Below are positions 1 to 64,000 of a stretch of 64,000 bases of DNA, in pieces. The stretch covers positions 103,168,001 through 103,232,000 of the forward strand of contig OZ024744.1 in the NCBI GenBank assembly GCA_964016885.1, written 5' to 3'. Within the stretch, counting starts at the first letter, position 1. Every line of letters begins with the position of its first letter. A program made the position numbers and the translations under genes. Origin of the DNA: Eledone cirrhosa (lineage: Eukaryota). A model generated the notes under the pieces. The model was not told the DNA's origin and did no database searches. It saw nothing but the letters and a program-made list of their open reading frames with translations.

Positions 1-135
1 CAATGAAAGAAGCTACTAAGCTGTGATAGTGGAGGAAGGCATGAATGAAGTTGAGAGATATAGTGAAGGCATTGATATCTACTAAGTGGACAGATTGATA
101 TATGTACATCTTTCTACCTGTCAGTCTATCTATCT

Positions 136-435
136 CATCATCATCATGGCTTGACATTGCAAATGAAGATTATGAAGCAGGTGGTCCACGTTGACTCTGA
201 GATCACTCATGGTTGTACAGACAAATGTGGGACAGGCAGGCACAGCTACAGCGGATACATCTATATATCTTCTCAGGGTTTAATAAATTGGTATTGAGGT
301 TTACCCTTGTGTCTTTTGTCCTTAAGGGTGGCCCTGTGGGTTTTTTAAAGGTGAGGAAAGCATGGTTGATGGGTGGGATTCCATTTGTCATGGTTCTTAG
401 CTAGGGTGGACCACTGACGATGGTCCATGTGATTC
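136..435 (-). mobile_element. Degenerate RTE/BovB-type LINE 3' end (present in every full unit)
   Basis: Minus-strand translation gives DHRQWSTLAKNHDKW... and CSRCSCACLSHICLYNHE (terminal C2H2-like finger of RTE ORFs), then a (GAT)n tail. Confidence 0.75.
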
Positions 436-520
436 TATATATATATGTGTGATGGTGTAATAATAAAAGATAGGTTCTTAAATGTAACTTAATAAAAGAA
501 GGTTCTTGAATGTAACTTAC

Positions 521-577
521 TGTTTTCAATTCTTGGTGGTTTGGTTGCCACTTGATCTCTGCCTGTAAACCATCCAC
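521..577 (-). CDS. 57-nt phase-1 symmetric micro-exon, repeat copy 1: (S)GWFTGRDQVATKPPRIEN
   Basis: Minus strand reads TATTTTCTTTATTTAG|GTGGATGG...GAAAACA|GTAAGT. Length is divisible by 3. Phase is taken from the upstream exons. Confidence 0.72.
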
Positions 578-635
578 CTAAATAAAGAAAATAATATCAA
601 ATCTACATATATAAACCTGTGATATTAACAGATAA

Positions 636-850
636 TGATGTGTGATGTCAGTGAAAGTTGGCTGCTATTTCTAGCATATTTAGTTACTAGGTAGGTCTAG
701 CATTGATTTCAAACAGAATTGGCTGCTATTTCTAGCATATTTAGTTACCAGATAGGTCTAGCATTGAGGTCTTCATATAGATTTTAGTATGAAACACATA
801 AGGAAGATGTTTGTGTTGTAGATCACTCTCCTTCAAATTACACATTACCA
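636..850. mobile_element. Old MITE-like element in each unit, with a 61-bp internal sub-repeat
   Basis: Left TIR TGTGAT..GAGAGTTGGCTGCTATTTCTAGC. The matching right TIR GCTAGAAATAGTAACTAAATCTCCTTCAAATTACACA is complete only in the long units (~30756-30792, ~48383-48420). A diverged copy lies at ~56236-56398. Confidence 0.55.
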
Positions 851-897
851 ACTTATGTATGTATGTATGTATGTATGTATGTATGTAGTTATGTATG

Positions 898-1312
898 TTC
901 TTTTGGTTTTATAATTTCACACATTTTTACCAATAGAGAGAGAGAGAGTCGGTTTCTAACATAGACACACGACTCTCATTGTAATTTACACAACATCAAC
1001 AAAGTAGATTATGTATGCATGGATGCATGTGTAGATATGGATGTTATTGTATGTGTGGATGTGGATGTTTTGAGTTGTATCTCTGCATATGTATATGCTT
1101 TGTATCTGTACATGTATATATGCAGTTATTAGAGGCAAACATTTTTGGAAGTTTTACATATTTTTACTGTTCCATTAATGGATTGTACTTGAAATTTCCT
1201 AACTAGTTGTGTTCTTTCTGTTCATGTGAAGCCCAGCTTCTCAAGATTTGTATTGAGGCAGTTACTAACATACCCCAGTGCCCCAATAATCACAGGCATA
1301 AATCTGAGTAGT
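898..1312 (-). mobile_element. R4/Dong-like non-LTR element, family B, 5'-truncated 3' end (every unit)
   Basis: FMPVIIGALGYVSNCLNTNLEKLGF...LQVQSINGTVKICKT aligns by eye with the C-terminus of the 26257-26931 ORF. Both ends abut (TATG)n. Confidence 0.75.
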
Positions 1313-1335
1313 TATGTATGTATGTATGTATGTAT

Positions 1336-1624
1336 GTGGGACTGGCTTTGTGCAGTGCCTTTTCCTCACTATAAAAGCTTCACGGCACAGCCATTGCTTT
1401 ATATCTGGAGATCTCTCTGCACTTGTCGTCACATGGTACCATGGGCCCAGCACTATGTGTCAGTAATTGTCACAAGTGTAGAGTTTGTACCAGAGCTTTC
1501 AAGTCGCTGGCTGGCTTAAAAAGTCACACTCGTTCAGCGCATCAGTAGGGGTTCTCCTACATGGATATAAAGTAGTGGCCTTACTCGAAAAACGAGTTGG
1601 CAGCCACGATGTATGTATGTATGT
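1336..1624 (+). mobile_element. 5'-truncated bipartite RTE-derived element (short units only)
   Basis: Start resembles the RTE 5'UTR at ~56721-56783, then CSICTRAFKSLAGLKSHTRSAHQ* zinc finger, the GCC.TACTCGAAAAACGAG..GCAGCCA 3' motif and a (TATG)n tail. Empty sites at ~31240-31257 and ~48861-48880. Confidence 0.75.
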
Positions 1625-1745
1625 CGGGTCACTCTTCAGTGTTACTTGTAACATGTAACCCAGTACAACCTGTCGCATTGTCGGGTTGTCGGTGACTAAA
1701 CCGGCAACCCCACCAAGTTTACTTGGTGAGGAGGGTGATTTTGGA

Positions 1746-2455
1746 TCCAGGTGACAAGGTTGTAAAGAAAAAGAAATTGTCATTTCTTGTGTAAGCCTTC
1801 ATCCTTTCAATCATGAGAACGTTTTACAAATTTTGAAGGTTTCAGATATCATGGCAATTTGTAGATCATGAATTTAGGAGCCATGTTCTTTCTCTATAAA
1901 TCCCAGTTCAGTTATACTTTGGTCCAGGTGGAATTGTATATAAACTGTAGCTCCAATTATTATATGGTTGAATTTGACCATGTATCTTGGATACAGACTA
2001 GTGTAAATGTCAACTGATTACCCTCTTCTTTGTACAGCAAGTACTTGGTAGAGATTTCTTTTTCCTGGATTACATGGAGATATCCTTTAAGGTGAGAGGT
2101 TATGAACCTGTTGGAACTGCATGTCAGGCTTTTGGTATTGTTTATGCCCTCTATGGTCTGTGCTTTTCATCTCAAGTATCCATGTACAATTTCTAAGTAA
2201 AGTGGTCTATTATTTAATTTGTTTTGAGTATTGAGTAGAGTTTTCTGGTTGAGATGGTTGCTGACCATTTACTTCTGTTGAATATGTTGCTTCGTGTTAC
2301 GATCCGGGTCTCTTAAGATGTTAATATGGATTTTAGGTCCATAAAACTCTCCATGTGTGAGAAATATTGCCCATCCACATCACCATTGATGTGAAAATTT
2401 CCATTAACACTAAGCAACTTGTAAGTCCATACATCAATCTCCTTTAGTTCTTTGT
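1746..2455 (-). mobile_element. Degenerate, internally deleted R4/Dong-like element, family A (every full unit)
   Basis: Minus-strand translation gives KELKEIDVW..NGNFHINGDVD.., FITSHLKGYLHVIQEKEISTKYLL, YPRY..IIIGATVYI..LDQSITELGF..FKICKTF with stops. Homologous to 26257-26931. Confidence 0.85.
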
Positions 2456-3058
2456 ACGATGGATATTGTCCTATACACATGTCATATGTAGTGGGATTTG
2501 ACTAGGTACTGAATAGGAGAACAGGCATGAATGTATTTACTGCAATGAAAGAAGCTACTAAGCTGTGATAGTGGAGGAAGGCATGAATGAAGTTGAGAGA
2601 TATAGTGAAGGCATTGATATCTACTAAGTGGACAGATTGATATATGTACATCTTTCTACCTGTCAGTCTATCTCATCATCATCATGGCTTGACATTGCAA
2701 ATGAAGATTATGAAGCAGGTGGTCCACGTTGACTCTGAGATCACTCATGGTTGTACAGACAAATGTGGGACAGGCAGGCACAGCTATAGCGGCTACATCT
2801 ATATATCTTCTCAGGGTTTGATAAATTGGTATTGAGGTTTCCCCTTGTGTCTTTTGTCCTTAAGGGTGGCCCTGTGTGTTTTTTAAAGGTGGAGAAAGCA
2901 TGGTTGATGGGTGGGATTCCATTTGTCATGGTTCTTAGCTAGGGTGGACCACTGACGATGGTCCATGTGATTCTATATATATATGTGTGATGGTGTAATA
3001 ATAAAAGATAGGTTCTTCAATGTAACTTAATAAAAGAAGGTTCTTGAATGTAACTTAC

Positions 3059-3115
3059 TGTTTTCAATTCTTGGTGGTTTGGTTGCCACTTGATCTCTGC
3101 CTGTAAACCATCCAC
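3059..3115 (-). CDS. 57-nt micro-exon, repeat copy 2
   Basis: Identical to copy 1, AG/GTAAGT intact. Confidence 0.72.
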
Positions 3116-5574
3116 CTAAATAAAGAAAATAATATCAAATCTACATATATAAACCTATGATATTAACAGATAATGATGTGTGATGTCAGGGAGAGTTGGC
3201 TGCTATTTCTAGCATATTTAGTTACTAGGTAGGTCTAGCATTGATTTCAAAGAGAATTGACTGCTATTTCTAGCATATTTAGTTACCTCATAGGTCTAGC
3301 ATTGAGGTCTTCATATAGATTTTAGTATGAAACACATAAGGAAGATGTTTGTGTTGTAGATCACTCTCCTTCAAATTACACATTACCAACTTATGTATGT
3401 ATGTATGTATGTATGTATGTATGTATGTTCTTTTGGTTTTATAATTTCACACATTTTTACCAATAGAGAGAGAGTCGGTTTCTAACATAGACACACGACT
3501 CTCATTGTAATTTAACAACATCAACAAAGTAGATTATGTATGCATGCATGCATGTGTAGATTTGGATGTTATTGTATGTGTGGATGTGGATGTTTTGAGT
3601 TGTATGTCTGCATATGTATATGCTTTGTATCTGTACATGTGTATATGCAGTTATTAGACGCAAAATGTTTGGAAGTTTTACATATTTTTACTGTTCCATT
3701 AATGGATTGTACTTGTAATTTCCTAACTAGTTGTGTTCTTTCTGTTCCTGTGAAGCCCAGCTTCTCAAGATTTGTATTGAGGCAGTTACTAACATACTCC
3801 TGTGCCCCAATAATAACAGGCATAAATCTGAGTAGTTATGTATGTATGTATGTATGTGGGACTGGCTTTGTGCAGTGCCTTTTCCTCACTATAAAAGCTT
3901 CACGGCACAGGCATTGCTTTATATCTGGAGATCTCTCTGCACTTGTCATCACATGGTACCATGGGCCCAGCACTATGAGTCAATAATTGTCACAAGTGTA
4001 GTATTTGTACCAGAGCTTTCAAGTCGCTGGCTGGACTAAAAAGTCACACTCGTTCAGCGCATCAGTAGGGGTTCTCCTACATGGATATAAAGTAGTGGCC
4101 GTACTCGAAAAACGAGTTGGCAGCTACCATGTATGTATGTCGGGTCACTCTTCAGTGTTACTTGTAACATGTAACCCAGTACAACCTGTCGCATTATCGG
4201 ATTGTCGGTGACTAAACCAGCAACCCCTCCCAGTTTACTTGGTGAGGAGGGTGATTTTGGATCCGGGTGACAAGGTTGTAAAGAAAAAGAAATTGTCATT
4301 TCTTGTGTAAGCCTTCATCCTTTCAATCATGAGAATGTTTTATAAATTTTGAAGGTTTCAGATATCATGGCTATTTGTAGATCATGAATTTAGGAGCCAT
4401 GTTCTTTCTCCATAAATCCCAGTTCAATTATACTCTGGTCCAGGTGGAATTGTATATAAACTGTAGCTCCAATTATTATATGGTTGAATTTGACCATGTA
4501 TCTTGGATACAGACTAGTAAATGTCAACAGATTACCCTCTTTTTTATACAGTAAGTACTTGGTAGAGATTTCTTTTTCCTGGATTACATGGAGATATCCT
4601 TTAAGGTGAGATGTTATGAACCTGTTGGAACTGCATGTCAGGCTTTTGGTATTGTTTATGCCCTCTATGGTCTGTGCTTTTCATCTCAAGTATCTATGTA
4701 CAATTTCTTAGTAAAGTGCTATATTATTTAATTTGTTTTGAGTATTGAGTAGAGTTTTCTGGTTGAGATGGCTGCTGACCATTTACTTCTGTTGAAGATG
4801 TTGCTTCATGTTACTATCCGAGTCTCTTATGATGTTAATATGGATTTTAGGTCCACAAAACTCTCCATGAGTGAGAAATATTGCCTATCCACATCACCAT
4901 TGATGTGAAAATTTCCATTAACACTGAGCAACTTGTAAGTCCATACATCCATCTCCTCCAGTTCTTTGTACTATGTATATTGTCCTATACACATGTCATA
5001 CGTAGTGGGATTTGACTAGGTACTGAATAGGAGTACAGGCATGAATGTGTGTACTGCAATGAAAGAAGCTACTAAGCTGTGATAGTGGAGGAAGGCATGA
5101 ATGAAGTTGAGAGATATAGTGAAGGCATTGATATCTACTAAGTGGACAGATTGATATATGTACATCTTTCTACCTGTCAGTCTATCTATCTCATCATCAT
5201 CATGGCTTGACATTGCAAATGAAGATTATGAAGCAGGTGGTCCACGTTGACTCTGAGATCACTCATGGTTGTACAGACAAATGTGGGACAGGCAGGCACA
5301 GCTACAGTGGCTACATCTATATATCTTCTCAGGGTTTGATAAATTGGTATTGAGGTTTCCCCTTGTGTCTTTTGTCCTTAAGGGTGGCCCTGTGGGTTTT
5401 TTAAAGGTGGAGAAAGCATGGTTGATGGGTGGGATTCCATTTGTCATGGTTCTTAGCTAGGGTGGACCACTGACGATGTTCCATGTGATTCTATATATAT
5501 ATGTGATGGTGTAATAATATAAGATAGGTTCTTCAATGTAACTTAATAAAAGAAGGTTCTTGAATGTAACTTAC

Positions 5575-5631
5575 TGTTTTCAATTCTTGGTGCTTTGGTT
5601 GCCACTTGATCTCTGCCTGTAAACCATCCAC
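5575..5631 (-). CDS. 57-nt micro-exon, repeat copy 3 (KAP variant)
   Basis: Splice sites intact; CCA>GCA. Confidence 0.72.
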
Positions 5632-8098
5632 CTAAATAAAGAAAATAATATCAAATCTACTTATATAAACCTATGATATTAACAGATAATGATGTGAGAT
5701 GTCAGTGAAAGTTGGCTGCTATTTCTAGCATATTTAGTTACTAGGTAGGTCTAGCATTGAATTCAAGGAGAATTGGCTGCTATTTCTAGCATATTTAGTT
5801 ACCTCATAGGTCTAGCATTGAGGTCTTCATATATATTTTAGTATGAAACACATAAGGAAGATGTTTGTGTTGTAGATCACTATCCTTCAAATTACACATT
5901 ACCAACTTATGTATGTATATATGTATGTATGTATGTATGTATGTTCTTTTGGTTTTATAATTTCACACATTTTTACCAATAGAGAGAGAGTCGGTTTCTA
6001 ACATAGACACACGACTCTCATTGTAATTAAACAACATCAACAAAGTAGATTATGTATGCATGCATTCATGTGTAGATATGGATGTTATTGTATGTGTGGA
6101 TGTGGATGTTTTGAGTTGTATGTCTGCATATGTATATGCTTTGTATCTGTACATGTGTATATGCAGTTATTAGACGCAACATTTTTGGAAGTTTTACATA
6201 TTTTTACTGTTCCATTAATGGATTGTACTTGTAATTTCCTAACTAGTTGTGTTCTTTCTGTTCCTGTGAAGCCCAGATTCTCAAGATTTGTATTGAAGCA
6301 GTTACTAACATACTCATGTACCCCAATAATAACAGGCATAAATCTGAGTAGTTATGTATGTATGTATGTATGTGGGACTGGCTTTGTGCAGTGCCTTTTC
6401 CTCACTATAAAAGCTTCACGGCACAGGCATTGCTTTATATCTGGAGATCTCTCTGCACTTGTCACCACATGGTACCATGGGCCCAGCACTATGAGTCAAT
6501 AATTGACACAAGTGTAGTATTTGTACCAGAGCTTTCAAATCGCTGGCTGGACTAAAGAGTCACACTCGTTCAGCGCATCAGTAGGGGTTCTCCTACATGG
6601 ATATAAAGTAGTGGCCGTACTCGAAAAACGAGTTGGCAGCCACCATGTATGTATGTATGACGGGTCACTCTTCAGTGTTACTTGTAACATGTAACCCAGT
6701 ACAACCTGTCACATTGTCGGATTGTCGGTGACTAAACCGGCAACCCCACCAAGTTTATTTGGTGAGGAGGGTGATTTTGGATCCAGGTGACAAGGTTGTA
6801 AAGAAAAAGAAATTGTCATTTCTTGTGTAAGCCTTCATCCATTCAATCATGAGAACGTTTTACAAATTTTGAAGGTTTCAGATATCATGGCTATTTGTAG
6901 ATCATGAATTTAGGAGCTATGTTCTTTCTCCATAAATCCCAGTTCAGTTATACTTTGGTCCAGGTGGAATTGTATATAAACTGTAGCTCCAATTATTATA
7001 TGGTTGAATTCGACTATGTATCTTGGATACAGACTAGTGTAAATGTCAACTGATTACCCTCTTTTTTGTACAGTAAGTACTTGGTAGAGATTTCTTTTTC
7101 CTGGATTACATGGAGATATCCTTTAAGGTGAGATGTTATGAACCTGTTGGAACTCCATCTCAGGCTTTTGGTATTGTTTATGCCCTCTATGGTCTGTGCT
7201 TTTCATCTCAAGTATCCATGTACAATTTCTAAGTAAAGTGGTCTATTATTTAATTTGTTTTGAGTATTGAGTAGAGTTTTCTGGTTGAGATGGTTGCTGA
7301 CCATTTACTTCTGTTGAAGATGTTGCTTCGTGTTACTATCCGAGTCTCTTAAGATGTTAATATGGATTTTAGGTCCACAAAACCCTCCATGTGTGAGAAA
7401 TATTGCCCATCCACATCACCATTTATGTGAAAATTTCCATTAACACTGAGCAACTTGTAAGTCCATACATCAATCTCCTCTAGTTCTTTGTACTATGGAT
7501 ATTGTCATATACACATGTCATACGTAGTGGGATTTGACTAGGTACTGAATAGGAGTACAGGCATGAATGTATTTACTGCAATGAAAGAAGCTACTAAGCT
7601 GTGATAGTGGAGGAAGGCATGAATGAAGTTGAGAGATATAGTGAAGGCATTGATATCTACTAAGTGGACAGATTGATATATGTATATCTTTCTACCTGTC
7701 AGTCTATCTATCTCATCATCATCATGGCTTGACATTGCAAATGAAGATTATGAAGCAGGTGGTCCACGTTGACTCTGAGATCACTCATGGTTGTACAGAC
7801 AAATGTGGGACAGGCAGGCACAGCTACAGCGGCTACATCTATATATCTTCTCAGGGTTTGATAAATTGGTATTGAGGTTTCCCCTTGTGTCTTTTGTCCT
7901 TAAGGGTGGCCCTGTGGGTTGTTTAAAGATGGAGAAAGCATGGTTGATGGGTAGGATTCCATTTGTCATGGTTCTTAGCTAGGGTGGACCACTGACGATG
8001 GTCCATGTGATTCTATATATATATGTGTGATGGTGTAATAATAAAAGATAGGTTCTTCAATGTAACTTAATAAAAGAAGGTTCTTGAATGTAACTTAC

Positions 8099-8155
8099 TG
8101 TTTTCAATTCTTGGTGGTTTGGTTGCCACTTGATCTCTGCCTGTAAACCATCCAC
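8099..8155 (-). CDS. 57-nt micro-exon, repeat copy 4
   Basis: Consensus sequence, splice sites intact. Confidence 0.72.
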
Positions 8156-10654
8156 CTAAATAAAGAAAATAATATCAAATCTACATATATAAACCTATGA
8201 TATTAACAGATAATGATGTGAGATGTCAGGGAGAGTTGGCTGCTATTTCTAGCATATTTAGTTACTAGGTAGGTCTAGCATTGATTTCAAGGAGAATTGG
8301 CTGCTATTTCTAGCATATTTAGTTACCTCATAGGTCTAGCATTGAGGTCTTCATATAGATTTTAGTATGAAACACATAAGGAAGATGTTTGTGTTGTAGA
8401 TCACTCTCCTTCAAATTACACATTACCAACTTATGTATGTATTTATGTATGTATGTATGTATGTATGTATGTATGTATGTATGTATGTATGTATGTATGT
8501 TCTTTTGGTTTTATAATTTCACACATTTTTACCAATAGAGAGAGAGTCGGTTTCTAACATAGACACAAGACTCTCATTGTAATTTAACAACATCAACAAA
8601 GTAGATTATGTATGCATGCATTCATGTGTAGATATGGATGTTATTGTATGTGTGGATGTGTATGTTTTGAGTTGTATGTGTGCATGCGTATATGCTTTGT
8701 ATCTGTACATGTGTATATGCAGTTATTAGACGCAACATTTTTGGAAGTTTTACATATTTTTACTGTTCCATTAATGGATTGTACTTGTAATTTCCTAACT
8801 AGTTGTGTTCTTTCTGTTCCTGTGAAGCCCAGCTTCTCAAGATTTGTATTGAGGCAGTTACTAACATACTCCAGTGCCCCAATAATAACAGGCATAAATC
8901 TGAGTAGTTATGTATGTATGTATGAATGTGGGACTGGCTTTGTGCAGTGCCTTTTCCTCACTATAAAAGCTTCACGGCACAGGCATTGCTTTATATCTGG
9001 AGATCTCTCTGCACTTGTCGTGACATGATACCATAGGCCCAGCACTATGTGTCAATAATTGTCACAAGTGTAGTATTTGTACCAGAGCTTTCAAGTCGCT
9101 GGCTGGACTAAAAAGTCACACTCGTTCAGCGCATCAGTAAGGGTTCTCCTACATAGTTATAAAGTAGTGGCCGTACTCGAAAAACGAGTTGGCAGCCACC
9201 ATGTATGTATGTATGTCGGGTCACTCTTCAGTTTTATTTGTAACATGTAACTCAGTACAACGTGTTGTATTGTCGGGTTGTCGGTGACTAAACCAGCAAC
9301 CCCTCCAAGTTTACTTGGTGAGGAGGGTGATTTTGGATCCAGGTGACAAGGTTGTAAAGAAAAAGAAATTGTTATTTCTTGTGTAAGCCTTCATCCTTTC
9401 AATCATGAGAATGTTTTATAAATTTTGAAGGTTTCAGATATCATGGCTATTTGTAGATCATGAATTTAGGAGCCATGTTCTTTCTCCATAAATCCCAGTT
9501 CAGTTATACTTTGGTCCAGGTGGAATTGTATATAAACTGTAGCTCCAATTATTATATGGTTGAATTTGACCATGTATCTTGGATACAGACTAGTGTAAAT
9601 GTCAACTGATTACCCTCTTTTTTATACAGTAAGTACTTGGTAGAGATTTCTTTTTCCTGGATTACATGGAGATATCCTTTAAGGTGAGAGGTTATGAACC
9701 TGTTGGAACTCCATGTCAGGCTTTTGGTATTGTTTCTGCCCTCTATGCTCTGTGCTTTTCATCTCAAGTATCTATGTACAATTTCTCAGTAAAGTGGTCT
9801 CTTATTTAATTTGTTTTGAGTATTGGGTAGAGTTTTCTGGTTGAGATGGTTGCTGACCATTTTCTTCTGTTGAAGATGTTGCTTCGTGTTACGATCCGGG
9901 TCTCTTAAGATGTTAATATGGATTTTAGGTCCACAAAACTCTCCATGTGTGAGAAATATTGCCCATCCACATCACCATTGATGTGAAAATTTCCATTAAC
10001 ACTGAGCAACTTGTAAGTCCATACATCCATCTCCTCTAGTTCTTTGTACTATGGATATTGTCCTATACACATGTCATACGTAGTGGGATTTGACTAGGTA
10101 CTGAATAGGAGAACAGGCATGAATGTATTTACTGCAATGAAAGAAGCTACTAAGCTGTGATAGTGGAGGAAGGCATGAATGAAGTTGAGAGGTATGGTGA
10201 AGCCATTGATATCTACTAAGTGGACAGATTGATATATGTACATCTTTCTACCTGTCAGTCTATCTATCTCATCATCATCATGGCTTGACATTGCAAATGA
10301 AGATTATGAAGCAGGTGGTCCACGTTGACTCTGAGATCACTCATGGTTGTACAGACAAATGTGGGACAGGCAGGCACAGCTATAGCGGCTACATCTATAT
10401 ATCTTCTCAGGGTTTGATAAATTGGTATTGAGGTTTCCCCTTGTGTCTTTTGTCCTTAAGGGTGGCCCTGTGGGTTTTTTAAAGGTGGAGAAAGCATGGT
10501 TGATGGGTGGGATTCCATTTGTCATGGTTCTTAGCTAGGGTGGACCACTGACTATGGTCCATGTGATTCTATATATATATGTGTGATGGTGTAATAATAA
10601 AAGATAGGTTCTTCAATGTAACTTAATAAAAGAAGGTTCTTGAATGTAACTTAC

Positions 10655-10711
10655 TGTTTTCAATTCTTGGTGGTTTGGTTGCCACTTGATCTCTCCCTGT
10701 AAACCATCCAC
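10655..10711 (-). CDS. 57-nt micro-exon, repeat copy 5 (silent GGC>GGG in phase 1)
   Basis: Splice sites intact. Confidence 0.72.
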
Positions 10712-13187
10712 CTAAATAAAGAAATTAATATCAAATCTACTTATATAAACCTATGATATTAACAGATAATGATGTGTGATGTCAGTGAAAGTTGGCTGCT
10801 ATTTCTAGCATATTTAGTTACTAGGTAGGTCTAGCATTGATTTCAAAGAGAATTGGCTGGTATTTCTAGCATATTTAGTTACCTCATAGGTCTAGCATTG
10901 AGGTCTTCATATAGATTTTAGTATGAAACACATAAGGAAGATGTTTGTGTTGTAGATCACTCTCCTTCAAATTACACATTACCAACTTATGTATGTATGT
11001 ATGTATGTATGTATGTATTTATGTATGTTCTTTTGGTTTTATAATTTCACACATTTTTACCAATAGAGAGAGAGAGAGTCGGTTTCTAACATAAACACAT
11101 GACTCTCATTGTAATTTACACATCAACAAAGTAGATTATGTATGCATGCATGCATGTGTAGATATGGATGTTATTGTATGTGTGGATGTGGATGTTTTGA
11201 GTTGTATGTCTGCATATGTATATGCTTTGTATCAGTACATGTGTATATGCAGTTATTAAATGCAAACATTTTTGGAAGTTTTACATATTTTTACTGTTCC
11301 ATTAATGGATTGTACTTGTAATTTCCTAACTAGTTGTGTTCTTTCTGATCCTGTGAAGCCCAGTTTCTCAAGATTTGTATTGAGGCAGTTACTAACATAC
11401 CCCAGTGCCCCAATAATCACAGGCATAAATCTGAGTAGTTATGTATGTATGTATGTATGTGGGACTGACTTTGTGCAGTGCCTTTTCCTCACTATAAAAG
11501 CTTCACGGCACAGGCATTGCTTTATATCTGGAGATCTCTCTGCACTTGTCGTCACATGGTACCATGGGCCCAGCCCTGTGTCAATAATTGTCACAAGTGT
11601 AGTATTTGTACCAGAGCTTTCAAGTCGCTGGCTGGACTAAAAAGTCACACTCGTTCAGCGCATCAGTAGGGGTTCTCCTACATGGATATAAAGTAGTGGC
11701 CTTACTCGAAAAACGAGTTGGCAGCCACCATGTATGTGATGTATGTATGTATGTCGGGTCACTCTTCAGTGTTACTTGTAACATGTAACCCAGTACAACC
11801 TGTCGCATTGTCGGGTTGTCGGTGACTAAACCGGCAACCACGCCAAGTTTACTTGGTGAGGAGGATGATCTTCGATCCAGGTGACAAGGTTGTAAAGAAA
11901 AAGAAATTGTCATTTCTTGTGTAAGCCTTCATCCTTTCAATCATGAGAATGTTTTACAAATTTTGAAGGTTTCAGATATCATGGCTATTTGTAGATCATG
12001 AATTTAGGAGCTATGTTCTTTCTCCATAAATCCCAGTTCAGTTATACTTTGGTCCAGGTGGAATTGTATATAAACTGGAGCTCCAATTATTATATGGTTG
12101 AATTTGACCATGTATCTTGGATACAGACTAGTGTAAATGTCAACTGATTACCCTCTTTTTAGTACAGCAAGTACTTGGTAGAGATTTCTTTTTCCTGGAT
12201 TACATGGAGATATCCTTTAAGGTGAGAGGTTATGAACCTGTTGGAACTCCATGTCAGGCTTTTGGTATTGTTTCTGCCCTCTATGGTCTGTGCTTTTCAT
12301 CTCAATTATCCATGTACAATTTCTTAGTAAAGTGGTCTATTATTTAATTTGTTTTGAGTATTGAGTAGAGTTTTCTGGTTCAGATGGTTGCTGACCATTT
12401 ACTTCTGTTGAAGATGTTGCTTCGTGTTACTATCCGGGTCTCTTAAGATGTTAATATGGATTTTAGGTCCATAAAACTCTCCATGTGTGAGAAATATTGC
12501 CCATCCACATCACCATCGATGTGAAAATTTCCATTAACACTGAGCAACTTGTAAGTCCATACATCAATCTCATTTAGTTCTTTGTACTATGGATATAGTT
12601 CTATACACATGTCATACGTAGTGGGATTTGGCTAGGTACTGAATAGGAGTACAGGCATTAATGTATTTACTGCAATGAAAGAAGCTACTAAGCTGTGATA
12701 GTGGAGGAAGGCATGAATGAAGTTGAGAGATATAGTGAAGGCATTGATATCTACTAAGTGGACAGTTGATATATGTACATCTTTCTACCTGTCAGTCTAT
12801 CTATCTCATCATCATCATGGCTTGACATTGCAAATGAAGATTATGAAGCAGGTGGTCCACGTTGACTCTGAGATCACTCATGGTTGTACAGACAAATGTG
12901 GGACAGGCAGGCACAGCTATAGCGGCTACATCTATATATCTTCTCAGGGTTTGATAAATTGGTATTGAGGTTTCCCCTTGTGTCTTTTGTCATTAAGAGT
13001 GGCCCTGTGGGTTTTTTAAAGGTGGAGAAAGCATGGTTGATGGGTGGGATTCCATTTGTCGTGGTTCTTAGCTAGGGTGGACAACTGACGATGGTCCATG
13101 TGATTCTATATATATATGATGGTGTAATAATATAAGATAGGTTCTTCAATGTAACTTAATAAAAGAAGGTTCTTGAATGTAACTTAC

Positions 13188-13244
13188 TGTTTTCAATTCT
13201 TGGTGGTTTGGTTGCCACTTGATCTCTGCCTGTAAACCATCCAC
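13188..13244 (-). CDS. 57-nt micro-exon, repeat copy 6
   Basis: Consensus sequence, splice sites intact. Confidence 0.72.
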
Positions 13245-15699
13245 CTAAATAAAGAAAATAATATCAAATCTACATATATAAACCTATGATATTAACAGAT
13301 AATGATGTGTGATGTCAGTGAAAGTTGGCTGCTATTTCTAGCATATTTAGTTACCTCATAGGTCTAGCATTGATGTCTTCATATAGATTTTAGTATGAAA
13401 CACATAAGGAAGATGTTTGTGTTGTATATCACTCTCCTTCAAATTACACATTACCAACTTATGTATGTATTTATGTATGTATGTATGTATGTATGTATGT
13501 ATGTATGTATGTATGTATGTATGTATGTAGTTATGTATGTTCTTTTGGTTTTATAATTTCACACATTTTTACCAATAGAGAGAGAGAGAGTCGGTTTCTA
13601 ACATAGACACACGACTCTCATTATAATTTACACAACATCAACAAAGTAGATTATGTATGCATGGATGCATGTGTAGATATGGATGTTATTGTATGTTTGG
13701 ATGTGTATGTTTTGAGTTGTATGTGTGCATATGTATATGCTTTGTATCTGTACATGTGTATATGCAGTTATTAGACGCAACATTTTTGGAAGTTTTACAT
13801 ATTTTTACTGTTCCATTAATGGATTGTACTTGTAATTTCCTAACTAGTTGTGTTCTTTCTGTTCCTGTGAAGCCCAGCTTCTCAAGATTTGTATTGAGGC
13901 AGTTACTAACATACCCCAGTGCCTCAATAATCACAGGTATAAATCTGAGTAGTTATGTATGTATGTATGTATGTGGGACTGGCTTTGTGCAGTGCCTTTT
14001 CCTCACTATAAAAGCTTCACGGCACAGGCATTGCTTTATATCTGGAGATCTCTCTGCACTTGTCGTCACATGGTACCATGGGCCCAGCACTATGTGTCAA
14101 TAATTGTCACAAGTGTAGTGTTTGTACCAGAGCTTTCAAGTCGCTGGCTGGACTGAAAAGTCACACTCGTTCAGCGCATCAATAGGGGTTCTCCTACATG
14201 GATATAAAGTAGTGGCCGTACTCAAAAAACGAGTTGGCAGCTATCATGTATGTATGTATGTATGTCGGGTCACTCTTCAGTGTTTCTTGTAACATGTAAC
14301 CCAGTACAACCTGTCGCATTGTCGGGTTGTCGGTGACTAAACCGGCAACCCCACCAAGTTTACTTGGCGAGGAGGGTGATTTTGGATCCAGGTGACAAGG
14401 TTGGAAAGAAAAAGAAATTGTCATTTCTTGTGTAAGCCTTCATCCTTTCAATCATGAGAATGTTTTATAAATTTTGAAGGTTTCAGATATCATAGCAATT
14501 TGTAGATCATGAATTTAGGAGCTATGTTCTTTCTCTATAAATCCCAGTTCAGTGATACTTTGGTCCAGGTGGAATTGTATATAAACTGTAGCTCCAATTA
14601 TTATATGGTTGAATTTGACCATGTATCTTGGATACAGACTAGTGTAAATGTCAACTGATTACCCTCTTTTTTGTACAGTAAGTACTTGGTAGAGATTTCT
14701 TTTTCCTGGATTACGTGGAGATATCCTTTAAGGTGAGATGTTATGAACCTGTTGGAACTCCATGTCAGTCTTTTGGTATTGTTTATGCCCTCTATGGTCT
14801 GTACTTTTCATCTCAAGTATCCATGTACAATTTCTAAGTAAAGTGGTCTATTATTTAATTTGTTTTGAGTATTGAGTAGAGTTTTCTGGTTGAAATGGCT
14901 GCTGACCATTTTCTTCTGTTGAAGATGTTGCTTCATGTTACTATCCGAGTCTCTTAAGATGTTAATATGGATTTTAGGTCCACAAAACTCTCCATGAGTG
15001 AGAAATATTGCCCATCCACATCACCATTGATGTGAAAATTTCCATTAACACTGAGCAACTTGTAAGTCCCTACATCCATCTCCTCCAGTTCTTTGTACTA
15101 TGGGTATTGTCCTATACACATGTCATACGTAGTGGGATTTGACTAGGTACTGAATAGGAGAACAGGCATGAATATGTTTACTGCAATGAAAGAAGCTACT
15201 AAGCTGTGATAGTGGAGGAAGGCATGAATGAAGTTGAGAGATATAGTGAAGGCATTGATATCTACTAAGTGGACAGATTGATATATGTACATCTTTCTAC
15301 CTGTCAGTCTATCTATCTCATCATCATCATGGCTTGACATTGCAAATGAAGATTATGAAGCAGGTGGTCCACGTTGACTCTGAGATCACTCATGGTTGTA
15401 CAGACAAATGTGGGACAGGCAGGCACAGCTATAGCGGCTACATCTATATATCTTCTCAGGGTTTGATAAATTGGTATTGAGGTTTCCCCTTGTGACTTTT
15501 GTCCTTAAGGGTGGCCCTGTGGGTTTTTTAAAGGTGGAGAAAGCATGGTTGATGGGTGGGATTCCATTTGTCATGGTTCTTAGCTAGGGTGGACCACTGA
15601 CGATGGTCCATATGATTCTATATATATGTGATGGTGTAATAATAAAAGATAGGTTCTTCAATGTAACTTAATAAAAGAAGGTTCTTGAATGTAACTTAC

Positions 15700-15756
15700 T
15701 GTTTTCAATTCTTGGTGCTTTGGTTGCCACTTGATCTCTGCCTGTAAACCATCCAC
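15700..15756 (-). CDS. 57-nt micro-exon, repeat copy 7 (KAP variant)
   Basis: Splice sites intact. Confidence 0.72.
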
Positions 15757-18295
15757 CTAAATAAAGAAAATAATATCAAATCTACTTATATAAACCTATG
15801 ATATTAACAGATAATGATGTGTGATGTCAGTGAAAGTTGGCTGCTATTTCTAGCATATTTAGTTACTAGGTATGTCTAGCATTGATTTTAAGGAGAATTG
15901 GCTGCTAGTTCTAGCATATTTAGTTACTAGGTAGGTCTAGCATTGATTTCAAGGAGAATTGGCTGCTATTTCTAGCATATTTAGTTACCTCATAGGTCTA
16001 GCATTGAGGTCTTCATATAGCTTTTAGTATGAAACACATAAGGAAGATGTTTGTGTTGTAGATCACTCTCCTTTAAATTACACATTACCAACTTATGTAT
16101 GTATGTATGTATGTATGTATGTATGTAGTTATGTATGTTCTTTTGGTTTTATAATTTCACACATTTTTACCAATAGAGAGAGAGAGAGTCGGTTTCTAAC
16201 ATAAACACAAGACTCTCATTGTAATTAAACAATATCAACAAAGTAGATTATGTATGCATGCATGCATGTGTAGATATGGATGTTATTGTATGTGCGGATG
16301 TGTATGTTTTGAGTTGTATGTGTGCATATGTATATGCTTTGTATCTGTACATGTGTATATGCAGTTATTAGACGCAACATTTTTGGAAGTTTTACATATT
16401 TTTACTGTTCCATTAATGGATTGTACTTGTAATTTGCTAACTAGTTGTGTTCTTTCTGTTCCTGTGAAGCCTAGCTTCTCAAGATTTGTATTGAGGCAGT
16501 TACTAACATACACCTGTGCCCCAATAATAACAGGCATAAATCTGAGTAGTTATGTATGTATGTATGTATGTGGGACTGACTTTGTGCATTGCCTTTTCCT
16601 CACTATAAAAGCTTCACGGCACAGGCATTGCTTTATATCTGGAGATCTCTCTGCACTTGTCGTCACATGGTACCATGGGCCCAGCCCTGTGTCAATAATT
16701 GTCACAAGTGTAGTATTTGTACCAGAGCTTTCAAGTCGCTGGCTGGACTAAAAAGTCACACTCGTTCAGCGCATCAGTAGGGGTTCTCCTACATGGATAT
16801 AAAGTAGTGGCCTTACTCGAAAAACGAGTTGGCAGCCACCATGTATGTATGTATGTCGGGTCACTCTTCAGTGTTACTTGTAACATGTAACCCAGTACAA
16901 CCTGTCGCATTGTCGGGTTGTCGGTGACTAAACCAGCAACCCCTCCCAGTTTACTTGGTGAGGAGGGTGATTTTTGATCCAGGTGACAAGGTTGTAAAGA
17001 AAAAGAAATTGTCATTTCTTGTGTAAGCCTTCATCCTTTCAATCATGAGAATATTTTACAAATTTTGAAGGTTTCAGATATCATGGCTATTTGTAGATCA
17101 TGAATTTAGGAGCTATGTTCTTTCTCCATAAATCCCAGTTCAATTATACTCTGGTCCAGGTGGAATTGTATATAAACTGTAGCTCCAATTATTATATGGT
17201 TGAATTTGACCATGTATCTTGGATACAGACTAGTAAATGTCAACTGATTACCCTCTTTTTTATACAGTAAGTACTTGGTAGAGATTTCTTTTTCCTGGAT
17301 TACATGGAGATATCCTTTAAGGTGAGATGTTATGAACCTGTTGGAACTCCATGTCAGGCTTTTGGTATTGTTTATGCCCTCTATGGTCTGTGCTTTTCAT
17401 CTCAAGTATCCATGTACATCTTTCTCAGTAAAGTGGTCTATTATTTAATTTGTTTTGAGTATTGAGTAGAGTTTTCTGGTTGAGATGGTTGCTGACCATT
17501 TTCTTCTGTTGAAGATGTTGCTTCGTGTTACTATCCGAGTCTCTTATGATGTTAATATGGATTTTAGGTCCACAAAACTCTCCATGAGTGAGAAATATTG
17601 CCTATCCACATCACCATTGATGTGAAAATTTCCATTAACACTGAGCAACTTGTAAGTCCATACATCCATCTCCTCTAGTTCTTTGTACTATGGATATTGT
17701 CCTATACACATGTCATACGTAGTGGGATTTGACTAGGTACTGAATAGGAGTACAGGCATGAATGTATTTACTGCAATGAAAGAAGCTACTAAGCTGTGAT
17801 AGTGGAGGAAGGCATGAATGAAGTTGAGAGATATAGTGAAGGCATTGATATCTACTAAGTGGACAGATTGATATATGTACATCTTTCTACCTGTCAGTCT
17901 ATCTATCTCATCATCATCATGGCTTGACATTGCAAATGAAGATTATGAAGCAGGTGGTCCACGCTGACTCTGAGATCACTCATGGTTGTACAGACAAATG
18001 TGGGACAGGCAGGCACAGCTACAGCGGGTACATCTATATATATCTTCTCAGGGTTTGATAAATTGGTATTGAGGTTTCCCCTTGTGTCTTTTGTCCTTAA
18101 GGGTGGCCCAGTGGGTTTTTTAAAGGTGGAGAAAGCATGGTTGATGGGTAGGATTCCATTTGTCATGGTTCTTAGCTAGGGTGGACAACTGACGATGGTC
18201 CATGTGATTCTATATATATATATGTGATGGTGTAATAATATAAGATAGGTTCTTCAATGTAACTTAATAAAAGAAGGTTCTTGAATGTAACTTAC

Positions 18296-18352
18296 TGTTT
18301 TCAATTCTTGGTGGTTTGGTTGCCACTTGATCTCTGCCTGTAAACCATCCAC
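18296..18352 (-). CDS. 57-nt micro-exon, repeat copy 8
   Basis: Consensus sequence, splice sites intact. Confidence 0.72.
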
Positions 18353-20762
18353 CTAAATAAAGAAAATAATATCAAATCTACATATATAAACCTATGATGT
18401 TAACAGATAATGATGTGTGATGTCAGTGAAAGTTGGCTGCTATTTCTAGCATATTTAGTTACCTCATAGGTCTAGCATTGAGGTCTTCATATAGATTTTA
18501 GTATGAAACACATAAGGAAGATGTTTGTGTTGTAGATCACTCTCCTTCAAATTACACATTACCAACTTATGTATGTATATATGTATGTATGTATGTATGT
18601 ATGTAGTTATGTATGTTCTTTTGGTTTTATAATTTCACACATTTTTACCAATAGAGAGAGAGTCGGTTTCTAACATAGACACAAGACTCTCATTGTAATT
18701 TAACAACATCAACAAAGTAGATTATGTATGCATGCATGCATGTGTAGATATGGATGTTATTGTATGTGTGGATGTGGATGTTTTGAGTTGTATGTCTGCA
18801 TGTGTATATGCTTTGTATCTGTACATGTGTATATGCAGTTATTAGACGCAAAATGTTTGGAAGTTTTACATATTTTTACTGTTCCATTAATGGATTGTAC
18901 TTGTAATTCCCTAACTAGTTGTGTTCTTCCTGTTGCTTTGAAGCCCAGCTTCTCAAGATTTGTATTGAGGCAGTTACTAACATACTCCTGTGCCCCAATA
19001 ATAACAGGCATAAATCTGAGTAGTTATGTATGTATGTATGTGGGACTGGCTTTGTGCAGTGCCTTTTCTTCACTATAAAAGCTTCACGGCACAGGCATTG
19101 CTTTATAGCTGGAGATCTTTCTGCACTTGTCATCACATGGTACCATGGGCCCAGTACTATGAGTCAATAATTGTCACAAGTGTAGTATTTGTACCAGAGC
19201 TTTCAAGTCGCTGGCTGGACTAAAAAGTCACACTCGTTCAGCGCATCAGTAGGGGTTCTCCTACATGGATATAAAGTAGTGGCCTTACTCAAAAAACGAG
19301 TTGGCAGCTACCATGTATGTATGTCGGGTCACTCTTCAGTGTTACTTGTAACATGTAACCCAGTACAACCTGTCGCATTATCGGATTGTCGGTGACTAAA
19401 CCAGCAGCCCCTCCCAGTTTACTTGGTGAGGAGGGTGATTTTGGATCCGGGTGACAAGGTTGTAAAGAAAAAGAAATTGTTATTTCTTGTGTAAACCTTC
19501 ATCCTTTCAATCATGAGAATGTTTTATAAATTTTGAAGGTTTCAGATATCATGGCAATTTGTAGATCATGAATTTAGGAGCCATGTTCTTTCTCCATAAA
19601 TCCCAGTTCAGTTATACTTTGGTCCAGGTGGAATTGTATATAAACTGTAGCTCCAATTATTATATGGTTGAATTTGACCATGTATCTTGGATACAGACTA
19701 GTGTAAATGTCAACAGATTACCCTCTTTTTTATACAGTAAGTACTTGGTAGAGATTTCTTTTTCCTGGATTACATGGAGATATCCTTTAAGGTGAGATGT
19801 TATGAACCTGTTGGAACTGCATGTCAGGCTTTTGGTATTGTTTATGCCCTCTATGGTCTGTGCTTTTCATCTCAAGTATCCATGTACAATTTCTTAGTAA
19901 AGTGGTCTATTATTTAATTTGTTTTGAGTATTGGGTAGAGTTTTCTGGTTGAGATGGTTGCTGACCATTTACTTCTGTTGAATATGTTGCTTTGTGTTAC
20001 TATCCGGGTCTCTTAAGATGTTAATATGGATTTTAGGTCCACAAAACTCTCCATGTGTGAGAAATATTGCCCATCCACATCACCATTGATGTGAAAATTT
20101 CCATTAACAGTGAGCAACTTGTAAGTCCCTACATCCATCTCCTCTAGTTCTTTGTACTATGGATATTGTCCTATACACATGTCATACGTAGTGGGATTTG
20201 ACTAGGTACTGAATAGGAGTACAGGCATTAATGTATTTACTGCAATGAAAGAAGCTACTAAGCTGTGATAGTGGAGGAAGGCATGAATGAAGTTGAGAGA
20301 TATAGTGAAGGCATTGATATCTACTAAGTGGACAGATTGATATATGTACATCTTTCTACCTGTCAGTCTATCTATCTCATCATCATCATGGCTTGACATT
20401 GCAAATGAAGATTATGAAGCAGGTGGTCCACGTTGACTCTGAGATCACTCATGGTTGTACAGACAAATGTGGGACAGGCAGGCACAGCTATAGCGGCTAC
20501 ATCTATATATCTTCTCAGGGTTTGATAAATTGGTATTGAGGTTTCCCCTTGTGTCTTTTGTCCTTAAGGGTGGCCCTGTGTGTTTTTTAAAGGTGGAGAA
20601 AGCATGGTTGATGGGTGGGATTCCATTTGTCATGGTTCTTATCTAGGGTGGACCACTGACGATGGTCCATGTGATTCTATATATATATGTGTGATGGTGT
20701 AATAATAAAAGATAGGTTCTTCAATGTAACTTAATAAAAGAAGGTTCTTGAATGTAACTTAC

Positions 20763-20819
20763 TGTTTTCAATTCTTGGTGGTTTGGTTGCCACTTGATCT
20801 CTGCCTGTAAACCATCCAC
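20763..20819 (-). CDS. 57-nt micro-exon, repeat copy 9
   Basis: Consensus sequence, splice sites intact. Confidence 0.72.
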
Positions 20820-23316
20820 CTAAATAAAGAAAATAATATCAAATCTACATATATAAACCTATGATATTAACAGATAATGATGTGTGATGTCAGTGAAAGT
20901 TGGCTGCTATTTCTAGCATATTTAGTTACTAGGTATGTCTAGGATTGATTTCAAAGAGAATTGACTGCTATTTCTAGCATATTTAGTTACCTCATAGGTC
21001 TAGCATTGAGGTCTTCGTATAGATTTTAGTATGAAACACATAAGGAAGATGTTTGTGTTGTAGATCACTCTCCTTCAAATTACACATTACCAACTTATGT
21101 ACGTATGTATGTATGTATGTATGTATGTATGTATGTATGTATGTATGTAGTTATGTATGTTCATTTGGTTTTATAATTTCACACATTTTTACCAATAGAG
21201 AGAGAGTCGGTTTCTAACATAGACACACGACTCTCATTGTAATTTAACAACATCAACAAAGTAGATTATGTATGCATGGATGCATGTGTAGATATGGATG
21301 TTATTGTATGTGTGGATGTGGATGTTTTGAGTTGTATGTCTGCATATGTATATGCTTTGTATCTGTACATGTGTATATGCAGTTATTAGATGCAAACATT
21401 TTTGGAAGTTTTACATATTTTTACTGTTCCATTAATGGATTGTACTTGTAATTTCCTAACTAGTTGTGTTCTTTCTGTTCCTGTGAAGCCCAGCTTCTCA
21501 AGATTTGTATTGAGGCAGTTACTAACATACTGCAGTGCCCCAATAATCACAGGCATAAATCTGAGTAGTTATGTATCAATGTATGTATGTATGTGTGACT
21601 GGCTTTGTGCAGTGCCTTTTCCTCACTATAAAAGCTTCACGGCACAGCCATTGCTTTATATCTGGAGATCTCTCTGTACTTGTCATCACATGGTACCATG
21701 GTCCCAGCACTATGTGTCAATAATTGTCACAAGTGTAGTGTTTGTACCAGAGCTTTCAAGTCGCTGGCTGGACTAAAAAGTCACACTCGTTCAGCGCATC
21801 AGTAGGGGTTCTCCTACATGGATATAAAGTAGTGGCCGTACTCGAAAATCGAGTTGGCAGCCACCATGTATGTATGTATGTCGGGTCACTCTTCAGTGTT
21901 ACTTGTAACATGTAACCCAGTACAATGTGTCGCATTGTCGGGTTGTCGGTGACTAAACCGGCAACCCCACCAAGTTTACTTGGTGAGGAGGGTGATTTTG
22001 GATCCAGGTGACAAGGTTGTAAAGAAAAAGAAATTGTCATTTCTTGTGTAAGCCTTCATCCTTTCAATCATGAGAATGTTTTACAAATTTGAAGGTTTCA
22101 GATATCATGGCTATTTGTAGATCATGAATTTAGGAGCTATGTTCTTTCTCTATAAATCCCAGTTCAGTTATACTTTGGTCCAGGTGGAATTGTATATAAA
22201 CTGTAGCTCCAATTATTATATGGTTGAATTTGACCATGTATCTTGGATACAGACTAGTGTAAATGTCAACTGATTACCCTCTTTTTTGTACAGTAAGTAC
22301 TTGGTAGAGATTTCTTTTTCTTGGATTACATGGAGATATCCTTTAAGGTGAGATGTTATGAACCTGTTGGAACTCCATGTCAGGCTTTTGGTATTGTTTA
22401 TGCCCTCTATGGTCTGTGCTTTTCATCTCAAGTATCCATGTACAATTTCTTAGTAAAGTGGTCTATTATTTAATTTGTTTTGAGTATTGAGTAGAGTTTT
22501 CTGGTTGAGATGGTTGCTGACCATTTTCTTCTGTTGAAGATGTTGCTTCGTGTTACGATCCGGGTCTCTTAAGATGTTAATATGGATTTTAGGTCCATAA
22601 AACTCTCCATGTGTGAGAAATATTGTCCATCCACATCACCATTGATGTGAAAATTTCCATTAACAGTGAGCAACTTGTAAGTCCATACATCAATCTCCTT
22701 TAGTTCTTTGTACGATGGATATTGTCCTATACACATGTCATATGTAGTGGGATTTGACTAGGTACTGAATAGGAGTACAGGCATGAATGTATTTACTGCA
22801 ATGAAAGAAGCTACTAAGCTGTGATAGTGGAGGAAGGCATGAATGAAGTTGAGAGATATAGTGAAGGCATTGATATCTACTAAGTGGACAGATTGATATA
22901 TGTATATCTTTCTACCTGTCAGTCTATCTATCTCATCATCATCATGGCTTGACATTGCAAATGAAGATTATGAAGCAGATGGTCCACGTTGACTCTGAGA
23001 TCACTCATGGTTGTACAGACAAATGTGGGACAGGCAGGCACAGCTATAGCGGCTACATCTATATATCTTCTCAGGGTTTGATAAATTGGTATTGAGGTTT
23101 CCCCTTGTGTCTTTTGTCCTTAAGGGTGGCCCTGTGGGTTGTTTAAAGGTGGAGAAAGCATGGTTGATGGGTAGGATTCCATTTGTCATGGTTCTTAGCT
23201 AGGGTGGACCACTGACGATGTTCCATGTGATTCTATATATATATGTGATGGTGTAATAATAAAAGATAGGTTCTTCAATGTAACTTAATAAAAGAAGGTT
23301 CTTGAATGTAACTTAC

Positions 23317-23373
23317 TGTTTTCAATTCTTGGTGGTTTGGTTGCCACTTGATCTCTGCCTGTAAACCATCCAC
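23317..23373 (-). CDS. 57-nt micro-exon, repeat copy 10
   Basis: Consensus sequence, splice sites intact. Confidence 0.72.
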
Positions 23374-25834
23374 CTAAATAAAGAAAATAATATCAAATCT
23401 ACTTATATAAACCTGTGATATTAACAGATAATGATGTGTGATCTCAGTGAAAGTTGGCTGCTATTTCTAGCATATTTAGTTACTAGGTAGGTCTAGCATT
23501 GATTTCAAGGAGAATTGGCTGCTATTTTTAGCATATTTAGTTATCTCATAGGTCTAGCATTGAGGTCTTCATATAGATTTTAGTATGAAACACATAAGGA
23601 AGATGTTTGTGTTGTAGATCACTCTCCTTCAAATTACACATTACCAACTTATGTATGTATATATGTATGTATGTATGTATGTATGTTCTTTTGGTTTTAT
23701 AATTTCACACATTTTTACCAATAGAGAGAGTCGGTTTCTAACATAGACACACGACTCTCATTGTAATTTAACAACATCAACAAAGTAGATTATGTATGCA
23801 TGCATTCATGTGTAGATATGGATGTTATTGTATGTGTGGATGTGGATGTTTTGAGTTGTATGTCTGCATATGTATATGCTTTGTATCTGTACATGTGTAT
23901 ATGCAGTTATTAGACGCAACATTTTTGGAAGTTTTACATATTTTTACTGTTCCATTAATGGATTGTACTTGTAATTTCCTAACTAGTTGTGTTCTTTCTG
24001 TTCCTGTGAAGCCCAGATTCTCAAGATTTGTATTGAGGCAGTTACTAACATACTCCAGTGCCCCAATAATCACAGGCATAAATCTGAGTAGTTATGTATG
24101 TATGTATGTGGGACTGGCTTTGTGCAGTGCCTTTTCCTCACTATAAAAGCTTCACGGCACAGGCATTGCTTTATATCTGGAGATCTCTCTGCACTTGTCG
24201 TGACATGATACCATAGGCCCAGCACTATGTGTCAATAATTGTCACAAGTGTAGTGTTTGTACCAGAGCTGTCAAGTCGCTTGCTGGACTAAAAAGTCACA
24301 CTCGTTCAGCGCATCAGTAAGGGTTCTCCTACATAGTTATAAAGTAGTGGCCGTACTCGAAAAACGAGTTGGCAGCCACCATGTATGTATGTATGTCGGG
24401 TCACTCTTCAGTTTTATTTGTAACATGTAACTCAGTACAACGTGTTGTATTGTCGGGTTGTCGGTGACTAAACCAGCAACCCCACCAAGTTTACTTGGCG
24501 AGGAGGGTGATTTTGGATCCAGGTGACAAGGTTGTAGAGAAAAAGAAATTGTCATTTCTTGTGTAAGCCTTCATCCTTTCAATCATGAGAATGTTTTACA
24601 AATTTTGAAGGTTTCAGATATCATGGCTATTTGTAGATCATGAATTTAGGAGCTATGTTCTTTCTCCATAAATCCCAGTTCAGTTATACTTTGGTCCAGG
24701 TGGAATTGTATATAAACTGTAGCTCCAATTATTATATGGTTGAATTTGACCATGTATCTTGGATACAGACTAGTGTAAATGTCAACTGATTACCCTCTTT
24801 TTAGTACAGCAAGTACTTGGTAGAGATTTCTTTTTCCTGGATTACATGGAGATATCCTTTAAGGTGAGATGTTATGAATCTGTTGGAACTCCATGTCAGG
24901 CTTTTGGTATTGTTTATGCCCTCTATGGTCTGTGCTTTTCATCTCAAGTATCCATGTACAATTTCTTAGTAAAGTGGTCTATTATTTAATTTGTTTTGAG
25001 TATTGAGTAGAGTTTTCTGGTTGAGATGGTTGCTGACCATTTTCTTCTGTTGAAGATGTTGCTTCGTGTTATGATCCGGGTCTCTTAAGATGTTAATATG
25101 GATTTTAGGTCCACAAAACTCTCCATGAGTGAGAAATATTGCCCATCCACATCACCATTGATGTGAAAATTTCCATTAACACTGAGCAACTTGTAAGTCC
25201 CTACATCCATCTCCTCTCGTTCTTTGTACTATGGATATTGTCCTATACACGTGTCATACGTAGTGGGATTTGACTAGGTACTGAATAGGAGAACAGGCAT
25301 GAATGTATTTACTGCAATGAAAGAAGCTACTAAGCTGTGATATTGGAGGAAGGCATGAATGAAGTTGAGAGATATAGTGAAGGCATTGATATCTACTAAG
25401 TGGACAGATTGATATATGTACATCTTTCTACCTGTCAGTCTATCTATCTCATCATCATCATGGCTTGACATTGCAAATGAAGATTATGAAGCAGGTGGTC
25501 CACGTTGACTCTGAGATCACTCATGGTTGTACAGACAAATGTGGGACAGGCAGGCACAGCTATAGCGGCTACATCTATATATCTTCTCAGGGTTTGATAA
25601 ATTGGTATTGAGGTTTCCCCTTGTGTCTTTTGTCCTTAAGGGTGGCCCTGTGAGTTTTTTAAAGGTGAGGAAAGCATGGTTGATGGGTGGGATTCCATTT
25701 GTCATGGTTCTTATCTAGGGTGGACCACTGACGATGGTCCATGTGATTCTATATATATATGTGTGATGGTGTAATAATAAAAGATAGGTTCTTCAATGTA
25801 ACTTAATAAAAGAAGGTTCTTGAATGTAACTTAC

Positions 25835-25891
25835 TGTTTTCAATTCTTGGTGGTTTGGTTGCCACTTGATCTCTGCCTGTAAACCATCCAC
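25835..25891 (-). CDS. 57-nt micro-exon, repeat copy 11
   Basis: Consensus sequence, splice sites intact. Confidence 0.72.
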
Positions 25892-26175
25892 CTAAATAAA
25901 GAAAATAATATCAAATCTACTTATATAAACCTATGATATTAACAGATAATGATGTGTGATGTCAGTGAAAGTTGGCTGCTATTTCTAGCATATTTAGTTA
26001 CTAGGTAGGTCTAGCATTGATTTCAAAGAGAATTGGCTGCTATTTCTAGCATATTTAGTTACCTCATAGGTCTAGCATTGAGGTCTTCATATAGATTTTA
26101 GTATGAAACACATAAGGAAGATGTTTGTGTTGTAGATCACTCTCCTTCAAATTACACATTACCAACTTATGTATG

Positions 26176-26931
26176 TTTTCTCTTTCTCTTAATTTCGAGT
26201 ATATTTTTTTGACCGGCCACCTTCCTGGTGGCAAGATTGTAAAAGAAAAGAAATTGTCATCCCTTGAATCGCAAGAATGTTTTGCATATTTTGAAGGTGC
26301 CAGCTATCGCAGCCATTTGTAGACTATGAATTAGGGAGCTGCGCTTTTTGTCCGCAAATCCAAGTTCGGTCATACTTTGGTCCAAGCGGGTTGGTATATA
26401 ACCCGTAGCACCAATAATGATGGGTATGAAGCTAAAGGTGTATCTTGGATACTGGATTTGTAAGCTCCTCATCAATGGTCCGTAGATGTCCTCCTTCTCC
26501 TGTATTTTTCTGACAACGTTTACATCAAGTGGGCAGCTGATCTCCACAACAGAACACGTTTTCAATGTGTGGTCCCAAACAACAATATCAGGCCGGTTGT
26601 GCTTTAATTTGGTGGCAGTTTTTATTTTCAGGTTCCACCAGTATTCCTTAGTGCCATCTGTTTCAATATATTCTTCCTCGTTTGTTGTTAATTTTGTTTT
26701 CCGAAGTGCGTTCCAGATAGTTCTAGCTATCCCATCGTGTCTCATGGGGAGGTAGTAGCGAGATGACATTCTTTCGCAGCTGGCAACAATGTGGCTTACA
26801 TCCTCGATCTTTGTTTTACATAGCCTACATTTATTGTCAGCTGCTGGCCCTCCTCTTTTGTGCAGCAGATATTTGGTAGGGAGTTCTTGTTCCTGTATTG
26901 CATAGAGATATCCCTCAAGGTGTGATGTCAT
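26176..26931 (-). mobile_element. Young 5'-truncated R4/Dong-clade non-LTR retrotransposon (CCHC knuckle + restriction-like endonuclease) inserted in (TATG)n
   Basis: Open 224-aa ORF with CRLC..EDVSHIVASC, RHDGIA, NRPDIVV..VEISCP..K motifs. All other units show the empty microsatellite at this site. Confidence 0.92.
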
Positions 26932-29083
26932 GTATGTATGTATGTATATATGTATGTATGTATATATGTATGTATGTATGTAGTTATGTATGTTCTTTTG
27001 GTTTTATAATTTCACACATTTTTACCAATAGAGAGAGAGAGAGTCGGTTTCTAACATAAACACAAGACTCTCATTGTAATTTACACAACATCAACAAAGT
27101 AGATTATGTATGCATGCATTCATGTGTAGATATGAATGTTATTTTATGTGTGGATGTGTATGTTTTGAGTTGTATGTCTGCATATGTATATGCTTTGTAT
27201 CTGTACATGTGTATATGCAGTTATTAGATGCAAAATTTTTGGAAGTTTTACATATTTTTACTGTTCCATTAATGGATTGTACTTGTAATTTCCTAACTAG
27301 TTGTGTTCTTTCTGTTCCTGTGAAGCCCAGTTTCTCAAGATTTGTATTGAAGCAGTTACTAACATACCCCTGTGCCCCAATAATCACAGGCATAAATCTG
27401 AGTAGTTATGTACGTATGTATCTATTTATGTGGGACTGCCTTTGTGCAGTGCCTTTTCCTCACTATAAAAGCTTCACGGCACAGCCATTGCTTTATATCT
27501 GGAGATCTCTCTGCACTTGTCATCACATGGTACCACGGGTCCAGCACTATGTGTCAATAATTGTCACAAGTGTAGTGTTTGTACCAGAGCTTTCAAGTCG
27601 CTGGCTGGCTTAAAAAGTCACACTCGTTCAGCGCATCAGTAGGGGTTCTCCTACATGGATATAAAGTAGTGGCAGTACTCGAAAAACGAGTTGGCAGCCA
27701 CCATGTATGTATGTATGTATGTCGGGTCACTCTTCAGTGTTACTTGTAACATGTAACCCAGTACAACCTGTCGCATCGTCGGGTTGTCGGTGACTAAACC
27801 GGCAACCCCACCAAGTTTAACTGGTGAGGAGGGTGATTTTGGATCCAGGTGACAAGGTTGTAGAGAAAAAGAAATTGTCATTTCTTGTGTAAGCCTTCAT
27901 CCTTTCAATCATGAGAATGTTTTATAAATTTTGAAGGTTTCAGATATCATGGCCATTTGTAGATCATGAATTTAGGAGCTATGTTCTTTCTCCATAAATC
28001 CCAGTTCAGTTATACTTTGGTCCAGGTGGAATTGTATATAAACTGTAGCTCCAATTATTATATCGTTGAATTCGACCATGTATCTTGGATACAGACTAGT
28101 GTAAATGTCAACTGATTACCCTCTTTTTTGTACAGTAAGTACTTGGTAGAGATTTCTTTTTCCTGGATTACATGGAGATATCCTTTAAGGTGAGATGTTA
28201 TGAACCTGTTGGAACTCCATGTCAGGCTTTTGGTATTGTTTATGCCCTCTATGGTCTGTGCTTTTCATCTCAAGTATCCATGTACAATTTCTTAGTAAAG
28301 TGGTCTATTATTTAATTTGTTTTGAGTATTGAGTAGAGTTTTCTGGTTGAGATGGTTGCTGACCATTTTCTTCTGTTGAAGATGTTGCTTAGTGTTACTA
28401 TCCGAGTCTCTTAAGATGTTAATATGGATTTTAGGTCCACAAAACTCTCCATGAGTGAGAAATATTGCCCATCCACATCACCATTGATGTGAAAATTTCC
28501 ATTAACACTGAGCAACTTGTAAGTCCCTACATCAATCTCCTTTAGTTCTTTGTACTATGGATATTGTCCTATACACGTGTCATACGTAGTGGGATTTGAC
28601 TAGGTACTGAATAGGAGAACAGGCATGAATGTATTTACTGCAATGAAAGAAGCTACTAAGCTGTGATAGTGGAGGAAGGCATGAATGAAGTTGAGAGATA
28701 TAGTGACGGCATTGATATCTACTAAGTGGACAGATTGATATATGTACATCTTTCTACCTGTCAGTCTATCTATCTCATCATCATCATGGCTTGACATTGC
28801 AAATGAAGTTTATCTAGCAGGTGGTCCACGTTGACTCTGAGATCACTCATGGTTGTACAGACAAATGTGGGACAGGCAGGCACAGCTACAGTGGCTACAT
28901 CTATATATATCTTCTCAGGGTTTAATAAATTGGTATTGAGGTTTCCCATTGTGTCTTATGTCCTTAAGGGTGGCCCTGTGGGTTGTTTAAAGGTTGAGAA
29001 AGCATGGTTGATGGGTGGGATTCCATTTGTCATGGTTCTTAGCTAGGGTGGACCACTGACGATGGTCCATGTGATTCTATATA

Positions 29084-30362
29084 CAAGGGGGGATCAAAAA
29101 GTTCGCAGAATTTTATCGTAGCAAGAAAAAAAGCAGGTTAAAACAATATTAAACATCTCAGAACATTGTCACTGCTATTAGTCACTTGCAGTTAGTTATG
29201 CGCGGATTATTGTACCGTACTGACAGTCTTTACAAAACCTCTTTTTGGAACAATGGAAAATAGTTATTTTGAGATAAGATCCAATATCAAGTTTCTGGTG
29301 AAACTCAAATGGAAAGGGACACAGATTATGGAGGCTTTAGTTAAAGTTTACCGTACTACTACTCCAAAGAAAACTGCTGTCTACAAGTGGATTCAGTGAT
29401 TCAAACAAGGAGAGACGACCTTGAAGACGACCATCGCAGTGGAAGACCAGGAGCATAAAAAAATGACCAAAACGTTGAGGCTGCTCAGAAGAAGATCGAA
29501 GAATAACAGTTAATCAGTTAGCTAAGTCCCTAGACATTTCATATGGTTCGGCAAATTCAATTCTGCATGATAATTTGGGACTAAGCAAGCTTTCAGCGCG
29601 ATGGATCCCAAAAGTGTTGCGCCCTGATCAGCTGATTCTTCAAAGTGATCTGTCGATGGTGATAATAAACAAAATTGAAGTTGATGAAGAGCATTTCCTG
29701 ACCAAAATCATCACCGTAGATGAAACCTGGATCTACCTGAATCCAAACAGCAGTCAAAACAGGGGCTTCCATGTGGATCATCGGGGCCAATCAATTTCAA
29801 ATCTCAAAAGTCGAATCAAAAAGTGATGGCCACCATTTTCTGGGATTCAGATGGGGGAATACTAATAGATTATCTTGAAGGTCAAAGAACTGTGACAGGA
29901 GCTTACTATGCAAATGTTTTAAGGAAGCTGAAAGAGGCATTAGTCAAGAAACGAAAAGGGAAACTTCATGGTGGTTTCTTGTTTCACCATGACAATGCAC
30001 CAGCGCATTCTGCGCGGGTTGCAAAAGAAGTTGTTCGAGAATTTCGATGGGAAGTGCTTCCTCACCCGCCTTATAGTCCAGATTTAGCCCCATCAGACTT
30101 TTTCCTCTTTCCAAAACACAAAGAAATGCTAAAAGGAACCCGTTTTAGTGGTGTTGAAGAAGCTAAAACCACTGGCAACACATGGCTTCGAACAAGGCCT
30201 TCAACTTTCTTTAGAGACGGCTTACGAAGCTGGAAGCATAGCCTTGTGAAGTGTATTGACCTGGATGGCAACTATATAGAAAAATAAATTGAAGGTAAAT
30301 CATATATTTTGAAAAATAGATTATTTTCTGAAAAATTCCGCAAGCATTTTGATCCCCCCTCG
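29084..30362 (+). mobile_element. Mariner (DD34D) transposon, frameshifted transposase
   Basis: TA-flanked TIRs C(A/G)AGGGGGGATCAAAA / TTTTGATCCCCCCTCG. Motifs DETW, HHDNAPAH, YSPDLAPSDF. Confidence 0.95.
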
Positions 30363-30441
30363 TATATGTGTGATGGTGTAATAATAAAAGAAAGGTTCTT
30401 AAATGTAACTTAATAAAAGAATGTTCTTGAATGTAACTTAC

Positions 30442-30498
30442 TGTTTTCAATTCTTGGTGGTTTGGTTGTCACTTGATCTCTGCCTGTAAACCATCCAC
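30442..30498 (-). pseudogene. Micro-exon copy 12 with destroyed splice acceptor (AG>TG)
   Basis: + strand reads ATCCACCAAAATAAAG instead of ATCCACCTAAATAAAG. There is also a GCA>ACA change. Confidence 0.65.
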
Positions 30499-30649
30499 CA
30501 AAATAAAGAAAATAATATCAAATCTACATATATAAACCTATGATATTAACAGATAATGATGTGTGATTTCAGGGAGAGTTGGCTGCTATTTCTAGCATAT
30601 TTAGTTACCAGATAGGTCTAGCATTGACGTCTTCATATAGATTTTAGTA

Positions 30650-30714
30650 TCATCATCATCATCCTCGTTTAACGTTCACTTTCCATGCTAGCATGGGTTA
30701 GACGGAAACACATA
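30650..30714 (-). mobile_element. ~60-bp RTE 3'-tail fragment inserted in the MITE of long units (also ~48278-48342)
   Basis: Reverse complement CCGTCTAACCCATGCTAGCATGGAAAGTGAACGTTAAACGAGGATGATGAT matches the tail at 34496-34560. Confidence 0.7.
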
Positions 30715-31257
30715 TGAAACACATAAGGAAGATGTTTGTGTTGTAGATCACTCAGCTAGAAATAGTAACTAAATCTCCTTCAAATTACACATTACCAATT
30801 TAAGTATGTATGTATGTAGTTATGTATGTTCTTTTGGTTTATAATTTCACACATTTTTACCAATAGAAAGAGAGAGTCGGTTTCTGACATAGACACAAGA
30901 CTCTCATTGTAATTTACACAACATCAACTAGGTAGATATGTATGTATGCATGTGTAGATATGGATGTTATTGTATGTGTGGATGTGGATGTTTTGAGTTG
31001 TATGTCTGCATATGTATATGCTTTGTATCTGTACATGTGTATATGTAGATATTAGATGCAACATTTTTGGAAGTTTTACATATCTTTACTGTACCATTAA
31101 TGGATTGTACTTGTAATTTCCTAACTAGTTGTGTTCTTTCTGTTCCTGTGAAGCCCAGCTTCTCAAGATTTGTATTGAGGCAGCTACTAACATACCCCAG
31201 TGACCCAATAATCACAGGCATAAATCTGAGTAGTTTTGTATGTATGTATGTATGTCG

Positions 31258-31455
31258 GGTCACTCTTCAGTGTTACTTGTAACATGTAACCCAGTACAAC
31301 CTGTCGCATTGTCGGGTTGTCGGTGACTAAACCGGCAACCCCACCAAGTTTACTTGGTGAGGAGGGTGATTTTGGACACCCAGCAAGGACAAAAACAAAA
31401 CCTTGACAAAGGGCGGAATAACTCATAAAAGTCAACAGCCATCCTAAAATGTGTA
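31258..31455 (+). repeat. Unclassified SINE-like/interspersed element; complete in long units (also ~48881-49075), truncated in short units (e.g. 1625-1745)
   Basis: GC-richer block between microsatellites ending in GTCAACAGCCATCC plus a simple repeat. Family not recognised. Confidence 0.4.
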
Positions 31456-31527
31456 AATATGTATATGCATATATGCATGTGTATATATGTGTGTATGTAT
31501 ATGTATACATGTATATATATATATATG

Positions 31528-34500
31528 CTCACTACCTCCCAAATATCTGACAGTGACTATATAATTATTGCAGGCGACCTAAATGGTCATGTTGGGCAAC
31601 ATTGTGACGGCTACGACGAAATCCATGGAGGCTATGGGTTTGGTACTAGAAATGAGGAAGGCTCCAGAATCCTGGAATTCTGTGATGCAAATAACCTAAC
31701 TATCTGTAACACTAACTTCAAAAAACGTGACAATCACCTGATCACCTATAGATCTGGGGAACACACAAGCCAGGTAGATTATATCCTTACCAGAAGACGT
31801 GACAGAGTGTCTGTTGTAAACACTAAATCCCTCCCCCATGAAGAATGCACCTCCCAACATAGACTGATAATTAGCGACCTCATAGTCAGGACGAGACGTA
31901 CTCGACAGCAGAAGAGGACTATCCTCAGGAGAAAAATATGGAAGCTAAAGGACCCCACAGCCAAAAATAAATTTCAAAACATATTACTTGATGCTTTCGA
32001 CAGTAAGGAAGAACATTTAGAGTCGGACAATATTGAGGGACAGTGGGAATTTCTGAAAGCAAACCTGCTGTTGGCCACAGACGAAGTCTGTGGCTGGAGC
32101 AGGCCTGTAGGCAGGAGGAGAGTAACATGGTGGTGGAACAGTAAGGTGGAGGGGTCAATTAAGGCCAAAAAGCAGGCTTGGAAAGTATGGCGGGATGGGG
32201 GAAGTAGAGTAGACTATCAAGTGGCCAGGAGGGAAGCTAGGAGAGAAGTGTACTTAGCAAGAAGGGAAGCTGAGGAAAGAAAGTTCAAGCATGTCCTACA
32301 ACGCGATGACCAAAAACGTGAGGTGTTCAGGATTGCTAGGCAATGCGTCAAGGAAAACCGTGATATTGTCGGGGAGAAGTGTGTACTTAACGATGATGGC
32401 ATACTTGCCATCACCGACACTGATAAGAAGGTAGCTTGGAAGTGTCACTATGAAAGGCTACTAAATGAGGAGAATAAATGGGAGAAAGACAGTCTCCCCC
32501 ATGTCGACCCAATAGAGGGACCAGCAGTGTTAGTCGAGGGGAGTATAATAAGTAAGGCAATCAAGGATATGAAGACAGGTAAGGCGGCTGGGCCTTCGGA
32601 AATAGTTGCTGAGATGCTGAAGGCATCTGGCACGGTGGGACACACCATGGTCACCCGCATAGTTAACCAAGTCGTACAGAATGGGGTTGTTCCGAAGGAC
32701 TGGCATAGCAGCATCATCGTTAACTGTTATAAGGGTAAAGGAGACGCCCTAGATAGGAGTAACTATAGAGGCATTAAATTAATCGACCAGGTCATGAAGG
32801 TCACAGAAAAAGTAATAGCGCAACTAATCAGAGAGAGAATTGACCTAGATGAAATGCAGTTCGGGTTTGTGTCAGGCAAAAGTACCACAGACGCTCTTTT
32901 CATAGTACGACAACTACAGGAGAAGTACCTAGCTAAAGGTAAACCCCTCTACTTAGCTTTTGTCGACTTGGAGAAAGCCTTCGACAGAGTCCCCCGCTCC
33001 ATTATCTGGTGGGCTCTTAGAAAACTAGGCGTTGACGAATGGCTTGTGAGGGCTATACAAGCCATGTATAAAGAAACAGTCAGCAAGGTTAGAATTAACA
33101 ACGAATATAGTGAAGAGTTTAGCGTAAAAGTTGGCGTCCATCAGGGCTCTGTTCTCAGCCCCCTACTATTTATTATTGCCCTTCAGGCTATAACAGAGGA
33201 GTTCAAGACAGGCTGCCCATGGGAACTCCTATACGCAGACGACCTGACACTCATAGCGGAATCAATGGCCGAGCTAGAGAAGAAATTCCAAACATGGAAG
33301 CACGGCCTAGAGTCAAAAGGACTTAAAATTAACCTGGCTAAGACCAAAGTTCTAGTTTGTAGGAAAGAAAACAAGGCGGCGGTCCCTTCTGGGAAATGGT
33401 CGTGCTCGGTGTGTAGGAAAGGCGTAGGTAGAAACTCCATTTTGTGTCCTAAATGCAAAGTATGGGTGCATAAAAGATGTAGTGGGATCACAGGTAAGCT
33501 AACTAAGAACATAGATTTTACATGTGGCCGGTGTTCTGGTGCAATAAGTAGCAGCAAGTGCCCACAAAATACTAGCTCTTTCAATTGCGCAGAGGGTTCT
33601 ATAGAAATAGTGGACAGCTTCCGTTACCTGGGCGATAAAATCAGCAGTGGGGGAGGGTGCTCTGAAAGTACTGTAGCTAGAGTCAGAACTGGTTGGAAAA
33701 AGTTCAGAGAGCTTATACCACTATTAGCTGCTAAAGGGTTCTCCCTAAAAATGAAAGGCAGGTTGTACGATGCCTGCATACGAACAGCAATGTTGCATGG
33801 CAGTGAGACCTGGGCATTGTGTGCAGAGGATATACGCAGACTAGAGAGGAACGAAGCTTGCATGCTCCGCTGGATGTGTAACAGTAATATACGTGAACGG
33901 CAAAGCATAAACGAACTAAGGAAAAAATTAGAGATAAGAGGGATCAGATGTTGTTTACTCGAGAGAAGGCTACGTTGGTATGGACACGTGATGCGCATGA
34001 AAGTCGATAGCTGTATAACAAAGTGCAGGGCAATAAAGATAGACGGTAGCCACGGAATAGGCAGACCTAGAAAAACCTGGGACGAGCTGATAAACTCCGA
34101 CCTCACACACTTACACCTCTCCAAGACAATGTCACTGGACCGAGACCTTTGGCGGTACTCAGTAACAGAGAAGACCCGCCTTGCCAGTAGGCATCTCTAA
34201 CAAAATACACCCCGTCCCACCACCACCACCCCCACCCCATCCACACCACCCCGTCCTATGTAAAGTTATGTTGGTGCCGCGCCATCCGGGCCGAAACAAA
34301 TGAGATCGTGTAGGTGTCACGACAAAAAAACACACAGTCCACGCTGTAATGTGGCCGTGTAGGCAACACGGTAAAAACCTCCCAGACCCACACTGTAAAT
34401 GTGGTTGGTGTTAGGAAGGGCATCCAACTGTAGAAAACCTGCCAGACAGTCCTATGCGATCAAGACAATCACTCTTGCCTCAATTGGGACTACCCCCGTC

Positions 34501-34560
34501 CAAACCCATGCAAGCGTGGAACACGGACGTTAAACGTTGATGATGATGATGATGATGATG
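31528..34560 (+). mobile_element. Young RTE-clade LINE, 5'-truncated in the APE domain; RT ORF intact to 34200; (GAT)n tail
   Basis: AGDLNGHVG, QVDYIL, SQHRL (APE); FVDLEKAFDRV, GVHQGSVLSPLLF, LLYADD (RT); Cys-rich PHD-like insert. Empty site at ~49143. The N-terminal ~23 aa of the track ORF are microsatellite read-through. Confidence 0.96.
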
Positions 34561-34575
34561 CATATGTATATATAT

Positions 34576-34927
34576 GCGTGGGAACATAGAAATAATTGGG
34601 CTGGATACCCGATCACACAGTTAAACCACGGGGAGTAATGGACCCCTAGTCTTTGTCAGGGCATTCTTCTAGAAGAAGGCAACTCAGGAAACTGGTATAA
34701 CACCCATATAAAACCTGTGGCTCAGCAGTTACTGATGATATTGATCTTTTTTTCTTTTTGAGTTATAGCTACTGTCGCTCAGAGACTGGGATTGGCTCAG
34801 TGCACAGTCTTTCCTCACTTTAAAAAATATCTTCACGCACAGGCATTGCACAATAGAATTAATTAATAATGGTATATCGTACAATGGCCATACTCGATAT
34901 CGAGGGGGCAGCCATCATGTATGTATG
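34576..34927 (+). mobile_element. Bipartite non-autonomous RTE derivative (5'UTR + 3' end, no ORF)
   Basis: Matches 56506-56800 fused to the 3' motif of ~59751-59815. (TATG)n tail. Confidence 0.85.
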
Positions 34928-36326
34928 TTCTTCGGGTTTTATAATTTTATAAATGTATGTATGTATGTACTTTCTCTTAATTTTAAATTTATTTTTGACT
35001 GGCCAACATCCTGGTGACAAGGTTGTAAAGAAAAAGAAATTGTCATTACTTGTGTAAGCCTTCATCCTTTCAATCATGAGAATGTTTTACAAATTTTGAA
35101 GGTTTCAGATATCATGGCCATTTGTAGATCATGAATTTAGGAGCTATGTTCTTTCTCTATAAATCCCAGTTCAGTTATACTTTGGTCCAGGTGGAATTGT
35201 ATATAAACTGTAGCTCCAATTATTATATGGTTGAATTTGACCATGTATCTTGGATACAGACTAGTGTAAATGTCAACTGATTACCCTCTTTTTAGTACAG
35301 CAAGTACTTGGTAAAGATTTCTTTTTCCTGGATTACATGGAGATATCCTTTAAGGTGAGATGTTATGAACCTGTTGGAACTCCATGTCAGGCTTTTGGTA
35401 TTGTTTATGCCCTCTATGGTCTGTGCTTTTCATCTCAAGTATCCATGTACAACTTTCTCAGTAAAGTGGTCTATTATTTAATTTGTTTTGAGTATTGAGT
35501 AGAGTTTTCTGGTTGAGATGGTTGCTGACCATTTTCTTCTGTTGAAGATGTTGCTTTGTGTTACTATCCGAGTCTCTTAAGATGTTGATATGGATTTTAG
35601 GTCCACAAAACTCTCCATGTGTGAGAAATATTGCCCATCCACATCACCATTGATGTGAAAATTTCCATTAACACTGAGCAACTTGTAAGTCCCTACATCC
35701 ATCTCCTCTAGTTCTTTGTACGATGGATATTGTTCTATACACGTGTCATACGTAGTGGGATTTGACTAGGTACTGAATAGGAGAACAGGCATGAATGTAT
35801 TTACTGCAATGAAAGAAGCTACTAAGCTGTGATAGTGGAGGAAGGCATGAATGAAGTTGAGAGATATAGTGAAGGCATTGATATCTACTAAGTGGACAGA
35901 TTGATATATGTACATCTTTCTACCTGTCAGTCTATCTATCTCATCATCATCATGGCTTGACATTGCAAATGAAGATTATGAAGCAGGTGGTCCACGTTGA
36001 CTCTGAGATCACTCATGGTTGTACAGACAAATGTGGGACAGGCAGGCACAGCTACAGCGGGTACATCTATATATATCTTCTCAGGGTTTGATAAATTGGT
36101 ATTGAGGTTTCCCCTTGTGTCTTTTGTCGTTAAGGGTGGCCCTGTGGGTTTTTTAAAGGTGGAGAAAGCATGGTTGATGGGTGGGATTCCATTTGTCATG
36201 GTTCTTAGCTAGGGTGGACCACTGACGACGGTCCATATGATTCTATATATATATGTGATGGTGTAATAATAAAAGATAGGTTCTTAAATGTGACTTAATA
36301 AAAGAAGGTTCTTGAATGTAACTTAC

Positions 36327-36383
36327 TGTTTTCAATTCTTGGTGATTTGGTTGCCACTTGATCTCTGCCTGTAAACCATCCAC
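36327..36383 (-). CDS. 57-nt micro-exon, repeat copy 13 (KSP variant)
   Basis: Splice sites intact; CCA>TCA. Confidence 0.72.
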
Positions 36384-39229
36384 CTAAATAAAGAAAATAA
36401 TATCAATTCTACTTATATAAACCTATGATATTAACAGATAATGATGTGTGATGTCAGTGAAAGTTGGCTGCTATTTCTAGCATATTTAGTTACCTCATAG
36501 GTCTAGCATTGAGGTCTTCATATAGATTTTAGTATGAAACACATAAGGAAGATGTTTGTGTTGTAGATCACTCTCCTTCAAATTACACATTACCAACTTA
36601 TGTATGTATGTATGTATGTATGTATGTATGTATGTATGTATGTATGTATGTATGTATGTATGTATGTATGTATGTATGTAGTTATGTATGTTCTTTAGGT
36701 TTTATAATTTCACACATTTTTACCAATAGAGAGAGAGAGTCGGTTTCTAACATAGACACAAGACTCTCATTGTAATTTAACAACATCAACAAAGTAGATT
36801 ATGTATGCATGCATGCATGTGTAGATATGGATGTTATTGTATGTGTGGATGTGGATGTTTTGAGTTGTATGTCTGCATATGTATATGCTTTGTATCTGTA
36901 CATGTGTATATGCAGTTATTAGATGCAAACATTTTTGGAAGTTTTACATATTTTTACTGTTCCATTAATGGATTGTACTTGTAATTTCCTAACTAGTTGT
37001 GTTCTTTCTGTTCCTGTGAAGCCCAGCTTCTCAAGATTTGTATTGAGGCAGCTACTAACATACTCCAGTGCCCCAATAATCACAGGCATAAATCTGAGTA
37101 GATATGTATCTATGTATGTATGTATGTGGGACTGGCTTTGTGCAGTGCCTTTTCCTCACTATAAAAGCTTCACGGCACAGCCATTGCTTTATATCTGGAG
37201 ATCTCTCTGTACTTGTCGTCACATGGTACCATGGGCCCAGCACTATGTGTCAATAATTGTCACAAGTGTAGTGTTTGTACCAGAGCTTTCAAGTCGCTGG
37301 CTGGCTTAAAAAGTCACACTCGTTCAGCGCATCAGTAGGGGTTCTCCTAGATGGATATAAAGTAGTGGCCGTACTCGAAAAACGAGTTGCAGCCACGATG
37401 TATGTACGTATGTCGGGTCACTCTTCAGTGTTACTTGTAACATGTAACCCAGTACAACCTGTCGTATCGTCGGGTTGTCGGTGACTAAACCGGCAACCCC
37501 ACCAAGTTTACTTGGTGAGAAGGGTGATTTTGGATCCAGGTGACAAGGTTGTAAAGAAAAAGAAATTGTCATTTCTTGTGTAAGCCTTCATCCTTTCAAT
37601 CATGAGAATGTTTTACAAAGACTCTCATTGTAATTTAACAACATCAACAAAGTAGATTATGTATGCATGCATGTGTAGATATGGATGTTATTGTATGTGT
37701 GGATGTGTATGTTTTGAGTTGTATGTGTGCATATGTATATGCTTTGTATCTGTACATGTGTATATACAGTTATTAGATGCAAATTTTTTGGAAGTTTTAC
37801 ATATTTTTACTGTTCCATTAATGGATTGTACTTGTAATTTCCTAACTAGTTGTGTTCTTTCTGTTCCTGTGAAGCCCAGTTTCTCAAGATTTGTATTGAG
37901 GCAGTTACTAACATACCCCAGTGACCCAATAATCACAGGCATAAATCTGAGTAGTTATGTATGTATGTGAAAATTTCCATTAACACTGAGCAACTTGTAA
38001 GTCCATACATCAATCTCCTCTAGTTCTTTGTACTATGGATATTTTCCTATACACATGTCATACGTAGTGGGATTTGACTAGGTACTGAATAGGAGAACGG
38101 GCATTGATTTCAAGGAGAATTGGCTGCTATTTCTAGCATATTTAGTTACCAGATAAGTCTAGCATTGAGGTCTTCATATAGATTTTAGTATGAAACACAT
38201 AAGGAAGATGTTTGTGTTGTAGATCACTCTCCTTCAAATTACACATTACCAACTTATGTATGTATGTATGTATGTATGTATGTATGTATGTATGTATGTA
38301 TGTATGTATGTATGTATGTATGTAGTTATGTATGTTCTTTAGGTTTTATATTTTTCACACATTTTTACTAATAGAGAGAGAGAGTCGGTTTCTAACATAG
38401 ACACAACACTCTCATTGTAATTTATACAACATCAACAAAGTAGATTATGTATGCATGGATGCATGTGTAGATATGGATGTTATTGTATGTGTCGGTGTGG
38501 ATGTTTTGAGTTGTATGTCTGCATATGTATATGCTTTGTATCTGTACATGTGTATATGCAGTTATTAGATGCAAACATTTTTGGAAGTTTTACATATTTT
38601 TACTGTTCCATTAATGGATTGTACTATGGGTATTGTCCTATACACATGTCATACGTAGTGGGATTTGACTAGGTACTGAATAGGAGTACAGGCATGAATG
38701 TATTTACTGCAATGAAAGAAGCTACTAAGCTGTGATAGTGGAGGAAGGCATGAATGAAGTTGAGAGATATAGTGAAGGCATTGATATCTACTAAGTGGAC
38801 AGATTGATATATGTACATCTTTCTACCTGTCAGTCTATCTATCTCATCATCATCATGGCTTGACATTGCAAATGAAGATTATGAAGCAGGTGGTCCACGT
38901 TGACTCTGAGATCACTCATGGTTGTACAGACAAATGTGGGACAGGCAGGCACAGCTATAGCGGCTACATCTATATATCTTCTCAGGGTTTGATAAATTGG
39001 TATTGAGGTTTCCCCTTGTGTCTTTTGTCCTTAAGGGTGGCCCTGTGGGTTTTTTAAAGGTGGAGAAAGCATGGTTGATGGGTGGGATTCCATTTGTCAT
39101 GGTTCTTAGCTAGGGTGGACCACTGACGATGGTCCATGTGATTCTATATATATATGTGTGATGGTGTAATAATAAAAGATAGGTTCTTCAATGTAACTTA
39201 ATAAAAGAAGGTTCTTGAATGTAACTTAC

Positions 39230-39286
39230 TGTTTTCAATTCTTGGTGGTTTGGTTGCCACTTGATCTCTGCCTGTAAACCATCCAC
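39230..39286 (-). CDS. 57-nt micro-exon, repeat copy 14
   Basis: Consensus sequence, splice sites intact. Confidence 0.72.
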
Positions 39287-39509
39287 CTAAATAAAGAAAA
39301 TAATATCAAATCTACATATATAAACCTATGATGTTAACAGATAATGATGTGTGATGTCAGTGAAAGTTGGCTGCTATTTCTAGCATATTTAGTTACCTCA
39401 TAGGTCTAGCATTGAGGTCTTCATATAGATTTTAGTATGAAACACATAAGGAAGATGTCTGTGTTGTAGATCACTCTCCTTCAAATTACACATTACCAAC
39501 TTATGTATG

Positions 39510-39543
<34 letters not shown>

Positions 39544-41708
39544 TGTATGTAGTTATGTATGTTCTTTTGGTTTTATAATTTCACACATTTTTACCAATAG
39601 AGAGAGAGTCGGTTTCTAACATAGACACAAGACTCTCATTGTAATTTAACAACAACAACAAAGTAGATTATGTATGCATGCATGCATGTGTAGATATGGA
39701 TGTTATTGTATGTGTGGATGTGGATGTTTTGAGTTGTATGTCTGCATATGTATATGCTTTGTATCTGTACATGTGTATATGCAGTTATTAGACGCGAAAT
39801 TTTTGGAAGTTTTACATATTTTTACTGTTCCATTAATGGATTGTACTTGTAATTTCCTAACTAGTTGTGTTCTTTCTGTTGCTGTGAAGCCCAGCTTCTC
39901 AAGATTTGTATTGAAGCAGTTACTAACATACCCTGTGCCCCAATAATAACAGGCATAAATCTGAGTAGTTATGTATGTATGTATGTGGGACTGGCTTTGT
40001 GCAGTGCCTTTTCCTCACTATAAAAGCTTCACGGCACAGGCATTGCTTTATATCTGGAGATCTCTCTGCACTTGTCGTCACATGGTACCATGGGCCCAGC
40101 ACCATGTGTCAATAATTGTCACAAGTGTAGTATTTGTACCAGAGCTTTCAAGTCGCTGGCTAGACTAAAAAGTCACACTCGTTCAGCGCATCGGTAGGGG
40201 TTCTCCTACATGGATATAAAGTAGTGGCCTTACTCGAAAAACGAGTTGGCAGCCACCATGTATGTATGTATGTCGGGTCACTCTTCAGTGTTACTTGTAA
40301 CATGTAACCCAGTACAACCTGTCGCATTGTCGGGTTGTCGGTGACTAAACCGGCAACCCCACCAAGTTTACTTGGTGAGGAGGGTGATTTTTGATCCGGG
40401 TGACAAGGTTGTAAAGAGAAAGAAATTGTCATTTCTTGTGTAAGCCTTCATCCTTTCAATCATGAGAACGTTTTACAAATTTTGAAGGTTTCAGATATCA
40501 TGGCAATTTGTAGATCATGAATTTAGGAGCCATGTTCTTTCTCTATAAATCCCAGTTGAGTTATACTTTGGTCCAGGTGGAATTGTATATAAACTGTAGC
40601 TCCAATTATTATATGGTTGAATTCGACCATGTATCTTGGATACAGACTAGTGTAAATGTCAACTGATTACCCTCTTCTTTGTTCAGTAAGTACTTGGTAG
40701 AGATTTCTTTTTCCTGGATTACATGGAGATATCCTTTAAGGTGAGATGTTATGAACCTGTTGGAACTCCATGTCAGGCTTTTGGTATTGTTTATGCCCTC
40801 TATGGTCTGTGCTTTTCATCTCAAGTATCCATGTACAATTTCTAAGTAAAGTGGTCTATTATTTAATTTGTTTTGAGTATTGAGTAGAGTTTTCTGGTTG
40901 ATATGGTTGCTGACCATTTACTTCTGTTGAAGATGTTGCTTCGTGTTACTATCCGGGTCTCTTAAGATGTTAATATGGATTTTAGGTCCACAAAACCCTC
41001 CATGTGTGAGAAATATTGCCTATCCACATCACCATTGATGTGAAAATTTCCATTAACAGTGAGCAACTTGTAAGTCCATACATCCATCTCCTCTAGTTCT
41101 TTGTACTATGGATATTGTCCTATACACATGTCATACGTAGTGGGATTTGACTAGGTACTGAATAGGAGAACAGGCATGAATGTATTTACTGCAATGAAAG
41201 AAGCTACTAAGCTGTGATAGTGGAGGAAGGCATGAATGAAGTTGAGAGATATAGTGAAGGCATTGATATCTACTAAGTGGACAGATTGATATATGTACAT
41301 CTTTCTACCTGTCAGTCTATCTATCTCATCATCATCATGGCTTGACATTGCAAATGAAGATTATGAAGCAGGTGGTCCACGTTGACTCTGAGATCACTCA
41401 TGGTTGTACAGACAAATGTGGGACAGGCAGGCACAGCTACAGTGGCTAGATCTATATATATCTTCTCAGGGTTTGATAAATTGGTATTGAGGTTTCCCCT
41501 TGTGTCTTTTGTCATTAAGAGTGGCCCTGTGGGTTTTTTAAAGGTGGAGAAAGCATGGTTGATGGGTAGGATTCCATTTGTCATGGTTCTTAGCTAGGGT
41601 GGACCACTGACGATGGTCCATGTGATTCTATATATATGTGATGGTGTAATAATAAAAGATAGGTTCTTCAATGTAACTTAATAAAGAAGGTTCTTGAATG
41701 TAACTTAC

Positions 41709-41765
41709 TGTTTTCAATTCTTGGTGGTTTGGTTGCCACTTGATCTCTGCCTGTAAACCATCCAC
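41709..41765 (-). CDS. 57-nt micro-exon, repeat copy 15
   Basis: Consensus sequence, splice sites intact. Confidence 0.72.
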
Positions 41766-44312
41766 CTAAATAAAGAAAATAATATCAATTCTACTTATAT
41801 AAACCTGTGATATTAACAGATAATGATGTGTGATGTCAGTGAAAGTTGGCTGCTATTTCTAGCATATTTAGTTACTAGGTATGTCTAGCATTGATTTCAA
41901 AGAGAATTGACTGCTATTTCTAGCATATTTAGTTACCTCATAGGTCTAGCATTGAGGTCTTCATATAGATTTTAGTATGAAACACATAAGGAAGATGTTT
42001 GTGTTGTAGATCACTCTCCTTCAAATTACACATTACCAACTTATGTATGTATGTATGTATGTATGTATGTATGTATGTATGTATGTATGTATGTATGTAT
42101 GTATGTATGTATGTATGTATGTATGTATGTATGTATGTAGTTATGTAGTTATGTATGTTCATTTGGTTTTATAATTTCACACATTTTTACCAATAGAGAG
42201 AGAGAGTCGGTTTCTAACATAAACACACGACTCTCATTGTAATTTAACAACATCAACAAAGTAGATTATGTATGCATGCATGCATGTGTAGATATGGATG
42301 TTATTGTATGTGTGGATGTGGATGTTTTGAGTTGTATGTCTGCATATGTATATGCTTTGTATCTGTACATGTGTATATGCAGTTATTAGACGCAAAATGT
42401 TTGGAAGTTTTACATATTTTTACTGTTCCATTAATGGATTGTACTTGTAATTTCCTAACTAGTTGTGTTCTTTCTGTTCCTGTGAAGCCCAGCTTCTCAA
42501 GATTTGTATTGAGGCAGTTACTAACATACTCCTGTGCCCCAATAATAACAGGCATAAATCTGAGTAGTTATGTATGTATGTATGTATGTGGGACTGGCTT
42601 TGTGCAATGCCTTTTCCTCACTATAAAAGCTTCACGGCACAGGCATTGCTTTATATCTGGAGATCTCTCTGCACTTGTCATCACATGGTACCACGGGCCC
42701 AGCACTATGAGTCAATAATTGTCACAAGTGTAGTATTTGTACCAGAGCTTTCAAGTCGCTGGCTGGACTAAAAAGTCACACTCGTTCAGCGCATCAGTAG
42801 GGGTTCTCCTACATGGATATAAAGTAGTGGCCGTACTCGAAAAACGAGTTGGCAGCTACCATGTATGTATGTCGGGTCACTCTTCAGTGTTACTTGTAAC
42901 ATGTAACCCAGTACAACCTGTCGCATTATCGGATTGTCGGTGACTAAACCAGCAACCCCTCCCAGTTTACTTGGTGAGGAGGGTGATTTTGGATCCGGGT
43001 GACAAGGTTGTAAAGAAAAAGAAATTGTCATTACTTGTGTAAGCCTTCATCCTTTCAATCATGAGAATGTTTTATAAATTTTGAAGGTTTCAGATATCAT
43101 GGCTATTTGTAGATCATGAATTTAGGAGCTGTGTTCTTTCTCCATAAATCCCAGTTCAATTATACTTTGGTCCAGGTGGAATTGTATATAAACTGTAGTT
43201 CCAATTATTATATGGTTGAATTTGACCATGTATCTTGGATACAGACTAGTGTAAATGTCAACTGATTACCCTCTTCTTTGTACAGTAAGTACTTGGTAGA
43301 GATTTCTTTTTCCTGGATTACATGGAGATATCCTTTAAGGTGAGAGGTTATGAACCTGTTGGAACTCCATGTCAGGCTTTTGGTATTGTTTCTGCCCTCT
43401 ATGGTCTGTGCTTTTCATCTCAAGTATCCATGTACAATTTCTAAGTAAAGTGGTCTATTATTTAATTTGTTTTGAGTATTGAGTAGAGTTTTCTGGTTGA
43501 GATGGTTGCTGACCATTTACTTTTGTTGAAGATGTTGCTTCGTGTTACTATCCGAGTCTCTTAAGATGTTAATATGGATTTTAGATCCACAAAACTCTCC
43601 ATGAGTGAGAAATATTGCCTATCCACATCACCATTCATGTGAAAATTTCCATTAACACTGAGCAACTTGTAAGTCCATACATCAATCTCCTCTAGTTCTT
43701 TGTACTATGGATATTGTCATATACACATGTCATACGTAGTGGGATTTGACTAGGTACTGAATAGGAGTACAGGCATGAATGTATTTACTGCAATGAAAGA
43801 AGCTACTAAGCTGTGATAGTGGAGGAAGGCATGAATGAAGTTGAGAGATATAGTGAAGGTATTGATATCTACTAAGTGGACAGATTGATATATGTACATC
43901 TTTCTACCTGTCAGTCTATCTATCTCATCATCATCATGGCTTGACATTGCAAATGAAGATTATGAAGCAGGTGGTCCACGCTGACTCTGAGATCACTCAT
44001 GGTTGTACAGACAAATGTGGGACAGGCAGGCACAGCTACAGCGGGTACATCTATATATATCTTCTCAGCGTTTGATAAATTGGTATTGAGGTTTTCCCTT
44101 GTGTCTTTTGTCCTTAAGGGTGGCCCAGTGGGTTTTTTAAAGGTGGAGAAAGCATGGTTGATGGGTAGGATTCCATTTGTCATGGTTCTTAGCTAGGGTG
44201 GACAACTGACGATGGTCCATGTGATTCTATATATATATGTGTGATGGTGTAATAATAAAAGATAGGTTCTTCAATGTAACTTAATAAAAGAAGGTTCTTG
44301 AATGTAACTTAC

Positions 44313-44369
44313 TGTTTTCAATTCTTGGTGGTTTGGTTGCCACTTGATCTCTGCCTGTAAACCATCCAC
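44313..44369 (-). CDS. 57-nt micro-exon, repeat copy 16
   Basis: Consensus sequence, splice sites intact. Confidence 0.72.
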
Positions 44370-46702
44370 CTAAATAAAGAAAATAATATCAAATCTACAT
44401 ATATAAACCTATGATGTTAACAGATAATGATGTGTGATGTCAGTGAAAGTTGGCTGCTATTTCTAGCATATTTAGTTACCTCATAGGTCTAGCATTGAGG
44501 TCTTCATATAGATTTTAGTATGAAACACATAAGGAAGATGTTTGTGTTGTAGATCACTCTCCTTCAAATTACACATTACCAACTTATGTATGTATGTATG
44601 TATATATGTATGTATGTATGTATGTATGTAGTTATGTATGTTCTTTTGGTTTTATAATTTTACACATTTTTACCAATAGAGAGAGAGTCGGTTTCTAACA
44701 TAGACACAAGACTCTCATTGTAATTTAACAACATCAACAAAGTAGATAATGTATGCATGCATGCATGTGTAGATATGGATGTTATTGTATGTGTGGATGT
44801 GGATGTTTTGAGTTGTATGTCTGCATGTGTATATGCTTTGTATCTGTACATGTGTATATGCAGTTACTAGACGCAAAATTTTTGGAAGTTTTACATATTT
44901 TTACTGTTCCATTAATGGATTGTACTTGTAATTTCCTAACTAGTTGTGTTCTTCCTGTTGCTGTGAAGCCCAGCTTCTCAAGATTTGTATTGAGGCAGTT
45001 ACTAACATACTCCTGTGCCCCAATAATAACAGGCATAAATCTGAGTAGTTATGTATGTATGTATGTGGGACTGGCTTTGTGCAGTGCCTTTTCCTCACTA
45101 TAAAAGCTTCACGGCACAGGCATTGCTTTATAGCTGGAGATCTCTCTGCACTTGTCATCACATGGTACCATGGGCCCTATGAGTCAATAATTGTCACAAG
45201 TGTAGTATTTGTACCAGAGCTTTCAAGTCGCTGGCTGGACTAAAAAGTCACACTCGTTCAGCGCATCGGTAGGGGTTCTCCTACATGGATATAAAGTAGT
45301 GGCCGTACTCGAAAAACGAGTTGGCAGCTACCATGTATGTATGTCGGGTCACTCTTCAGTGTTACTTGTAACATGTAACCCAGTACAACCTGTCGCGTTG
45401 TCGGATTGTCGGTGACTAAACCAGCAACCCCTCCAAGTTTACTTGGTGAGGAGGGTGATTTTGGATCTGGGTGACAAGGTTGTAAAGAAAAAGAAATTGT
45501 CATTTCTTGTGTAAGCCTTCATCATTTCAATCATGAGAATGTTTTACAAAATTTGAAGGTTTCAGATATCATGGATATTTCTAGATCATGAATTTAGGAG
45601 CTGTGTTCTTTCTCCATAAATCCCAGTTCAGTTATACTTTCGTCCAGGTGGAATTGTATATAAACTGTAGCTCCAATTATTATATGGTTGAATTCGACCA
45701 TGTATCTTGGATACAGACTAGTGTAAATGTCAACTGACTACCCTCTTTTTAGTACAGTAACTACTTGGTAAAGATTTCTTTTTCCTGGATTACATGGAGA
45801 TATCCTTTAAGGTGAGATGTTATGAATCTGTTGGAACTCCATGTCAGGCTTTTGGTATTGTTTATGCCCTCTATGGTCTGTGCTTTTCATCTCAAGTATC
45901 CATGTACAATTTCTTACTAAAGTGGTCTATTATTTAATTTGTTTTGAGTATTGAGTAGAGTTTTCTGGTTGAGATGGTTGCTGACCATTTTCTTCTGTTG
46001 AAGATGTTGCTTCGTGTTACGATCCGGGTCTCTTAAGATGTTGATATGGATTTTAGGTCCACAAAACTCTCCATGTGTGAGAAATATTGCCCATCCACAT
46101 CACCATTGATGTGAAAATTTCCATTAACACTGAGCAACTTGTAAGTCCATACATCAATCTCCTCTAGTTCTTTGTACTATGGATATTGTCCTATACACAT
46201 GTCATACGTAGTGGGATTTGACTAGGTACTGAATAGGAGTACAGGCATGAATGTATTTACTGCAATGAAAGAAGCTACTAAGCTGTGATAGTGGAGGAAG
46301 GCATGAATGAAGTTGAGAGATATAGTGAAGGCATTGATATCTACTAAGTGGACAGTTGATATATGTACATCTTTCTACCTGTCAGTCTATCTATCTCATC
46401 ATCATCATGGCTTGACATTGCAAATGAAGATTATGAAGCAGGTGGTCCACGTTGACTCTGAGATCACTCATGGTTGTACAGACAAATGTGGGACAGGCAG
46501 GCACAGCTATAGCGGCTACATCTATATATCTTCTCAGGGTTTGATAAATTGGTATTGAGGTTTCCCCTTGTGTCTTTTGTCCTTAAGGGTGGCCCTGTGG
46601 GTTTTTTAAAGGTGAGGAAAGCATGGTTGATGGGTGGGATTCCATTTGTCATGGTTCTTAGCTAGGGTGGACCACTGACGATGGTCCATGTGATTCTATA
46701 TA

Positions 46703-47990
46703 CGAGGGGGGATCAAAAAGTTTGTGGAATTTTATCGTAGCAAGAAAAAAAGCAGGTTAAAACAATATTAAACATCTCAGAACATTGTCACTGCTATTAG
46801 TCACCTGCAGTTAGTTATGCGCGGACTATTGTACAGTACTGACAGTCTTTACAAAACCTCTTTTTGGAACAATGGAAAATAGTTATTTTGAGATAAGATC
46901 CATATCAAGTTTCTGGTGAAACTCAAATGGAAAGGGACACAGATTATGGAGGCTTTAGTTAAAGTTTACGGTACTACTACTCCAAAGAAAACTGCTGTCT
47001 ACAAGTGGATTCAGCGATTCAAACAAGGGAGAAACGACCTTGAAGACGACCTTCGCAGTGGAAGACCAGGAACATCAAAAAATGACCAAAATGTTGAGGC
47101 TGCTCAGACTTTAATTGAAGAAGAACGAAGAATAACAGTTAATCAGTTAGCTAAAACCCTAGACATTTCATATGGTTTGGCAAATTCAATTCTGCACGAT
47201 AATTTAGAACTAAGCAAGCTTTCAACGCGATGGTTCCCAAAGTGTTGCGCCCTGATCAGCTGATTCTTCGAAGTGATCTGTCTTTGGTGATATTAAACAA
47301 AATTGAAGTTGATGAAGAGCATTTCCTGTCCAGAATCATCACCGGAGATGAAACCTGGATCTACCTGAATCCAAACAGCATTCAAAACAGTGGTTTTCAT
47401 GTGGATCATCGTGGGCCAATCAATTTCAAATCTCAAAAGTCAGATCAAAAAGTGATGGCCACCATTTTCTGGGATTCAGATGGGGGGATACTAATAGATT
47501 ATCTTGAAGGTCAAAGAACTGTGACAGGAGCTTACTATGCAAATGTTTTGAGGAAGCTGAAAGAGGCATTAGTCAAGAAACGAAAAGGGAAACTTCATGG
47601 TGGGATCTTGTTTCACCATGACAATGCACCAGCGCATTCTGCGTGGGTTGCAAAAGAAGTTCTTCGAGAATTTCGATGGGAAGTGCTTCCTCACCAGCCT
47701 TATAGTCCAGATTTAGCCCCATCAGACTTTCTCCTCTTTCCAAAACTCAAAGAAATGCTAAAAGGAACCCGTTTTAGTGGTGTTGAAGAAGCTAAAAACA
47801 CTGCCAACACATGGCTTCGAACAAGGTCTTCAACTTTCTTTAGAGACGGCTTACGAAGCTAGAAGCATAGCCTTGTGAAGTGTATTGACCTGGATGGCAA
47901 CTATGTAGAAAAATAAATTGAAGGTAAATCATATTTTTTGAAAAATAGATTATTTTCTGAAAAATTCCGCGAATTTGTTATCCCCCCTCG
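46703..47990 (+). mobile_element. Mariner (DD34D) transposon, second copy at the homologous TA site
   Basis: Same TIRs and flanks as 29084-30362. ITGDETW, HHDNAPAH, YSPDLAPSDF, with frameshifts and a stop. Confidence 0.95.
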
Positions 47991-48069
47991 TATATGTGTG
48001 ATGGTGTAATAATAAAAGAAAGGTTCTTAAATGTAACTTAATAAAAGAATGTTCTTGAATGTAACTTAC

Positions 48070-48126
48070 TGTTTTCAATTCTTGGTGGTTTGGTTGCCAC
48101 TTGATCTCTGCTTTTAAACCATCCAC
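48070..48126 (-). CDS. 57-nt micro-exon, repeat copy 17 (first in transcript order): (C)GWFKSRDQVATKPPRIEN
   Basis: Splice sites intact; two substitutions change TG to KS. Confidence 0.72.
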
Positions 48127-49158
48127 CTAAATAAAGAAAATAATATCAAATCTACTTATATAAACCTATGATATTAACAGATAATGATGTGTGATTTCAG
48201 GGAGAGTTGGCTGCTATTTCTAGCATATTTAGTTACCAGATAGGTCTAGCATTGACGTCTTCATATAGATTTTAGTATCATCATCATCATCCTCGTTTAA
48301 CGTCCTCTTTCCATGCTAGCATGGGTTAGACGGAAACACATATGAAACACATAAGGAAGATGTTTGTGTTGTAGATCACTCAGCTAGAAATAGTAACTAA
48401 ATCTCCTTCAAATTACACATTACCAATTTAAGTATGTATGTAGTTATGTATGTTCTTTTGGTTTATAATTTCACACATTTTTACCAATAGAAAGAGAGAG
48501 TCGGTTTCTGACATAGACACAAGACTCTCATTGTAATTTACACAACATCAACTAGGTAGATATGTATGTATGCATGTGTAGATATGGATGTTATTGTATG
48601 TGTGGATGTGGATGTTTTGAGTTGTATGTCTGCATATGTATATGCTTTGTATCTGTACATGTGTATATGTAGATATTAGATGCAACATTTTTGGAAGTTT
48701 TACATATCTTTACTGTTCCATTAATGGATTGTACTTGTAATTTCCTAACTAGTGTGTGTTCTTTCTGTTCCTGTGAAGCCCAGCTTCTCAAGATTTGTAT
48801 TGAGGCAGTTACTAACATACCCCAGTTCCCCAATAATCACAGGCATAAATCTGAGTAGTTATGTATGTATGTATGTATGTCGGGTCACTCTTGAGTGTTA
48901 CTGGTAACATGTAACCCAGTACAACCAGCCGGATTGTCGGTGATAAACCGGCAACCCCACCAAGTTTACTTGGTGAGGAGGGTGATTTTGGACACCCAGC
49001 AAGGACAAAAACAAAACCTTGACAAAGGGCGGAATAACTCATAAAAGTCAACAGCCATCCTAAAATGTGTAAATATGTATATGCATATATGCATGTGTAT
49101 ATATGTGTGTATGTATATGTATACATGTATATATATATATATGCATATGTATATATAT

Positions 49159-49514
49159 GCGTGGGAACATAGAAATAATTGGGCTGGATACCCGATCACA
49201 CAGTTAAACCACGGGGAGTAATGGACCCCTAGTCTTTGTCAGGGCATTCTTCTAGAAGAAGGCAACTCAGGAAACTGGTATAACACCCATATAAAACCTG
49301 TGGCTCAGCAGTTACTGATGATATTGATCTTTTTTTCTTTTTGGGTTATAGCTACTGTCGCTCAGAGACTGGGATTGGCTCAGTGCACAGTCTTTCCTCA
49401 CTTTAAAAAATATCTTCACGCACAGGCATTGCACAATAGAATTAATTAATAATGGTATATCGTACAATGGCCATACTCGATAACGAGGGGGCAGCCATCA
49501 TGTATGTATGTATG
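49159..49514 (+). mobile_element. Bipartite non-autonomous RTE derivative (duplicate of 34576-34927)
   Basis: Near-identical sequence and flanks. Confidence 0.85.
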
Positions 49515-49554
49515 TTCTTCGGGTTTTATAATTTTATAAATGTATGTACGTATG

Positions 49555-50525
49555 TACTTTCTCTTAATTTTAAATTTATTTTTGACTGGCCAACATCCTG
49601 GTGACAAGGTTATAAAGAAAAAGAAATTGTCATTACTTGTGTAAGCTTTCATCCTTTCAATCATGAGAATGTTTTATAAATTTTGAAGGTTTCAAATATC
49701 ATGGCCATTTGTAGATCATGAATTTAGGAGCTATGTTCTTTCCCCATAAATCCCAGTTCAATTATACTTTGGTCCAGGTGGAATTGTATATAAACTGTAG
49801 CTCCAATTATTATATGGTTGAATTCGACCATGTATCTTGGATACAGACTAGTGTAAATGTCAACTGATTACCCTCTTTTTAGTACAGTAAGTACTTGGTA
49901 GAGATTTCTTTTTCCTGGATTACATGGAGATATCCTTTAAGGTTAGATGTTATGAACCTGTTGGAACTCCATGTCAGGCTTTTGGTATTGTTTATGTCCT
50001 CTATGCTCTGTGCTTTTCATCTCAAGTATCCATGTACAATTTCTTAGTAAAGTGGTCTATTATTTAATTTGTTTTGAGTATTGAGTAGAGTTTTCTGGTT
50101 GAGATGGTTGCTGACCATTTTCTTCTGTTGAAGATGTTGCTTCAGTGTTACTATCCGGGTCTCTTATGATGTTAATATGGATTTTAGGCCCACAAAACTC
50201 TCCTTGTGTGAGAAATATTGGCTATCCACATCACCATTGATGTGAAAATATCCATTAACACTGAGTAACTTGTAAGTCCATACATCCATCTTCTCTAGTT
50301 CTTTGGTTTTAGAATGGGCACTGGAAAAATAATATAGGCAATGTGCTTGTTGTACACTGAGAGTTTTAATGACCATATTCTCTTTACTCTCCTGTGGTAT
50401 TTATTCCTGGTCCTCTACTTATATAATGCTCCATCATATCTGACATTCTGATCCTGTTTAAGATGCTTATAGTTATCATTTGAATATTAAGGTTGTATCA
50501 TCAAGCCATTCAGTTTAAGATTTTT
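49555..50525 (-). mobile_element. Longest copy of the degenerate R4/Dong family-A insertion (source of the unit fragment)
   Basis: Retains the 3'UTR next to TATG and extends into RT: LNGLMIQP..DNYKHLKQDQN..RRVKRIWSLKLSVYNKHIA..FPVPIL..KELEKMDVW. Confidence 0.8.
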
Positions 50526-50570
50526 AGAGGAGTGTGGCCAACATTTCCATATTTTATTATATGGAAATTC

Positions 50571-50754
50571 GGTGGTGAATTGGCAGTAACGGTAGAGGGT
50601 TGGATGCCATGCTTTCTAGCATAGTTACATCCCTTTAGAGTCTGAGTTCAAATCCCGCCGAGGTTAACTTTGCCTTTCATCCTTATGGGGTCGATAAAAT
50701 AAAGTACCAGTAATGTACTGGGTAAGTGCTGGCCTTGTGCCTGAAGTAGAAACA
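50571..50754 (+). mobile_element. tRNA-derived SINE with MetaSINE-like central domain
   Basis: B-box GAGTTCAAATCC; GCCTTTCATCCTTATGGGGTCGATAAAATAAAGTACCAG; direct repeat ATTATATGGAAATTCGG at 50556-50572 and 50755-50771 (TSD). Confidence 0.85.
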
Positions 50755-50789
50755 ATTATATGGAAATTCGGACTTACTATATCCCATTC

Positions 50790-52105
50790 CAATCACCATC
50801 AACAGTATCATTGTTCCATGCTAACATGGGTTATTTGAGTTGTCCCATTGTGAGGCAAATCAGGTCGGAGGACCGTATTTTAATCATACAGAACTGATTG
50901 ACTTGTTTTCTACAGCTGGATGCTCTTCCTAATGCCAACTACATTTACAGTGTCTACTAGGTAATTCATGTCATGACACCCACATGACCAATTTACAGTG
51001 TGGAATGGGCACTCATTGTTGTAGCACCAATAAGACCACTTTATAGTGTGGTTTGGGGACTTGGAAGGGGCAGATGCATGAGAAGGTAGATCTAATTGGT
51101 CACTCAGATAAAAGAAACTATCTACTACTTCTGCAGGGTCTTCTTGTATCCCATGAGCTCTTGCTACTTCACCTGTGCTTCAGCCTCATGTAAAACCAAC
51201 ATTCTTTGATAGCCTGCCTGAGATCACACTATATCTGTGTACCCATAGTTTGCATTTGAGACATAGGATGGTATTTCTACCTACTCCTTTTCTGCACACT
51301 GGAAAGGGCCATTTCCCTGAGAGAATCTGGGTCCTGTTTTCTTTTCTACGTACTAAGACTTGAAGATATTTTGATTTTAGGCCATGCTTCCAGGTTTGGA
51401 ATGTCTTCTGTAATTCAGCCATACATTCACCTATAAGGATTAGGTCATCTGCATACAGGAGTTCTCATGGGCAGCCAGTCTTAAACTCGTCTTTTATAGA
51501 CTGCAGGATCATAATAAATAGGAGATGGCTAACAACTGAGTCCTGATGGACACCAACCTGCATGCTAGATACTTCGCTATAGTCATTGTTAGTTCTGCCC
51601 TTGCTGACTGTTTCTCTATACATGGCTTGTACTGCGCTCACAAACCACTCATCTACTCATAGTTTTCTAAGAGCCCACCTGATAATGGAACAGGGAACTC
51701 TGGCAAAAATTTCTCAAGGTCCGCAAAAGCCAAGGGATTTACATTTAGTTAGGTACTTTTCCTGCAGTTGCCTTACAAGGAAGAGGATTTTTGTGGTACT
51801 TTTCTCTGGCATAAATCAAACTGCATCCCAACTAGCTTAACTTGTTTTCTAATCAGTTGTGCTATAACTCTTTCCGTGACCTTCCAACCAACTTAGTGCC
51901 ACTATAGTTTTCTCTAGAGCACGTTCTTTGCCCTTTTATCAGTTGACAATGATGATGCTACACCAGTCATTATTTGGTCTACAATAGAAGTGACTAGGGT
52001 TTGACCCACCATTCAGAATACTTTCTGCATCTTGGTAACTATGTCTGAAAGTTCAGCTGCCTTGCTAGCCTTCATATCCTTGATAGTCTTACTATATTAC
52101 TGTTG
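50790..52105 (-). mobile_element. Old degenerate RTE LINE related to the 31528 element
   Basis: GCPWELLYADD-like region, KWPFPVCRKGVGRNTILCLKCKLWVH, and a 3'UTR resembling 34390-34530. Confidence 0.85.
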
Positions 52106-52145
52106 ACTTGTACAACCTTGTACAACTTGTACAACTTGTACAACC

Positions 52146-52768
52146 TGTGTATTTTTGTTAGAGGTGCCTACTGACTGTAGTAGGTTTCACTTTGTACTTA
52201 GGTAAGGTGGGTCTTCTGTATTACTGTGTAGCGCCAAAGATCTCGGTCCAGTGACATTGTCTTGGAGAGGTGTAAGTGTGTGAGGTTGGAATTTATCAAG
52301 TTGACCCAGGTTTTTCTGGGTCTGCCTACTCCGTGGCTACCATCTATTTTTATCGCCCTGCACTTTTTTATACAGCTGTCGTCTTTCATGCGCATCATGT
52401 GACCATACCAACGTAGCCTTCTCTCGAGTAAACAACATCTGATCCCTCTTATTTCTAATTTTTTCCTTAGTTCGTTTATGCTTTGCCGTTCACGTATATT
52501 ACTATTACACATCCAGTGGAGCATGCAAGCTTCGTTCCTCTCCAGTCTGCGTATATCCTCTGCACACAATGCCCAGGTCTCACTGCCATGCAGCATTGCT
52601 GTTCGTATGCAGGCATCGTATAACCTGCCTTTCATTTTTAGGGAGAACCCTTTAGCGGCTAATAGTGGTATAAGCTCTCTGAACTTTTTCCATCCAGTTC
52701 TGACTCTAGCTACTGTACTTTCAGAGCACCCTCCACCACTGCTGATTTTGTCACCCAGGTAACGGAAC
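52146..52768 (-). mobile_element. Young RTE 3' fragment, same family as 31528-34560
   Basis: FRYLGDKISSGGGCSES...DRDLWRY, nearly identical to 33620-34160. Confidence 0.92.
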
Positions 52769-52826
52769 AATACAATATGTTAAACATGACATAAAAATTA
52801 CAAAGTCTGCATAAATTATAACTTAC

Positions 52827-52880
52827 ATTTTTCGCTTATTGGTGGAAGTAACACATAAGATGATAGTTTAAGAGGTACAT
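52827..52880 (-). CDS. 54-nt phase-1 symmetric micro-exon: (D)VPLKLSSYVLLPPISEK
   Basis: TTATTTTATTTGATATTTACTTTCAG|ATGTACC...GAAAAAT|GTAAGT. The other two frames contain TAA. Confidence 0.72.
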
Positions 52881-53129
52881 CTGAAAGTAAATATCAAATA
52901 AAATAAGAGCAATTCAACATTGATATGTTTGTTTGTGTGTGTGAATGTATGTATGTACTCTATGACCAGATACCCTTCCTATCATCTACCACTTTACAGA
53001 AGAATGTAGTAGGTGTGTAAATCACCAAAACTAGGTGGGTTATCATGTTTATGACACAGGAGTAGTGACAATAGTTTATTTGGTAAGTTTTCTATGTCTA
53101 CATGTAATTACTATCATCAACCACATTAC

Positions 53130-53445
53130 AGGGTCATCATTGCCAGGGACAGCAGCTCATTCAGACACTTGCAGAAGTGCATGTGATGGAACCACTCTCT
53201 AAACTCCACCATAAAGATCAGAGTCTACAAAGCTGTTGTAATCACTACCCTCCTCAATAGAGCAGAAAGATAGGTCCTCTACCAGAAACAGATCAACGAC
53301 AAACTGACAAAGTATACATTTGCCTCATCTGTAGTAGATTTGTAAGTCCAGGTTTGGTCACTACCGCCACCTCAGGGTGTGACACCACACAAAATAGGAC
53401 AACAACTCTTCCCACTGATCTTCACAAGTGAAGAATTCTCCATTC
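53130..53445 (+). mobile_element. Degenerate RTE/BovB-type fragment
   Basis: NHSLNSTIKIRVYKAVVITTLL-like translation, a terminal Cys finger remnant and a TGATCTTC..GAAGAA 3' motif. Confidence 0.6.
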
Positions 53446-53846
53446 TACTCTGGTATGTCCCTTTCTATAGCAAACCACCTTTCAGGATGTACTTGTTGCA
53501 TTTATTGTTGCAGTACCACTAAAGTGACAGTCAGATATTGACTCAACTAAAGGATCCTCTCAAGTTAATGAGATGTGTTAGTGTGGTTGTGATGGTGGAG
53601 AGGTAAAGAGGATGATAAGTTTGATGTCATGGGAGTAGTGTGATTTGATAGGAAGGAGAAGATGTGACCTCCATTACTACGGGGAGATTTACTGCAATGA
53701 TAGCAACTATTACGATGTGATTGTGGAGGGGGTCATAAAGAAGTTTGAGGTTTTACCACTAAGGTAAGGATATCTATGAAAGATCTACAGAGGATGGAAG
53801 CATATATGTATATATCTACATACATATATATATATCAACATATATA

Positions 53847-55451
53847 CAGTGCCCCGCAAAAGTTTACAACACATTAGGAAAAGTGTGGGTTTAGGTATTT
53901 TTAATAAAGTTAGAGTAATGAAAATTTAACTACTGATAGAACATATAATGAGGCCTTTAATGATACAATCATATTTTTAAAAAAATAACAAGGAAATAAC
54001 TCATTAAGAAAAATCAATATTTTTATAACCCAAAAGTTTACAACACATTTATTAAATCATCTCTTAATATTTCGTAGCGTAACCTTTGTTGCTAATTATA
54101 GCCTGTAGGCGTTTGGAGTAGCCTCTTGCATGTTTCTTGGCTAATATTTTTCCATTCTTCACAACAAATTTTCTTTAGTTCAGGGATATTTGGGGGTTTC
54201 CTTTTTTGAATTCTGAGTTTCAGTTCTCTCCACAAATTTTCGATTGGGTTAAGATCTGGAGACTGACTTGGCCATTTTAGAACATTTATTCCATTCGTAC
54301 TTAACCAAGATTGTGTTAGCTTTGCAGTATGCTTTGGATCGTTATCTTGTTGAAAAAACCAACCTGGCTTTAAGCTGAGAGAATGTGCACTTTGATGTAA
54401 ATTCCTTTGCAAAATACCTCTATAATAAGCGCCACCCATTCTTCCTTCTATTATTTCAATATTTCCTACACCTGTAGCACTATAGCAACCCCAGACCATG
54501 ATTGATCAACCTCCAAATTTTACAGTTGGAATAGTATTCTTCAGCGAATATTCAGTACCTTTCTTTCTCCAGACTTTTGCCACAGCATTTCGACCAAAAT
54601 GTTCAATTTTTGTTTCGTCCGACTAAAGTACATCTTCCCAAAATCACGCAGATTTGATGAGATGCTCATTTGCAAAGTTTAATCGACGAAGAACGTGTTT
54701 CCTCGTAAGAAGTGGTGTTTTCCTTGGAGACCTCGAGAAGATATTATATCGACGAAGTGAACGACTAATTGTATCTGTGCTCACTTTTACTCCACTTTCT
54801 TCTAGGTCATCCTGAAGATTTTAAAGAGTACACCGGGGTTCGTTGCCAACCTTTCTCGTCAATAACCGAGCTGCACGTTCCGTTATCTTTCTAACACAAC
54901 CAGAACTAATGAGAGGACAGATGGAATGATGAGATTTCCAGTGACGAATTATAGTACCAACTGAACTCAATGGCACATTTAACTGACAAGATATCTTTCT
55001 ATAACCAACACCATTTGTATGAAGGTCTACAATGCGTTTACGGTGGTCTTGATCAATCAGTTTATTTTTCCCCATATTGTCCATGTTTACAGGACGGTTG
55101 TCAATGTTTACAGGATGGTTGTCAGACAAATAATGACGTAATGTTTTTAATAGTCCTTAGAAGTTACCTTAAACCTAATCTAGAACATTCTACTGAATTT
55201 TAAATCTGAAAATTTAAGAATTTTCTTGAAAAAAAGCGATAAATATAAAATGTGTTGTAAACTTTTGCGTTATAAAAATATTGATTTTTCTTCATGAGTT
55301 ATTTCCTTGTTATTTTTAAAAAAATATGATTGTATCATTAAATGCCTCATTATATGTTCTATCAGTAGTTAAATTTTCATTACTCTAACTTTATTAAAAA
55401 TACCTAAAACCGCATTTTTCCTAATGTGTTGTAAACTTTTGCGGGGCACTG
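53847..55451 (-). mobile_element. Tc1-family (DD34E) transposon with long IR/DR-type TIRs, inactivated transposase
   Basis: TA|CAGTGCCCCGCAAAAGTTTACAACACA ... TGTGTTGTAAACTTTTGCGGGGCACTG|TA. ~200-bp TIRs, each with AAAAGTTTACAACACA twice. MVWGC, FQQDNDPKH, WPSQSPDLNPIENLW. Confidence 0.95.
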
Positions 55452-55461
55452 TATATGTATA

Positions 55462-55900
55462 TATTATAAATGTAAGTTATCGCCGTATTTTGACTAAAGA
55501 AGTTAAAGAAATTATTTAGCCTGATAGTGGGGTTAAGAACCCTCAAAGAAATGGAAAAAGATGAGTATTGACGTACATGGGAGTCGAACCCACATCTTTG
55601 GTTATCTGGACCACTGTGCTACCATTTACACCAACATATCATGTGATGTGTTGGTGAAAATGGTAGTACAGTGGTCCGGATAACCAATTGGTGTAAATGG
55701 TAGCACAGTGGTCTGGATAACCAAAGATGTGGGTTCGACTCCTATGTACGTCAATACTCATCTTTTTCCATTTCTCCGAGGGTTCTTAACCCCACTATCA
55801 GGCTAAATAATTTCTTTAATTTCTTTAGTCAAAATACGGCGATAGCTTACATTTATAATAATTTCCAACCCGCCCGCTGTTTCGAAAATATTCTTACATA
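55462..55900. mobile_element. Fold-back element with 173-bp arms, each containing a tRNA-like (Pol III A/B box) head, arranged head-to-head
   Basis: 55462-55634 is the near-perfect reverse complement of 55688-55860. TGGTGTAAATGG and GGTTCGACTCC present. Flanked by TA runs. Confidence 0.75.
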
Positions 55901-56076
55901 TATATATATATATTAATTCTGAATGAGCAAGACATATTCATCTGTCTCACAACAGGAAAACTTGTCTAACCCATGCTAGCATGGAAATGTTGACTTAACT
56001 GTGATGATGATGATAATGATATATTAGTAAAGTGTGTTGGTGTGTTATATTAGAAAAGTTCTTTAATACAACTTAC

Positions 56077-56118
56077 CCCATAATGTTACTGGTCTATCAG
56101 AGACATATTTAGTCCCAC
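56077..56118 (-). CDS. 42-nt phase-1 symmetric micro-exon: (G)GTKYVSDRPVTLW
   Basis: CCTTTTTATTCCAG|GTGGGACT...TTATGGG|GTAAGT. The other two frames contain TAA. Intron flanks resemble those of the 57-nt exon. Confidence 0.72.
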
Positions 56119-56505
56119 CTGGAATAAAAAGGACCCAAAGAAAATAATATCAGATCTACATGTATTTATATATTATGTTAGCAGGCATATATGGTGGTTT
56201 CTGGGTATTGTAATCAAGTATCTTAAGTAAATATGGTGTGACGTTATAGAGAATTGGCTGCTATTTCTAGCATATATACTTTCCAGGTATGTCTACCATT
56301 GACATCATATAGATGTATGGTCCTTAAAAGGGAGATTTTGTGTTTGTAAATCACCAAGAGAGAAATAGTAATCAACATCCCTTCAAAACCGACACCACTC
56401 TCCGGTATAGATGTGTATGTATGCATGTATATTATGTATATTACAATACCCAGAAACCACCATATATGCCTGCTAACATAATTTTTTTTTTTTTGTTTTG
56501 TTTTT

Positions 56506-59500
56506 GCGCGCGGGGACATAGAAATAATCGGGCTGGATGCCCGATCGCGCAGTGAAGAACCCCTGGGAGTGAAGAACCCCTAGCCCTTGTCAGGGCATTC
56601 TTCTAGGAGAAGGCATCTCAGGAAACTGGGTTAACTCCGACATAAAACCTGCGGCTCGGTAGTTACCGATGATGTTGATCTTTTCTTCTTTTCGGGTTAT
56701 AGCTACTGTCGCTCAGAGAGTGGGATTGGCTCAGTGCACAGTCTTTCCTCACTTTAAAAATATTCGTCACGCACAGGCATTGCACGAGTGCATTAATAAT
56801 TATTAATAGTGTACTATTATTATTATTATTATTATTGTTACTATTATTATAACTTTTTTTTTTTTCCCAATTCAATGATGTTCCAGAACAATATAAAAGA
56901 GATAATTGGCAATTTAGGTTCTGGAACAAAAAAGATAATTGGCAATAAGGGCAGGGGCCCCAGGTTATCACAGCCTGGGCCCGCTCGTCATCGTGCCATT
57001 GTAATAGAGCCAAACAAGGCATTTAGTCTTGGCTGCTGGAACGTACGGACGCTGCTTGACAGGGATTCCTTGGAGCGTCCTGAACGAAGGACCGCTCTTG
57101 TTGCAAAGGAGCTTCGACGTTACGATCTTGACATCGTGGCTTTATCTGAGACGAGGTTAGCTGGAGATGGTCATCTTACAGAATTTTGTGGAGAATATAC
57201 ATTCTTCTGGAAAGGAAGAGATGAAGGAACCAGAAGAGAGTCTGGGGTAGGTTTTGCTGTTAAGACTGTACTTGTGAATAAATTAGAAGAATTCCCAGTA
57301 GGGATTAGTGAGCGTCTTATGTCCATGAGAATTCCACTGGACAAAGGAAGATATGCGACCCTGGTGAGTGTGTATGCTCCAACTATGAATTCTGTCGATG
57401 AAGAAAAAGTGTCCTTTTACCATGCCTTGAAAGGTGTTTTAAGAAATATCCCTCAGGCAGACAAAGTCATCGTGCTTGGTGACTTTAATGCTAGAGTGGG
57501 TAGAGATTTTAACATATGGAATGTAATCGGAAGGCATGGGGTGGAAAAGTGTAACAACAATGGTATGCTCCTGCTGCAGATGTGTGAGGAGCTGGATCTG
57601 TGTGTTACCAACACCATGTTCCAACAAAAGAACAAATTCAAGACCACATGGATGCATCCTGCATCTAAGGAATGGCATCTTTTGGACTACGTCTTAGTCA
57701 GGATGCGTGACAGACAGGATGTGCAGTGTGTTCGTGCTCTTCGTGGAGCTGAGTGCTGGACGGACCACCTCCTGGTACGCGCAAAAGTGAAACTAATAAC
57801 TAAACGTAAAATCCGGGCTCCTGGTGTTGCCCTGCCCAAAAGATTGAATGCTGCTCGTCTTAAGGATAAAAATGTGAAGAGGACATTGCTTTCTGTTGTA
57901 GGGAAAGTTTTATGTAGGGTGTTTCTGGACCGTCTGCTGACACACATTGCAGATTGTGTTCTTCCTGAAAGTCAATCTGGTTTTCGTGCTGGACGGGGCA
58001 CTACTGATATGATCTTCTCAGCTAGACAGCTCCAGAAGAAGTGCATGGAACAAGGCTTGGATCTGTATCAGGTTTTTGTCGATCTGACAAAAGCTTTCAA
58101 TACTGTAAACAGAGATGCATTATGGAAGATTCTCCAGAAACTTGGTTGCCCTGATAAGTTCCTTGCTTTAGTTAGGTCTTTCCATGACGACATGAAGGCT
58201 TGGGTTATTGTCGGAGCCTATCTCAGTAAAAAATGGAGTGAAACAGGGGGATATTCCAGCACCGACCCTGTTTGCCATATACTTTGCAATGGTTTTCTGT
58301 ATTGCATTCAGGAATTGCGAGCATGGTGTTTCCATCCGATATCGAACCTCAGACAGCATATTTAACATCAGGCGCTTTGCTGCAAAGGCAAAAGTATTTA
58401 CATCAATCATAAGAGACCTCTTGTATGCAGATGATTGCGATCTTGTAGCGCACACAGAGAGTGATATGCAGCACATTTTGAATGCATTTTCTGACGCTTG
58501 CACTGCCCTAGGATTGACTGTCAGTCTCAAGAAAACCGTCGTCATGTACCAACCTGCCCCTGGTAAGCAGTACACTGAACCAAACATCTATGTGTATGGC
58601 AAACGACTTGGAGTGGTTGATCAGTTTGTCTACCTGGGAAGCACTGTCAATTGATCCAGCAACCTTGACAGTGAAATCTCACTTAGGATTACGAAAACAA
58701 GTGATGCTTTCGAAAAGCTAGAAAGGCGACTCTGGAGTCGGCGAGACATATGCAAGAAGACAAAGGTAAAGGTGTACAGGGCATGTGTGCTCTCTTCTCT
58801 TCTTTATGCCTGCGAGACCTGGGTTACATATCGACACCACCTTAAGCAATTGGAGTGTTTCCATCAGATGTGTCTCAGACGGATCCATGGCGTTCACTGG
58901 AGGGACCACATAAGTGATGTCGAGATTTTGGAAAGCTCTATGTGTGACAGTATAGAAGCTCTTGTGCTTAAGCAACAACTCCGTTGGAGTGGTCACCTTG
59001 CCAGGATGAAGGATTCTAGAATACCAAAACAACTCTTTTATGGAGAGTTAGTTAAAGGAAAACGACCGCCACATAAACTAAAAAAGAGGTATAAGGATTC
59101 CTTGAAAGCCTCTTTGAAAGACGCTAACATCTCTGCTGATACATGGGAAAATGTTGCTGCTGATCGTAATAAATGGAGAAAGACTGTATATGAGGGAAAA
59201 GTTGCTTTGAGGCATCTCGAATCTCATACGAGAAAGTAAAGCTGGATGTGAGGAAGGGTATTGCTGTTGCACTTCCAGACGGCGAGGGTCCTCCTATGGT
59301 GCTGACATGCAGCATCTGTGAGAGACTCTGCCTAAGCAAAGCTGGACTCGAAAGTCATCTTCGCAGTTGTAAAGTAAACCAGTGGTTAACTACCAGGCTG
59401 CTGTTGGAGATGCTACTCATCATGCTTGCCAAACATGTGGTAGAGAATGTAAATCAGCAGGAGGGCTCAAACGACATGCAAAAGTACATGAACTCCAAGC

Positions 59501-59815
59501 ACAGCCGGCTATTCCCAGTGAATGTTTTGGTTGCCGACTCTGTGCAAGACATTTTAGATCATTGGCTGGGCTAAAAAGCCACATTCGATCGCAGCGCTGT
59601 TAATTGCTATTGTGTGTGCATGTGTGTGAATAGATATGTTTGTGTGCGTGTGTGTATATATATATATATGTATATTATTATTGTTGTTGTTGTCGTTATT
59701 ATTATTGTTGTTATTATTATTATTATTGTTATTATTATGGGTTTTTTTCTTGTGCAATTGCCATACTCGATAACGAGGGGACAGCCATCATCATGTATGT
59801 ATGTATGTATGTATG
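56506..59815 (+). mobile_element. Near full-length RTE/BovB-type LINE, inactivated (internal deletion ~57880, frameshifts, stops), three C-terminal C2H2 fingers, (TATG)n tail
   Basis: CWNVRTL, ALSETR, GVGFA, LGDFNARVG, WTDHLL (APE); FVDLTKAF, GVKQG, LLYADD, FVYLGS (RT); CSIC..H, CQTC..HAKVH, CRLC..H. Confidence 0.95.
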
Positions 59816-60160
59816 TACACCCAATTGCGCGGTTAAACCACTGGGAGTGAAGGACCCCTAGCCTTTCTCAGGGCATTCTTCTAGGAGAAAGCAACTCAGG
59901 AAACTGGGATAACTCCGATATGAAACCTGCGGCTCAGTAGTTACCGATGATGTTGATCTTTTCTTTTTTTCGGGTTATAGCTACTGTCGCTCAGAGAGTG
60001 GGATTGGCTCAGTGCACAGTGTTTCCTCACTTTAAAAAATATCTTCACGCACAGGCATTGCACGATAGAATTAATTAATTATTATTAATAATGGTATATC
60101 GTGCAATGGCCATACTCGATAACGAGGGGGCAGCCATAATCATGTATGTATGTATGTATG
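59816..60160 (+). mobile_element. Bipartite non-autonomous RTE derivative sitting in the tail of the full-length RTE
   Basis: Same 5'UTR/3'-end fusion as 34576-34927, slightly 5'-truncated. Confidence 0.85.
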
Positions 60161-60950
60161 TTATCTCTTTCTCTTAATTCTGAGTACATTTTTTACTGGC
60201 CACCTTCCTGGTGGCAAGGTTGTAAAAGAAAAAAAATTGGCATCCCTTGAATTGCAAGAATATTTTCAAATTTTGAAGGTCCCAGCTATTGCAGCCATTT
60301 GTAGTCTATGAATTAGGGAGCTGCACTCTTTGTCCACAAATCCAAGTTCAGTTATACATTGGTCCTGAGCTGGTATATAACCTTTAGCTCCAATAATGAT
60401 GGGTATGAAGCTGAAGTTGTATCTTGGATCCTGGATCTGCAAACTCCTCATCAATGGTCCGTAGATGTCCTCCTTCTCTTGTATTTTTCTTACAACGTTG
60501 ACATCAAGTGGGCAGCTGATCTCTACAACAGAGCACATCTTCAATATGTGGTCCCAAACAACAAAATCAGGCCAGTTGTGCTTTAATTTGGTGGCAGTTC
60601 TTATTTTCAGGTTACACTAGTATTCCATAGTGCCATCTATCTCAACATATTCCTCCTCATTTGTTTTAAATTTTGGTTTCCTAAGTGCATTCCAGATGGT
60701 TCTAGCTATGACATTGTGTCTTATAGGGAGGTAGTAACGAGATGACATTCTTTCACAGTCGGCAATAATGAGGCTAACATCTTCATTCTTTGTTTTACAT
60801 AGCCTACATTTATTGTTGACTGATGGCCCTCCTCTTTTGTGTAGCAGATATTTGATAGGGATTTCTTGTTCCTGTATTGCATAGAGATATCCTTCAAGGT
60901 GGGATGTCATAAACTTGTCGGGACTCCAAGCCAGGCTTTTTGAATGATCT
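60161..60950 (-). mobile_element. 5'-truncated R4/Dong family-A copy, flanked by (TATG)n
   Basis: DKFMTSHLEGYLYAIQEQE..CRLC..RHNVIA..VEISCPLD, with stops. Confidence 0.9.
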
Positions 60951-61029
60951 ATGTATGTATGTGAGTATGTATATATGTATGTGTCTCCATTGAATGCATG
61001 TTTGTATGTATGTATATATGTAGTATGTA

Positions 61030-61352
61030 TGAATGTCTCCATTGGTGTCTCCATTGAATTGGTGTGTCTTGGGGTGTGGAAAGATTTGCTTGAGCGGGTC
61101 TGGTCTTGGGGGCCACAGTCGCAGCTATGTTCGTAGAGCACCAGTGAACTATGATCTCCTTGGTAGTGAGAAGTTTCACAGACAACCTGATGCAAGACCT
61201 GAGTCCAGGGAGATCCATAGTTGTTGTCAATGTGTGAAGGAGTGCAAGTGTCTAGCAGGCTTGAAAAGCCATTACCAAGTGTCAAACATCGGAATCTGAC
61301 AAGTGATTGCAATACTCTTGGCAGAGTTTGCAGCCATCATGTATGTATGTAT
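61030..61352 (+). mobile_element. RTE 3' fragment with terminal zinc finger and (TATG)n tail
   Basis: CCQCVKECKCLAGLKSH followed by GCAATACTC..GAGTTTGCAGCCATCATGTATG. Confidence 0.65.
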
Positions 61353-61556
61353 GTGCCTGGGTGTGTATGTATGTATATGTGTGTGTGCGAGTGTGTGTGT
61401 GTATGTATGTATGTAATATAATGTATGTACGTATATATGTAATATAATGTTTGTATCTAGACATGTATATATGTATGTATGTACATGTAAAATAATATAT
61501 ATATATATATAACTGTATTAATAATATATACACATCATGTTTAAACTATAACTGAC

Positions 61557-61616
61557 CTTCATGTAGGGTAATACAATCACATATAGTGCACTCGCGATAA
61601 TCTATGATGCAGAAGT
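61557..61616 (-). CDS. 60-nt phase-1 symmetric Cys-rich micro-exon: xFCIIDYRECTICDCITLHE
   Basis: TATTTCAG|ACTTCTGC...CATGAAG|GTCAGT. The other two frames are stopped (TAG, TGA). The donor flank resembles that of the 52827 exon. The pyrimidine tract is weak. Confidence 0.6.
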
Positions 61617-61654
61617 CTGAAATATATATATATATGTGTTTATATGTGTATATG

Positions 61655-62080
61655 AACATCATCATCATCACCATCGTTATGGTGATCAAATTCATTAAAG
61701 TCACCACCATTTTTGTCAACCTCATCATCATCATCACCATCATCATTATCCTCCAGTGTCATCCTCATAAACATTATCGTAATCATCACTATCAACGTCA
61801 CTATCATCATCGACAACACCATCCTCCTCGTTATCACCACTAACATCATCATCATCATCATCATTAACACTATAATCATCACGATCATTCACATCATCAT
61901 CATTACTATTATCTTCATCATTATGGTCATCACTTTTACCACCATCATCATCATCACCATCATCATCATCATTACAATCATCCTCGTCATTATTGTTATC
62001 ACTATTATCATCATCATCATCACCATCATCACCATCATCATCACCATCATCACTCATTATCAACATCATCACCACCATTC
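61655..62080. repeat. Degenerate (CAT)n microsatellite
   Basis: CAT/CAC/TAT triplet run. It produces the spurious poly-D, poly-I, poly-H and poly-M ORFs. Confidence 0.92.
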
Positions 62081-62342
62081 AACTTCTCTTTTACCTGCCA
62101 ACAAGGTTTGGACTGGTTATTAAAAACCAAGTCCATACTGAAGTGGTGTTTATGATATCTCAGTTGGCTGGGTGACAACATCTCACATACAAACATATGT
62201 TTCTGCCCTTTATCAAGTACCTGATATGTTGGGACCAACTCTAGGTAGATTGTCATGTTTATGACATAGCTGAAGAAACCTACCAACCCTTTCCTTGGTA
62301 TGTTCTCTATGACCAGATACTCTTCCTATCACCTACCACTTT

Positions 62343-64000
62343 ACAGAAGAATGTAGTAGGTGTGTATATCACCAACACTAGGTAGGTTATCATGTTTATG
62401 ACATAGAAGAATGTAGTAGGTGTGTAAATCACCAACACTGGGTAGGTTATCATGTTTATGACATAGAAGAATATAGTAGGTGTGTAAATCACCAACACTG
62501 GGTAGGTTATCATGTTTATGACATAGAAGAATATAGTAGGTGTGTAAATCACCAACACTGGGTAGGTTATCATGTTTATGACATAGAAGAATATAGTAGG
62601 TGTGTAAATCACCAACACTGGGTAGGTTATCATGTTTATGACATAGAAGAATGTAGTAGGTGTGTATATCACCAACACTAGGTAGGTTATCATGTTTATT
62701 ATACGTAAGAATGTAGTAGGTGTGTATATCACCAACACTAGGTAGGTTATCATGTTTATGACACAGAAGAATGTAGTAGGTGTGTATATCACCAACACTA
62801 GGTAGGTTATCATGTTTATGACATAGAAGAATGTAGTAGGTGTGTATATAACCAACACTAGGTAGGTTATCATGTTTATTATACGGAAGAATGTAGTAGG
62901 TGTGTATATCACCAACACTAGGTAGGTTATCATGTTTATGACATAGAAGAATGTAGTAGGTGTGTATATCACCAACACTAGGTAGGTTATCATGTTTATG
63001 ACACAGAAGAATGTAGTAGTTGTGTATATCACCAACACTAGGTAGGTTATCATGTTTATGACATAGAAGAATGTAGTAGGTGTGTATATCACCAACACTA
63101 GGTAGGTTATCATGTTTATGACATAGAAGAATGTAGTAGGTGTGTATATCACCAACACTAGGTAGGTTATCATGTTTATGACATAGAAGAATGTAGTAGG
63201 TGTGTATATCACCAACACAAGGTAGGTTATCATGTTTATGACACAGAAGAATGTAGTAGGTGTGTATATCACCAACACTAGGTAGGTTATCATGTTTATG
63301 ACATAGAAGAATGTAGTAGGTGTGTATATCACCAACACTAGGTAGGTTATCATGTTTATGACATAGAAGAATGTAGTAGGTGTGTATATCACCAACACTA
63401 GGTAGGTTATCATGTTTATGACATAGAAGAATGTAGTAGGTGTGTATATCACCAACACTAGGTAGGTTATCATGTTTATGACACAGAAGAATGTAGTAGG
63501 TGTGTATATCACCAACACTAGGTAGGTTATCATGTTTATGACACAGAAGAATGTAGTAGGTGTGTATATCACCAACACTAGGTAGGTTATCATGTTTATG
63601 ACATAGAAGAATGTAGTAGGTGTGTATATCACCAACACTAGGTAGGTTATCATGTTTATTATACGGAAGAATGTAGTAGGTGTGTATATCACCAACACTA
63701 GGTAGGTTATCATGTTTATGACATAGAAGAATGTAGTAGGTGTGTTTATCACCAACACTAGGTAGGTTATCATGTTTGTGACACAGAAGAATGTAGTAGT
63801 TGTGTATATCACCAACACTAGGTAGGTTATCATGTTTATGACATAGAAGAATGTAGTAGGTGTGTATATCACCAACACTAGGTAGGTTATCATGTTTATG
63901 ACATAGAAGAATGTAGTAGATGTGTATATCACCAACACTAGGTAGGTTATCATGTTTATGACATAGAAGAATGTAGTAGGTGTGTATATCACCAACACAA
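62343..64000. repeat. 60-bp minisatellite, ~27.5 copies, runs off the right edge
   Basis: Unit ACATAGAAGAATGTAGTAGGTGTGTATATCACCAACACTAGGTAGGTTATCATGTTTATG, in register line after line. Confidence 0.98.

Follow-up and report, generated by a model that had tools for sequence, protein, structure and literature searches.

In schistosomes, the coding sequence of micro-exon genes (MEGs) is mostly distributed over 10–20 very short exons (6–81 nt), the majority of which have lengths divisible by three (3n); every one of these genes is said to encode a signal peptide, and the group is regarded as confined to flatworms (PMC4350168, PMC10526429). In Biomphalaria, BgTEP2 contains tandem short bait exons of varied length and composition, located between constant exons (PMC7016707). 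The NLRP1/CARD8 tripwire is characterized by a cytosolic and disordered peptide stretch under positive selection (PMC10249858). Neural microexons are the subject of a further source (bioRxiv 10.64898/2026.09.05.749416). A published cephalopod case of such exon arrays was not found in the main texts of a mainly open literature. MEG-type genes are thus far described as a flatworm speciality.

The locus considered here belongs to Eledone cirrhosa, and the window is a stretch of 64,000 nt from contig OZ024744.1 (assembly GCA_964016885.1, positions 103,168,001 to 103,232,000 of the forward strand). It includes a tandem array in which a 57-nt element recurs 17 times. The most probable reading, to which a probability of about 0.6 is assigned, is that this 57-mer is a recently amplified member among 39 related and divergent modules, which would serve a small micro-exon gene family as exons that can be skipped without loss of frame. 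An initial annotation of the array had drawn the analogy with MEGs, and this analogy is apt, the support coming from divergent sister modules outside the array. The likeness includes short, mostly 3n exons among long TE-rich introns, high dN/dS and expansion in gene number. In Eledone, short symmetric exons are predicted from the DNA (28/31 are 3n and 27/31 are open in phase 1), and the non-synonymous rate is raised (pN 0.39 vs pS 0.21, p = 0.02, in six sister pairs). The Eledone ATG exon carries no N-terminal signal peptide, and the first-exon peptide has no match that could indicate flatworm origin or sequence homology. Compared with the schistosome exons, those of Eledone are longer (mode 42 vs 15 nt) and are embedded in homologous intron flanks.

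The locus also resembles BgTEP2 in having tandem short variable exons flanked by constant exons. Unlike the mollusc TEP/A2M/CD109 genes, however, it is accompanied by no A2M or thioester domain on OZ024744.1 among the best candidate matches, and its constant parts comprise only 45 + 27 codons. The likeness to NLRP1/CARD8 is an analogy of function only and lies in module peptides that are predicted to be cytosolic, disordered and positively selected, whereas Pfam recognizes no effector domain, such as FIIND or CARD, in the constant exons.

Organization of the array

The minus strand of the window harbours 17 copies of an AG, a 57-nt core and a GTAAGT, extending from 48126–48070 down to 577–521 (Table 1). 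The donor GTAAGT is present in 17/17 copies and the acceptor TTTAG in 16/17, with indels in 0/17 and phase-1 stops in 0/17; this recount gave the same figures as the initial annotation. The array units are 95–97% alike, with a mean pairwise divergence of 2.9% among 13 full units. Twelve of the 16 spacings between array exons measure 2467–2604 nt, and the four longer ones (2903, 3757, 4607 and 5885 nt) are situated where mariner or LINE insertions and partial units occur. The mariner of the first intron is duplicated at ~29083–30440, inside a larger block. The array is complete: its last unit stops ~85 nt outside the left edge of the window, and a genome search revealed none of the additional copies that had been expected further to the left.

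Table 1. Position and strand of the features described in the window.
Feature	Position	Strand
Tandem array of 17 units of ~2.5 kb, each formed by one micro-exon module and a TE-derived intron	521..48126	-
Exon starts, copies 1–9 (57 nt each)	48126, 44369, 41765, 39286, 36383, 30498, 25891, 23373, 20819	-
Exon starts, copies 10–17 (57 nt each)	18352, 15756, 13244, 10711, 8155, 5631, 3115, 577	-
Representative 57-nt micro-exon (putative), phase 1-1, xGWFTGRDQVATKPPRIENx	20763..20819	-
Copy first in transcription order: outer acceptor intact, context of inner AG altered, 2 amino-acid changes	48070..48126	-
Copy without outer AG (reads TTTTG), inner in-frame AG kept (42 nt, weak acceptor)	30442..30498	-
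Orphan upstream flank without exon (rearranged unit)	38101..38252	-
Mos1-type mariner transposon inside the array's first intron	46700..48000	+
LINE insertion (endonuclease, RT, PHD) breaking one unit	31429..34197	+
Family member, predicted 54-nt phase-1 micro-exon xVPLKLSSYVLLPPISEKx	52827..52880	-
Family member, predicted 42-nt phase-1 micro-exon xGTKYVSDRPVTLWx	56077..56118	-
Upstream intron flank of ~280 nt; flanks homologous to it adjoin all array exons and one subfamily of modules	56119..56402	-
60-bp satellite of 200 kb, beginning here and separating the module group of the window from the next same-strand modules	62345..64000	.

The exon and its near flanks are low-copy sequences, with at least 19 matches in the 3.0-Gb genome, all of them on OZ024744.1; these comprise the 17 array copies and two flank-only matches 400 kb away. 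The prediction that the 57-mer would not prove to be a dispersed TE fragment is borne out by this distribution. The depth of DNA contigs, drawn from three runs of one sample and covering intronic DNA, is 31–83 over the exon and 10^3–10^5 over the adjoining TE pieces, values that are to be read qualitatively only. The intron of the unit appears to be TE-derived, judging from this high contig depth and from a 74–77% likeness to a LINE fragment. Six ORFs taken from one array unit gave 0 matches in Pfam.

Within the array, exon variation follows a neutral pattern, at a rate equal to that of the flanks. Among the 17 copies, 5/57 exon columns are variable, as are 11/119 columns in the 60-nt flanks, so selection is not discernible inside the array. 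Five of the six distinct exon changes are non-synonymous. Across 13 units, the conservation of the exon is equalled in 141 of 1643 intron windows of 57 nt. The freedom from indels and stops, noted earlier, therefore does not exceed chance, the exon varying as its flanks do. An exon-versus-intron contrast (Fisher p = 0.0009) was discarded, since misaligned end columns had inflated the intron count and both the window test and the column count show no difference. The array copies are simply young. Phase 0 is open in 16/17 copies as well, and consequently the array by itself does not fix the phase.

The 57-mer contains a second in-frame AG 15 nt from its start, the use of which would leave a 42-nt exon. 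This inner AG aligns with the acceptors of the sister modules, and 42 nt is the commonest length in the family. A matrix derived from 30 family acceptors gives the outer AG a score of 10.1 and the inner one a score of 1.1 (acceptors of the family, 1.0–18.7); these scores disfavour 42 nt as the working exon and make 57 nt the likelier present one. The inner AG is likely the ancestral acceptor, and the 57-nt length likely arose from a 42-nt ancestor by an in-frame acceptor shift of 15 nt.

Sister modules and signatures of coding

The two flank-only matches led to the divergent sister modules, one of them having an identical intron context around a different 57-nt core. A flank pattern search gave 29 matches in the genome, 24 of which lie on OZ024744.1 within 1 Mb, and flank profiles located the intron flanks of the exon at 38 other places between 102.70 and 103.96 Mb of OZ024744.1, each around a different core of 15–69 nt. 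Seventeen of these non-array modules lie on the strand of the array, from 103.487 down to 103.136 Mb, and 14/17 are intact; they include a 42-nt module situated 4.4 kb to the left of the window. Another 17 are found on the plus strand (103.600 to 103.761 Mb) and four in a scrambled region near 102.74–102.79 Mb, while no flank-profile modules were found in 102.60–102.70 Mb. On its own strand, the array represents a single amplified cassette alongside 17 cassettes that differ from it. The 38 divergent modules outside the array, mostly 3n and open in phase 1, make it very likely that the 57-mer is, as had been proposed, a micro-exon of symmetric phase 1 and not a TE fragment. The notion of a gene made mainly of this repeat is not supported, given the 17 different cassettes on the same strand.

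Under a fixed rule applied to the 38 listed modules, a donor is present in 37 and an acceptor in 31. The lengths of 28/31 cores are 3n, and phases 1, 0 and 2 are open in 27/31, 14/31 and 7/31, respectively. With homologous acceptors set by hand, a count that leaves out eight modules without a homologous AG, 30/31 are 3n and 29, 12 and 5 are open in phases 1, 0 and 2. In five of those eight modules, an inner YAG would give cores of 15, 24, 27, 39 and 39 nt. In a hand-typed list of lengths, with classes between 18 and 69 nt, 14/15 length classes are 3n, for which the binomial p of ~2e-6 assumes independent classes and is only a guide, given that the modules are mutually related and their counts are not independent.

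The cores are less alike than both flanks in 15/16 module pairs. In the clearest pair, identity is 105/110 over the flanks and 25/42 over the core, where non-synonymous differences number 15.5 and synonymous ones 0.5. Six disjoint sister pairs together give pN 76.3/198 = 0.39 and pS 12.7/60 = 0.21 (Fisher p = 0.02), and in young sisters, whose flanks are 92–100% alike, pN lies far above pS. Flank divergence (0.07) is lower than pS (0.21; p = 0.0005), which indicates that homogenization, conservation or conversion of the flanks, or the flank-based search itself, inflates the core-versus-flank contrast. The excess of pN in the sister cores points to positive selection. The predicted core peptides are rich in Ser, Leu, Ile, Lys, Thr and Pro, with 1.1% Cys. 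As a family of exons, the modules are well supported from the DNA.

Gene ends and homologue searches

The plus-strand set of modules is preceded by a 45-codon ATG exon, whose phase-1 donor is followed by the family flank, and succeeded by an exon in phase 1 that reaches a stop after 27 codons, so that its 17 modules are located between two candidate constant exons. Six of these modules lack a homologous AG and one has a stop. An amphipathic stretch is present in the ATG exon, which is acidic, lacks a hydrophobic core and was not picked by a scan for hydrophobic first exons; a scan of the region for signal-peptide exons gave no credible match, although an unseen exon may lie upstream. The genome contains three matches to the first exon and two to the last-exon peptide, all on OZ024744.1 within 102.73–103.76 Mb, and a third, degenerate last exon was found by DNA comparison. 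The contigs of one sample carry only the first-exon variant of 102.775 Mb, which suggests that two first exons with 99% identity may be alleles or that the assembly is imperfect. The region also bears recent inverted duplications.

The 45-aa first exon yielded 13 candidates, longer proteins only, none of them at E <= 10, and it had 0 matches among 1.84 billion representatives and no usable match in the Atlas. In the PDB, the first exon retrieved only ZNHIT3 (E 1.1) and the stop exon nothing, and Pfam assigned a family to 0/2 of the constant-exon proteins. A likeness to BID (helix, protease loop and BH3) was considered and rejected, as Pfam and the PDB gave it no support and the Gly-Asp typical of BH3 is absent from the stop exon.

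Origin, activity and possible function

New modules would have arisen by repeated duplication of an intron-exon-intron block, a process in which the symmetric phase would preserve the reading frame, and the copies would subsequently diversify under positive selection. The macrosatellite would represent the newest round, in which one module was multiplied 17x together with a 2.4 kb TE-filled intron, too recently for divergence. The predicted products are strings of variable, disordered peptides enclosed by an invariant first and last exon, and exon skipping could generate many such strings between the two short constant ends. Extra copies of one cassette would mostly increase how often, or how many times, one peptide is included in a transcript with variable splicing. 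The locus spans every duplication age, between units with 97% identity and sisters that can barely be aligned, which makes exon birth and diversification directly testable.

As to function, the combination of unrelated linear peptides, few cysteines and the lack of a signal peptide leads to the tentative guess, which we would expect to fail more readily than to hold, of a cytosolic library of baits or decoys in an arms race, displaying, for instance, sites at which proteases of pathogens would cut, by analogy with the systems cited above. The effector domain required by a tripwire was not found by Pfam in either constant exon. The full scenario is unlikely as a whole: an expressed, signal-less MEG-like family in an octopus-type animal, acting as a combinatorial library of bait peptides, with the macrosatellite as exon birth caught underway. 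In that scenario, variable numbers of the 17 fresh copies of one cassette would be spliced, and diversification would follow. An orphan family of this type in a free-living animal, hidden in repeat-masked DNA, would suggest that protein diversity under arms-race selection has a source that annotation has missed.

Whether the paralogue in the window is active is a separate matter. That it is still expressed as a candidate gene has, on the sequence features of the region, a chance only slightly under even. The best-surviving alternative, a serious contender at somewhat longer odds, is that the family is real and selected and that the copy in the window lost its end exons through inversions and satellite growth, the array then being neutral DNA with a pseudo-exon. 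Consistent with such a loss, none of the three first-exon matches lies upstream of the module set on its strand, no last exon is detectable, and no first- or last-exon match brackets the set. The set ends in three defective modules (46 nt, a lost AG and a stop), its last intron enters a 48-bp satellite of ~340 kb, the adjacent paralogues are scrambled or stop-bearing, and the variation in the array is neutral. The satellite in the window may therefore be a dead branch. On the other hand, the intact state of most non-array modules on this strand, the young sisters with their excess of pN and the retention of an acceptor of family strength in 16/17 array copies are less expected of a dead copy, and a divergent first exon may escape detection. 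This alternative shares its account of the origin with the micro-exon family reading and differs from it only on present activity.

NBPF/Olduvai repeat units carry coding exons. They offer a precedent of kilobase-sized genomic units (~1.6 kb; PMC10475015) for a second alternative, in which all copies would be spliced together and the product, a long homopolymeric repeat protein put at 304 aa for this window, would vary in length with the copy number of the satellite. Symmetric phase and the 16/17 intact copies fit this idea. Here, by contrast, each unit has one predicted 19-codon exon amid divergent sister exons; purifying selection among the copies is absent, and the other family members diversify rather than homogenize. 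The significance of the array is unlikely to lie in a 17-fold repeat protein, and this alternative as a whole appears improbable.

Still less probable is that a known, larger protein includes the modules as alternative exons used in mutual exclusion, for example in a TEP/alpha-2-macroglobulin bait region or a neprilysin-like cytoplasmic tail. The layout does resemble the 12 tandem bait exons of BgTEP2 (PMC7016707), and the last-exon variant of one paralogue ends in a basic and hydrophobic stretch with a possible donor. However, among the best candidates, 0/7 matches to A2M (PF00207), 0/28 to TED (PF07678) and 0/21 to Peptidase_M13 (PF01431) lie on OZ024744.1, so that the module family was rejected as part of a TEP, A2M or M13 gene; in addition, no convincing downstream exon was found, and the long ORFs among those listed looked TE-derived. 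Finally, a non-coding artefact, in the form of a short repeat whose core is hypermutable and whose ends resemble splice sites by chance, would account for pS exceeding flank divergence and for constant exons without homologues, but it is very improbable, considering that 14/15 length classes are 3n with one common open phase, that pN exceeds pS in the sister cores, that the ATG and stop exons share the phase of the modules, and that the family matches of the flank motif are confined to one megabase.

Sequence environment and variants of the module sets

Among the minus-strand modules, which are short phase-1 exon-like cores between homologous intron flanks, three use either GC-AG or a weak GTAATT as their donor, and these modules retain a length divisible by three and an open frame. 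Downstream of the first modules, both head-to-head sets carry a 420-nt inverted stretch at 98% identity, which may be simply a young repeat. Two giant satellites are placed inside and alongside the minus-strand set, and within the one of 60-bp unit an 11-kb island holds three intact modules.

One variant of the last exon contains a 26-nt insertion and a putative donor, and its predicted translation, basic residues followed by hydrophobic ones, would resemble the start of a membrane anchor; a following exon was looked for and was not found. Two first-exon copies are 99% identical and lie in opposite orientation with 780 kb between them, and only one variant of the pair is present in the DNA contigs of one sample; possible explanations are a recent inversion-duplication or a haplotype duplication in the assembly. 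The peptide of the L066 copy has weak, non-significant similarity to the C-terminus of ZNHIT3 (PDB 5l85_A, E 1.1). The block duplicated within the array (2.6 kb, 96%) comprises a mariner and the first exon copy of the array.

Features on contig OZ024744.1 (C28) of Eledone cirrhosa
Feature	Location	Strand	Remarks
Modules with GC-AG or weak GTAATT donor	C28:103476067, 103471605, 103463573	-	
Inverted stretch	C28:103486839-103487258; 103600854-103601273		
Satellite, ~48-bp unit	C28 102.798-103.136 Mb		340 kb
Satellite, 60-bp unit	C28 103.230-103.434 Mb		200 kb; starts at window 62345
Last-exon variant	C28:102738862-102738952 (L047)	-	
First-exon copies	L066:1482-1616; C28:102775436-102775570 (L089)		
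Duplicated block	window 28904-31528; 46523-49144		
Tc1-type transposon	window 54030-55440		near-complete, terminal inverted repeats; between 42-nt and 54-nt exons

What the first reader, a model, noticed from the sequence alone, without database searches (positions are those of the whole stretch)
52827..61616. Three more phase-1 symmetric micro-exons upstream fix the reading frame and join into one ORF
Seen: 61557-61616 (60 nt), 56077-56118 (42 nt) and 52827-52880 (54 nt) are all minus strand, AG/GT-bounded and multiples of 3. Each has stops in two frames and is open only in phase 1. Spliced in order they give xFCIIDYRECTICDCITLHEGGTKYVSDRPVTLWDVPLKLSSYVLLPPISEKCGWFKSRDQVATKPPRIENSGWFTG... Inference: a micro-exon gene with exons of 42-60 nt and introns of 2.5-5.8 kb. 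Its start and end lie outside the window. Agreement of strand, symmetry and phase in four different exon sequences is the main argument against chance splice signals. I found them by eye, so other exons may have been missed.
Basis: partly seen in the sequence, partly recalled or inferred. Interest (0 to 1): 0.78.

Follow-up and report, generated by a model that had tools for sequence, protein, structure and literature searches.

The report
Forty-exon, fast-evolving micro-exon gene
The three short stretches belong to a run of 40 tiny, frame-preserving segments spread over 356,000 bases that likely splice into one gene of a probably octopus-like animal; most compared copies differ more in their predicted coding letters than in the DNA around them, a design best known from parasitic flatworms, and the predicted product is a probably floppy protein inside the cell, with no RNA yet to confirm splicing.

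Summary
Confirmed. The three segments are AG/GT-bounded, multiples of 3 and open only in phase 1. They are 3 of 40 related micro-exons (18-66 nt) on the minus strand over 356 kb, behind a candidate ATG first exon 260 kb outside the window. All 21 non-redundant internal exons are 3n and phase-1 open, against 33 of 158 control sites. All 41 exons joined read 685 aa to a stop. Exons were copied with their intron flanks; 9 of 11 equal-length pairs differ at least twice as much in the exon as in deep intron, pN 0.32 against pS 0.15. One intron is 171 kb of satellite. A head-to-head paralog, two small copies and a distant family on the same contig share the exon cassettes. No signal peptide is visible, no homolog was found and no RNA holder was listed, so splicing and function are inferred; the family's usual last exon is missing here. 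It works like a schistosome micro-exon gene but is not one. This scan noted similar arrays on other DNA of this genome, including the related family (e1-8665283). My literature searches found none described in cephalopods.

The parts
61557..61616 (-). 60-nt phase-1 symmetric exon, type A (Cys/Asp-rich); 4 paralogous copies lie 181-223 kb upstream
56077..56118 (-). 42-nt phase-1 symmetric exon, type B (flanks tattccag / gtaagttgta); 4 close paralogs upstream (36-42 nt)
52827..52880 (-). 54-nt phase-1 symmetric exon, type C (flanks tttcag / gtaagttataattt); paralogs of 48 and 46 nt downstream and of 60 nt in the head-to-head gene
48070..48126 (-). first copy of the 57-nt exon D (two amino-acid changes against the other copies)
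521..44369 (-). 16 further copies of exon D in tandem units of about 2.5 kb (exon starts 44369, 41765, 39286, 36383, 30498, 25891, 23373, 20819, 18352, 15756, 13244, 10711, 8155, 5631, 3115, 577); no stop or indel in any copy
30442..30483 (-). the one D copy whose acceptor AG has become TG; an internal in-frame CAG 15 nt further would give a 42-nt exon
62345..63998 (.). start of a 203-kb array of a 60-bp satellite that fills the 171-kb intron upstream of the 60-nt exon and has an 11-kb island with four more exons inside it

Best explanation
The three segments are 3 of 40 related, frame-preserving micro-exons that likely splice, behind a candidate start exon, into one lineage-specific gene predicted to encode an intracellular, probably largely unfolded protein of up to 685 residues. 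Shown: the segments, their splice signals, their shared flanks, the single open frame and the excess divergence of exon interiors. Inferred mechanism: an exon plus its flanking intron DNA is copied as a cassette by local duplication and unequal crossing-over; because every cassette is phase 1-1 and 3n, copies can be added, lost, shortened (next in-frame AG) or skipped without breaking the frame; older copies are then pushed apart by selection for new amino acids, while the newest cassette (D) has just been amplified 17-fold. Inferred function: a variable binding surface on a tether whose Cys-rich N-terminus (Cys 4, 9, 10, 21) may be lipid-anchored. My best guess for the setting is the male germ line (about 0.35). 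Odds: a real spliced coding gene by origin 0.9; still functional 0.65; isoforms varied by exon skipping 0.5.
For: 21 of 21 non-redundant internal exons 3n and phase-1 open, against 33 of 158 controls. Generic scan without family knowledge: 28 of 39 minus-strand candidates (D copies included) against 2 of 24 plus-strand ones over the same 360 kb. ATG exon of 121 nt with a phase-1 donor 4.6 kb upstream of the first micro-exon. One frame of 685 aa; 94% of exon bases lie in exons of 69 nt or less. Exon mismatch at least twice deep-intron mismatch in 9 of 11 equal-length pairs, e.g. 0.42 against 0.056 over 719 bases. Six hand-picked non-overlapping pairs: 61 of 190 replacement sites against 8 of 53 silent sites differ, p=0.0098. 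The paralog on the plus strand has a complete first exon, 15 of 15 internal exons 3n and a coding last exon, 294 aa. Germ-line hints only: a TGACGTCA site 147 bases before the ATG, the same site 447-636 bases before 5 of 6 near-identical first exons of the distant family, and a satellite-filled giant intron as in Drosophila spermatocyte genes (PMC6508621, abstract read).
Against: No transcript seen. The family's coding last exon has 3 copies in the genome and none follows this gene; a 337-kb satellite starts 500 bases after its last donor and no poly(A) signal lies in between. One late exon is 46 nt and two late exons carry stops in phase 1, so the 3' end may be decaying. The candidate first exon has no detectable protein likeness to the other two first-exon types. 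Two of 11 pairs show no exon excess. The D exons vary as much as their upstream flank (5 of 57 against 7 of 85 columns), so they show no purifying selection. No amphipathic helix beyond shuffles (p 0.28, 0.69, 0.08). The paralog's first exon has no TGACGTCA site within 2 kb. Disorder is judged from composition and hydropathy only; the unique part is 10% Ile and 6% Cys.
Confidence: 0.65

Rival explanations
1. A recently dead or truncated copy: the exon chain was a real gene, but satellite expansion cut off its last exon and what remains is decaying; the plus-strand paralog is the working gene.
For: No last-exon homolog after the chain; a 46-nt exon and stop-bearing exons at the 3' end, one D acceptor lost, one GC donor; a decayed copy with stops exists 400 kb away; no selection signal in the D copies.
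Against: No stop or frameshift in 37 consecutive internal exons. With all exons joined the stop is the same TAA at bases 2-4 of the shared penultimate exon that the paralog reaches through its own 22-nt exon. The chain could also splice to the intact last exon of the small same-strand copy 400 kb on, giving 693 aa.
Confidence: 0.2
2. A constitutively spliced spacer under no selection on its sequence: only frame and splice signals are kept, and the apparent exon excess comes from constrained or recently homogenised intron flanks.
For: Most donors are strong (GTAAGT). Symmetry is required for duplication to be tolerated and says nothing about skipping. Intron identity is counted on alignable parts only, which favours high values. 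Some downstream flanks are 63 of 63 identical, which suggests conversion.
Against: Replacement sites differ twice as often as silent sites within the same exons; in the best pair 15.5 replacement against 0.5 silent changes; the excess holds over hundreds of intron bases.
Confidence: 0.2
3. A secreted or cell-surface variable protein like schistosome MEGs, with a signal-peptide exon not yet found.
For: Same architecture and the same evolutionary signature as MEGs (PMC4350168, passages read); five Cys-bearing 60-nt exons; the first-exon assignment is not proven.
Against: None of three first-exon types has a hydrophobic stretch; the best 19-residue hydropathy is 1.72 near the C-terminus here and 1.07 in the paralog; none of the other 8 ATG-to-donor candidates in the 65 kb upstream has a family donor.
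Confidence: 0.08
4. Chance splice-like signals in repeats; no gene.
For: Found by pattern in repeat-rich DNA; no homolog in protein collections.
Against: 21 of 21 against 33 of 158; 17 different lengths all 3n; strand switches with the gene; pN above pS.
Confidence: 0.02

Closest known systems
Schistosome micro-exon genes (MEGs) (PMC4350168, passages read; bioRxiv 10.1101/2023.06.21.545858, first third read)
   Same: Most of the coding region in very small symmetric exons with kb-size introns; clustered copies; transposon-rich; high dN/dS.
   Different: MEG products all have a signal peptide and are described as apparently restricted to flatworms, with 10-20 exons, mostly 15 bp. Here 41 exons of 18-121 nt, no visible signal peptide, a 356-kb span, exons that are recognisable duplicates with shared flanks, no shown splicing, no sequence likeness found.
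Schistosoma mansoni SmVAL6 (PMC2270263, passages read)
   Same: Group 2 VAL (the group described as intracellular) with 38 exons, a tail of many small same-phase exons, a GC donor and competing 3' splice sites; 35 isoforms in 67 clones.
   Different: SmVAL6 has a folded SCP/TAPS domain; no domain was found here (first and last exons only). Its exons are smaller (17 under 20 bp).
Drosophila giant-intron genes kl-3 and kl-5 (PMC6508621, abstract read)
   Same: Introns filled with satellite DNA (171 kb here).
   Different: Those introns are megabases of simple satellite; the genes are not micro-exon arrays. Likeness is in intron content only.
Titin PEVK region, triadin, NBPF/Olduvai, caseins (recalled, not tested; NBPF named in note e1-8665283)
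   Same: Unfolded or repeated regions grown by duplicating small symmetric exons.
   Different: Recalled as conserved vertebrate proteins of known homology; no sequence link was tested or found.
Unnamed micro-exon family at C28:28-46 Mb of the same genome (note e1-8665283)
   Same: Phase-1 first exon, the same two cassette types with the same donor tails, a 70-base intron-1 stretch 80% identical to the paralog's.
   Different: Its exons are near-identical repeats of 54-66 nt at short spacing, some frameshifted; its first exon does not align with ours at the protein level.

Membership tests
Schistosome MEG family | Most of the coding region in very small symmetric exons | tested here: met
   94% of exon bases in exons of 69 nt or less; 21 of 21 non-redundant internal exons 3n, phase 1-1
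Schistosome MEG family | Signal peptide; secreted or surface-anchored product | tested here: not met
   Hydropathy scan only, no SignalP: no N-terminal hydrophobic stretch in this gene or its paralog; depends on the first-exon assignment
Schistosome MEG family | Pool of isoforms by alternative splicing | not testable with these tools
   No RNA holder listed; the runs laid behave as DNA
Schistosome MEG family | Accelerated amino-acid change | tested here: met
   Between paralogous exons: pN 0.32, pS 0.15, p=0.0098; orthologs not available
Schistosome MEG family | Flatworm host and sequence kinship | tested here: inconclusive
   3.0-Gb genome, called octopus-type in earlier notes, not tested by me; no homolog for three first-exon peptides, which is weak for such short queries
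SmVAL6 / SCP-TAPS proteins | SCP/TAPS domain before the micro-exon tail | tested here: not met
   No Pfam match for the first exons or the paralog's last exon; the chain has no exon above 121 nt
Conserved neural microexons | Single very short conserved exons inside old, conserved genes | tested here: not met
   Exons are mostly 36-66 nt, make up the whole gene and diverge fast; definition recalled and from passages of 10.64898/2026.09.05.749416
C28 micro-exon family of this genome (e1-8665283) | Shared exon cassettes and first-exon context | tested here: met
   17 of 19 distinct donor tails reach the 99th percentile of 461 control tails; sense hits 26, 69, 22, 4 against antisense 1, 0, 1, 0. 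Controls are mostly not real donors, which favours the result
C28 micro-exon family of this genome (e1-8665283) | Homologous first-exon peptide | tested here: not met
   No BLASTP alignment among P0001, P0002, P0003
NBPF / Olduvai | Olduvai (DUF1220) repeat domain | not tested
   Internal exons are too short for the Pfam scan singly

The most novel reading that the evidence does not exclude
A free-living mollusc has independently evolved a MEG-like diversity generator for an intracellular protein: a chromosome-wide family whose genes are almost entirely interchangeable phase-1 cassettes from two ancestral exons, diversified by positive selection and mixed by splicing into very many isoforms, for a recognition conflict in the germ line or in immunity, and transcribed through satellite introns of 171 kb and possibly 337 kb.
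Probability: 0.25. Interest if true: 0.85.

Novelty: new variant of a known kind. Interest (0 to 1): 0.6.

Why it matters
Micro-exon genes are described as a flatworm-parasite device for secreted proteins (PMC4350168). A gene with the same build and the same selection signature, without a signal peptide and in a probably free-living cephalopod, would show that the design evolves independently and for targets inside the cell. Such genes are invisible to standard annotation and protein databases: first-exon peptides found nothing in the collections searched. The locus also shows each step of the process in one place: fresh 17-fold amplification, old diverged copies, in-frame acceptor shifts, a three-exon minimal copy and a decayed copy. 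It gives exact junctions for a simple test.

Tried and rejected
RNA evidence: no RNA holder listed; the three listed runs are one sample and behave as DNA. This is no evidence for or against expression. Protein homologs: none for P0001, P0002 or P0003, and no Pfam match for P0001, P0002 or the paralog's last exon; short queries make these weak. Internal exons could not be searched singly because of their length, and the spliced product was not searched or folded, so a domain spread over several micro-exons is not excluded. A copy of the P0001-type first exon upstream of this gene: none by tblastn, nhmmer or genome search. A last-exon homolog in this gene's span: none. A retrocopy reading of the decayed first exon at C28:102.73 Mb: its downstream sequence matched no exon elsewhere. 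Amphipathic N-terminal helix: not above shuffles. Purifying selection on the D exon: the p-value printed is inflated by insertions in the far flank and was discarded. A tight genome-wide donor pattern found 1 site only and was uninformative. In-frame internal acceptors: 21 of 42 internal YAG sites in 36 exons are in frame, suggestive but not independent. Rfam: only two weak tRNA-like matches in an intronic repeat. Earlier notes near this place, by sequence or among relatives: none. Literature: 'octopus + micro-exon + gene' 0 papers; 'cephalopod + microexon' 2 unrelated; 'octopus + tandem exon duplication + lineage-specific + positive selection' 0; one search was swamped by unrelated words; searches listed nothing describing such a gene in cephalopods. 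No supplements were read; annotated but undiscussed models in genome-paper supplements could exist.
Full report
OBSERVATION. The three segments are as described: minus strand, AG/GT-bounded, 60, 42 and 54 nt, stops in two frames, open only in phase 1. The downstream 57-nt exon D is present 17 times in units of about 2.5 kb. One D copy has lost its AG but has an in-frame CAG 15 nt inside. The window is G000:C28:103168001-103232000 of a 3.0-Gb genome. Earlier notes call this genome octopus-type; I did not test that label. Three public runs of one sample contain the 42-nt and 54-nt exons unchanged in contigs that continue into introns; they behave as DNA and are not independent support. No RNA holder was listed.

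THE WHOLE LOCUS. Searches with each exon and its flanks hit paralogs on the same contig. I read 1.264 Mb around the window. A generic splice-signal scan gave 28 of 39 candidates that are 3n and phase-1 open on the minus strand of 103.14-103.50 Mb (D copies included) against 2 of 24 on the plus strand, and 13 of 33 on the plus strand of 103.50-103.73 Mb against 2 of 36 on the minus strand. Family donors were then collected by flank similarity; the seeds were hand-picked, but a donor profile found only 2 more sites at 13 bits or more in the 1.264 Mb, neither in this gene. An automatic acceptor picker gave the exon table.

GENE 1 (this finding). Forty family exons from C28:103487431 to 103136536: 15 upstream of the window, the 3 reported, 17 D copies and 5 downstream. 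All 21 non-redundant internal exons are 3n and open in phase 1; 10 are open in phase 0 and 2 in phase 2. The three terminal exons (46, 21 and 48 nt) were left out of that count. The same picker on non-family donor-like sites gave 33 of 158. A 121-nt ATG exon with a phase-1 GTAAGTTATGAT donor lies 4,596 bases before the first micro-exon; it was the only one of 9 ATG-to-donor candidates in 65 kb with a family-like donor, and it was missed by the donor profile, so its assignment is likely, not certain. All 41 exons give 685 aa to a stop; skipping the 46-nt exon gives 665 aa, and skipping both the 46- and 21-nt exons 677 aa. Introns are 152 to 24,238 bases, except one of 171,233 filled by a 60-bp satellite of 203 kb that encloses an 11-kb island with four exons. 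A 337-kb 48-bp satellite begins 500 bases after the last donor.

NEIGHBOURING COPIES. Gene 2 lies head to head on the plus strand: ATG exon at 103553482 (P0001), 15 internal exons, all 3n (14 open with the automatic acceptor; the other is open with the next acceptor, chosen by hand), exons of 22 and 51 nt, and a coding last exon at 103761804; 294 aa without the 22- and 51-nt exons, 274 aa with them. A three-exon minus-strand copy (102775570, 102743346, 102738952) reads 95 aa. A decayed plus-strand copy spans 102.733-102.792 Mb. The last exon has 3 copies in the genome, none behind gene 1. Gene 1 therefore ends at its own stops, borrows the small copy's last exon 400 kb away (693 aa), or is truncated. 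With all exons joined, genes 1 and 2 both shift by one base and stop at the TAA at bases 2-4 of their shared penultimate exon, which argues for a real end but may be coincidence.

A WIDER FAMILY. Intron 1 of gene 2 matched six sites at C28:28-46 Mb. Note e1-8665283 led me to test them. Each lies behind a phase-1 first exon (P0003 type; one copy has a stop, one is frameshifted), and the four I read on are followed by micro-exons, mostly of 54-66 nt, of the same two cassette types: profile hits 26, 69, 22 and 4 on the sense strand against 1, 0, 1 and 0 antisense (part of whose output was cut). Donor tails beyond the splice core: 17 of 19 reach the 99th percentile of 461 controls; the controls are mostly not true donors. 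The three first-exon peptides do not align. I read these genes as distant relatives through shared cassettes.

EVOLUTION. Paralogous exons keep their flanks and change inside. In the clearest pair the exon is 58% identical, the flanks 91% and 100%, with 15.5 replacement and 0.5 silent changes. Six non-overlapping pairs, picked by hand from the 19 (the pair from the two small copies, pS 0.08 and pN 0.12, was left out), give 61 of 190 replacement and 8 of 53 silent sites, corrected ratio 2.5, p=0.0098. Against deep intron, 9 of 11 equal-length pairs show at least twice the mismatch in the exon and 2 show none; 7 of the 18 pairs had unequal lengths and were not scored; pairs share exons, and intron identity counts alignable parts only. 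Seventeen different lengths are all 3n, several by loss of the AG and use of the next in-frame one 15 or 30 nt on. The D copies differ at 7 of 969 exon bases with no stop or indel, but are no better kept than their upstream flank: a recent amplification.

PRODUCT. Predicted pI 5.3, GRAVY -0.64, 21 Cys; acidic from residue 61 to 300, mildly basic in the D repeats; best 19-residue hydropathy 1.72 at residue 648, too low to call a membrane helix. No signal peptide is visible. The N-terminus has Cys 4, 9, 10 and 21; lipid anchoring by S-acylation is my inference from general knowledge. No homolog or family was found for the first-exon peptides.

HOW IT LIKELY WORKS. Cassette duplication supplies new in-frame modules; selection diversifies older ones; skipping could combine them. 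Shown: structure, frame, divergence pattern. Inferred: splicing, location inside the cell, disorder, skipping. Male germ line is my best guess (0.35), from rapid change, lineage restriction, a TGACGTCA site 147 bases before the ATG (6 such sites in 400 kb; present before 5 of 6 near-identical first exons of the distant family, absent in gene 2; its link to spermatid genes is recalled from mammals) and the satellite intron (PMC6508621, abstract). These hints were noticed after the fact.

COMPARISON. It works like a schistosome MEG: mostly small symmetric exons and high dN/dS (PMC4350168, passages; 10.1101/2023.06.21.545858, first third). It fails membership on the signal peptide and shows no sequence link. 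SmVAL6 is the closest intracellular case, with proven isoform diversity, but has a folded domain (PMC2270263, passages; lead from note e1-8664148). Searches for such genes in cephalopods found none (10.64898/2026.09.05.749416, passages, lists octopus only as a sampled species). Earlier notes report similar arrays elsewhere in this genome; apart from e1-8665283 I did not test them.

VERDICT. New variant of a known kind. Interest 0.6: strong sequence evidence for an unannotated-type, positively selected micro-exon gene outside flatworms, held back by no RNA, no function and an unresolved 3' end.

Noticed in passing
window 62345-63998 and 52998-53062: The 60-bp satellite (203 kb in all) matches a single monomer 92% identical in the intron just upstream of the 54-nt exon, part of a repeat common in the runs laid; the array may have grown from such an element.
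   Followed up: partly
window 31429-34200 (+): Open 923-aa LINE ORF (endonuclease, reverse transcriptase, PHD-like finger) inserted in one D unit; may be a young element.
   Followed up: partly
window 56800-59239 (+), 53860-55450, 46720-47990, 29724-30287, 26257-27003: Broken LINE, Tc1-like, two mariner-like and one reverse-transcriptase fragment in introns; the mariner-like element sits in the D units at 48126 and 30498.
   Followed up: partly
window 55569-55753: Two weak tRNA-like matches in inverted orientation inside an intronic repeat, probably SINE heads.
   Followed up: no
G000:C28:102760078-102787337 and 103544367-103560111: Recent inverted duplication carrying the P0001 first exon (98% identical peptide), 780 kb apart; both copies point outward.
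   Followed up: partly
G000:C28:102799359-103136035: 337-kb array of a 48-bp satellite with no island of other sequence, directly after the gene's last donor.
   Followed up: partly
L138-L130 region, G000:C28:103847175-103849262 (-): A 696-codon open frame made of a tandem repeat; not examined.
   Followed up: no
L162-L181 (G000:C28:28.8, 43.4, 45.25, 46.47 Mb): Related family with a basic first exon and dense arrays of 54-66-nt exons; several copies have 58- or 59-nt frameshifted exons.
   Followed up: partly
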